Part shown: piece after piece, positions 1 through 32,000 of the stretch
Position numbering within the stretch: position 1 is the stretch's first letter
How the letters are laid out: every line of letters begins with the position of its first letter
Source: an uncultured archaeon
GTDB taxonomy: Archaea > Iainarchaeota > Iainarchaeia > Iainarchaeales > Iainarchaeaceae
Direction: 5' to 3'
Assembly (NCBI GenBank): GCA_964577555.1
Contig: CAZNZM010000005.1
Coordinates: 1 to 32,000, forward strand
DNA length: 32,000 bases
Notes under the pieces: generated by a model
Told to the model about the DNA's origin: nothing
Seen by the model: the letters and a program-made list of their open reading frames with translations, nothing else
Database searches by the model: none
Translations under genes and position numbers: made by a program

Positions 1-719
1 AAGTTCCATTTAGGTTCTAAAGTATAAGAGTATTTAATTATTGGATTGTTGGATTTAATCAAGTTGAAAACAGCAACAACACTAACATTATTATTCACAT
101 TTATTGTGCATGTGCTTGTTCCAGAGCATGCTCCACTCCAACCTGCAAATACTGATCCTGTGTTTGGAGTTGCTGTTAACGTTATTGTTGTGCCGTTTGC
201 ATGCGTTTCTGTGCAATCAGAACCGCAATTAATTCCTGTCCCTGTAATTGTTCCAGAACCAGAGCCAGATTTGGAAACCGAAATAAAGTAAGTTGTTGGT
301 GTAGTTTCTATGTGGTATTCATGTGTTCCATAATCTGGCGCATTACCATATAATACTCGTTCTCCATCAGATTTTTTATATAACCATATTTTGTCACCGT
401 TGGACCAGTTGGTTGGAGAGGCAAGTGTTATAGTATTTGTTGAATAATCTATTGATTTAATTTCAACTACATTGTTTATTGATCCAATAGCAATCCAATC
501 TGGGAATAATGTGACTTTTCTTGCAAGATCTGAACCCAAAGAACCATCTTGGAAATACAAAGCATCTCCTACTGTTAAATTCCTTGAATTAGAACCATTG
601 CCTACTGCAACAGTCAAATGAACTCCGCCATCTATAGCTGGCGAGTTAGCTGTCAAATTTAGGTTTGGATAATTTAAATTTTTAGGATCCGACAAATCAG
701 GATTTTCAAATTTTGGGTT
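1..719 (-). CDS. Partial CDS (3' end beyond left edge): adhesin-like protein with a beta-helix-cap-type NSPAIDGG motif and a divergent InlB B-repeat-like domain
   Basis: Absent from the supplied ORF track because it has no stop inside the window. My minus-strand translation is open from the TGA at 722..720 down to base 1: ...NPKFENPDLSDPKNLNYPNLNLTANSPAIDGGVHLTVAVGNGSNSRNLTVGDALYFQDGS...SKSGSGSGTITGTGINCGSDCTETHANGTTITLTATPNTGSVFAGWSGACSGTSTCTINVNNNVSVVAVF... The GSGT-x-INCGSDC...TLTATP-x-G-x-FAGWSGAC-x-G-x-C pattern is typical of the divergent InlB B-repeat family. There is no in-frame ATG near the 5' end; the only candidate starts are TTG at 695..693 and 656..654. Confidence 0.6.
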
Positions 720-829
720 TCAAAGTTTAATACTGCTAAAATTAGTAATAAGAAACTTTTAATTGGAAAGATATTCTATAAATATATTTTTTGGTTTATA
801 GTTAAATAATATTATGTTGTTATTTTTTT

Positions 830-1465
830 GTGGCTGAAAAGTTTAATCTTGCGATTTGTATACCTTCAGGCAGGTTTGTAGATTTTCACTTTTTCAAATC
901 TTTTGCAAAATCAATTCCGCAAATATTGATGTCTTATAATACTGCAATATTGCCTGTTTCGTCTCCATATATACAGGAAAATCGTAATGAAATAGTTCGC
1001 AGGGCTTTGTTAACCGAAAATAAAATAAAGGATTTCAAATTTGATTTTTTTCTTTGGCTTGATACCGACATGGTTTTTGATCAAAGCCAAGTTGGTTTTT
1101 TATTGCGGCATTTGGAAAACGGCTTGGATTTTGTTTCAGGGCTTTATTTCAATCCAAAAGGCGATAAATTGTTGCCAGTTGCTTTTAGGAGGAAGGGCGA
1201 CATATACGAGTGGCTGCAAAAAGACGAGCTTTCAGGTTTAATGGAAGTGGATGCCGTCGGCTTCGGATTTTGTGCTTTCAAGGCCGAAATTGCAAGAAGG
1301 CTTTCAGAAAAATACAACAACAGGATTTTTGATTTGCGTTATCTTCCAAATGGAGGTCTTATAGGCGAAGACCAAGTTTTTTGCGAGAGAGTTAAAGAAT
1401 TAGGTTTTAAAATTTGGCTTGATTCTAATATATTGATAAAGCATGCAAAGGGTTTGATTCCTTGA
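830..1465 (+). CDS. GT-A fold (GT2-like) glycosyltransferase
   Basis: 211-aa ORF with a GTG start. It has an N-terminal beta-strand LAICIPSG, a DxD-type motif WLDTDMVF, and a C-terminal GEDQVFCERVKELGFKIWLD block typical of GT-A enzymes. Confidence 0.75.
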   Translation: MAEKFNLAICIPSGRFVDFHFFKSFAKSIPQILMSYNTAILPVSSPYIQENRNEIVRRALLTENKIKDFKFDFFLWLDTDMVFDQSQVGFLLRHLENGLDFVSGLYFNPKGDKLLPVAFRRKGDIYEWLQKDELSGLMEVDAVGFGFCAFKAEIARRLSEKYNNRIFDLRYLPNGGLIGEDQVFCERVKELGFKIWLDSNILIKHAKGLIP

Positions 1466-1493
1466 AAAGCGATTTTTTGTTTTTTTGCAACAA

Positions 1494-1880
1494 TCATTTT
1501 TTGTCAGGATAAAATTCAAGTGCAATTGAGTTTATACAATACCTTTTTTTTGTTGGCGCAGGGCCATCATCAAATACATGCCCAAGATGCGAACCACATT
1601 TTGCGCATTTAACTTCAATTCTATGCATAAAAAATCGGTAATCGTCCTTAAATTCAACTTTGTTTTTTTCCAAAATATCATAAAAGCTTGGCCAACCAGT
1701 GCCTGATTCAAATTTGGTTTTTGAGGAAAATAGAGGTTCATTGCAAACAACACAAACATAAATTCCTTTTTCTTTATTGTTCAAGAATTTTCCTGAAAAT
1801 GGCGGTTCAGTTCCTCCAAGAATGCATATGTTATATTGTTCCTGTGAAAGTTTTTTTTCATTCTTGTTGTCTTTCCTCAT
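1494..1880 (-). CDS. msrB: Peptide-methionine (R)-S-oxide reductase MsrB
   Basis: 128-aa ORF with an ATG start. It has the zinc CxxC pairs CVVC and CAKC, plus GTGWPSF, HLGHVFDDGP and the catalytic RYCINS motif. Confidence 0.9.
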   Translation of the reverse strand: MRKDNKNEKKLSQEQYNICILGGTEPPFSGKFLNNKEKGIYVCVVCNEPLFSSKTKFESGTGWPSFYDILEKNKVEFKDDYRFFMHRIEVKCAKCGSHLGHVFDDGPAPTKKRYCINSIALEFYPDKK

Positions 1881-1937
1881 TCAAAATAAAATATCCACAA
1901 TGCATTAAAAAAATAAATTATTGACAACAATTTTTTT

Positions 1938-2024
1938 TGGTGCGGAGGGGAGGATTCGAACCTCCGAAGGCACTAAGCCACCAGGTTCTAAGCCTGGCCG
2001 AATTGACCGCTATCGGACCCCCGC
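1938..2024 (-). tRNA. tRNA-Leu (anticodon UAG), class II with long variable arm, CCA genomically encoded
   Basis: Manual cloverleaf: GCGGGGG TC CGA-TAGCGGTCAAT-TCG G CCAGG CTTAGAA CCTGG TGGCTTAGTGCCTTC GGAGG TTCGAAT CCTCC CCTCCGC A CCA. The acceptor stem has 7 bp (one G-U). The T-loop is TTCGAAT and the variable arm is 15 nt. Confidence 0.85.
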
Positions 2025-2123
2025 ATTACAAATACTTAATATTGTATAAGCGTTTTTAAAGCGGTTTTGAGTTGGATATTCAAGCTATTTTCAGAATTTG
2101 TCATTTTATATTTTTAGTTTTTT

Positions 2124-3926
2124 TTATTCGTTTTTGCTTTTCAAATAATATACAAAATACTTGCTGTTTTGAAAGATTATTGGATAACCTGTGTCATTTT
2201 GTGTTTCAAGCACCATGTACTTTATTCCATATTCCTTTACAATTCGCTTGATTTCTGAAGGGTCGATTTTTGCTTTTTCCGCCATTTTCATTCTTTTTTT
2301 CCATTCAAATGCATATTTCCTATCAAATACTCCTTGGGCGCTTGCTCCCGGGCTTACAAAAATTCCTTTATGGCATTTCATTCTCAGAATTGCATTAAGG
2401 TAGCTTGCGTAAGGATCAGTCAGAAAAATGTCTTCTTTTTTAGTATTGTTTTGTATCCAAGTGCACAACTCGGATGATTTTTGATCTTCTTCATACGGCG
2501 AATTGAAGCTGAATAATGGCAGAAGCATAATTGAAAGAGCCAATGGTGTTGCCATTGATATTTTTTCCCAGTTTCTTTCCAAAAAAGCCTTGTGTTTTTT
2601 TGTTGCAACTTTCAATATGATTATGGCAATAATAAAAATCAATGCCAAGTATTCTGGATTTTTTTTCTCTATAAACATGAGTACCACAACTGCGACAGAA
2701 CTTAAAGCAAGTAACAATGCTTTTGTCTTATTGTCCAAGTTTATCCATTTTTTCTGAAATGCATTTTCTTTAATGAAGGAAAGAGTAAAAACAGGAATGA
2801 AGGCGAATATCATAATTTCTTTTAGCCAGACAGATAAAATTATGCCTATGATTGAAATGTTTGTTATTAGGTCATCAGGATTTTTGATGATGTAATTTAT
2901 GCCGTATCCTATAAACAGCATTACTGCCGTCAATTCAAAAATTGTTGCAGACCTAGCAAGTTGTGCTTGTACAAAAATTTGTATTTTTAATATATCTGCA
3001 AAAATGATTGCAGCTACAAATAGCAGTAATGGAATTATTGCACAGAGTAATGCTATTGCTGCTTTTTTCTTGCCTGTTTTATTTATCCATTGCCAACCTG
3101 CAAAAAATAGAAGTGAAAATGCTGCATAATATAAAATCATTTGTATTCTGCCTGTTGTGACAAAAAGATAATTATTTGTTTCAACCAGAATGTTAAACCA
3201 TTCTTGGTCCATTGCATTAAATTCAGGTCGTACAATTGAAGGTGTTGCAATAAAAAATATCAAAATAGAAATCATAGGGATTGAAGCGAAAATAATTGAT
3301 GCGAAATTTTTTTCATTCATTATTCTATCCAAGATAATTCCATAATATATAATAAGAAAAGGCACTGTTGTAATAGGATGCATGAAAAATGATATGCCTG
3401 TCAATACACTGGCTTTGAATATTTTTCCTTCAACCAGAAAAGTCAAGGAAAGAATGGCTATAGAAAGTGCTGCCGCGCGTGGAACTAGTAAAATTTCTAC
3501 TGTAAGTGTCTGTGTCCCAAATACGCTTATGCCGCCTGACAATACTGCAGCAGCAATAATACTTATTGCCTTATTTTTGGAGAAGAAAAAAGCCAACCTA
3601 TAAATTCCCGCCAAAAAGATAAATCTAAAAAAAATTGTGAGAACAAATAATGCGATTGTTATGTTATTTCCAAAAATCTTTGATGCTAAAATGACGATCT
3701 CATCAAAATAAGTCATTTTTCCTTGGTCAAACTTTGTGATTATGTCATCGCCTAACCCGTTTTTGCCAAGACTTTCCTGAATTTTCGGGATATAATAAAC
3801 ATGGTCACTTGTAAAGACCCTGTATCCAGGTATGGCGACAATTGAAAATATTGTGATAAAGAAAATAATTACCGTGGCATTTGCATCTAATATTGTGTTT
3901 TTTTTATCTTGGCTTTGCAAAATCAT
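2124..3926 (-). CDS. Polytopic membrane protein with soluble C-terminal domain (possible GT-C-like glycan-handling enzyme; function uncertain)
   Basis: 600-aa ORF. Many hydrophobic helices span roughly aa 20-470, followed by a C-terminal globular region of about 130 aa. Its ATG overlaps the stop of the upstream oxidoreductase (ATGA at 3926..3923). Confidence 0.8.
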   Translation of the reverse strand: MILQSQDKKNTILDANATVIIFFITIFSIVAIPGYRVFTSDHVYYIPKIQESLGKNGLGDDIITKFDQGKMTYFDEIVILASKIFGNNITIALFVLTIFFRFIFLAGIYRLAFFFSKNKAISIIAAAVLSGGISVFGTQTLTVEILLVPRAAALSIAILSLTFLVEGKIFKASVLTGISFFMHPITTVPFLIIYYGIILDRIMNEKNFASIIFASIPMISILIFFIATPSIVRPEFNAMDQEWFNILVETNNYLFVTTGRIQMILYYAAFSLLFFAGWQWINKTGKKKAAIALLCAIIPLLLFVAAIIFADILKIQIFVQAQLARSATIFELTAVMLFIGYGINYIIKNPDDLITNISIIGIILSVWLKEIMIFAFIPVFTLSFIKENAFQKKWINLDNKTKALLLALSSVAVVVLMFIEKKNPEYLALIFIIAIIILKVATKKHKAFLERNWEKISMATPLALSIMLLPLFSFNSPYEEDQKSSELCTWIQNNTKKEDIFLTDPYASYLNAILRMKCHKGIFVSPGASAQGVFDRKYAFEWKKRMKMAEKAKIDPSEIKRIVKEYGIKYMVLETQNDTGYPIIFQNSKYFVYYLKSKNE

Positions 3927-5323
3927 TTCACATAGCCTCTTTCGAAGTAATCATTTTCCGAGCCTATAGTGTCAATGTCGTATTTTTTTCTTTCAATAAT
4001 AGTTCTTGCCGCCATTATCCCCATTTCAAGCGAATGATCTTGGTTGGTGTATTTGAATCTTCCTAGTCTGCCAATGCATATCAAATTTTGAATACTTTCA
4101 AGGTAGTCCAGCACAATTTTTAGATTTTGTTTATAATACAGATCATAGACAGGATACACATATTCTTTTTTTATCAGGTAAGAATCAATTATTTCGTTTC
4201 TTTTCACAAAATTGAGTCTCTCAAGCCATTCTGAGACAAGCTCCAGTAATTCATCTTTTTTCATTTTCCATATTTTGTCGTCTTTCCAACAGAAAAATTC
4301 GATGAACAAAGAAGTTTTTCCTTCTGGCGACATTTTTACGGAAAAATTCCGCATTTCCGAAATTCTTCCGATGGGTATTTCAGTGTTTGGAAAATAAATC
4401 CATTGGTCATTGCTGACTGAAGGCTTGTTCAGAGTAATAAATAAGTATACTTGGCTCCTGAACTTTAGCTTAGATACTGCTTCCATTACTTTTTTTGGCG
4501 GAGAAGGTTCAAGCAGTTGACATAAGGAATTTATAGGTATTGAGGAAACAACCCAATTTGGGTTATTTATTTCAATTAGGTTACTTAATTTTACACGTTT
4601 TATTTTCCTTCCATTAATAAAAATTTTTTTTGGCTCTGTGTTGAGCAAAAAATCGTTGTTTTTTTCAACAATCCGCTTTTTTATTTCTTCATAAATCAAT
4701 CCTGTTCCTGAATCAGGATAAAAAAATTGATCAACCAAGGTTTTAGGGCCTTTTTTCTTCATTATAGAATTTTTTAGTATGGCAGTGATTGATAACCCTT
4801 TTATTCTTTGTTCGCCCCATTCCCAAGAAAGTTTATTGCATTCCAAACCCCATACTTTTCTAGTGTAGTTGAGTATATTGAATTCCGCGAGCGACCTGCC
4901 GAATTTTGAGACAACGTATTCTTCAAAATTTTTCGGTTGCTTTTTTGGTTTTACTTTTTCTTTCAAATAATCAATTATTACTGAAGCGGCTTTTTTTGGC
5001 CCCATTGTAAGCAATGCGCTTAATAAATCAACAGGATATTTGTAAAATTTTCCATCAATATAAAATCTTGTGAACCTGTTTACTTTTATCCATTTTTCTC
5101 CAAGGACGTCTTCAATCATGTCATAAAGATACTTGTTTTTGCTGAAGAATCTGTGAGGTCCATTGTCGGTTCTGAATTCGCCAAATTTATATGTCCTGCT
5201 CAAGCCACCTACTTCGCTTTCCTTTTCAACTAATATAAAATTTTTTCCGGCTTTGTGCAGTTCCATTGCACAAGCCATTCCTGCTGGACCAGCTCCTAAA
5301 ATTAGTATATTATTTTTTCCCAT
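3923..5323 (-). CDS. FAD/NAD(P)-dependent oxidoreductase (amine-oxidase / UDP-galactopyranose-mutase-like fold)
   Basis: 466-aa ORF. It has an N-terminal dinucleotide-binding motif ILILGAGPAGMACAMEL...EKESEVGGLSRT. It is translationally coupled to the 600-aa membrane protein. Confidence 0.8.
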   Translation of the reverse strand: MGKNNILILGAGPAGMACAMELHKAGKNFILVEKESEVGGLSRTYKFGEFRTDNGPHRFFSKNKYLYDMIEDVLGEKWIKVNRFTRFYIDGKFYKYPVDLLSALLTMGPKKAASVIIDYLKEKVKPKKQPKNFEEYVVSKFGRSLAEFNILNYTRKVWGLECNKLSWEWGEQRIKGLSITAILKNSIMKKKGPKTLVDQFFYPDSGTGLIYEEIKKRIVEKNNDFLLNTEPKKIFINGRKIKRVKLSNLIEINNPNWVVSSIPINSLCQLLEPSPPKKVMEAVSKLKFRSQVYLFITLNKPSVSNDQWIYFPNTEIPIGRISEMRNFSVKMSPEGKTSLFIEFFCWKDDKIWKMKKDELLELVSEWLERLNFVKRNEIIDSYLIKKEYVYPVYDLYYKQNLKIVLDYLESIQNLICIGRLGRFKYTNQDHSLEMGIMAARTIIERKKYDIDTIGSENDYFERGYVK

Positions 5324-5588
5324 TTGAAAACCTTTTTTTTTATATTCTCAAGTCAAGCAAACAACTTTTTCAATTGTTTTTTTGTGCAATATTTATCCAA
5401 ATTTATTTTACTTTTCATTAATTATAAATCTAATTTAATTAGTTTTAAATAATTTAAATTGGTTTGCATTTATTTTATGTCTGTGAAATCATGCTTCGTT
5501 TGGTACTTAAATAGCTCGCGTCTTTGGCAATCGCTAATCAGTTTAAAGTAAAAAACACATGATTATTTTTGTAAATTGTCTAATTTGT

Positions 5589-5858
5589 CTAATTTTGAAT
5601 TGCTCCTTGGCTATGAGAGTAATAGTTTATCCTTGGAACAACCCTTATTTGTTGTGTTGCTGAAACATCAAACGCCATTTCAAGATCAAGTTTTGCTTGA
5701 ACAAACAACTTTATGGTATTATTAGTCATGTTTTGTAGCCAACTCATTGCACTGCCAAAAACGCCTTGCCCGAAATTGTTTTCGGAAATTATTTGTTCCG
5801 GAATCTCGAACTGGAAATCATAGATTTTTGGAATTCCAAGGGGTGTATTTTTTTTCAA
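5589..5858 (-). CDS. Hypothetical small protein (89 aa), uncertain
   Basis: The frame is open for 89 codons in an AT-rich region where stops are frequent, and composition is not low-complexity. However, the only start is TTG, 15 nt downstream of the tRNA-Arg 3' end, and I recognise no motif. Confidence 0.35.
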   Translation of the reverse strand: MKKNTPLGIPKIYDFQFEIPEQIISENNFGQGVFGSAMSWLQNMTNNTIKLFVQAKLDLEMAFDVSATQQIRVVPRINYYSHSQGAIQN

Positions 5859-5872
5859 GTGTTTATTTCTTA

Positions 5873-5966
5873 CGCCCCCACAGGGAATCGAACCCTGATT
5901 GCTGGTTTATTGCAAGCCTTTTTTTCTTTCCGCAAACCAGTTTCCTATCCATTAGAAGATGGGGGC
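5873..5966 (-). tRNA. tRNA-Arg (anticodon GCG) with a 22-nt canonical (37/38) intron; CCA not encoded
   Basis: Manual fold: GCCCCCA TC TTCT AATGGATA GGAA A CTGGT TTGCGG [AAAGAAAAAAAGGCTTGCAATA] A ACCAG CAAT CAGGG TTCGATT CCCTG TGGGGGC G. The acceptor, anticodon and T stems pair perfectly. The mature length is 72 nt. Confidence 0.8.
5908..5929 (-). other. tRNA-Arg intron with bulge-helix-bulge splicing motif
   Basis: Exon TTGC (nt 32-35) pairs with intron GCAA to give the 4-bp central helix. This is flanked by the 3-nt bulges GG|A and TA|A, which place the cuts at 37/38. An inner helix AAG/CTT closes a 9-nt loop. Confidence 0.7.
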
Positions 5967-6013
5967 TGTATTTTTGGCTGAAAATAAAAGGAAGTGAAAC
6001 AATTAAAATTAGA

Positions 6014-6524
6014 TTTTTTTTACAATTATTATTTTCAAAATCCTAAACAAAATTTTTTCAAACCATTTTTTTTATTTAGACCTTGTCTTGTTGCCTTTTT
6101 TTGTGTGGCAGCATTTTTCTTTTTTTGTTTTTGCAGTCGTTTTTTTTGTCTTTATTTTTCAGCTGTTTTTTTTGCAATTTTAGGCGTTGTCTATGTATTT
6201 TTTTTGTTTTTTCGTTGTTTGTTTTGCAAGCCATTTTTTGTGGCTTATTTTTTTCATGTCAAGTTTTTTTCTTAATTTTTTTTATTGGTTTTTTTGTTTT
6301 TTTTAATTTGTTTATTTTTTTGTGAGCCGATTTTTTTTATAGTCATTTTTTTTGTCATTATTTTTTTGTTAGTTGTTTTTTTTGTCAAGCCTTTTTTATA
6401 ATTTTTTTTACTTCATATTTTTTTGGCTTTTGCTAATTTTTTTATTTAAATTCAAATTTATTTTTTTGAACGGCTTTTTTTGTCCATCCAAATTTTTTTA
6501 TGTTTTTTTTCAAAGTTGTTTTTT
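6014..6524 (+). repeat. Strand-polar oligo-T tract array A (degenerate unit of about 15 bp)
   Basis: By manual count there are 29 runs of at least 6 T (mostly T7-T8) on the plus strand in about 510 bp. Each is followed by a short G/C-containing word. Run starts at 6315, 6331, 6346, 6361, 6376, 6392, 6403 and 6418 are nearly periodic. No plus-strand A run of 6 or more occurs in the interval. Confidence 0.85.
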
Positions 6525-6531
6525 CAGCGGT

Positions 6532-7437
6532 TCAGACAAGCCTTATTACTTTGTCTTCAAAAAAAACCAAAGTTGTTTCTGCTTGGGTTACTATTTTGCC
6601 TTCTTGTTCTTTCAGCAATGGAAAAGCCATTATGGTTTTGGATTTTAGGAGTTCCCTTATCGCAATTTTTCTTGAAAAATCAGGAATGTTCAAGTCTCGT
6701 TGCAGCCATCTTTCAGCAAAAGGCAAGGTTTTATAATTTTCTTGAACGTAGTTAACTATTTTTCTTGCATCTATGTTTCTTATAGGTTTTTTTTCATTTA
6801 ATTGGAATATTTCAGCTTGGTTGCCTTCGATGACATATCCAGTGCCGTCAGTTGCAAATGGTTCTATTGCAACAGCCATGTCATTTTTCAATGTGTTTGA
6901 GTCTTTGGTTTGAATATTTGGAATAGAAGGTCCTGTGTGTGCATCGTATTCAGCTACTCCGTGGCCGCTTAGATTTTGTATAGGATTAAATCCTTTTTCT
7001 CTGATAGTTGTTTGTATTTTTTCCCCTATTTTTCCAACGATTATTCCATGTTTTGCAATTTTTACTGCTTCTTCCAAGGCTTCTTTGCTTGCCATAACCA
7101 TTTTTTCATATTTTCCAGAAAAATCGATTGTCATGGCCGAATCAGCTATAAAACCATCAACATGCACTCCTATGTCTACTTTTATTACGTCATTTTCTTC
7201 AACTTTGTCTTTTGATTCAAATGACGGAGTATAATGCGCGGCTATATTATTTTTTGAAAGATTGATTGGAAAAGCCGGTTTTCCGCCTTTTTTCTCTATT
7301 TCCGATTCTATTAATTCTGCGAATTCAAACAAGTTTGAACCGATTTTTAATTTTTGTTTTGCAATGTCCTGCATTTCCTTTGCTATTTCTCCGGCTTTTT
7401 TGTATTTTTGCAAAATTTCTTTGTCCATAAGAATCAA
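6532..7437 (-). CDS. map: Type 2 (archaeal/eukaryotic-type) methionine aminopeptidase
   Basis: 301-aa ORF with motifs FPINLSKNNIAAHYTP, DIGVHVDGFIADSA, NLSGHGV and AIEPFAT. The track start at 7437 is TTG, so the true start is probably the ATG at 7428 (MDKEILQKY...). Confidence 0.9.
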   Translation of the reverse strand: MILMDKEILQKYKKAGEIAKEMQDIAKQKLKIGSNLFEFAELIESEIEKKGGKPAFPINLSKNNIAAHYTPSFESKDKVEENDVIKVDIGVHVDGFIADSAMTIDFSGKYEKMVMASKEALEEAVKIAKHGIIVGKIGEKIQTTIREKGFNPIQNLSGHGVAEYDAHTGPSIPNIQTKDSNTLKNDMAVAIEPFATDGTGYVIEGNQAEIFQLNEKKPIRNIDARKIVNYVQENYKTLPFAERWLQRDLNIPDFSRKIAIRELLKSKTIMAFPLLKEQEGKIVTQAETTLVFFEDKVIRLV

Positions 7438-7480
7438 ATTCTTTTCAAGACACGTTTAAATTGATATGCTTATTAAATTG

Positions 7481-9889
7481 TCAAAATAATTTGCTTTGTT
7501 TTCCACCATGTATTAAATCTTCCTTGTCATAATCCAATTCCCGCATTATTTTGAGAACCGCCTGCAATATTTGGTTGTTAATATAATAATCAGCATCATA
7601 ATCCCCTTCTTTTACATATTCTTCCATTTCTGCTTTTTCAGAAATGCTTTTACCGTTCTTTGTAATAATAAACCCTATCATGCTTCCCACATCAATTTTT
7701 TTACCATGCTCTTTTGCCTTTTTTGCAGCTGCAATGTGTGGTCCTATTAGTTCATATTTTGACGGATTTGCTTTTATTTGCTTGGTTATTACAAGTTCTT
7801 TTTTTGGCACTTTTCCTTCTTTCAGTTTTCTGATTGTTTCTTTTGTAATTGAAATAGCTTTTTCAGGATTACCCTCTTTAAGTATGGCTTCAATAACTGC
7901 TTTTTGCGTCTCTTTTGCAATAGGAGCCCAATCTCTTCTAACATATTCAAACCCTACGATTTTCAAATTCCCATTATTATCTATAAGTGCGTATTTTTTC
8001 TTTGCCGCGCCTCCGGATTCTTTTGTAACAAATATTCCGCGCTTGTAAAAACCTTCAATTTCCAATTCCATTGCTTCCGGCAATTCAGAATTTATTTTTT
8101 CAACAAAATCCTTGACGCTTTTTTCGTTTTTTTCTTTTGGAATTATCAAAAAGCAACTGTCAGTATCATTATACAATACTTTAAAACCGTTTTTTTCAGC
8201 TTCGTTGCTTACTTGTTGTATGTATTGTCTGCTCCAAGCCGTGACAGCTCTTGCGCATTCTCTTGAATACCATCTGCTTTGTGCATAACCCAAATAACCA
8301 TAATGGCTGTTAAGCAGGATTTTTAATGCGTGTTGCCTTGCATTAATTGTTTTGAATTCCAAAGAATTTTTGTCTAATGATTTGGCTTTTTTCTTTAATT
8401 CTATCCTGTCTTTCAATATTTCTTCAAGTATGCCTGGCAAAAAACCTTTTTGTTTTTCGCAGAACCAGTCTTTGTCAGGAGAAACATTTTTTCCATTCTT
8501 GCAACTTTCATGTTGGCATTTAAGTGTTTCAGGGCTGATGTTGTGTGAAATAATTATTGTAGGATGCAGTGACCTGAAATCAAGAACTGCAATGTTTTCA
8601 TGCAAGCCAGGAATTGGTGATTTTACAAAACCGCCTTCAAAAGTTTGCAACAATCTTTTGGATACTTCGGCTTCGCTAGGCTTGTTAGGAATAAGGCTTT
8701 TTTGTTCAAAACTCTTTATAATCAACAATTGTTCAACCATTTGCGAAGAAGACATTCTGCTTGTTTCAGAAAGAACCTGCCTGAGCATTCCGCATAATTG
8801 TATTTGCAAAGGAAGGAATTCCGTTGCCAATTTCAAGGTTACTTCACCATCTTCGCGATTATACTCTATTATTCGGCCAATTTCATTTTTGTCCCACAAT
8901 TCGTTTATTTTTTCAGGCTTTAATTTTTCTTTCGTCTTTCCAAACAATTTTTCCGAGACATTTTCAATGTCGAATTTTAATATGTTTATCGCGCCTATGC
9001 GAACCATGAATTTGAGCAACACGAATGCGTCAAGGTGTTGTGTTCCATTTATTTCTGATTTTTTGTACATTCCGCTTTTAACAATTTTTACTCCGCCAAA
9101 ACCGAAATCGCATTTTACCCCTAAATTTTCGCACCTGTCTTTTATATATGGAAGGTCAAAACTGTCGCCGTTATAAGTTACTAATATGTCTGGTTGCATT
9201 TCTCTTATATCTGCAAGCAATTTTTCTAAAAGTTCTTTTTCATTTGACAATACAAAAGCATTTTTTGAATTTGTTTCTTTGTAAGTATAAACTTTTGTGC
9301 AATCGCTAGTGGAAACACAAGCCATTAAAATAGGGTCTTTTTTTGGATCGGAAAACCTTCCGGGGGAGTAAGTTTCAATATCCAAAGCCACAATTCTTGA
9401 TTCGTGTTTTACTTCAGCATTGTTGATTTTTTTTATTTTTCCGCCAACATGTTTAATTTCAACTCCATGCATTGGTTTGAGCCCTTTATCAATAAGATAC
9501 CTGTTGGTAAATGGGATGTCATATTCCCTTTTGCCTGAAACTCCATTAATTTGCTCCAAAAATTCCCGTGCAATAGTTAAATCTTTTGTGTTCATGAAAG
9601 AAATCTTGATTGCGCCTTTTTCATTTTGCCTTTCCACTATCTCAGCGGAAATATTCTTTATTCCTTGCGAAAGACAATATTTTTCGATTTCTTTTGCAGC
9701 ATTATTCGGTTCTTTTGATATTGCATACAAATAAGGCTTGAATGAATCGTCTTCCAGTTTTTCAATTCCTTTTTCAGTACTTATATATAATTGTATTGTT
9801 GATTCTCCAGTATCCTTGTTTTCGTATGAACAGTCAAGCAAAATTCCATAAAGCTTATTATATGTCATGTCTAATATTCTAATAACCAA
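7481..9889 (-). CDS. polB: Family B DNA polymerase (archaeal replicative PolB type)
   Basis: Exonuclease motifs are ALDIETY and YNGDSFDLPYI. Polymerase motifs are DFRSLHPTIIISHNISPETL (A), KILLNSHYGYLGY (B), YNDTDS (C) and KKKYA. I see no intein. The track start at 9889 is TTG, and the likely real start is the ATG at 9868 (MTYNKLYGILLD...). Confidence 0.95.
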   Translation of the reverse strand: MVIRILDMTYNKLYGILLDCSYENKDTGESTIQLYISTEKGIEKLEDDSFKPYLYAISKEPNNAAKEIEKYCLSQGIKNISAEIVERQNEKGAIKISFMNTKDLTIAREFLEQINGVSGKREYDIPFTNRYLIDKGLKPMHGVEIKHVGGKIKKINNAEVKHESRIVALDIETYSPGRFSDPKKDPILMACVSTSDCTKVYTYKETNSKNAFVLSNEKELLEKLLADIREMQPDILVTYNGDSFDLPYIKDRCENLGVKCDFGFGGVKIVKSGMYKKSEINGTQHLDAFVLLKFMVRIGAINILKFDIENVSEKLFGKTKEKLKPEKINELWDKNEIGRIIEYNREDGEVTLKLATEFLPLQIQLCGMLRQVLSETSRMSSSQMVEQLLIIKSFEQKSLIPNKPSEAEVSKRLLQTFEGGFVKSPIPGLHENIAVLDFRSLHPTIIISHNISPETLKCQHESCKNGKNVSPDKDWFCEKQKGFLPGILEEILKDRIELKKKAKSLDKNSLEFKTINARQHALKILLNSHYGYLGYAQSRWYSRECARAVTAWSRQYIQQVSNEAEKNGFKVLYNDTDSCFLIIPKEKNEKSVKDFVEKINSELPEAMELEIEGFYKRGIFVTKESGGAAKKKYALIDNNGNLKIVGFEYVRRDWAPIAKETQKAVIEAILKEGNPEKAISITKETIRKLKEGKVPKKELVITKQIKANPSKYELIGPHIAAAKKAKEHGKKIDVGSMIGFIITKNGKSISEKAEMEEYVKEGDYDADYYINNQILQAVLKIMRELDYDKEDLIHGGKQSKLF

Positions 9890-9890
9890 A

Positions 9891-9900
9891 TAGTTTTATA
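9891..9900. promoter_or_regulatory. Shared bidirectional TATA-like box between polB and the 161-aa gene
   Basis: The sequence TAGTTTTATA reads TTTTATA on the plus strand, with its centre about 24 nt before the ATG at 9921. It reads TATAAAAC on the minus strand, with its centre about 29 nt before the ATG at 9868. Only 52 bp separate the two ATGs, which fits leaderless transcripts. Confidence 0.4.
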
Positions 9901-9920
9901 GGTAAGCTAAAAGTGGTTTT

Positions 9921-10406
9921 ATGCCTCCTCATCAAAGAATCCCTCAAGAATCCTTGCAAAATATTCCTGGGCAACAAAGGCCAATTATGAAGCCTCAGAA
10001 CATATTTACAAAAACAAGTGATGATATAAAGGCGTTGAATAGTAGCATACTAATAATTTCCCAAAAAATCAATGCACTGGCAAGGAATGAGAAAATACTT
10101 GGAAGAAACCATTTGATACTTAATAAGAAAGTTAAGGAACTTCAGGATAAATTGCAACAACCGCAATCAATGGATGTTGGTCCAATTCAGGCAGAGCTTG
10201 CTTCAATAAACCGGAAACTTTCAGAATTGCTTGAAAAAACATTCAAACTTGAATCAGAAATTGAAAACATAAAACAAAATTATGCAAAGCATGAAACAGT
10301 AGCGGAAATGAAATATGTTGTAGACTCAATTAATCCTTTGCAGTTCGCCACGATTGAACAAGTTAAAAAAATGATTGACGAAAGTTTGTCTAAAAAGAAA
10401 AATTGA
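9921..10406 (+). CDS. Hypothetical coiled-coil protein (161 aa)
   Basis: The ORF has an ATG start. A Pro/Gln-rich N-terminus is followed by heptad-like helical segments (LASINRKLSELLEKTFKLESEIENIKQNYAK). I recognise no family. Confidence 0.6.
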   Translation: MPPHQRIPQESLQNIPGQQRPIMKPQNIFTKTSDDIKALNSSILIISQKINALARNEKILGRNHLILNKKVKELQDKLQQPQSMDVGPIQAELASINRKLSELLEKTFKLESEIENIKQNYAKHETVAEMKYVVDSINPLQFATIEQVKKMIDESLSKKKN

Positions 10407-10414
10407 TTTTTTTT
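10407..10414 (+). terminator. Oligo-T (T8) terminator directly after the stop of the 161-aa gene
   Basis: The sequence is TGA followed immediately by TTTTTTTT. Archaeal RNA polymerase terminates at oligo-dT tracts. Confidence 0.45.
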
Positions 10415-10415
10415 G

Positions 10416-11924
10416 TCAAATACTTCTTTTGCTTAAAGTTGGCCTGACTAAAACCCTGTATGCTTTGGCGTTTTTGAGTTGCACGCCGACATCATTGCCC
10501 GAAACAACGTTGATTTTTGCTTCTGTAATGCTTTTTATTGTGGGGTCAATTTCTATTTGTTGTTGCGACCCAAGCACAAAACCAATGCCTTTGTCATTCA
10601 TTTTTGAAAAAATGCTTGATATTTCTTCCGCAATTGTTTTTTTTCTTTCACTATCGTCTATGATAGTAGCTTTTGGCATAATAACCATTGCTCTCATTGC
10701 TTTTGATTCGCCTTTCAAGCTGAAATACTTGAATACGCTTTTTAAAACCGAATAAAAAATCAAAGTGTTTATCTTAGAATCCAAGTTTTGCATGTCAATA
10801 ATTGAAGCTCTTGCAATGTTTGAAGTTCCGGGTCTGGTCATTTCTTCTACATCGATGCTTCCCCCGAAAAAACCAGGATGCATTACTTCAATCAATTTTA
10901 TTATTCTGGCAGCTTTGTTTATTTCAAATTCCGTGAATTCTTCGTTAGATTTTATATTAGTGATTTTTTGAATGAATTCGTCTATTGAATTTACTTGGCC
11001 TGAACTTGCAGCCAGATTGCATATTCTTGCAAATTCTTTGTCCCCTATCCCAAAAATTCCAGAAATTGCCTCGTAATCAATAATGTTCAAATCAACCTTG
11101 ACAATTTCTTTTGGCTTTAAGAATCTGGTTGGAAATCCTATTGGGTCTATTTCAACTTCGTACTTTTTAAGCTCAGCAATATCTTTAGATGCTTCCCCGA
11201 GCCATGCAAACCTTCCAGAAAAGTCGAAAATTATTACAGGCACATTAGCCAACATAGAGCTTTCAGCCAAAACCTGCATGACCCTTTCCCTGTCTTTTTC
11301 TTCCCCATCTGTCACTATTGTGCTGGAAAAAAGCCCAAGAGGCTCAACAATTTTTTTCTTGTCTTTGGTAAGACCCAATATTACATCAGATTTTATCCTG
11401 CTTGAAAGAGACTGCATGGATGTTCCGGCTTCAACATGGGACGAAGTGGTTATTATTGGAATAAGCATTGGCTGTGTGAAAAAAGCCATTTTGATTTCTT
11501 CAGGACAATCAGAAATTTCTTTTAATGTCAACTCGTAGGCTTTTGAAATATCTTTAATCATTTCGCTTGAAGTATCAACCCTTTTCACCATTGAATCTAC
11601 TTCCTTTACAAATTCGTCTTCAACCCATCTTACATAAGTTGGTTTACTTCCAAGCATTAGAAATTTAAGATTCTTGTTTTCCTCATGCTTTAATATTACC
11701 AAAACCTCACGTGGCAATGTCTCGGTAAATGAATCGGTTTCTCCTTCAGCATAAAAAACTTTATACAATTCTATTATGGCTCCTTCGACTATGTCCAGCT
11801 TTTTTTCATAAATAAGAGCCATGACTATTTTTTTAGGATTTATATAAATTTCAACTTCATGTTCATGAAAGACTCCTGAAAATAGTTTTTCCCACGGACC
11901 TTCAGCAATTTTGAACAATTCCAT
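10416..11924 (-). CDS. HerA/DUF87-like protein with degenerate Walker A and B motifs (putative pseudo-ATPase)
   Basis: 502-aa ORF. Its layout resembles HerA: ILGLTKDKKKIVEPLGLFSSTIVTDGEEKDRERVMQVLAE...VPVIIFDFSGRF sits where HerA has ...aIlGtTGSGKS...pvlIfDphGEY. SIIDMQNLDSKINTLIFYSVLKSVF matches the ...iiDLSgl... block. AMVIMPKA sits where hhhhEEAH is expected, and GIGFVLGSQQQIEIDPTI sits where GvglvlvSQRPseld is expected. There is no GK[ST] anywhere in the protein. The assignment is by eye only. Confidence 0.4.
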   Translation of the reverse strand: MELFKIAEGPWEKLFSGVFHEHEVEIYINPKKIVMALIYEKKLDIVEGAIIELYKVFYAEGETDSFTETLPREVLVILKHEENKNLKFLMLGSKPTYVRWVEDEFVKEVDSMVKRVDTSSEMIKDISKAYELTLKEISDCPEEIKMAFFTQPMLIPIITTSSHVEAGTSMQSLSSRIKSDVILGLTKDKKKIVEPLGLFSSTIVTDGEEKDRERVMQVLAESSMLANVPVIIFDFSGRFAWLGEASKDIAELKKYEVEIDPIGFPTRFLKPKEIVKVDLNIIDYEAISGIFGIGDKEFARICNLAASSGQVNSIDEFIQKITNIKSNEEFTEFEINKAARIIKLIEVMHPGFFGGSIDVEEMTRPGTSNIARASIIDMQNLDSKINTLIFYSVLKSVFKYFSLKGESKAMRAMVIMPKATIIDDSERKKTIAEEISSIFSKMNDKGIGFVLGSQQQIEIDPTIKSITEAKINVVSGNDVGVQLKNAKAYRVLVRPTLSKRSI

Positions 11925-12004
11925 GCACTGTAATTGAAACTAAATTAATATATATAAATTGTTGAAAAGCCTTTTGCGTTCAAAAATTGTTTGTTTTAAT
12001 TTTT

Positions 12005-12042
12005 AGTTGGTTTTTTGGTGAATATAGATTTTAAAACCAACT
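12005..12042. promoter_or_regulatory. Perfect 10-bp inverted repeat (AGTTGGTTTT-N18-AAAACCAACT) in a divergent intergenic region
   Basis: Read directly from the sequence: arms at 12005-12014 and 12033-12042. It lies between the divergent starts at 11924 (-) and 12182 (+). Confidence 0.3.
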
Positions 12043-12181
12043 TTGTATTTTTACAACCATAAAAATCTATAAACAAATTATGCAATAATCCATTATTCTT
12101 TTTCATTTTTTACATGTTAAGCAATAGTTATATATTAATGAATAATTATATGATGATTAGTTTTGCAGGTTTGGCGATAAA

Positions 12182-12817
12182 ATGGTTTTAAATGAAGTTA
12201 TATTGGATACGGTAAAGCGAATGGTGTCTTCCGGCGTTGATGACGAAACAATAAGAATAACCCTTAAAAGCATAGAACTTTCAGATGCAGAAATTGATGA
12301 AATTATTGCAGAAGTTAGAGGCACTAAAGCAAAACCGGTTGTATCAAAAAATCAAAGCCCTTCAGAACAGGTTTCTTCAAAGCAATACGTTTCTGAAGAA
12401 AAAGAAGGTGACACTCAAGAAGATGAAGAAAATTTGCCTGAAGAGCCTGAAGAACCAATCATAGAAGGCGACAATGAAGTTACTGCTGAAGATGTTTCAG
12501 AAATAAGAAAGCAAATACATGCTTCTTCTGGGGAACAGATTGCAATGCATACTACAACCCATCAAATGCTTGACGAACATTATGGAAAGCTTTCAGAAGT
12601 TCATGATTCTATAAATGAATTGCATCAAAAAGTAGATTCTTCCCCACAAATTTCCCCGGAAACTGTTGCTAAAATAAGTGCTCTTGACTTGCGGATTTCA
12701 GGGCTGGAAAAGGAAATTTCTGAAGTCAAGGCTAATACCATTGCGCTCCAAGGTCTTCTTCAAAAAATTCTTGAAGCAAACAGGGAAATCATTTCAGAGT
12801 TGGAAAAGAAAAAATAA
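12182..12817 (+). CDS. Hypothetical acidic coiled-coil protein (211 aa)
   Basis: The ORF has an ATG start. A small N-terminal domain (MVLNEVILDTVKRMVSSGVDDETIRITLKSIELSDAEIDEIIAEV) is followed by a strongly acidic, likely disordered linker and a C-terminal coiled coil (ISGLEKEISEVKANTIALQGLLQKILEANREIISELEKKK). Confidence 0.7.
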   Translation: MVLNEVILDTVKRMVSSGVDDETIRITLKSIELSDAEIDEIIAEVRGTKAKPVVSKNQSPSEQVSSKQYVSEEKEGDTQEDEENLPEEPEEPIIEGDNEVTAEDVSEIRKQIHASSGEQIAMHTTTHQMLDEHYGKLSEVHDSINELHQKVDSSPQISPETVAKISALDLRISGLEKEISEVKANTIALQGLLQKILEANREIISELEKKK

Positions 12818-12822
12818 TGGCA

Positions 12823-12831
12823 TTTTTTTTT
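12823..12831 (+). terminator. Oligo-T (T9) terminator 5 nt after the stop of the 211-aa gene
   Basis: The sequence is TAATGGCA followed by nine T. It sits in the convergent gap with the minus-strand operon end at 12886. Confidence 0.5.
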
Positions 12832-12885
12832 GAATTTCATTATTTTATTTTGGTTTTCAATCAATTTGTTAGTAAAATTCAAAAA

Positions 12886-13278
12886 CTATTTTTTCATGAG
12901 TTTTCCTATTCCCTGCAAAAGATTGTCAGCCATTGAAGCAAAACTTTCAATTCCAAAAGAGCTTGATATTTTTTTATTTTGGATTTTGGCTTTTTCGCTT
13001 TTCCCTATTTCCTTGCCTATCATTTTAAAGTTTTCTTCAAAAAACTTTTTTCCAGAATTTGATTTGGTTTTAGCTTTACTTAAAAACTCCGCTTCTTTGT
13101 AAACACCTTTTTTAAGCTGGATGAACACCTCTTTAAGAATGGAAATTAATCCAGCAAAAAAAATTCCAAAAACGTCAAATAATGCCAAAAAAATTAAAAA
13201 AAAACCCAAAAGTACTTGTCCAGATTCTATTAACAATATTGAAATAACTAGTAATATTATGCTAAGCAAAATTTGCAT
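12886..13278 (-). CDS. Small membrane protein S5 (130 aa): N-terminal TM hairpin plus Lys-rich soluble tail
   Basis: Its ATG abuts the S4 stop (TGAATG at 13281..13276). The N-terminus MQILLSIILLVISILLIESGQVLLGFFLIFLALF shares the hydrophobic-SGQ-hydrophobic hairpin with S4. Confidence 0.7.
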   Translation of the reverse strand: MQILLSIILLVISILLIESGQVLLGFFLIFLALFDVFGIFFAGLISILKEVFIQLKKGVYKEAEFLSKAKTKSNSGKKFFEENFKMIGKEIGKSEKAKIQNKKISSSFGIESFASMADNLLQGIGKLMKK

Positions 13279-13593
13279 TCAACCAGCCCCATACATTCCG
13301 CCAAACATGTCCCCCATGCCTATTTGTTGTTCAGGCTCTGGTTTTGCCCCCATTAAAATAGCTAGAATAACCAAACCAAATATTGCAGGAATCCAAAGAT
13401 CCGGTTCGCCGTTAATTGCTATAAAATAAATTACTGCAGTGCTTATGAGAAGCAGCAAGGTAGTGGAAAATTCTTTTGAAGTAATAATACTTATAATGAG
13501 TACTGCAAAAACAATCCAGTTTTGCCCGGATTGAACAGCAATGAACATGAACAAAATAGCCAACAAAAAATTAAAAGTATCCAAGATTCTCAC
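13279..13593 (-). CDS. Small polytopic membrane protein S4 (104 aa)
   Basis: The GTG start lies within an AGGTGA context, 17 nt after the S3 stop. It has 3-4 hydrophobic helices, a FMFIAVQSGQNWIVFAVLII hairpin, and a Gly/Met-rich C-terminus (GMGDMFGGMYGAG). Confidence 0.7.
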   Translation of the reverse strand: MRILDTFNFLLAILFMFIAVQSGQNWIVFAVLIISIITSKEFSTTLLLLISTAVIYFIAINGEPDLWIPAIFGLVILAILMGAKPEPEQQIGMGDMFGGMYGAG

Positions 13594-13610
13594 CTTTGAT
13601 GCTCATTGTA

Positions 13611-13871
13611 TTACCTCAATTGATCCCCACCAAAAGGATTGATCTGCGCCAAAAATTCCTTTCCAAGAGTTTGCAGTAAAAAAAGTATTACAAGCAGCCA
13701 CACAAGAAATTCATATTGAAAAAAAGTCAAATATATTACAATAGTAGCAAACATTGCTGAGATTGCCGGCGAGCCAATGTTTTCTTTAGCCCAACCAACT
13801 AGCCATATAAAAATAAAAAAGATTACGACAATTCTTATATTGTCGAACAAACTTGCAAGCAATGTTAGCAT
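13611..13871 (-). CDS. Small 3-TM membrane protein S3 (86 aa), paralogue of S1 and S2
   Basis: It has an ATG start. The motif GWAKENIGSP lies between TM1 and TM2. The segment IVIYLTFFQYEFLVWLLVILFLLQTLG aligns with S2 VLIYFMVFKYFELFLSLYILQTLLGLG. Confidence 0.7.
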   Translation of the reverse strand: MLTLLASLFDNIRIVVIFFIFIWLVGWAKENIGSPAISAMFATIVIYLTFFQYEFLVWLLVILFLLQTLGKEFLAQINPFGGDQLR

Positions 13872-13925
13872 AAAATCACTTCACTGTTTACTATTTATGA
13901 TTGATTACTAATAAATTAATATCCT

Positions 13926-14243
13926 CTACCTTCTCATGGTAGTTCCTATTCCCCAAATAATGGTTGACAAAAATCCAAGTCCAAGCAAGGTTTGAAGTAT
14001 GTAAAGCGAGAGAAAAAGTTCAAAGTATTTGAAAACCATGAAATAAATAAGCACCGCAGAAACAACTATTACTAAAGGCCCAGAACCTAGGAAACCTCTT
14101 ACAGTAGTATATATCATAAAAATCATTATTATTTGCATTAAAATTTTGGCTTCCCAAAAAAGGCTTGTAATTACTACTGGAATCAAAGCCAGAATTATTA
14201 ACCCTAAAATTATCAATAAAAGTATGTTGCCCTTTTGATTCAT
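13926..14243 (-). CDS. Small 4-TM membrane protein S2 (105 aa), paralogue of S1 and S3
   Basis: I use the internal ATG at 14243 (MNQKGNILLL...), which follows the S1 stop by 1 nt (GGAGA TGA T ATG). The longer track ORF (to 14414) overlaps S1 in another frame. The shared motif here is TVRGFLGSGP. Confidence 0.7.
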   Translation of the reverse strand: MNQKGNILLLIILGLIILALIPVVITSLFWEAKILMQIIMIFMIYTTVRGFLGSGPLVIVVSAVLIYFMVFKYFELFLSLYILQTLLGLGFLSTIIWGIGTTMRR

Positions 14244-14244
14244 A

Positions 14245-14652
14245 TCATCTCCTCGTAAACATTCTTTGTGCATGGCTCCGCGCAGCATGTTCAGCCATTC
14301 TTTTTTGTATGTCAACACCGCTCGAAACAGGCGACTCCATGTCTTCTTCCGGTGCTTTTGGGGGCCCTCCGGCGCTAATAAAGAAGAAATCCACGAGTAT
14401 GCCGCTAACCCCAAACATCAAAAGCATGTATAAAATGTAAATTGGCCCAAAAATCGCCCAACCATCCAAAAATATGAAAAATGTCAAAGCCGCAATAAGC
14501 ACCCAAGACATAGTCCCGCTTCCAATGTGGTTTCTTACCCAACTTACCAGCATAAGAAAAGCAAATATTTTGACTATCAAATTAAGGTCGTTAAACAACT
14601 CAAAAACGGAATCAATGAAAAGCATTGTATCAACTAACCCAAACCAATACAT
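14245..14652 (-). CDS. Small 3-TM membrane protein S1 (135 aa) with basic C-terminal tail, paralogue of S2 and S3
   Basis: The ATG at 14652 overlaps the G1 stop (14634) by 19 nt; an alternative ATG lies at 14625. The motif SWVRNHIGSG lies between TM1 and TM2. Confidence 0.7.
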   Translation of the reverse strand: MYWFGLVDTMLFIDSVFELFNDLNLIVKIFAFLMLVSWVRNHIGSGTMSWVLIAALTFFIFLDGWAIFGPIYILYMLLMFGVSGILVDFFFISAGGPPKAPEEDMESPVSSGVDIQKRMAEHAARSHAQRMFTRR

Positions 14653-17600
14653 GTTTCCCCCGCCTTTAATGAATTTGAAACTTCCGAAATATTTAATTTT
14701 GCTCCTTTTGAATCATAAACTGTTTTAGGATTCCAAAAAATTTCAGCCTTCCTGCCGGAATCGGAAATACAAGCATTGCCAGACTCTACCAATTTGAATA
14801 CATCCAAAACAGTTGTTATTGCCCCCGTGCTTCCGCCAGAAGGATCATTATATTTTACCCCGGTTATTCCAGAAAGCCTTGCTTTTTCGCTTATTTCTTC
14901 AGGAGTCATTAAAATCGCTTTTCCTTTTGGATGCTCTAATTTAAGAGAATAAATTTCCAATGGATTAGTAAAGAATATTGTTCTTATATAAGAATCGCCT
15001 TTATAAACGATTGGCCCAAAGTCAACGCCGTAAGCACTCTCCCAATCATTAAGAGGGTCTTTTGTTGTGGCAGCCCTGTCCGAACGCGAATCAAAAGACT
15101 CTGTTATTAATGTTCCAGAAAAGTCAAGGCACGCTCCTACGCCATTCCAAAAAGTCAATGTTTCACCAACATCGACAGGCACTTCATTGTTGGCAACAGT
15201 ATAAAAAACAGACAAAGGCTCTTCAGAAATTGAATTTGCCGAAACCTTTATCATCACCGGCGTGGCTTTGGAAGGCGAAAAAACCAAGTTTGCTTCAGAA
15301 GGCGAAATTTTTTCCAAAATAAACAAATTGCCTCTTGTTGAAGGAGAAGAGTTTAATTTGTAAAAAGATTTTTCAAGTTTTGTGGCGGCAATTGAATTGG
15401 CATTGCTTCCATTGTCATTATAAGTTTTCATTGGTTGGCTGGAATTGTCAAACAATATTTGCCCTTCTTCGTTGAAAAAGCTTACCCCATAACCTTGCCT
15501 GTTGAAAGAATCATTTTCAAGTCCTACAAGGCCATCCAATGGCAAATAATAAAATGCAGAATTTGGTCTTGGTTCATGCAAAAGATAAAACTCTATTTCT
15601 ATTTTCACATTAGGAGAACCATCCGCGTTAAAAAACCTGAAACTCTTGTCAATTCCTGAAATATTTATCAACACGTCATAAATTCCCGGGCTTGGCAATT
15701 CATGTGAATCAAAAAACCTGTTTCTGAAAGAAATATTGTGATTTATAAAAATATTCGCAATTCCATAAGGTTTGCCATCAGGAGAAGTGGCTTCCTTGTA
15801 AAACCACTCCGCAGTATCAAAAAACCTGCCGTTAGAATAATGTTCCGCAAAGTCGTTTATGAAATCCTCGCTAAAAGAATCCCTTATAAGCATTGCATTG
15901 AAATGAATAGTATTCATAAAAGATTCTTTGTTGGGAATCTCCTGTGTCCAAGAAATTGCGTTTTCATTTGCTTCTATTAAATGTTTGATTGCAGGCTCTC
16001 CTTCAATAAATCCTGTCCAATTCTCCAAATAGCAATTTTCTGTTTGTGAATTTCTGTCAACATTAAGGTCTCTCGCCAGTGTTTCAAATTCCTTGTTTAA
16101 AGGATTTGCAGGGCATTTGAGGTTTTGGTTTTGGTTGAAAAAATCTTTTAACGCCTTGAGCCTTTTTGAAATCATAATACTAAATTGTGTTGCGTCACAA
16201 TAAATGCCGTTCGGATTTTGTTCAAGACACGTGTCCTTATCAATATTTGTAAAACTCCAATCAAATCTAACTTTTGGCAAAGAGGCTTTTCCAGTTCTTC
16301 CGAATTTTACCCCGTTTTCGCATGAAAGAGTATCAAACGAAAGCTGTGGAATTGTTTCCTCTTCTTCCATTGTCTTGAACTTCAAATGAATTTTGGATTC
16401 CACATTGACTTTTTCTCTGTCGGGCACCTTAAAAGGCCCGAAATTGCTGTTTCCCCTTTCAATTTTTGTAGGCAAAGCATGTAAATGTTTGGTTGCATTG
16501 AAAGTGAAAGTAGCATAAGAAGGTTTTTGATTGGCAACGCCGTTGTTAATGAAAACCAAACCGACTTTTTGCTTATTATATTGTCCTATTATTTTTGCAG
16601 AATCCATGTTGTAATACGCAACCAAATCTTTGTTGTCAGAAACTATTGGCCCTGCATCAGAAACTAGGTTTATAACATAATCAGGCAAACTTGAAGTATG
16701 CCTTTGGGTGCAAGGATCGTTTCCAAAAATTTTTCCATATATCCCTCCAATAAAAAAACCACCAAGAGAATACATTGCCATGATGTTAGTTGGCGTAAAA
16801 AAACTCTTGGCTGTCGCGCTTGCAACCACGTTTCCTAAAGAATTGTTTGCAGACTGCACAATAGCATTCGTTGAAGCAAAACTTAATTTAAGAACCCCTG
16901 TTTTTGCAACAGATTCGCCAAATTGATTGGCAACAAAAGACTGCAAGGAAGAAGAACTTTCACCAACCAAAGAAACAGCTTCAGCTATCGCTGCTTTGCA
17001 TTGACAAACTTCCGGATCGGCTTGGCACATACTAATAGCAATAGTTGCGGCGCTTCCCAAAGAAGTTGCACCAGCATTCAAATAAACCGATGCTTGTTGA
17101 ATATAAGCCAATACTTCACTGTTAAGGTATTCTTTTTGAGCAAGTAATTCCGAAGCATCCAATTGTGTAAATCTGCCGTTTATGAATTGCCCACCATTCA
17201 TTGCCACATCCTGCAATTTTGAGTCATTCTCAATAATTTTACTCATAATATTTTTCGCATTTTCACACGCAGTTTTAGCAGATTGAACAGAAGCAATAGC
17301 CGAAGTTATATTAGCATTTGCAGGAGTTATACTGCATGGACCATAAGCACTTTGTGTGCTGGAAAGTGCAGAATCAATTTTTGAACAAACAGCATCAATA
17401 TTGTTATTGGATAAATTATCAGCAGCAACCGATGCTTGTTGTGCTGATTTTGTTGCATCCATTGATTGTCCAATTCCTGAAGCAACCCCTTTTGCAGCAG
17501 CATTTGAAGCCATTAATGCAGGCCTTATTCCCATTAACGCGCCATATATTGCTCCAACACCAGCACCAGTCCAATCCCACCATCCTTTTTCAGTTGCGTC

Positions 17601-20600
17601 GCCCCAATCGCAAATGCTTGCATCCACAGTAATATTTTCGCTCAAAAACTTGTTAGTTAATTCAGTAGAATCCTTTGAACCGTTTCCAATAAGAGTGAAA
17701 GAATATTTGTTAAGCTCGAAAGCATCATTCATAGTGGGTTTTGCAATAACATCAAAAGTCAAAAGCTCTCTATAATTAGTATTTTTAGTTTTAATAAAAA
17801 CCTTGACCCCATAAATGCCAGGTATTTCCTGCCGTGATACCCTTACCGTTTTGGAACTATTCACAGGCTTCAAAGTGAATTTTTCCGGTTCAACAAGTAT
17901 TCCGCCTTCAGATCCGCCAGAACAACCAGCATCATCTTTGCACATCCAAAAATCAATCTCCATATTTCCACAAGCCGAAGAATCAATCGTAATACCCGCT
18001 TCGTTTGAATTTTCAGGAATAACCAAAGGAGTTTCTGCTTGTGGCGTGAATTTGATGCAATCCCTCAAGTTAAGCGTGTCGATTTCAACTTTTATTTGAT
18101 TGCTTGAACCAACACTTTCCTCGCCATAATCAGTAAATTGCGAAGCATCAATTGTTATGCTGAATTCCGCCTTTTTTCCCAAAGAATTGCCTTTTGGCGT
18201 AAAAATTATTTCAGCAATATATTCCCTTCCACCAGGGACCCTTTCAAAAAGCGTGCTAAAAATTCCATCCGCCAAAATATCTTTTCCTATTTGCCCTGTT
18301 ATTGAATCAATTGCCTGAACTTCTACAAAGCCAAACTTGTTGCTTTTCCAATCAACCTTTGCCTTTAAATTTTTCAAATCGATAGGCTTGTTTTTTTTGT
18401 CAATACAATTGTTTTTAATATAGAATTCGGTTTTGGCTACGCCTGAAATTGTTGCATCTTTCCATTCCTTTATTGAAACCTCAATACAATTTTGATTTGC
18501 CGGAGGCTCAGCCAAAGAAATTGCAGTAGAAAAAGGAATTTCAAAAGGCCAAGTATTTTTATTTTTGTCTGTAAATTCAAGATAGAGTCTTCCTGAAATG
18601 TTTTTCTTTTCTTTTATATATTTTCCGTCTTCGCTTATTGCTGCTATGAAATTCATTTCTTTTGACTCGTTGAATCCTACTTTTATACCGGAATTCATAG
18701 ATGCATAATTTGTCATTTTTTGTTCATCCAGCAACCCTAAAAATTTTCCATAAAATCCTGCTTTTGAAAGTTCAAGTTCCAAAGGAGTCAAATTGGCAAT
18801 TGAAACAGATTTTTTTTCCTCTCTTTTTGATGAAATATTCAAATTATAATTCAATTTTTCAGGAGAAAATTTCAATATTTCTTTAGTAACTTTTAATTGA
18901 TATGATTTTCCTGAATAGCCTGGTTTTTCAACAACTACTTTGAATCTTGTGTTTGGCTCCAAAGCAGGGATTTTTATAAGTGCTTTTCCTTCCAAATCGG
19001 TAGTGCCGATAATCGTTGTTTTTTTTCTGTCAGGATGCACCAATTCAACTCTTACATTTGCGCCATCAACTCCAAAATAATCTTCTTCTTTATACTCTTT
19101 GGCTTCAACTTTTAGTTCAAATTCCGTAAAAGCAGGAATTATTTCAGGAACAATCGCAATATTCATGTCATTGCTTGCCACTATTTTAAAATCAATTTTT
19201 TTTTCAAACACTATATTTTTTTCAGAATGAATAATTATTGATAATCCAGATTCTGATAAATTAACCGGTTTTATTTTCAACCTTCCTGTTATTGATTTGT
19301 TTTTATTTAATTTTCCTAAAATTATTCCTTCAATTTTGAAAGTTTCCCTGTTTGAACCGAATTTTTCCGAATCCGCACTGAAAATGCTGTAATCAAGTAT
19401 TTTTATATTTTCTTGGTTGGAATTTGAAATAATTAGTTTTGCATTGTCATATGTTGCTTCTTTGTTGTTCAAAATGGAAAATTCAATTTCATATTCCCCG
19501 AAATTTCTTAATGAATAAGGCTTTTCAAGGTATAATTCTTCCTTTAAATCAAGCACTTTTTCATTGAAACAAAAAAATTCGCCGCAGTCTGTTGAAGAAT
19601 TATAAACATATGTTTTTGCATATAACCATTTTTTTGTTGCAGAATTTTCCGCAAAACCAAGTTCAGAGTCTTGCGGATCCCTGTATATTTCCCCATTGCT
19701 TTTTACTGCAAACGCCCTGTAATTAAAAAATAACTTGCTTTGTGCGTTTGCAAAATTTTTCAATTTGAATTTAACTCCGAAATTAATTATTTTTCCAGCG
19801 TTGTTTGATTTTTCCCAAGCGATTTGCACCCATTTTGCATTGCCGTTGGTTAGGTTGCTTAAATCTTCTTCCAAATTTCTTGGCGGATTATAAGTTGAAC
19901 CCATCAAATAAGTTGCTTTTGGCGCATCAACTTCATATATATACATTGTATCTTTTTCAACATTATTCTCATTTCCGACGTTAATAAAAGCCCCTGCCTG
20001 TTCATATTCAAAATCTTTCGGAATAACCAACAAAAACTTTGCTTCATATGATTTGCCAGGCTCCAATACCTCGGCTTTTTTTCCATCAGAACTTATTTCT
20101 ACCAAACTTATTTTGATGTTTCCTGAAATAGATTCTTTTTCAAGTTTTGCCATGATTTTTGCCGCTTTTTCAGGCAATATTATTGAGGACGTGGAGTGGT
20201 ATTCTGCATACCCTTCGGCTGTTACAACCACTGAAACCTTTTCTCCTGCCCTGATTTTTGCGCTTCCTTTTCCGCTGCTGTCCAAAACTATTTTTCCTAT
20301 TCTTTTTTCATAATCAAAAATTTCTGCGTTGGCAAAAGGAACCGCTTTTCCATCCTCGTCCAAAGTTTCTATTTCAATTGTGCCATATCCTATTTTCAAT
20401 TGCAGAATAATTTCTTTGGTGGCGCCTTCGTTTATTTCAAATGCTTCAGAAAGCCCGTTTGCAGGATATTTTTGTGCAATAACTCTGTATTTTCCGTTTT
20501 TAATACCGGTAAATTTTGCAATTCCATTGTTATTGGTTGTTTTTGGCTGGTATTCATTCAAAGCAAAATTCGTGTCAGGTTCTATGATTATTACCTTAGC

Positions 20601-21812
20601 ATTTCCGACAGGCTTATTTTCTTCATCAATTATTTTGACATCAAGTGAATTGCAAGTGTTTGGAGTGCATGGCAAAAGTTCTACATCTATTACGCTTTTT
20701 TGGATGTTTGACGAATCAACTTCAATAATGCCAGATGGCAAATACCCATTTGACGAGACAACTATTTTTGTTTTTCCTTGCCTCGTTATTTGTATCTCAA
20801 TTTCTCCTTTGCCTTCAATTGAATACTTGCTTGAATCCGGCAATTCTATATTTGCTTTTGCCTGCAATTTTGCCTTGCTTCTTTTGTCAACTATGTTGAG
20901 TTTTACAGAACCAAATTTTTGTTCTTCCAAAGTTGCTTCAAAATCAGTTGTTTCTTTTGAAATTATCTTTGCGTTTCCGCTGAAAGTGCTTAAGTTTTTA
21001 TTATTCGGAACTATGACTATTTTGTAATCACCAGGTTCAAGCGAAAATTCAGCTTTGCCAAAACCTGATATTTTTTTGTCAACAAGCGACCCAAATTCAT
21101 CATTTACAAATACTTCCGCGCCGTCAACATTATTGCCAAATTTGTCTTTTACTGAAACTTTGAGAAACCCTTCTTCAATTATGCGCGGCGCTAATTTTAT
21201 TATATTGCTTTCTTCAAGGTTGTATGATTTAACTTCAAAACCGCTTCCAATGACTTTTGCGGACATCGCACCGCAACCTGGCGGAACCTCCACATCAAGT
21301 TTGCCGCTGCTTACCTGCTTTATTGGGTTTGTTATTTTGATTGCTGTTGAACAACTTAATTCTATTGTAAGCATTTTTCCTTCTATTTTTGCCCCGTCAG
21401 GTCCTACAAAAATCAAGCTTTTGACAATTTGTTTTTCTCCATCCGAAGGTTCAAGTGTTGCTTTGATTATCTCTTTTTCATTTTCAATTTTTATGGTTTT
21501 TGAAAATTCTTTGAAGCCTGTTGCGGAAATTTTTATAGTTATTTCTTTTCCTTTAGGAATTTTTTCAAAAGTTGCATTTCCGCTTCTGTCAGTCATTTTG
21601 GCTGGCAAATTTCCTGCACCAATTAGTTGGACTTTTGCCTTCCAAACAGGGCTTTCCCTGCTGGTTACGTTTATATTGACATCAGAGTATTTTTCACCTG
21701 AAAAAAAAACAAAATACCCTATGCCTAATACTGATGCCAAGGCTATGGCTAATAATATTACTGCCACAAACTTATTCGCTTCTATTAATTCCCTGATTGA
21801 ATCAAATTCCAT
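14634..21812 (-). CDS. Giant membrane-anchored surface protein G1 (2392 aa)
   Basis: This is an uninterrupted 7.2-kb ORF with an N-terminal anchor (FVAVILLAIALASVLGIGYFVFF). It carries several carboxypeptidase-regulatory-like beta-sandwich repeats, for example LDVKIIDEENKPVGNAKVIIIEPD...NNNGIAKFTGIKNGKYRVIA. Two glycine-zipper hydrophobic segments (aa ~1415-1437 and ~1677-1697) flank an Ala/Ser/Gln/Asn-rich insert. The C-terminal module starts at DPC (C1701). The protein is collinear with G2 and G3. Confidence 0.9.
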   Translation of the reverse strand: MEFDSIRELIEANKFVAVILLAIALASVLGIGYFVFFSGEKYSDVNINVTSRESPVWKAKVQLIGAGNLPAKMTDRSGNATFEKIPKGKEITIKISATGFKEFSKTIKIENEKEIIKATLEPSDGEKQIVKSLIFVGPDGAKIEGKMLTIELSCSTAIKITNPIKQVSSGKLDVEVPPGCGAMSAKVIGSGFEVKSYNLEESNIIKLAPRIIEEGFLKVSVKDKFGNNVDGAEVFVNDEFGSLVDKKISGFGKAEFSLEPGDYKIVIVPNNKNLSTFSGNAKIISKETTDFEATLEEQKFGSVKLNIVDKRSKAKLQAKANIELPDSSKYSIEGKGEIEIQITRQGKTKIVVSSNGYLPSGIIEVDSSNIQKSVIDVELLPCTPNTCNSLDVKIIDEENKPVGNAKVIIIEPDTNFALNEYQPKTTNNNGIAKFTGIKNGKYRVIAQKYPANGLSEAFEINEGATKEIILQLKIGYGTIEIETLDEDGKAVPFANAEIFDYEKRIGKIVLDSSGKGSAKIRAGEKVSVVVTAEGYAEYHSTSSIILPEKAAKIMAKLEKESISGNIKISLVEISSDGKKAEVLEPGKSYEAKFLLVIPKDFEYEQAGAFINVGNENNVEKDTMYIYEVDAPKATYLMGSTYNPPRNLEEDLSNLTNGNAKWVQIAWEKSNNAGKIINFGVKFKLKNFANAQSKLFFNYRAFAVKSNGEIYRDPQDSELGFAENSATKKWLYAKTYVYNSSTDCGEFFCFNEKVLDLKEELYLEKPYSLRNFGEYEIEFSILNNKEATYDNAKLIISNSNQENIKILDYSIFSADSEKFGSNRETFKIEGIILGKLNKNKSITGRLKIKPVNLSESGLSIIIHSEKNIVFEKKIDFKIVASNDMNIAIVPEIIPAFTEFELKVEAKEYKEEDYFGVDGANVRVELVHPDRKKTTIIGTTDLEGKALIKIPALEPNTRFKVVVEKPGYSGKSYQLKVTKEILKFSPEKLNYNLNISSKREEKKSVSIANLTPLELELSKAGFYGKFLGLLDEQKMTNYASMNSGIKVGFNESKEMNFIAAISEDGKYIKEKKNISGRLYLEFTDKNKNTWPFEIPFSTAISLAEPPANQNCIEVSIKEWKDATISGVAKTEFYIKNNCIDKKNKPIDLKNLKAKVDWKSNKFGFVEVQAIDSITGQIGKDILADGIFSTLFERVPGGREYIAEIIFTPKGNSLGKKAEFSITIDASQFTDYGEESVGSSNQIKVEIDTLNLRDCIKFTPQAETPLVIPENSNEAGITIDSSACGNMEIDFWMCKDDAGCSGGSEGGILVEPEKFTLKPVNSSKTVRVSRQEIPGIYGVKVFIKTKNTNYRELLTFDVIAKPTMNDAFELNKYSFTLIGNGSKDSTELTNKFLSENITVDASICDWGDATEKGWWDWTGAGVGAIYGALMGIRPALMASNAAAKGVASGIGQSMDATKSAQQASVAADNLSNNNIDAVCSKIDSALSSTQSAYGPCSITPANANITSAIASVQSAKTACENAKNIMSKIIENDSKLQDVAMNGGQFINGRFTQLDASELLAQKEYLNSEVLAYIQQASVYLNAGATSLGSAATIAISMCQADPEVCQCKAAIAEAVSLVGESSSSLQSFVANQFGESVAKTGVLKLSFASTNAIVQSANNSLGNVVASATAKSFFTPTNIMAMYSLGGFFIGGIYGKIFGNDPCTQRHTSSLPDYVINLVSDAGPIVSDNKDLVAYYNMDSAKIIGQYNKQKVGLVFINNGVANQKPSYATFTFNATKHLHALPTKIERGNSNFGPFKVPDREKVNVESKIHLKFKTMEEEETIPQLSFDTLSCENGVKFGRTGKASLPKVRFDWSFTNIDKDTCLEQNPNGIYCDATQFSIMISKRLKALKDFFNQNQNLKCPANPLNKEFETLARDLNVDRNSQTENCYLENWTGFIEGEPAIKHLIEANENAISWTQEIPNKESFMNTIHFNAMLIRDSFSEDFINDFAEHYSNGRFFDTAEWFYKEATSPDGKPYGIANIFINHNISFRNRFFDSHELPSPGIYDVLINISGIDKSFRFFNADGSPNVKIEIEFYLLHEPRPNSAFYYLPLDGLVGLENDSFNRQGYGVSFFNEEGQILFDNSSQPMKTYNDNGSNANSIAATKLEKSFYKLNSSPSTRGNLFILEKISPSEANLVFSPSKATPVMIKVSANSISEEPLSVFYTVANNEVPVDVGETLTFWNGVGACLDFSGTLITESFDSRSDRAATTKDPLNDWESAYGVDFGPIVYKGDSYIRTIFFTNPLEIYSLKLEHPKGKAILMTPEEISEKARLSGITGVKYNDPSGGSTGAITTVLDVFKLVESGNACISDSGRKAEIFWNPKTVYDSKGAKLNISEVSNSLKAGETCIGLG

Positions 21813-21961
21813 GGTTTCGTCTAAAAAGTAGTTTTAAGCAGTTAATAAAGTTTTTCAGCAAAATTATTTTTTCCAAAAAATTTGTGTTTTTATAAACAAT
21901 TTCTGTAGAGCACAGCAAAACCAAAAGGTTGTTGAAATGATTATATTTGTTCCGTTTTGGG

Positions 21962-24900
21962 CTATTGTCCAATGCATGTCCTTCCGGCTTCTAAAGAATT
22001 TGCAAAGCTTGAAATATTTTTTTGCCTGCCGTTATATGTATAAACGTATTGTGGGTTCCACCAGAATTTTACTGAATTTCCAGTACTTGTAACGCATAAC
22101 ATGTTGTTTTCAACCATTTTGAAGGCATCCGAAATGCTTGCAATCCTGCCTGACAAACCCATTGAGTAGTCATTATACTTCATACCAATTATCCCATTTA
22201 GCGTGACTTGTTTTCCGCTTTCATCAGGAGTCATGAATTCAACTCTTGATTCAGGTTTTGCCCTTATTTGCGTTTGCTTTTTCGGGTCTGAAAATATTAT
22301 TGTCCTTAAATAAACGTCTCCAGAGTATTGTATCGAAGGCCAATCAATTGCATAACTTGATTTGTAATCGTTTATTTTGTCAGATTCCTTGCCTTGTCTG
22401 TCCGGTTTTTGATAAAATGCTTCTGTTACTGGCGCCCCTGTAAAGTCAAGGCAGTTTCCTGCTCCGTCCCAATATGTAAGGCTTGTTCCAGTGCTGGTTG
22501 TAGCAGAATTTTCAATAATGCTGTAATAAGCATTCAAAGGTTGTGAACTTTTTTCAGAACTTATTTTCATTATAAGCGGAGTTGCTTGCGAAGGCTGGAA
22601 AACTATTTTCGAACCTTTTCCTTCCTTGCTTGCTACTTCAAGCACCATGCCTCTTGTTTGCGGAGCCGTGTTCAAAGTATAAAGGTCATTATTGCTTGCA
22701 ACCAAAATTTTTGATATTGCGTTGCTGCCTGAATCTTCAAAAGACATGACCGCATTTTTTCCATTATTAATTGCCACTATTGAAGTCCCGCCTTGGTTAT
22801 AAAATGTTGCACCATAATTTTTTCTGTTTATTTTGTTGCCTTCCACGCCCACCAAACCGTCAAATGGAATATAATAAAAAGGAGAATTTGGATTTGGATC
22901 TGCTATTCTTGTCATAATAATTGCAACATATCCCGTAATGCTTCCATTTTCCCTTATAAGCTTCCAATCGCCGCCAGTAAAATAAACAGCCAATTCAACC
23001 CTATAAAGCCCCGGATTGTTTATTTCAGAAGTATCCGCAAATTTCCTTCGCACAACAAATTTTCCTTCATCCATTAATTTGTTGAAGCCTATTTTGTTTC
23101 CTTGGCTGTCACTTATCAAGCTTGTAAAGTATGAATCCGCATCAAAGAATTGGCCACTACTATAAGTTTTGCTGAAATCTAAAAAGAATTCTTTTGAATA
23201 ATTGTCTTTTATCAAATAAGCGTCAAATATTAAAAGTTTTTGCAAGGCTTCCATATTCGGAATTGCTTTGGTCCATTTCACGTTTTTGCCTTCAATATAT
23301 CTTATGAGTTGCGGAGTTCCTGCTATTGTTTCTGTGGTCCTGAATTCGCAAAACTTGGCTGCGTCGCCTTTTGTAGGGTCCCCGAAAAATATGGCATTTA
23401 CAACGCTTCCTGATTGCTGTTTTTCTCCGGCAGTTGAACTTGAAATTGACGCGTTGAACAAATACGCTCCATCTTCAAGGTTTGCGAAATCGCATGAAGC
23501 ATTTCTTTTTTCGTCTTTTGAAATTCCAAGCAATTGCACTACGCAAGGCTCTAATTGTGTTGTTCCTTTGACGCCTGAAACCGAAATGGTGGCGTCTTGA
23601 TAGTCATCGGTTTTGTTTTCAACAGAAACATTGACTTTTATTTGGTTGTTTTCTTCTTTAAGCGTTATTTCTTTTACCCCTAAAAACCCATTTGGCACAT
23701 TTCTTGACGAGCTTCCTTTGTATTGTTCTGCAATGCTGTTTGCTATTTCGCTTTTTGCATCTTTGGCAAACGAACATTCAAAATTGTAATTGTTTTCCTG
23801 CAAAAATTCGTTCAACATATTAAGTTTTTTGTTTAATTCAATGGTGAATTGCACTGCATCACAATAAACATAATCGGGGTTGTCTGCGTCGCATTGATTG
23901 TAGGAAATTCCCCCTTCGTTTTCTTTCCAACTCCAATTAAATTTTACACGCGGCAAAGCGCCTTTTCCTGTTCTGCCTATTTCAAGTCCGTTTTGGCATG
24001 CAAAGCTGTCAAAAGTGGTTTTTGGAATGTAAGTTTTTTCTTCGGAAGTATTGAATTTGACGTGGAATTTTTGCGAATATACTTTGTCTTCCATATTGTT
24101 TAATGTATTGCATGGAACCATGTTTATCCAAAAATTCCCGAAATCTCCGTTAGTGCTTCCGGCTCTTCCGCATTGTACTAATGCATTTTGGTGGGTTGGA
24201 TCGCCGTGGATATGTTCTTTTGCCCGCATTGTGGCTATTGCATAAATAGGTTTTTCTTCCTCTGCAGACAAATTTGTAAAAACAACGCCTACTACTTGTT
24301 TTCCATTCGGATTTGTTTTGTTGAATTTTTGTATTGCATCAGCAATATCCAACATCCATTCCCCTTTAAATCTCGAATCGCTTACAATTACATCAATAGC
24401 GTCAGGCCCAACATACCTTGGCTTGGTTTTGTCATCGGTTCCTACAAGATTTATAACGTAATCGTTGAGTGTGTGGGTTTCGAATTGTTCGCAAGGATCT
24501 TCTCCTAAAATAGTCATGAAAATTATTATGACAAATACTATTATTCCAACGACTGCGCCTATTCCCGTTGATGCTCCGATTGCAAGAACAGTTATCAATC
24601 CTGCTGCTACGCCTGCAGCAGCGCCTCCTAATGCTATTCCTGCCTTTTCAGCATCATTAAGCCCGGAAGCGGCTTCTTCCCAAGCGCACTTGTTTGCTTT
24701 TACGTTTACTTTTTCTTGCAACATATAATTTGTTAAAGTTGCTTCGTCTTTCTTTCCTTTACCAATCATTGTGAATGCATATCTGTCCATTGAAAAGTAT
24801 TCTCCTTCTTCAGGCTCCACAATAACATCGTACTCGGCTATTTGTCTGAATGTTCCGCCAGCAGGCTTTGCTTCTATTGTCAAACCATAAAAACCCGGTA

Positions 24901-27900
24901 TTTCAAGCCTTGATACTTTTACATTTCTTGATTCCGCTTTAAGTCTTGTGAAATGATCTGGTTCAACAAGTATTCCGCCTTCGTCTGTTCCGCCCCTGCA
25001 TTGATAATTTTCTCTTCCCCCGCAAAACCTAAAATCCACTTCAACAGGACCGCAATCAACAGTATCAATTGTAAATTCCGCTTCTCTTTGGTTTGGTTTT
25101 AACTTTATGCCTTCGTCAGCCGCTGGAGTGAATTTTATGCATTGGTCAAGATTGGCTATTGCTATTGAACCTGAAATGTCATTGGTTGCTCCAACAAGTT
25201 GTTTTCCAGAATTTGTTTTGAGGCTTGCACCTATTTTTATTTTGAATTCGGCTTTTTTTCCTGTTGAATTCGGTTTTGGCACGAAAGTCATTCTTGCAGG
25301 ATAAACCTTGCCATATTCCAATTTTTCAAGCAATACACTTGAAACGCTTTGTTGAAGTATTTCCCTGCCTATTTGTCCGCTTGAAACATCTGTTACTGAA
25401 AATTCTATTTGCCCCAATTGACCCGTCTGTCCCTGCCAATTCACGGTTGCCTGCAAATTTGCCAAATCAATAGGCGTTTCTTCTTTTGATATGCAATTAT
25501 TGACTATTTCAAATTCAAGCGAAGCTTGATTGTCAACCGTTGAATCCTGCCACTCAGCAGTTGAAAGCGAAATACATGGGGCATTGGCAGGCATTTCAGC
25601 AAGGTTTATCAAAGCCTCGTATGGCAAGGAAGCAATCCAAATAGCGTTTCTGTCATTTGGAGTGCCAAACTCAAGCATGAAATTTCCTGAAATTTTTTTT
25701 TGCTGTTCAAGCAAATCAGCTTCAGAACCAACTGCTGATAACAAATTGATTTGTTTTGAATCAAGGCTTTGTATTTGGTTTCCAACCCATTGCTGGACAA
25801 AAGTATTCATTCTTGCTTCATCCAGCAACCCTTTGGAGTTTATTGATTCGCGAATGCTTTTGATTGTAATTGGAATAGCTAAATTGTTTATTATTCTGAC
25901 TTCCGAATTAGTCCCGCTTTTTACTTGCATATTCAAGGAAACCGAGACTTTTGATGGCTCAAATGAAACCACTTCGCTTTTGAATTGTTTTTCAACAACG
26001 TTGGAAGCCAAACCTGATTTTTCAGCCCAAACAAACAATTTTGTTCCAGGCGAAGAAGCCGGCAAAAGCATTTTTGCGTTGCCGTTCCAATCGGTCACTG
26101 CACTGAATCTGGTTTCGCTTCTATCCGGCAAAACCCTTAAAGCGTAAATAACTGCTCTTTCAACGCCAAAGCCAGTGTCTTTTCCGGTGCTATAAGCAGC
26201 GTTTACAGAGATTTCTGTTTGAATATACGCCGGCAACGTTTGAGGCATTACTGACAAGCTTATGTTACCTTGCGCAAAAGGCAAAAAAGCGACAGGGCTT
26301 TTGAAAACCTCGGAATTGCCTGAGATTAAAGACAAAATCATGTTTTGCGGATTTGTGCTTTTTGGCTCTATTTCAATAATACCTCTCACGCTTTTGTTTT
26401 TTAAAAAATTTCCTGCTGCGATTTGTTCAATTTCATAACCTTGGTTTGTTGATGAAAACACCCTTCCATCGGCATTTGTAATTGAATAAGATTTAATCAA
26501 AAAGCCATTTTCATGTTCAATCTTTGCCGAAAAAGTTGCGTTGTTATATTCGTAATCGGAATTGTTTGTAAGAGTGAATTCCAAAACATATGGGCTGAAT
26601 GTTTTCACTTTATATGGTTGTTCAATATACAGATTGGTTTCCTTGTCCAACAGCCTTGTTCTTAAACAAAAATTCAAATTGCATAATTCTTCTATTCCTT
26701 CCAAAAACCTCAATTCATGGCTGTTTGCATAAAATCCTTTTTTTGATTGTGTGTCCGCCTCGTTGCCAAGAGTGTTGTCTGCAGGAACTCTAATATATCC
26801 TGAATCTGAAAAGGCATAAACTCTGTAATATAAAGGGAGTTCTGTTGAAGGCGCTGTGCCTGGCTTTATTCTTACATCAGCTTCAATTTCGTATTTTCCT
26901 GGTTCTGGCCTGTTCCATTGCACCGACACCCACTTTGCATTGCCTTGCGTTGTTTTTTCTTCATCATCTCCCAATGGCGGGTTGTATGTTTCTCCTTTGT
27001 TAATAAGCCGTGCAGGAACCCTTGTTGATTCTATCCATAAAACATCGCTAGCCACGTTTGCTTTGTCTCCCGCTCTGAAGAAAAAACCAGCTTCGGAATA
27101 ATTTGAGTTGTTCGGAATTTCCATTAAAAACTTTGCAGTATAAAGCGAGCCTGCAGCAAGCGAAACAGCTTTTGTGTCCTTGTCTCTAAACATTCCTAAA
27201 AACATTATTTTTGGCTGGTTATCCGAACTTCCCTGTGTTAAAACCGCGTTGAATTGGATTGACTTGTTCGGCAACACTTGTTTTGGCGAGAAAAAATAAG
27301 ATGCATAACCTTCTTTTCTTACAACAGCATACACGCTTTTGTCTGCTTTCACTTTCAAAGTGCCGGCGCCATCAGGCCCAAGCGTTATTACTCCTATTGT
27401 TTTTCCATAATCCGCAATTAATTGTGCTTGAGCGCCAATCACAGGCAAGCCGTCTTCATTTACAGCCTTTATGTTTATTGTGCCTTGTCCTATTGTAATA
27501 CGCATTTGAACGTTGTTGTCTGTTGCAGGATTGACTTCAAACAATTCAGATTTTCCTTCGGCTGGGAATTTCTGAGCCAAAGCATAAAATTTACCCCTGC
27601 CTACACCCCTTATTGAAGCAACTCCGTTGAAATCAGTGATTCCGAAAGGATAAGCTGTCGCAACCAAACCATCTTCGCCAAGCAGAATTACTTTTGCGTT
27701 TTCAACAGGCAAATTATCTTCATCAATGACCTTGACATTCAAATAACCGCATTTTGTAGGAGTGCACTTTTCAAGTTCAATGTTTATCCTTTGTTCGCTT
27801 CCCCTCGGAAAAGAAAACGTTGAAATTTCCCTTTTTGGCGAAGGAATAAAATCATTCTTGTAGGCACTGATATAGTATGTTCCGCTGTCTTTCAAAAAGA

Positions 27901-28990
27901 ACACCGCAGAACCGTTATAATCCTCGGTTTTTTTGCTTCCAACAATTCCGCTTGCATTGAAAAGAAAAACATCAGCCCCACTGATTTTTGCTCCGCCTTT
28001 TTCCGAAACATTGACAACAAGTTTTAGCTTGACATCTTTTGAAACCAATATCTCTTTTTTAGAAATAATTCCTTCAACGACTTCAACAGGAATGCTTTGA
28101 GAAGCGTATTGCCCCGCGGGATCGCTTATCGCCGCAACGTAATTGCCCACAGGAATTCTTGTAAATGACACCTTGCCAAAGGAAGTTGCACCCTCTATTT
28201 CCGTAGGCGAATTTGAAGAATCAAAAAGCTTTACAAAAATGTCATTCAAATACCTTCCAGTATCAGCATCTTTTATATCCAAATCCAAATTACTTTTTGG
28301 CAAGTCCAAGCCTTGAAAATTAATTTGCCCGACTTTGGTTTGCACCATTGCAAAAGCCGATTTAAAACCAACCGCAGTCGCACTTGCCTTTATTGTCCCG
28401 CAATTTTCCGGAGCCATTACCTTAAGCTCTCCTTCAGTTGTAACATACTCGTCTTTGTCAAAATTTTTTGCGGATTGAACAGTGCATGAAAGCTTGACCG
28501 AAATTTCTTTGCCAACAAGTTTTTTAGAGTCAGGGCCCACAAAAATCAAAGTGACTTCCCTTGCAGCTTGCGTCTTCGCAACCAAATCCATTTTCAATTC
28601 CATTTTAGCTCCTACGGAAACAATCAAATTTTTGTTTGAAACAGGCTTGTATCCTTCCTTGTTTGCCGAAACCTTGAATTCCTTGCCAATGGGCAAATCA
28701 AACAAAGCTTCGCCGTTTGAATTTGTTTTCACTTCAAATTGGTTATCCGAGTCCTCGACCAGAACCTTTGCTTCGCTTATCGGATTGCCTTTGTCATCTT
28801 TTACAAGAACGCTTACCTGTGCGTTTTCAGGCTTTGCGTTCATAAAAAAAGCAAACGCCAAAATAATGAAAATTACGAGTATTAAAATAATTGAATAAGG
28901 AAAAAAAGGTATTTTGCCTTTAAGAATCTCATACCTTCCGACAATTTCTTCTCTTATATTTGCCAGCTCCATTGCAAAAAATATGTTCAT
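21962..28990 (-). CDS. Giant membrane-anchored surface protein G2 (2342 aa), paralogue of G1
   Basis: This is an uninterrupted 7.0-kb ORF, collinear with G1 over its whole length. It has one continuous hydrophobic Gly/Ala-rich stretch of about 52 aa (aa ~1444-1495) before DPC (C1500). The second ATG at 28972 (MELANIREEI) aligns better with the G1 N-terminus MEFDSIRELIE. Confidence 0.9.
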   Translation of the reverse strand: MNIFFAMELANIREEIVGRYEILKGKIPFFPYSIILILVIFIILAFAFFMNAKPENAQVSVLVKDDKGNPISEAKVLVEDSDNQFEVKTNSNGEALFDLPIGKEFKVSANKEGYKPVSNKNLIVSVGAKMELKMDLVAKTQAAREVTLIFVGPDSKKLVGKEISVKLSCTVQSAKNFDKDEYVTTEGELKVMAPENCGTIKASATAVGFKSAFAMVQTKVGQINFQGLDLPKSNLDLDIKDADTGRYLNDIFVKLFDSSNSPTEIEGATSFGKVSFTRIPVGNYVAAISDPAGQYASQSIPVEVVEGIISKKEILVSKDVKLKLVVNVSEKGGAKISGADVFLFNASGIVGSKKTEDYNGSAVFFLKDSGTYYISAYKNDFIPSPKREISTFSFPRGSEQRINIELEKCTPTKCGYLNVKVIDEDNLPVENAKVILLGEDGLVATAYPFGITDFNGVASIRGVGRGKFYALAQKFPAEGKSELFEVNPATDNNVQMRITIGQGTINIKAVNEDGLPVIGAQAQLIADYGKTIGVITLGPDGAGTLKVKADKSVYAVVRKEGYASYFFSPKQVLPNKSIQFNAVLTQGSSDNQPKIMFLGMFRDKDTKAVSLAAGSLYTAKFLMEIPNNSNYSEAGFFFRAGDKANVASDVLWIESTRVPARLINKGETYNPPLGDDEEKTTQGNAKWVSVQWNRPEPGKYEIEADVRIKPGTAPSTELPLYYRVYAFSDSGYIRVPADNTLGNEADTQSKKGFYANSHELRFLEGIEELCNLNFCLRTRLLDKETNLYIEQPYKVKTFSPYVLEFTLTNNSDYEYNNATFSAKIEHENGFLIKSYSITNADGRVFSSTNQGYEIEQIAAGNFLKNKSVRGIIEIEPKSTNPQNMILSLISGNSEVFKSPVAFLPFAQGNISLSVMPQTLPAYIQTEISVNAAYSTGKDTGFGVERAVIYALRVLPDRSETRFSAVTDWNGNAKMLLPASSPGTKLFVWAEKSGLASNVVEKQFKSEVVSFEPSKVSVSLNMQVKSGTNSEVRIINNLAIPITIKSIRESINSKGLLDEARMNTFVQQWVGNQIQSLDSKQINLLSAVGSEADLLEQQKKISGNFMLEFGTPNDRNAIWIASLPYEALINLAEMPANAPCISLSTAEWQDSTVDNQASLEFEIVNNCISKEETPIDLANLQATVNWQGQTGQLGQIEFSVTDVSSGQIGREILQQSVSSVLLEKLEYGKVYPARMTFVPKPNSTGKKAEFKIKIGASLKTNSGKQLVGATNDISGSIAIANLDQCIKFTPAADEGIKLKPNQREAEFTIDTVDCGPVEVDFRFCGGRENYQCRGGTDEGGILVEPDHFTRLKAESRNVKVSRLEIPGFYGLTIEAKPAGGTFRQIAEYDVIVEPEEGEYFSMDRYAFTMIGKGKKDEATLTNYMLQEKVNVKANKCAWEEAASGLNDAEKAGIALGGAAAGVAAGLITVLAIGASTGIGAVVGIIVFVIIIFMTILGEDPCEQFETHTLNDYVINLVGTDDKTKPRYVGPDAIDVIVSDSRFKGEWMLDIADAIQKFNKTNPNGKQVVGVVFTNLSAEEEKPIYAIATMRAKEHIHGDPTHQNALVQCGRAGSTNGDFGNFWINMVPCNTLNNMEDKVYSQKFHVKFNTSEEKTYIPKTTFDSFACQNGLEIGRTGKGALPRVKFNWSWKENEGGISYNQCDADNPDYVYCDAVQFTIELNKKLNMLNEFLQENNYNFECSFAKDAKSEIANSIAEQYKGSSSRNVPNGFLGVKEITLKEENNQIKVNVSVENKTDDYQDATISVSGVKGTTQLEPCVVQLLGISKDEKRNASCDFANLEDGAYLFNASISSSTAGEKQQSGSVVNAIFFGDPTKGDAAKFCEFRTTETIAGTPQLIRYIEGKNVKWTKAIPNMEALQKLLIFDAYLIKDNYSKEFFLDFSKTYSSGQFFDADSYFTSLISDSQGNKIGFNKLMDEGKFVVRRKFADTSEINNPGLYRVELAVYFTGGDWKLIRENGSITGYVAIIMTRIADPNPNSPFYYIPFDGLVGVEGNKINRKNYGATFYNQGGTSIVAINNGKNAVMSFEDSGSNAISKILVASNNDLYTLNTAPQTRGMVLEVASKEGKGSKIVFQPSQATPLIMKISSEKSSQPLNAYYSIIENSATTSTGTSLTYWDGAGNCLDFTGAPVTEAFYQKPDRQGKESDKINDYKSSYAIDWPSIQYSGDVYLRTIIFSDPKKQTQIRAKPESRVEFMTPDESGKQVTLNGIIGMKYNDYSMGLSGRIASISDAFKMVENNMLCVTSTGNSVKFWWNPQYVYTYNGRQKNISSFANSLEAGRTCIGQ

Positions 28991-29057
28991 TTTGTTATTA
29001 AATTATTTGTTCAACCAATTGTCGGTTGCATATTTAAAAAGTCCGGTTATTAAAGGA

Positions 29058-29168
29058 TTTTTTTTGCAAGCCATTTTTTTGGAAAATTTTGAAATTTTTT
29101 TTGTTGTTTGTTTTGCGAGCCGTTTTTGTCATTTTTTTTGAACTTATTTTTTTTGTCATGTTTTTTTT
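29058..29168 (+). repeat. Strand-polar oligo-T tract array B (same family as array A)
   Basis: Six T7-T8 runs start at 29058, 29074, 29095, 29132, 29147 and 29161. Array B shares an 18/18-nt word TTTTGCAAGCCATTTTTT with array A (29062-29079 vs 6222-6239). It also shares a 23/25-nt match (29103-29127 vs 6214-6238). Confidence 0.8.
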
Positions 29169-29221
29169 GAAGAACAATTTTTGAAATTGGTTTTATTTGT
29201 TTGCGAATAACTTTATAGTTT

Positions 29222-32000
29222 TTAGAATGCCTTTCTCGTGTTCGGCGAAGCTATGCATTGGTTGATCGCTTCTTCCTCTTTTGGCAGTATTGTGGAGTAC
29301 AATTTTTTCGGGTTCCAGAAAAATTCAGATTTAATGTTGCTTCCAGTAATGCAAATGTATTCGTCTTTAACCAAATTGAATATGTCTTGCAGGCTGGTTA
29401 TTCTCGGGGTTACTCCGTTTCCGTTGAGGGGAACTCTTTTACCTGTAGTGGTTCCGATAAGCCTTGCTTCATCAGAAGCTATATCAACAATTTCAAGCCT
29501 GCTGTCGCTATCTTGCGGCGTGTAGAATATGGTTTCGTAAAATACTTTGCCGAAGTTTACTGGGTCTTGGCAGAATTCAAACGCGTATCTGCTTTCTTTT
29601 GGCAAGCCAACCAAAGCACATTTGGTGCTTATGCCGTGGGTATCAGTAATATAATTTTGTTGTGACATTACCGAACCGTCAAATCCTCTGCAACTTGCTC
29701 CTACACCATTCCACTTTGTAAGGTATGGACCTACATTTACCGCGTCTCCATCAATTGCTGGCTGGTAAACAGCGTATGCTGATCCGCTTGTTTTCTTTTC
29801 AATTTCAAGCATGACTGGAGTAGCGTTGGATGGTTGGTATAACAATTCAAGTCCTCCGTCAACTCTTGAAAGCTTTGCTATTACGCCTCTTTCATCTATT
29901 TGCATTGCCTTGAAATTGTTTGACTTCACTACTTTCAATATTCCGTTTTCTATCGGCGCCGAACCGGCAATGTCAACGGTTCTTACTGCGTTGGAACCAT
30001 TGTCTATTAATATGCTGTCTCCTTCAAAGTTGATGCCATATCCTGTTCTTCCGCCTCTTTTTACATCTTCGTCAAGCGGTGGAACCCCTACCAAACCATT
30101 GATAGGCAGGTAATAGAACGGGCTGTCGGGTTGTGCCCCTTTCACTTTTTCCATTCTCACAACTATTTTTGCCGTAGGCTTGCCAGTGTTGTCAAAGAGC
30201 TTCCAATCCTTGTCTTCGTAATTTATGTCAATCGTGATATTGTATGTTCCTGGCCCCGGCAAAGTAAAGTCAGGTTGGCTGTAAGCGTCAAAAGTAAAAA
30301 GCTTTTGATCTCTAAAATAAGTTCCCAAGCCGCTTTCCGGAATGCCTTGCATGGAGAAATACCATTCAGGAGCTTGGAAGAAAGTATTGTTTGAAGCCAC
30401 GTCAAAGTCGTGCTGGAAGTCTTTGCTGTAACCATCAACCATGAGCAAAGCATTGAAATTCACCAATTGCACTATTTCGTTGTTTCTTATTCCTGAAGCT
30501 TTTAGAAATTCTGCCAATCTTGTTGTAGAGTAAGGAGTGCATTGTCCCAACCCAGATTCGCCTATAAACAAGTTTTTGGAAGCCGAATTTGTTGCAGAAA
30601 CATCTTCGCACTTTTCACAGGATATTTTTGGAGAAATTGTAGCATTTGCAGTATAATACCCTTGTGCAAGGTTGTTGAAAGTGCATTTAACTTCTTGAGT
30701 TGTTCCAGCGGCCAACAATATTTTTTGCGTTCCGCCAGAGCAAATTATTTCAGGAGCGTTTGAAATAGGTTTGATTTTTAACACTACATCTGTTTCTATT
30801 TGGCTCGGATTTGTGTTTTTAACTTCCGCAATGACTTCTATGCTGTTCCCTGTTTTGATAGTGTCAAGCGATGCTATTCCGACATCATAACTGCCTATCT
30901 CGTTTTTTATTGAAGTATTTTCTCCAGGCGTTGGGCATTGGAATTGGGAAGCATTTTGTCTCAAGAAATCATCCAATATTTTGATTTTTTTAAGTATGGC
31001 TATGCTGAATTGCGTTGCGTCGCAGTAAACCCCGTTTGGGTTGTTTTCGTTGCATTCGTTTTCCGCTATTGAACTCCAATTCCAAGCCAATTTTATTTTC
31101 GGCAATGCGTCAGGCCCTGTTGCCCCGGTTTTTTCTCCGTCTTGGCAGTTCAATATTGAAGGTGCTTGGATTGTTTCGATTTCAGGCGGAACCGCGTTGA
31201 ATTCCAATTTATATGTTTGTTCAAGCCTTTGGCTAGGCAAATCCTCTTCAAGCTTCTTCTTTTGCTTATTTAAAGTGCTTGTGTCAAAGAAGCCGAGGAA
31301 ACCGCCTTCCTCGTCATAAAAGTCTTTTTTCTTGTATGTTTTATCCTTGTATTTATGCCTTATTCCATTAATCAAAAGGTTTGAATAATAAGGAGCTTCT
31401 TCTGTTGTTATCAGCCTGCTGTCATTCACGAAAACAGCCTTGTATATTTGCGTGCCTTGTGAAAGCACATCGCTTGGAGTATTAGTCAAAGGCATTGGCA
31501 CTATAGTGCTGCTTTCCTCTTTTTCCTTGCCAAGCCCTTCAACTTCAAGCCTTATTTTATCATCCTCAACAGCTTGTTGTCCTTCGCCTTGCACCAACTT
31601 TATTCTTTGAATTTCAACATCTGGTTGCAAAATAGTGAATGGTACTTCTTTTTCCTGTCCGGAATAAGAAATCAAAGTTCCTACAAATCCGCCTAACAAC
31701 CCCGCTGCTAAAGGACTTGTTCCAAAGACTCCTCTTACAAGCCCTGCTCCGCTTTTAAGCAAACCCTCAGCAAGACTGCCAGCAGCACCTTGTGCTGCAG
31801 AATTTCCTATTGACATTCTTCCAGTAATTGGTAAAATGTTGGCGAAAGCAATTGGCGGCAAATTTGTTACATCCTGCTCTTGTTTTTCACTTTGAGCAGT
31901 GGTATTAGTTTTATTATTATCTGTTTTGGGTTTTCCTGTTAGAATTTCCCTGTCTCCGGCTCCCCAATTGGTGAGCATTACAAGCCCTGCAGAAATTGCT
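29222..32000 (-). CDS. Giant protein G3, C-terminal part only (at least 918 aa visible; 5' end beyond right edge), paralogue of G1 and G2
   Basis: The frame stays open upstream of the track ATG at 31978 (…AISAGLV-MLTNWG…) up to base 32000. It contains the Gly-rich hydrophobic region (31664-31798) and the full conserved C-terminal module (NPNGVYCDATQFSI, PFYYLPINGLVGV, SNATPVMLEI, FFWNPKK). Confidence 0.9.
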   Translation of the reverse strand, partial: AISAGLVMLTNWGAGDREILTGKPKTDNNKTNTTAQSEKQEQDVTNLPPIAFANILPITGRMSIGNSAAQGAAGSLAEGLLKSGAGLVRGVFGTSPLAAGLLGGFVGTLISYSGQEKEVPFTILQPDVEIQRIKLVQGEGQQAVEDDKIRLEVEGLGKEKEESSTIVPMPLTNTPSDVLSQGTQIYKAVFVNDSRLITTEEAPYYSNLLINGIRHKYKDKTYKKKDFYDEEGGFLGFFDTSTLNKQKKKLEEDLPSQRLEQTYKLEFNAVPPEIETIQAPSILNCQDGEKTGATGPDALPKIKLAWNWSSIAENECNENNPNGVYCDATQFSIAILKKIKILDDFLRQNASQFQCPTPGENTSIKNEIGSYDVGIASLDTIKTGNSIEVIAEVKNTNPSQIETDVVLKIKPISNAPEIICSGGTQKILLAAGTTQEVKCTFNNLAQGYYTANATISPKISCEKCEDVSATNSASKNLFIGESGLGQCTPYSTTRLAEFLKASGIRNNEIVQLVNFNALLMVDGYSKDFQHDFDVASNNTFFQAPEWYFSMQGIPESGLGTYFRDQKLFTFDAYSQPDFTLPGPGTYNITIDINYEDKDWKLFDNTGKPTAKIVVRMEKVKGAQPDSPFYYLPINGLVGVPPLDEDVKRGGRTGYGINFEGDSILIDNGSNAVRTVDIAGSAPIENGILKVVKSNNFKAMQIDERGVIAKLSRVDGGLELLYQPSNATPVMLEIEKKTSGSAYAVYQPAIDGDAVNVGPYLTKWNGVGASCRGFDGSVMSQQNYITDTHGISTKCALVGLPKESRYAFEFCQDPVNFGKVFYETIFYTPQDSDSRLEIVDIASDEARLIGTTTGKRVPLNGNGVTPRITSLQDIFNLVKDEYICITGSNIKSEFFWNPKKLYSTILPKEEEAINQCIASPNTRKAF

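What the first reader, a model, noticed from the sequence alone, without database searches (positions are those of the whole stretch)
12886..32000. Three tandem giant paralogous membrane proteins plus five coupled small membrane proteins: candidate undescribed cell-surface or membrane apparatus
Seen in sequence: three consecutive minus-strand ORFs (2392 aa, 2342 aa, and at least 918 aa with the N-terminus outside the window) are collinear paralogues. Shared blocks include CTPxxCxxL[DN]VK[IV]IDE[ED]NxPVxNAKV, GNAKWV, CIKFTP, GGILVEP, DPCxQ...DYVINLV, YCDA[TV]QF[ST]I, PFYY[LI]Px[DN]GLVG, ATP[VL][MI] and FWNP. Five ORFs of 86-135 aa follow on the same strand and are almost entirely TM helix. They are tightly coupled: the G1 stop and S1 start overlap by 19 nt, there is a TGA-T-ATG at 14247..14241, and a TGAATG at 13281..13276. 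About 19 kb, or 60% of the window, is devoted to this block. I recognise no ATPase, pilin, S-layer, secretin or enzyme signature in it. Inference: for a compact, DPANN-like genome this is a very large investment, which suggests a host-attachment, cell-cell contact or membrane-remodelling machine.
Basis: partly seen in the sequence, partly recalled or inferred. Interest (0 to 1): 0.85.

Follow-up and report, generated by a model that had tools for sequence, protein, structure and literature searches.

The report
Iainarchaeota giant surface-protein gene cluster
This stretch holds part of a gene cluster found in every surveyed member of one phylum of tiny archaea (Iainarchaeota): several 2,400-residue cell-surface proteins with an unrecognised fold, followed by five small membrane proteins, which probably build a fixed, still undescribed surface structure.

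Summary
G1 (14634-21812), G2 (21962-28990) and G3 (29222 to beyond 32000) are collinear paralogues on the minus strand. S1-S5 (12886-14652) are conserved small membrane proteins.

The genome is an Iainarchaeota (Diapherotrites, DPANN) archaeon. The order [giants]-S1-S2-S3-S4-S5 is fixed in about 50 loci from at least 62 genomes. S1-S3 are paralogues of one family.

The window shows only part of the cluster. Elsewhere it reads type-C giant, small protein S0, type-A giant (G3), one or two type-B giants (G2, G1), then S1-S5.

Each giant has an N-terminal membrane anchor, a roughly 1,000-residue beta-sandwich stalk, a conserved middle region, a variable hydrophobic hairpin and a roughly 690-residue C-terminal domain. 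That domain models at pLDDT 91. It has no Pfam, NCBIfam, PDB or viral-structure match. It is extracellular.

My best reading is a constitutive heteromeric envelope structure with a small-protein membrane base (about 0.4). A host-contact role is neither shown nor excluded. The most conserved part is the putative distal head, which argues against a variable adhesin.

I found no description in the literature. I class it as a new variant of a known kind (giant archaeal surface proteins), with new components.

The parts
29222..32000 (-). G3: type-A giant, C-terminal 925 codons only; the N-terminus lies beyond the window end. Orthologues are about 2440-2480 aa.
   Evidence: There is no stop upstream. 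It is 62% identical to the 2483-aa gene in L001 and 59% identical to L002. In the NJ tree it groups with the second-from-S1 giants of many genomes.
29249..31582 (-). G3 C-terminal domain (YCDATQF at 31007-31027, PFYYLPINGLVG at 30086-30121, FFWNP at 29309-29323), with an inserted beta-rich segment.
   Evidence: Profile match; motif coordinates.
31664..31732 (-). G3 glycine-rich hydrophobic segment 2 (GVFGTSPLAAGLLGGFVGTLISY) just before the C-terminal domain. Segment 1 is at 31961-31999.
   Evidence: The same segment follows the signal peptide in the split C-half proteins.
21962..28990 (-). G2: type-B giant, 2342 aa.
   Evidence: Orthologues are P0001 (90%), P0002 (53%) and P0003 (44%), each at 100% coverage.
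28841..28897 (-). G2 N-terminal transmembrane anchor (aa 32-50), preceded by a short cytoplasmic tail.
   Evidence: Hydropathy. An N-terminal hydrophobic anchor is present in 99 of 102 full-length homologues.
24506..24643 (-). G2 central hydrophobic hairpin (aa 1450-1495, Kyte-Doolittle peak 3.15).
   Evidence: It is absent from the orthologue P0003 and from about a third of homologues. It must therefore hold an even number of membrane spans.
21968..24481 (-). G2 C-terminal domain, with an inserted beta-rich segment.
14634..21812 (-). G1: type-B giant adjacent to S1, 2392 aa.
   Evidence: Orthologues in 13 loci are 52-56% identical in the C-terminal domain.
21702..21770 (-). G1 N-terminal transmembrane anchor (aa 15-37).
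18555..21701 (-). G1 stalk: tandem beta-sandwich domains. CarboxypepD_reg (PF13620) matches at aa 52-122 and 392-472. The motifs CTPxxC...NAKV (20592-20669) and GNAKWV (19827-19844) lie here.
   Evidence: Pfam E=1.3e-20. This is the least conserved large part, at 29-44% identity to orthologues.
17592..18554 (-). G1 conserved middle region (about aa 1087-1407, containing CIKFTP and GGILVEP), with invariant Cys residues.
   Evidence: 52-56% identity to orthologues. It was found in 96 distinct homologous stretches. It has no Pfam or PDB sequence match.
16725..17582 (-). G1 variable linker. Glycine-rich hydrophobic segment 1 is at 17511-17582 and segment 2 at 16725-16784. Between them is a roughly 240-aa Ala/Ser-rich loop containing Cys residues.
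   Evidence: (21-31% identity).
14643..16700 (-). G1 C-terminal domain, 686 aa. It has eight conserved Cys and invariant D169, Q172, D274, D283, R401, Y404 and D541 (domain numbering).
   Evidence: AlphaFold2 with 66 sequences gave pLDDT 91.2 and pTM 0.81. Foldseek found nothing at E<=1e-3 in the PDB or BFVD. The profile found nothing in PDB sequences, NCBIfam has no match and no Pfam family covers the domain at significance. Invariant columns are; Cys pattern.
14245..14652 (-). S1: small membrane protein of the S123 family (135 aa, or 126 aa from ATG 14625), with about 3 TM helices and a basic C-terminal tail.
   Evidence: It is 53-60% identical to L003/L004.
13926..14243 (-). S2: S123 family, 105 aa, about 4 TM helices.
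   Evidence: It is paralogous to S1 (tblastn cross-hits; the profiles converge).
13611..13871 (-). S3: S123 family, 86 aa, about 3 TM helices.
13279..13593 (-). S4: its own family, 104 aa (GTG start), about 4 TM helices and a Gly-rich C-terminus.
   Evidence: One copy in each of 50 loci.
12886..13278 (-). S5: its own family, 130 aa, with an N-terminal TM hairpin and a Lys-rich tail (pI 9.7). It is the least conserved of the five.
   Evidence: One copy in each of 50 loci after profile iteration.
9921..12817 (.). Conserved neighbours whose link to the cluster is unknown: cc211 (12182-12817 +, coiled coil), p502 (10416-11924 -) and p161 (9921-10406 +, coiled coil).
   Evidence: cc211 and p502 follow S5 in 34 of 36 loci that have room. 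They have no family assignment.

Best explanation
The block is the downstream part of a chromosomal gene cluster specific to Iainarchaeota. I propose that it builds a constitutive, heteromeric cell-surface (envelope) structure.

Proposed architecture of each giant.
- It is inserted with its short conserved N-terminus in the cytoplasm and one transmembrane anchor.
- About 1,000 residues of beta-sandwich domains form a stalk.
- A conserved head sits on the stalk. It consists of the middle region (about aa 1100-1450) and the roughly 690-aa disulfide-containing C-terminal domain.
- In many members these two head parts are joined by a re-entrant hydrophobic hairpin.

Proposed assembly.
- Anciently diverged paralogues assemble together: type C, type A (G3) and type B (G2, G1).
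- The small polytopic proteins (S0 and S1-S5) form the membrane-embedded base. This base anchors, spaces or assembles the giants.

Shown here.
- The genes, their paralogy and the phylum-wide fixed order.
- The extracellular location of both halves of the giants.
- A confidently modelled C-terminal domain with no match in any library that could be searched.
- The absence of any enzyme or ATPase signature.

Inferred, not shown.
- That the giants and small proteins physically associate.
- That the structure is a permanent envelope or canopy element rather than an inducible device.
For: Distribution.
- 183 related stretches were found in the genome collection. The best 80 give 68 loci from at least 62 genomes, almost all labelled Iainarchaeum, Diapherotrites or AR10.
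- 806 cluster representatives match among 1.84 billion proteins, mostly 2,200-3,200 aa.

Gene order and spacing.
- The order giants-S1-S2-S3-S4-S5 is never scrambled in about 50 loci.
- Median gaps are 54 nt (giant to S1) and 0.5-34 nt (between small genes).
- S0 lies between two giants in all three loci where that region is visible.

Extracellular location.
- The orthologue P0003 lacks the central hairpin that G2 has.
- The split C-half proteins begin with cleavable Sec signal peptides.
- The C-terminal domain has eight conserved Cys.

Fixed machine rather than variable adhesin.
- Median length is 2,426 aa over 102 full-length homologues.
- The head is more conserved than the stalk.
- 16 residues are invariant across 92 C-terminal domains.

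Separable modules.
- Giants are split into two or three adjacent genes in L073, L074, L076 and L077.

Ancient paralogues kept side by side.
- The NJ tree separates type A from type B across genomes.

Not mobile or viral.
- There are no matches in phage records or IMG/VR.
- The cluster has the same chromosomal neighbours, including PolB.
Against: - There is no expression, abundance or imaging data of any kind.
- Classical S-layer proteins are usually poor in Cys, whereas these have 26-30.
- N-glycosylation sequons are not enriched over shuffled sequence.
- The whole neighbourhood is syntenic, including the unrelated PolB and M24 peptidase genes. Conserved order therefore does not by itself prove that the S proteins work with the giants.
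- More distant relatives of the giants (L073, L074, L076, L077) have no detectable S1-S5 nearby. The small proteins are therefore not needed by every member of the giant family.
- Invariant Asp, Arg, Tyr and Gln residues in the C-terminal domain could mark an active site or ligand site rather than an assembly interface.
Confidence: 0.4

Rival explanations
1. Host- or partner-cell contact apparatus. The giants reach out from the small cell, and the conserved head binds or inserts into another cell's envelope through the glycine-rich hydrophobic segments. The small proteins form the base of a contact site or conduit.
For: - It is a DPANN lineage, and in cultivated DPANN large surface proteins are implicated in host contact. 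This is general knowledge, for example the Nanohaloarchaeota SPEARE proteins (PMC6642349).
- The hydrophobic, glycine-rich segments next to a long helical loop look superficially like membrane-active peptides.
- The investment is large: about 19 kb of this window, and three giant genes plus six small genes in the complete cluster of AR10, a 1.24-Mb genome.
Against: - The head is the most conserved part and length is constant. Host-specific adhesins usually vary most at the tip and in repeat number.
- Iainarchaeota are reported to be possibly free-living (PMC10936187, citing Youssef 2015).
- The hairpin is absent from about a third of homologues.
- No structural similarity to viral or cellular fusogens was found in the PDB or BFVD.
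Confidence: 0.25
2. The giants are surface proteins, but S1-S5 are functionally unrelated membrane proteins, for example subunits of a small transporter. They merely sit in a very stable chromosomal neighbourhood.
For: - cc211, p502, p161, PolB and M24 are conserved next to the cluster too.
- Distant giant-family loci lack S1-S5.
- 9 of 75 S123 members give weak hits to the MnhE antiporter subunit family (best E=0.026).
Against: - The small genes are on the same strand as the giants, with median gaps of 0.5-54 nt and overlaps at some junctions.
- SD-like motifs precede S1 and S2, which fits operon-internal starts.
- A sixth small membrane gene, S0, is embedded between two giants.
- The MnhE hits are below any threshold and inconsistent.
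Confidence: 0.15
3. The C-terminal domain is an extracellular enzyme or ligand-binding module held on a long stalk, for polymer degradation or nutrient capture. The small proteins are an associated uptake or export component.
For: - Invariant D169, Q172, D274, D283, R401, Y404 and D541 across 92 sequences.
- The domain exists as a separately secreted protein in some lineages.
Against: - There is no match to any enzyme family by sequence or fold.
- Three or four paralogues are kept in tandem with the same invariant residues.
- Nothing in the cluster resembles a transporter.
Confidence: 0.1
4. A mobile or viral element, or an annotation artefact of long spurious ORFs.
For: - The GC content of the giant genes (0.37-0.42) is somewhat above that of the flanks (0.32-0.35).
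- A toxin-antitoxin pair is inserted between giants in L002.
Against: - The genes are conserved at the protein level in at least 62 genomes at one chromosomal position.
- There is no relative in 50,697 phage records or in IMG/VR.
- The structure model is confident.
Confidence: 0.02

Closest known systems
Archaeal S-layer and canopy systems with a membrane stalk or anchor partner (Staphylothermus marinus tetrabrachion; Sulfolobales SlaA/SlaB; the Ig-domain S-layer protein of Nitrosopumilus maritimus). This comparison is from my own knowledge.
   Same: - Very large, acidic (pI about 5), membrane-anchored extracellular proteins built largely of beta-sandwich domains.
- Encoded next to a partner membrane component.
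- Conserved as a core feature of a lineage.
   Different: - No sequence or fold relation to any S-layer family.
- Rich in Cys.
- Three or four paralogous giants rather than one or two proteins.
- Five or six small polytopic partners instead of one anchor protein.
- Lattice formation is unknown.
Fibrillar adhesins of bacteria and archaea: a stalk of tandem Ig-like or prealbumin-like domains with a terminal functional domain (for example the SdrG, SpaA and Bap types).
   Same: - CarboxypepD_reg, SpaA, SdrD_B and Big_1-type stalk domains.
- The best, though non-significant, Foldseek hits are adhesin beta-sandwiches.
- A stalk-plus-head layout.
   Different: - The stalk is not a variable repeat array. 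Length and order are fixed across the phylum.
- The head is a conserved domain with no match in the libraries searched.
- Anchoring is N-terminal, with a conserved cytoplasmic motif.
- The giants are coupled to small membrane proteins.
SPEARE giant proteins of Nanohaloarchaeota (PMC6642349) and other giant DPANN surface proteins.
   Same: Giant genes taking up a large share of a small DPANN genome, presumed to be exposed on the surface.
   Different: - No protease, nuclease or other enzymatic domain.
- A different architecture and no homology detected.
- Here the set is a conserved multi-gene cluster with small membrane partners.
Tandem 'Giant1-5' extracellular proteins of Apilactobacillus kunkeei (PMC12863079).
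   Same: Several consecutive giant surface-protein genes that make up several per cent of a small genome.
   Different: - Bacterial, 3,000-8,000 aa, unrelated in sequence.
- No coupled small membrane genes are mentioned in the abstract.
- I saw only the abstract.

Membership tests
Archaeal S-layer proteins | Homology to a known S-layer family or domain (S_layer_N/C, SlaA/SlaB, DUF1608 and others) | tested here: not met
   No such Pfam or NCBIfam hit. No Foldseek hit at E<=1e-3 in the PDB.
Archaeal S-layer proteins | Forms a two-dimensional lattice and is among the most abundant cell proteins | not testable with these tools
   This needs cryo-EM or cryo-ET and proteomics of Iainarchaeota cells.
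Archaeal S-layer proteins | Extracellular and anchored to the membrane directly or through a partner | tested here: met
   N-terminal anchor in 99 of 102 homologues. Extracellular location follows from hairpin presence or absence, signal peptides on split C-halves and conserved Cys.
Fibrillar adhesins | Stalk of tandem beta-sandwich domains | tested here: met
   PF13620 at E=1e-20, plus weaker SpaA, SdrD_B and Big_1 hits.
Fibrillar adhesins | A recognised adhesive or ligand-binding tip domain | tested here: not met
   The C-terminal domain and middle region match no Pfam, NCBIfam or PDB entry.
Fibrillar adhesins | Variable repeat number and rapid diversification of the tip | tested here: not met
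   Lengths cluster around 2,426 aa. The head is more conserved than the stalk.
Alpha-2-macroglobulin / thioester-containing proteins | MG domains plus a thioester domain with a CGEQ-type Cys-Gln motif in an alpha/alpha toroid | tested here: not met
   - Only faint precomputed bMG3/MG4 hits.
- The invariant C168...Q172 has i+4 spacing inside YCDATQF.
- All eight Cys could pair.
- There are no thioester-domain hits in Foldseek.
SPEARE proteins (Nanohaloarchaeota) | Serine protease, adhesion and restriction-endonuclease domains in one giant protein | tested here: not met
   No protease or nuclease domain in G1-G3.
Type IV pilus / archaellum-like or secretion machinery | Secretion ATPase, platform protein, and prepilin-type subunits with class III signal peptides | tested here: not met
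   - No ATPase or platform family in the cluster or its flanks.
- S1-S5 lack class III signal motifs.
- One pilin-like 490-aa gene flanks the cluster in L075 only.
Viral or cellular membrane fusogens (class I/II, fusexins) | Fold similarity to known fusion proteins | tested here: not met
   No match at E<=1e-3 in the PDB or BFVD. Only the C-terminal domain was modelled.

The most novel reading that the evidence does not exclude
The cluster encodes a previously unknown type of archaeal surface organelle that defines the phylum Iainarchaeota. It would be a heteromeric stalk-and-head structure of three to four giant paralogues seated on a dedicated six-subunit small-protein membrane complex. Its re-entrant glycine-rich hairpins and conserved head would act on membranes: either its own, to hold a canopy, or another cell's, to make contact or exchange material. 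The domains and small proteins involved match nothing in the structure and family libraries that could be searched here.
Probability: 0.2. Interest if true: 0.85.

Novelty: new variant of a known kind. Interest (0 to 1): 0.62.

Why it matters
- Nothing is known about the cell envelope of Iainarchaeota, and no member has been cultivated. In the complete AR10-type cluster these genes comprise three giant genes of 2,249-2,669 aa and six small genes in a 1.24-Mb genome. They are kept in the same order across the phylum, so they are likely central to how these cells are built or how they meet their surroundings.
- The cluster offers a 690-residue domain that models with high confidence yet matches nothing in the PDB or in a viral structure library.
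- It also offers four unassigned small membrane-protein families: S0, S123, S4 and S5.
- It gives concrete targets for metaproteomics, antibody or cryo-ET labelling and recombinant structure work.
- It provides a marker (the YCDATQF...FWWNP domain followed by S1-S5) that identifies Iainarchaeota contigs, including mislabelled ones.
- If the giants turn out to be the envelope, this adds a new envelope architecture to archaea. If they are a contact device, it bears on whether this DPANN phylum is really free-living.

Tried and rejected
Structure and fold searches.
- A first AlphaFold2 run with only 7 sequences gave pLDDT 52 and was discarded. The 66-sequence run was used instead.

Ideas tested and dropped.
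- Internal thioester in the invariant C...Q of YCDATQF. The spacing differs from CGEQ, all eight Cys can pair, and there is no thioester-domain fold hit.
- One-to-one pairing of three giants with the three S123 paralogues. In many genomes the giant next upstream of the S1-adjacent one is already type A, so those genomes appear to carry a single type-B giant, yet S123 is always three. G1 and G2 both fall within the type-B clade.
- Enrichment of N-glycosylation sequons as support for surface exposure. There is none.
- A link to a type IV pilus. A pilin-like gene lies next to the cluster in L075 but not in L076.
- A CaaX-like reading of the C-terminal CIG(Q). The spacing is inconsistent, and the domain is extracellular.

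Family searches for the small proteins and neighbours.
- S1-S5, cc211, p502 and p161 gave nothing above noise in Pfam, NCBIfam or PDB sequences.

Literature.
- Five searches and two papers read turned up no description of these genes.

Method caveats.
- Central-segment topology rests on a crude hydropathy count. No dedicated topology predictor was available.
- The sigma-70 promoter scanner was not used because the organism is an archaeon.

Full report
**Observation.** The ORF scan and translations confirm three consecutive minus-strand giant ORFs.
- G1: 14634-21812, 2392 aa.
- G2: 21962-28990, 2342 aa.
- G3: 29222 to the window end, 925 codons visible, with no upstream stop.

They are collinear paralogues.
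- G1/G2: 33% identity over 1420 aa and 36% over the C-terminal 457 aa.
- G3 aligns with the C-terminal third of G1 (32% over 417 aa, 5e-46) and of G2 (28% over 786 aa, 2e-60).

Five small ORFs follow on the same strand: S1 14245-14652, S2 13926-14243, S3 13611-13871, S4 13279-13593 and S5 12886-13278.
- The TGA-T-ATG and TGAATG junctions are as described.
- The 19-nt G1/S1 overlap depends on using ATG 14652. Orthologue lengths and alignments make ATG 14625, 8 nt after the G1 stop, equally plausible.

**Whose genome is this?** The flanks encode a family-B DNA polymerase, an M24 peptidase, MsrB and tRNAs. A scan of one genome per prokaryotic species with the C-terminal-domain profile found 183 related stretches.
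- The best 80 give 68 loci from at least 62 assemblies.
- Nearly all are labelled Candidatus Iainarchaeum, Diapherotrites or AR10. They include Ca. Iainarchaeum andersonii and the complete AR10 genome.
- The window is therefore from an Iainarchaeota (DPANN) archaeon. Its G1 C-terminal domain is 54% identical to that of Ca. I. andersonii.

**The cluster is conserved across the phylum.** I called ORFs in all loci and built iterated profiles.
- S1, S2 and S3 converge on a single family: 156 hits in 53 loci, three per locus.
- S4 and S5 are each a separate family with one copy in 50 loci.
- In every locus where the region is visible, the order is giant(s), S1, S2, S3, S4, S5 on one strand.
- Median spacing is 54 nt from giant to S1 and 0.5-34 nt between small genes.
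- The small proteins are 31-62% identical to those of the nearest relatives, where PolB is 66% identical. They carry family-specific conserved motifs, so they are real proteins.

One caveat applies. The next genes (cc211 on the opposite strand, p502, p161, PolB and M24) are conserved as well. cc211 and p502 follow S5 in 34 of 36 loci with room. Gene order in this region is therefore stable in general. Synteny alone does not prove a functional link.

**The window shows only part of the cluster.** In the AR10-type locus L075 the order is as follows.
1. A 2669-aa giant (type C, P0005; its cluster includes AJF60239.1 of AR10).
2. A 156-aa membrane protein with about four hydrophobic segments, S0.
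3. A 2444-aa giant (type A).
4. A 2249-aa giant (type B); in the AR10 locus L024 a 2249-aa giant is followed directly by S1-S5.

Further points on the cluster layout:
- S0 is its own family. It is found in all three loci where that position is visible: L001, L002 and L075.
- A neighbour-joining tree of 92 C-terminal domains puts G3 with the second-from-S1 giants of many genomes (type A). It puts G1 and G2 in neighbouring subclades of the S1-adjacent type B.
- G1 and G2 both fall within type B. Their subclades contain only the window and the loci closest to it, among them the Ca. I. andersonii locus L010. The tree was not bootstrapped.
- A type-C giant and S0 are predicted just beyond base 32000.

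**Anatomy of the giants.**
- *N-terminal anchor.* 99 of 102 full-length homologues have an N-terminal hydrophobic anchor. It is preceded by a conserved cytoplasmic motif, Y..lEdkYY..lDk....vY...dPiDk.vPSF, which is degenerate in G1 and G2.
- *Stalk.* The first 1,000 or so residues give only beta-sandwich hits: CarboxypepD_reg at E about 1e-20, and weaker SpaA, SdrD_B and Big_1. This is the least conserved large part, at 29-44% identity to G1 orthologues.
- *Middle region.* Residues 1100-1450 are 52-56% identical to orthologues.
- *Linker.* The linker is 21-31% identical.
- *C-terminal domain.* It is 51-60% identical.
- *Central hydrophobic part.* Between the middle region and the C-terminal domain lies a variable hydrophobic element. 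G2 has a strong 46-aa hairpin. G1 and G3 have two glycine-rich segments flanking a loop of up to about 240 aa. The G2 orthologue P0003 and about a third of all homologues have nothing there.

Because orthologues differ by the presence or absence of this element, it must contain an even number of membrane spans. Both large halves therefore lie on the same side of the membrane.

That side is the outside, for three reasons.
- In lineages where the gene is split, the C-half protein starts with a cleavable Sec signal peptide. L073 has a 1704-aa N-half gene and a 964-aa C-half gene. L074, L076 and L077 are similar.
- The C-terminal domain has eight conserved cysteines.
- The middle region has invariant cysteines.

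**The C-terminal domain.**
- With a 66-sequence alignment, AlphaFold2 models the 686-residue G1 domain at mean pLDDT 91.2 and pTM 0.81. A 7-sequence run had given 52.
- The model has an N-terminal beta-sandwich, a helical segment of about 150 residues that starts at the invariant YCDATQF, and a large beta-rich body.
- Foldseek finds no match at E<=1e-3 in 350,542 PDB chains or in BFVD. The best TM-scores are about 0.1, and the top-ranked hits are adhesin-type beta-sandwiches at negligible probability.
- A profile of 92 sequences finds nothing among PDB sequences even at E<=10. NCBIfam has no match. The only Pfam hit in the domain is a chance-level Glyco_hydro_32C match (E=0.1, below the cut-off).
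- The conserved middle region is equally unassigned.
- Sixteen columns are invariant, including D169, Q172, D274, D283, R401, Y404 and D541. They mark either an interface or a ligand or catalytic site.

**The small proteins.** S1-S4 are almost entirely transmembrane, with three or four helices each. S1 and S5 carry polar, basic tails.
- The S123 family shares a loop signature, [RKH]-x-x-[IL]-G-S-[GP].
- S1 has a conserved DFFF at the end of its last helix.
- No Pfam, NCBIfam or PDB relative was found. The commonest weak hit, MnhE, occurs in 9 of 75 members with a best E of 0.026, which is noise level.

**Size and spread of the family.** The exhaustive profile search found 806 cluster representatives at E<=1e-3 and 520 at E<=1e-30, mostly 2,200-3,200 aa.
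- Named hits are all 'hypothetical protein', or named for the stalk domain.
- No relatives occur in phage records or IMG/VR.
- More distant members (L073, L074, L076, L077) keep the giant or split-giant genes but have no detectable S1-S5.

**Interpretation.** The evidence shows a conserved multi-gene set. It encodes giant, N-terminally anchored extracellular proteins and small integral membrane proteins, with no energy-coupling, secretion or enzymatic signature.

Several features point to a fixed heteromeric structure rather than a variable adhesin.
- Length is constant.
- The architecture is collinear.
- The head is more conserved than the stalk.
- Ancient paralogues are kept side by side.
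- Modules can be split into separate genes.
- A small membrane gene is embedded between giants.

I therefore favour a constitutive envelope or surface structure whose membrane base is formed by S0-S5 (confidence about 0.4). It is weakened by the conservation pattern and by the reported possibly free-living lifestyle of this phylum (PMC10936187, citing Youssef et al. 2015). Independent function of the small proteins (about 0.15) and an enzymatic or ligand-binding head (about 0.1) are the other live options.

**Comparison with known systems.** The closest analogues are archaeal stalked S-layer or canopy systems and fibrillar adhesins.
- Shared features are a beta-sandwich stalk, membrane anchoring and large size.
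- Membership in any S-layer family, in the alpha-2-macroglobulin/thioester proteins, in SPEARE proteins, in pilus or secretion machinery or in known fusogens was tested by sequence or fold and not met.
- Five literature searches and two papers read in full text gave no description of these genes.

**Verdict.**
- It is a new variant of a known kind (giant archaeal surface proteins), with new components: the C-terminal domain, the middle region, and the S0, S123, S4 and S5 families.
- Its function is unproven.
- Interest is moderately high. It gives concrete, testable targets for the unknown cell envelope and lifestyle of an uncultivated phylum.

Noticed in passing
window 5873-5966 (-): Rfam finds a second tRNA here (47.6 bits) that ARAGORN missed. 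At 94 nt it is probably an intron-containing archaeal tRNA. It lies in a 1.2-kb stretch (5324-6531) with no long ORF, within an AT-rich, strongly AT-skewed part of the window.
   Followed up: no
beyond window end (>32000); L075 2132-10687, L001 1-2333, L002 3-479: In relatives, the G3-type giant is preceded by a 156-158-aa membrane protein with about four hydrophobic segments (S0, its own family) and a more divergent 2,560-2,670-aa type-C giant. The same is predicted upstream of this window.
   Followed up: partly
L073 4853-12895; L076 6422-12901; L077 4622-14287; L074 2867-12299: In some lineages a giant is split into two or three adjacent genes. The C-half then starts with a cleavable Sec signal peptide followed by the glycine-rich segment.
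   Followed up: partly
L019 (JAFCCG010000009.1) and L022 (JAFCCH010000027.1): These contigs are deposited as 'Chloroflexi bacterium' and 'Thaumarchaeota archaeon' MAGs. They carry the complete Iainarchaeota giant + S1-S5 cluster, so they are probably misbinned or mislabelled.
   Followed up: no
L075 355-1827: A 490-aa protein directly upstream of the type-C giant has an N-terminus, MTGIKGFTLFTALVAFILIVL, that I read by eye as a class III (type IV pilin-like) signal peptide. No such gene is seen at the same place in L076.
   Followed up: partly
L002 9093-9887: A toxin-antitoxin-like pair (UPF0175 and DUF3368) is inserted between the type-A and type-B giants in one genome.
   Followed up: no
window 9921-12817: Three unassigned proteins follow the cluster in most Iainarchaeota loci: cc211 (small N-terminal domain, acidic linker and coiled coil), p502 and p161 (coiled coil). 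No TM segment was detected in any of them. Whether they relate to the giants' conserved cytoplasmic N-terminal motif is unknown.
   Followed up: partly
window 830-5323: These are possible surface-glycan genes. They include a 600-aa polytopic membrane protein with sub-threshold EpsG and DUF6798 hits (2124-3926 -) and an FAD amine-oxidase / UDP-galactopyranose-mutase-like protein (3923-5323 -), whose start overlaps the end of the first gene by 4 nt. A 211-aa ORF (830-1465 +) has a DTD motif but no family hit. None is conserved next to the cluster in the other loci.
   Followed up: no
window 28991-29221 and 21813-21961: The intergenic spacers before G2 and G1 are A-rich, with repeated caaaaaaa runs and TATA-like boxes. 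This suggests each giant has its own promoter, whereas S1-S5 look translationally coupled to G1.
   Followed up: no

Follow-up and report, generated by a model that had tools for sequence, protein, structure and literature searches.

Transmembrane glycine zippers of the form (G/A/S)xxxGxxxG were reportedly described by Kim et al. 2005 (PNAS) in VacA, MscL/MscS, KcsA, and amyloid peptides. For TelE (PMC10434224) and CdzC/CdzD (PMC5380434), glycine zippers are reported on helical carriers that damage target membranes. The window analyzed here, a stretch of 32,000 nucleotides from an uncultured DPANN archaeon of the Iainarchaeota (GenBank assembly GCA_964577555.1, contig CAZNZM010000005.1, positions 1 to 32,000), encodes glycine zippers in the middle of giant proteins, for which literature searches found no description. 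Four such giants (G1 to G4) lie in tandem and account for about 3% of a genome of ~1 Mb, and their conserved parts are without assigned function or fold. The 229 relatives in GTDB genomes come from genomes named Iainarchaeum, Diapherotrites, or unclassified archaeon, with the exception of two contigs titled bacteria, and the gene order G4-G3-G2(-G1) is conserved. The two giants on which this analysis centers are as follows:
14634..21812, minus strand: G1, giant protein of 2,392 aa (open reading frame and translation)
21962..28990, minus strand: G2, paralogue of 2,342 aa with a contiguous hairpin (open reading frame and translation)

Both show the traits of the family, namely a length of ~2,200-2,700 aa, an N-terminal anchor, a CarboxypepD_reg/Ig-like chain, a C-x-W...D-P-C hinge, DYVINL and YCDATQF motifs, and a C-terminal module, and they are 33% identical over 1,420 aa. 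The window also encodes five small membrane proteins at 12886-14652. In G1, the order is an N-terminal signal anchor, the Ig-like/CarboxypepD_reg chain, the hinge element, and an orphan C-terminal module. Pfam matches in G1 are confined to the N-terminal part, and when the entire G1, G2, and G3 proteins were scanned against Pfam with a cut-off of E <= 0.01, only CarboxypepD_reg and Ig-like families were returned, with nothing in the hinge element. The glycine-zipper families Gly-zipper_Omp, Gly-zipper_YMGG, and Rick_17kDa_Anti were likewise unmatched in that scan and in a scan of four inserts at E <= 10. The hinge element may be understood as a variable membrane-contact loop that separates the C-terminal module from the Ig-like chain on its N-terminal side. 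The explanation that best accounts for the data overall, to which we give an even chance of being correct, is that of a cysteine-bracketed membrane-contact loop that forms a hairpin anchor in G2 and carries a helical rod in G1.

The hinge element of G1 is made up of the following parts:
17610..17612, minus strand: first bracket cysteine, C1401, in a C-D-W motif; present in 73 of 78 G1/G2-clade relatives
17508..17582, minus strand: arm H1, aa 1411-1435, WWDWTGAGVGAIYGALMGIRPALMA, a glycine zipper
16785..17507, minus strand: insert, aa 1436-1676, 241 aa, a family-specific helical rod (AlphaFold2 helices)
16722..16784, minus strand: arm H2, aa 1677-1697, IMAMYSLGGFFIGGIYGKIFG, with the glycine zipper LGGFFIGGIYGKIFG
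16704..16721, minus strand: N-D-P-C-T-Q motif directly after H2, containing the second bracket cysteine C1701 at 16710-16712

This arrangement bears out the original prediction, made from the sequence alone, that G1 carries two zipper halves split by an insert of ~240 aa, and all of the strings quoted there were found on the minus strand. Arm H1 begins with a Trp-rich WWDW cap, continues into the glycine zipper GAGVGAIYGALMG, and ends in R-P. The H1 zipper glycines G1418, G1420, G1424, and G1428 each occur in 11-12 of the 12 G1-clade sequences, and G1685, G1689, and G1690 of H2 are kept in all 12; the (G/A/S)xxxGxxxG pattern with conserved glycines is found at G1420-G1424-G1428 in H1 and at G1685-G1689 in H2. 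Identity within this 12-member clade amounts to 57% and 53% in the arms, compared with 25% in the insert. The predicted richness in small-xxx-small motifs is also borne out, as GxxxGxxxG exceeds the expectation from per-sequence shuffles both in H1 (2 versus 0.12 expected, p about 0.01) and in H2 (2 versus 0.17, p about 0.02), and the zipper glycines are invariant or nearly so. Across the family, the observed and expected numbers are 21 and 1.2 for H1 of the insert class, 26 and 7.0 for its H2, and 41 and 13.9 for the hairpins, counts that are not independent because the sequences are related.

On the simple Hessa sum, a crude, position-independent scale, H1 and H2 of G1 score +6.2 and +4.9, values that lie at the extreme end of the range of soluble-like open reading frames, and by this measure the G1 arms are too polar to be predicted as autonomous membrane helices. 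The insert class as a whole (n = 21) ranges from +2.8 to +23 for H1 and from +0.9 to +7.5 for H2. AlphaFold2 renders H1 of G1 mostly as coil (pLDDT 38-48) and H2 as a helix (pLDDT about 50).

The insert between the arms had been described as rich in Ala, Ser, Gln, and Asn, containing Cys, and prone to form helices, and it is all of these: it consists of 18% A, 15% S, 8% N, 7% V, and 7% Q with 6 Cys, and AlphaFold2 models it as a four-helix rod (helices of 64, 41, 45, and 68 residues) at a pLDDT of 96-98. The features of the rod are as follows:
17334-17525, minus strand: helix a1, aa 1430-1493 (AlphaFold2)
17196-17318, minus strand: helix a2, aa 1499-1539 (AlphaFold2)
17019-17153, minus strand: helix a3, aa 1554-1598 (AlphaFold2)
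16812-17015, minus strand: helix a4, aa 1600-1667 (AlphaFold2)
16998..17387, minus strand: six rod cysteines, C1476, C1493, C1516, C1596, C1603, and C1605, all present in 12 of 12 G1-clade sequences

The amphipathic or heptad character considered for the insert is seen in helices a1 and a2, which show a periodicity of 3.5-3.6 residues (z about 3). The predicted rod would be ~9 nm long, four-stranded over about two-thirds of its length and joined to the arms by a two-helix stalk. The a2-a3 loop is aromatic, and in the orthologues P0045, P0046, and P0047 it is enlarged into a hydrophobic segment of ~20 residues. Cysteines make up 2.4-2.5% of the insert, compared with 1.1% in the comparison set; C1476 and C1516 lie symmetrically, 20 residues before and after the a1-a2 turn, while C1493, C1596, C1603, and C1605 are grouped at the two distal turns of the rod. 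In the model, the rod cysteines are placed for helix-to-helix links and may pair. A second insert clade contains Cys-rich knots such as CCxxCxxxxCC.

By sequence, the G1 rod has no detectable relatives outside the giant-protein family. A Pfam scan of four inserts at E <= 10 matched no family, and a phmmer search with G1 aa 1405-1705 against 1.84 billion proteins returned 5 matches, all of them giants of the family or fragments thereof; a donor of the insert, or a relative that stands alone, was not found. When the four groups that bear inserts were compared by hhalign, the cores of their inserts matched one another at probabilities of <= 18%, which neither establishes a single origin nor rules it out. 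Foldseek searches with the G1 model against PDB and BFVD and with the G2 model against PDB gave nothing at E <= 0.001 except one uncharacterized phage protein at a TM score of 0.18; the matches of both models are generic long helices or Ig-like sandwiches, and the best fold matches of the G1 rod are mostly extracellular rods, such as the trypanosome HpHbR, ClyA, the TTYH ectodomain, and the McpS sensor.

In G2, the corresponding site is occupied by a contiguous element:
24485..24688, minus strand: G2 hinge element, from C1435 (C-A-W) to E-D-P-C1500 (hydrophobicity and AlphaFold2)

From C1435 (codon 24686-24688, conserved in >= 90% of the 40 proteins of alignment A1), the element proceeds through a Gly/Ala zipper helix H1, a turn A-S-T-G, and a strongly hydrophobic H2 to E-D-P-C1500. 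The single continuous hydrophobic run expected directly before DPCEQ is there (EDPCEQ is seen), but its core is 47 aa long (aa 1450-1496, 24503-24643) rather than ~52 aa at about 24506-24660; it is composed of Gly, Ala, Ile, and Val with zero charged residues. The maximal Kyte-Doolittle mean over 19 residues is 3.15, the simple Hessa sum amounts to +0.8 in H1 and to -4.6 in H2, and AlphaFold2 places helices at aa 1446-1460 and 1478-1494 and packs the two beta-domains that flank the hinge together (pTM 0.74). The most probable role of the G2 hairpin is that of a membrane anchor that contains a turn, and it would be inserted in the cell's own membrane, dipping through it and pinning the hinge there. 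Family hairpins are similar in kind, with a median of 1 charged residue per core of about 63 residues, an H2 Hessa sum of <= 0 in 33 of 50 and <= +1 in 41 of 50, an H1-half window of <= +1 in 2 of 50, and turn-prone centers, which consist of A-S-T-G in G2 and of C-P-x-C-type motifs in 18 of 49.

It is conceivable that these hydrophobic elements lie outside any lipid membrane, buried in hetero-oligomer interfaces of the giants or forming a flexible greasy linker that has no particular function, and the low AlphaFold2 confidence for the arms and for H1 of G2, together with the ten relatives that manage without the element, is consistent with this. We consider it highly improbable, as G2-type H2 is as hydrophobic as the N-terminal anchors and exceeds every window in the 378 soluble-like open reading frames of the genome, none of which attains the G2 hydrophobicity values. 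Moreover, the charge-free runs of the hinges span 45-60 residues against a maximum of 38 in soluble-like open reading frames, and the arms, with their invariant zipper glycines, are the best-conserved part of the hinge.

The variation of the hinge site across the family is informative about topology. Among 82 G1/G2-clade giants from 66 Iainarchaeota loci, with loops delimited by HMMs of the flanking blocks, the site holds a contiguous hydrophobic hairpin in 50 and arms with an insert of 270-435 residues in ~20; in 10, it has been deleted or is taken up by a short non-hydrophobic loop (0-51 residues). A short Trp/Asp-rich loop is among the variants. On the tree, at least ten changes of loop state are seen. 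The possibility that orthologues lack the hydrophobic core altogether, raised at the outset as a point against a membrane role, applies to a minority: about 12% of relatives have no core, having lost it at least five times independently. At 6 of the 10 short-loop loci another G1/G2-clade giant was recovered, and in all six this neighbor has a hairpin or an insert. The bracket cysteines co-vary, as both are present in 72 of 78 relatives, neither in 5, and only the first in 1; that they are kept or lost together suggests a disulfide that closes the loop, which in G1 would link C1401 to C1701.

The paralogues G3 and G4 possess the C-terminal module, but downstream of their N-terminal anchor they contain no segment of membrane grade, and none was found beyond this anchor in G3-type giants from 30 genomes. 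The G3 version of the element is as follows:
31658..31999, minus strand: G3 element, running past the end of the window, without bracket cysteines

It consists of an arm AISAGLVMLTNWGAG, a K/T/N/Q-rich linker, an amphipathic Gly-rich helix, and a zipper arm SPLAAGLLGGFVGTLISYSG, and the region at 31664-31798, which encodes AAQGAAGSLAEGLLKSGAGLVRGVFGTSPLAAGLLGGFVGTLISY, is amphipathic, in agreement with its earlier description as a more amphipathic version of the core. Since G3 and G4 lack a mid-protein membrane-grade segment, both large domains are taken to lie outside the cell, and this, together with the ten short-loop relatives and the co-varying bracket cysteines, indicates that the number of membrane crossings within the element is even. 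A topology in which both large domains are on the same, outer side is therefore well supported, and a single span with the N- and C-terminal halves on opposite sides of the membrane is excluded by G3/G4 and the short-loop variants. The original proposal of a transmembrane hairpin that leaves both large domains outside accordingly stands for G2 and the family; for G1 it would put the insert in the cytoplasm, and there the evidence is divided.

Our preferred placement of the G1 rod is extracellular, on which our confidence is evenly poised. The rod contains 12% charged residues, compared with 28% in cytoplasmic-type open reading frames of the genome, only 0.8% of which are as secreted-like as the rod by a composition score, and its composition and cysteine geometry lean toward an outside location. 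A search of the genome found no thermophile-type PDO above the family cut-off and no VKOR-type oxidase, which makes cytoplasmic disulfides less likely, although extracellular oxidation is not thereby proven; the absence of VKOR in fact counts against the outside placement. With the rod outside, the G1 arms would lie in the membrane interface or be packed against the true hairpin or anchors of neighboring giants, and the four tandem giants may together form one surface complex, for which the conserved gene order and the six short-loop loci with a hairpin- or insert-bearing neighbor speak.

Flank charges and positional homology, on the other hand, lean toward an inside location, and the alternative they point to, which we regard as tenable but somewhat improbable, is that both G1 arms truly cross the membrane as helices and that the rod is a cytoplasmic domain grown in the inner turn of an ancestral hairpin. 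Such a rod would reach ~9 nm into the cell in the manner of an inverted chemoreceptor and, by binding metal via its cysteines or by docking a partner, would link the giants to the interior. The insert occupies the position of the G2-type hairpin turn, which would place it on the cytoplasmic side if the G2 hairpin spans the membrane. The bracket-side flanks of the two arms are strongly acidic (D+E 4.2 and 1.7; K+R 1.1 and 0.1) and the insert-side flanks net positive (K+R 1.6 and 1.1; D+E 1.1 and 0.6), and these sequence-derived charges fit the positive-inside rule with the rod inside. The WWDW cap would then be on the outer side of H1 and the conserved K/R-P after it, a1 and a4 are directly continuous with the arms in the AlphaFold2 model, and four of the six cysteines are at the distal tip in a metal-site-like grouping, to which the knots of the second insert clade may be compared. 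The insert has slightly fewer N-glycosylation sequons than expected (observed/expected 0.78, versus 1.25 and 1.01 for the ectodomains), a difference too weak to assign a membrane side. Marginal Gly-rich membrane helices do exist; the second membrane helix of Escherichia coli AtpE, in what we take to be its sequence, scores +3.3 on the simple Hessa sum. However, a loop of this length requires each arm to insert alone, and the insert-bearing arms are all weaker than the contiguous hairpins, in three separate clades. A charged content as low as that of the rod is very unusual for cytoplasmic helical bundles of this genome, the isolated pair C1476/C1516 would have no obvious role in a reducing cytoplasm lacking PDO, and the coil predicted for H1 fits poorly with a membrane helix.

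If the rod is extracellular, it could also be asked whether rod and zipper arms form an outward device that inserts into the membrane of another cell, similar to an alpha-pore-former, a fusion peptide, or a contact-dependent toxin, and used for attachment to or exchange with a putative host. The arms are Gly/Ala-rich and charge-free, lie beside long helices, and are better conserved than the rod; charge-free turns would permit entry from outside; the aromatic a2-a3 loop has its hydrophobic expansion in three orthologues; and TelE (PMC10434224) and CdzC/CdzD (PMC5380434) are published precedents. There are also weak Foldseek matches of the G1 rod to proteins of the ClyA/AhlC type (E = 7.5e-3 to 0.13). 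We nevertheless judge this unlikely. The ClyA match is below significance (best E = 7.5e-3, TM 0.23/0.36, rmsd 11.9 Å), and de novo maquettes and BAR domains match just as closely; the BFVD matches include no viral fusion protein, and Pfam scans gave no sequence match to toxin or fusion families. The element is furthermore internal to a protein anchored in the producer's own membrane, and some paralogues have lost it without replacement. The analogy to fusion peptides and alpha-pore-formers that had been offered as speculation found no structural support, the matches being to generic long helices. In its strongest form, the idea would treat rod and arms, by analogy, as a spring-loaded module exported for membrane insertion, comparable in an archaeon to alpha-pore-formers or to fusion machinery and acting in partner-cell insertion or fusion while the G2 hairpin holds the complex in the producer membrane; this version is judged unlikely as well.

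Which side the rod is on separates two biologies, a surface complex wired to the cytoplasm and an outward helical device beside a membrane-active glycine zipper. The hinge loop would be the only membrane contact of the giants apart from the N-terminal anchor, and it is an evolutionary hot spot at which one cysteine-bracketed site holds a hairpin, a short loop, or arms with a fast-evolving rod. It thereby provides a concrete handle on the construction of the cell surface in ultra-small archaea.

Several known systems resemble parts of this arrangement. ClyA/HlyE and the tripartite AhlC/Hbl/Nhe share with G1 an elongated rod of about four helices and 9-10 nm, a hydrophobic membrane-insertion element, and a composition rich in Ala, Ser, Thr, Gln, and Asn, but the hydrophobic parts of G1 flank the rod, whereas that of ClyA is a beta-tongue at the head, and the G1 rod is an internal insert of an anchored giant; membership in ClyA/HlyE drew no Pfam match, and the phmmer matches among 1.84 billion proteins were to giants of the family only. 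The likeness to the fusion peptides of influenza HA2 and HIV gp41, Gly/Ala-rich hydrophobic segments with GxxxG beside long helices, is compositional only. The BFVD search returned phage tape-measure, tail, and uncharacterized proteins and no class I fusion glycoprotein, a gp41 mimetic appeared in the PDB search only at E = 0.11, and the cleavage-generated N-terminus and trimer of class I fusion proteins are not features known of G1. Also to be compared are the methyl-accepting chemotaxis protein McpS (2YFA), with its sensor and signaling domains, and the TTYH ectodomain, to both of which the G1 rod has weak Foldseek matches and in which the first and last helices of a helix-bundle rod run into two membrane-proximal hydrophobic helices, the TTYH bundle being disulfide-stabilized and extracellular. 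Neither is homologous, their termini are cytoplasmic whereas the chain ends of the giants are large extracellular domains, and the giants have no HAMP or signaling motifs.

With transmembrane glycine zippers, the hinge arms have in common register-perfect GxxxGxxxG(xxxG) in charge-free helices, enriched over shuffles and with invariant glycines, but here the zippers are arms of a mid-protein loop in archaeal surface proteins of 2,400 aa, and the arms of G1 may not span the membrane. The monotopic hairpin anchors of oleosin, caveolin, and reticulon likewise contain an uncharged hydrophobic run of 45-70 residues with a proline turn at its center (as in the C-P-x-C of 18 of 49 hairpins) and have their flanks on the same side; they insert into eukaryotic membranes or lipid droplets from the cytosol, whereas the flanks of the hinge hairpin are extracellular. 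In the c subunit of F/V/A-type ATP synthases, a Gly-rich first helix and a greasier second one form a hairpin whose two ends lie on the outer side, as in G2 and most of the 50 hairpins. The hinge hairpins differ in having no sequence relation to the c subunit and no carboxylate ion-binding site, in lying between two huge ectodomains bracketed by two co-varying cysteines, and in a turn that is uncharged or C-P-x-C in place of the polar R-Q-P. By analogy, the packing of G2 could nonetheless resemble that of the c subunit, with the Gly-rich helix inside and the greasier helix facing the lipid.

The mid-protein element of G1 and G2, the segment held between two bracket cysteines, is genuine and recurs throughout the phylum in an uncharacterised family of giant proteins, for which literature searches found no published account. 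The window carries three consecutive giant genes on the minus strand, and a fourth lies further along the same contig (C5), of which the window is the initial 32 kb:

14634-21812, minus strand: G1, 2,392 aa
21962-28990, minus strand: G2, 2,342 aa
29222 to 36361 on contig C5, minus strand: G3, running past the window end
36920-44419 on contig C5: G4, the fourth giant

The assembly (979 kb, 15 contigs) is 95.5% complete, and GC content is ~35%; genes near the giants code for a family B DNA polymerase and for an M24 peptidase. G1 and G2 are 33% identical across their first 1,420 residues and 36% across a 457-residue C-terminal stretch, with the C-terminal ~800 residues common to G3, and the Pfam matches of all three are limited to CarboxypepD_reg and Ig-like domains in the N-terminal part. 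Directly after G1, five small, very hydrophobic ORFs of 86-162 aa (12886-14652, minus strand) may encode membrane partners for the giants; the ORF at 13279-13593 (minus strand) ends in a Gly/Met-rich tail, GMGDMFGGMYGAG, similar to the zipper arms of the element. A 502-aa ORF (10416-11924, minus strand) between the giant-gene cluster and the polymerase gene had no Pfam match at E <= 0.001.

Protein searches yielded ~45 full-length relatives, and a scan of GTDB genomes found 229, the best 80 of which, in 66 distinct loci, were retained; the order G4-G3-G2(-G1) is recurrent. The relatives are named Candidatus Iainarchaeum, Diapherotrites or unclassified archaeon, with the exception of two contigs, NZCP01000006.1 (L023) and JAFCCG010000009.1 (L052), which bear a typical giant-gene array yet have the record titles 'Candidatus Woesebacteria bacterium' and 'Chloroflexi bacterium', respectively, and are probably mis-binned Iainarchaeota. 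By the names of its relatives, the organism belongs to Iainarchaeota, a DPANN phylum. Some metagenome-assembled genomes (L006:20648-28143 and L017:4271-11258) show giant genes as pairs of ORFs that overlap but lie in different frames; the probable cause is an assembly or frameshift error, with real split genes as the alternative.

All of the strings quoted in the original prediction were found in the sequence, and the parts of the element are as follows:

17508-17582, minus strand: G1 zipper arm H1, aa 1411-1435
aa 1436-1676 of G1: insert between the arms, A 18%, S 15%, N 8%, V 7%, Q 7%, six cysteines
16722-16784, minus strand: G1 zipper arm H2, aa 1677-1697, followed by NDPCTQ at 16704-16721
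24503-24643, minus strand: G2 core of 47 residues, aa 1450-1496, followed by EDPCEQ
31658-31813, minus strand: amphipathic version in G3

Against per-sequence shuffles, GxxxGxxxG occurs twice in H1 of G1 (0.12 expected) and twice in H2 (0.17 expected); the family-wide counts are 21 vs 1.2, 26 vs 7.0, and 41 vs 13.9 expected, although, the sequences being related, these family-wide counts are not independent.

When the element was excised from 80 giants using HMMs of the conserved flanking blocks, it invariably lay between a C-x-W cysteine and a D-P-C cysteine. Both of these bracket cysteines are kept in 72 proteins, both are lost in 5, and the first alone is kept in 1, as expected if they pair with each other. 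The element occurs in three states: a contiguous hydrophobic hairpin of 53-160 residues (n=50, including G2), two arms with an insert of 270-435 residues (n~20, including G1), and a non-hydrophobic loop of 0-51 residues (n=10), often rich in Trp and Asp, such as CFWGKDGKLDWWGDIWDDWDC. The whole element is cleanly deleted in one of the 10 short-loop giants and also in P0017. The sublineage concerned (L013:9727-16530 with P0017; L005:12829-19740) has a G2 orthologue that lost the element together with both bracket cysteines (…EVRKLKTGPLYDYVINL…), and the sister of this orthologue keeps a 34-residue non-hydrophobic loop. At L013, the G1-type neighbour of the deletion-bearing giant retains arms and insert; no G1/G2-clade neighbour was recovered alongside the L005 giant. 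In most relatives examined, the second bracket cysteine comes directly after an Asp-Pro bond (N-D-P-C at 16704-16721 and E-D-P-C at 24485-24499 in the window). This type of bond is chemically labile, and some proteins exploit it for self-cleavage; it is pure speculation that, after such a cut, the putative bracket disulfide would still retain the C-terminal module, the shared orphan domain downstream of the hinge.

The overall topology can be read from the relatives. Giants of the G3/G4 type share the C-terminal module, and in 30 of their 32 full-length sequences (30 loci) the sole membrane-grade segment, defined by a simple Hessa sum <= +0.5, is the N-terminal anchor; of the other two, one lacks such a segment and the other has it at residue 110. 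This pattern, combined with the short-loop variants and the co-variation of the bracket cysteines, implies that the C-terminal module shares one side of the membrane, the outside, with the N-terminal chain, and that the element crosses the membrane an even number of times. The suggestion in the original prediction of a hairpin leaving both large domains outside the cell is valid for G2 and sets the topology overall. In the AlphaFold2 model of the G2 hinge (47 aligned sequences, pLDDT 80, pTM 0.74), two flanking beta-sandwiches, generic Ig-like folds, pack together, and helices span aa 1446-1460 (pLDDT 41-64) and aa 1478-1494 (pLDDT 68-85). The two hairpin helices are unequal on a crude Hessa sum, position-independent and taken over 19 residues: H2 scores <= 0 in 33/50 hairpins and <= +1 in 41/50, and the H1 half reaches <= +1 in 2/50. 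The G2 values (H1 +0.8, H2 -4.6) are attained by none of the 378 soluble-like ORFs of the genome, in which charge-free runs reach 38 residues at most; per hairpin core of ~63 residues, the median number of charged residues is one. We read the G2-type element as a helical hairpin within the producer's own membrane, whose greasy helix would be exposed to lipid, with the Gly/Ala zipper helix packed inward. Zipper-type and greasy helices are oriented in this way in the ATP-synthase c subunit, which the G2 hairpin would resemble in its proposed packing. A C-P-x-C-type motif (CPPC, CVPC, CLPC, CPVC, CGPPC), absent from G2, is found at the turn or H2 start in 18 of 49 contiguous hairpins (for example L010:4160-5098, L012:4632-5597, L025:16265-17164, P0014, P0018, and P0022) and might bind metal, be redox-active or form a 'proline knot'.

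For G1, the predicted Ala/Ser/Gln/Asn-rich helical insert was borne out in composition and in the AlphaFold2 model of aa 1291-1833 (45 aligned sequences, mean pLDDT 86), where it forms four long helices with pLDDT 96-98 and a short beta-hairpin between a2 and a3:

aa 1430-1493: rod helix a1
aa 1499-1539: rod helix a2
aa 1554-1598: rod helix a3
aa 1600-1667: rod helix a4

Helices a1 and a2 have a hydrophobic periodicity of 3.5-3.6 residues (z ~3). Since a1 and a4 each exceed a2 and a3 in length by ~23 residues, the modelled rod has a four-helix bundle in its distal two-thirds and, in the arm-proximal third, a two-helix stalk, onto which, judging from their matching length, the arms could fold back. 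The arms themselves are modelled at low confidence, H1 mostly as coil (pLDDT 38-48) and H2 as helix (pLDDT ~50). No Pfam match was found for the insert even at E = 10, and a search of 1.84 billion representative proteins returned five matches, all in-family; by its model, the insert is a confidently predicted orphan four-helix rod. Identity within the 12-member G1 clade is 57% and 53% for the arms and 25% for the insert, in which six cysteines are invariant (1476, 1493, 1516, 1596, 1603, and 1605). C1476 and C1516 lie 20 residues before and after the a1-a2 turn and should face each other on antiparallel helices, and the remaining four group at the two distal turns, where they may pair. The a2-a3 loop (~17154-17195 in G1) is aromatic in most orthologues (YSFYFGG, EAYFS) and in P0045, P0046, and P0047 is enlarged to a ~20-residue hydrophobic stretch, such as YVVPISIGVAGAAVIIPKLIASY, that looks like an extra helix. 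On a FastTree phylogeny of the C-terminal module (82 rows, G3 as outgroup, basal branches unresolved), insert-bearing proteins form three clades of 12, 4, and 3, and short loops have at least 5-7 independent origins. Profile-profile comparison of insert cores between groups gave probabilities <= 18%, a result compatible with a single ancient insert as well as with several independent ones. In 6/6 loci where a G1/G2-clade neighbour of a short-loop giant was recovered, that neighbour keeps a hairpin or insert, which fits with the giants working together.

The key question raised by the element is on which side of the membrane the G1 rod lies. We give an even chance to a rod outside the cell, given that the G1 arms are weak (Hessa +6.2 and +4.9, with ~17% and 6% of soluble-like ORFs containing a stretch that hydrophobic), that arms score at least +0.9 in all 21 insert-class proteins, and that this weakening recurs in all three insert clades, whereas helices on either side of a long cytoplasmic loop would need to be stronger and self-sufficient. 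The outside is also favoured by G3, the outgroup paralogue, whose arms are likewise split and which has no membrane-grade helix. A known membrane helix of E. coli AtpE scores +3.3 on the same scale, which favours instead a rod inside the cell, a reading that we consider less likely and that is consistent with the hairpin-turn position of the insert, the acidic bracket-side flanks (D+E 4.2 and 1.7) and mildly basic insert-side flanks, and the slightly lower frequency of sequons in the insert (0.78 vs 1.25 and 1.01). Composition points outward: charged residues make up 12% of the rod vs 28% of cytoplasmic-type ORFs, just 0.8% of which are as secreted-like as the rod by a composition classifier trained on this genome. 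The rod is also cysteine-rich, with one isolated pair predicted to be positioned for a disulfide. Searches of the genome found no PDO score above the family cut-off, in favour of the outside, and no VKOR, in favour of the inside. Other readings of the rod are, taken together, unlikely.

The original prediction had also likened the element to viral fusion peptides and pore-former insertion segments. As a structural relationship, this analogy is unsupported: Foldseek matched the G1 model in the PDB to generic elongated helical proteins only (trypanosome haptoglobin-haemoglobin receptors at E = 2e-3, de novo maquettes, BAR domains, TTYH, the McpS sensor domain, and AhlC), with ClyA at E = 7.5e-3, TM 0.23/0.36 and rmsd ~12 Å, and in BFVD to phage tape-measure and tail proteins, with no fusion glycoprotein. 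By analogy, arms and rod might still work in a pore-former-like or fusion-like way, since conservation is concentrated in the arms, their turns carry no charge, and the aromatic a2-a3 loop grows hydrophobic in the three orthologues with the enlarged loop. The nearest functional precedents are TelE (PMC10434224) and CdzC/CdzD (PMC5380434), reported as effectors that combine a glycine zipper with a helical carrier and that damage target membranes.
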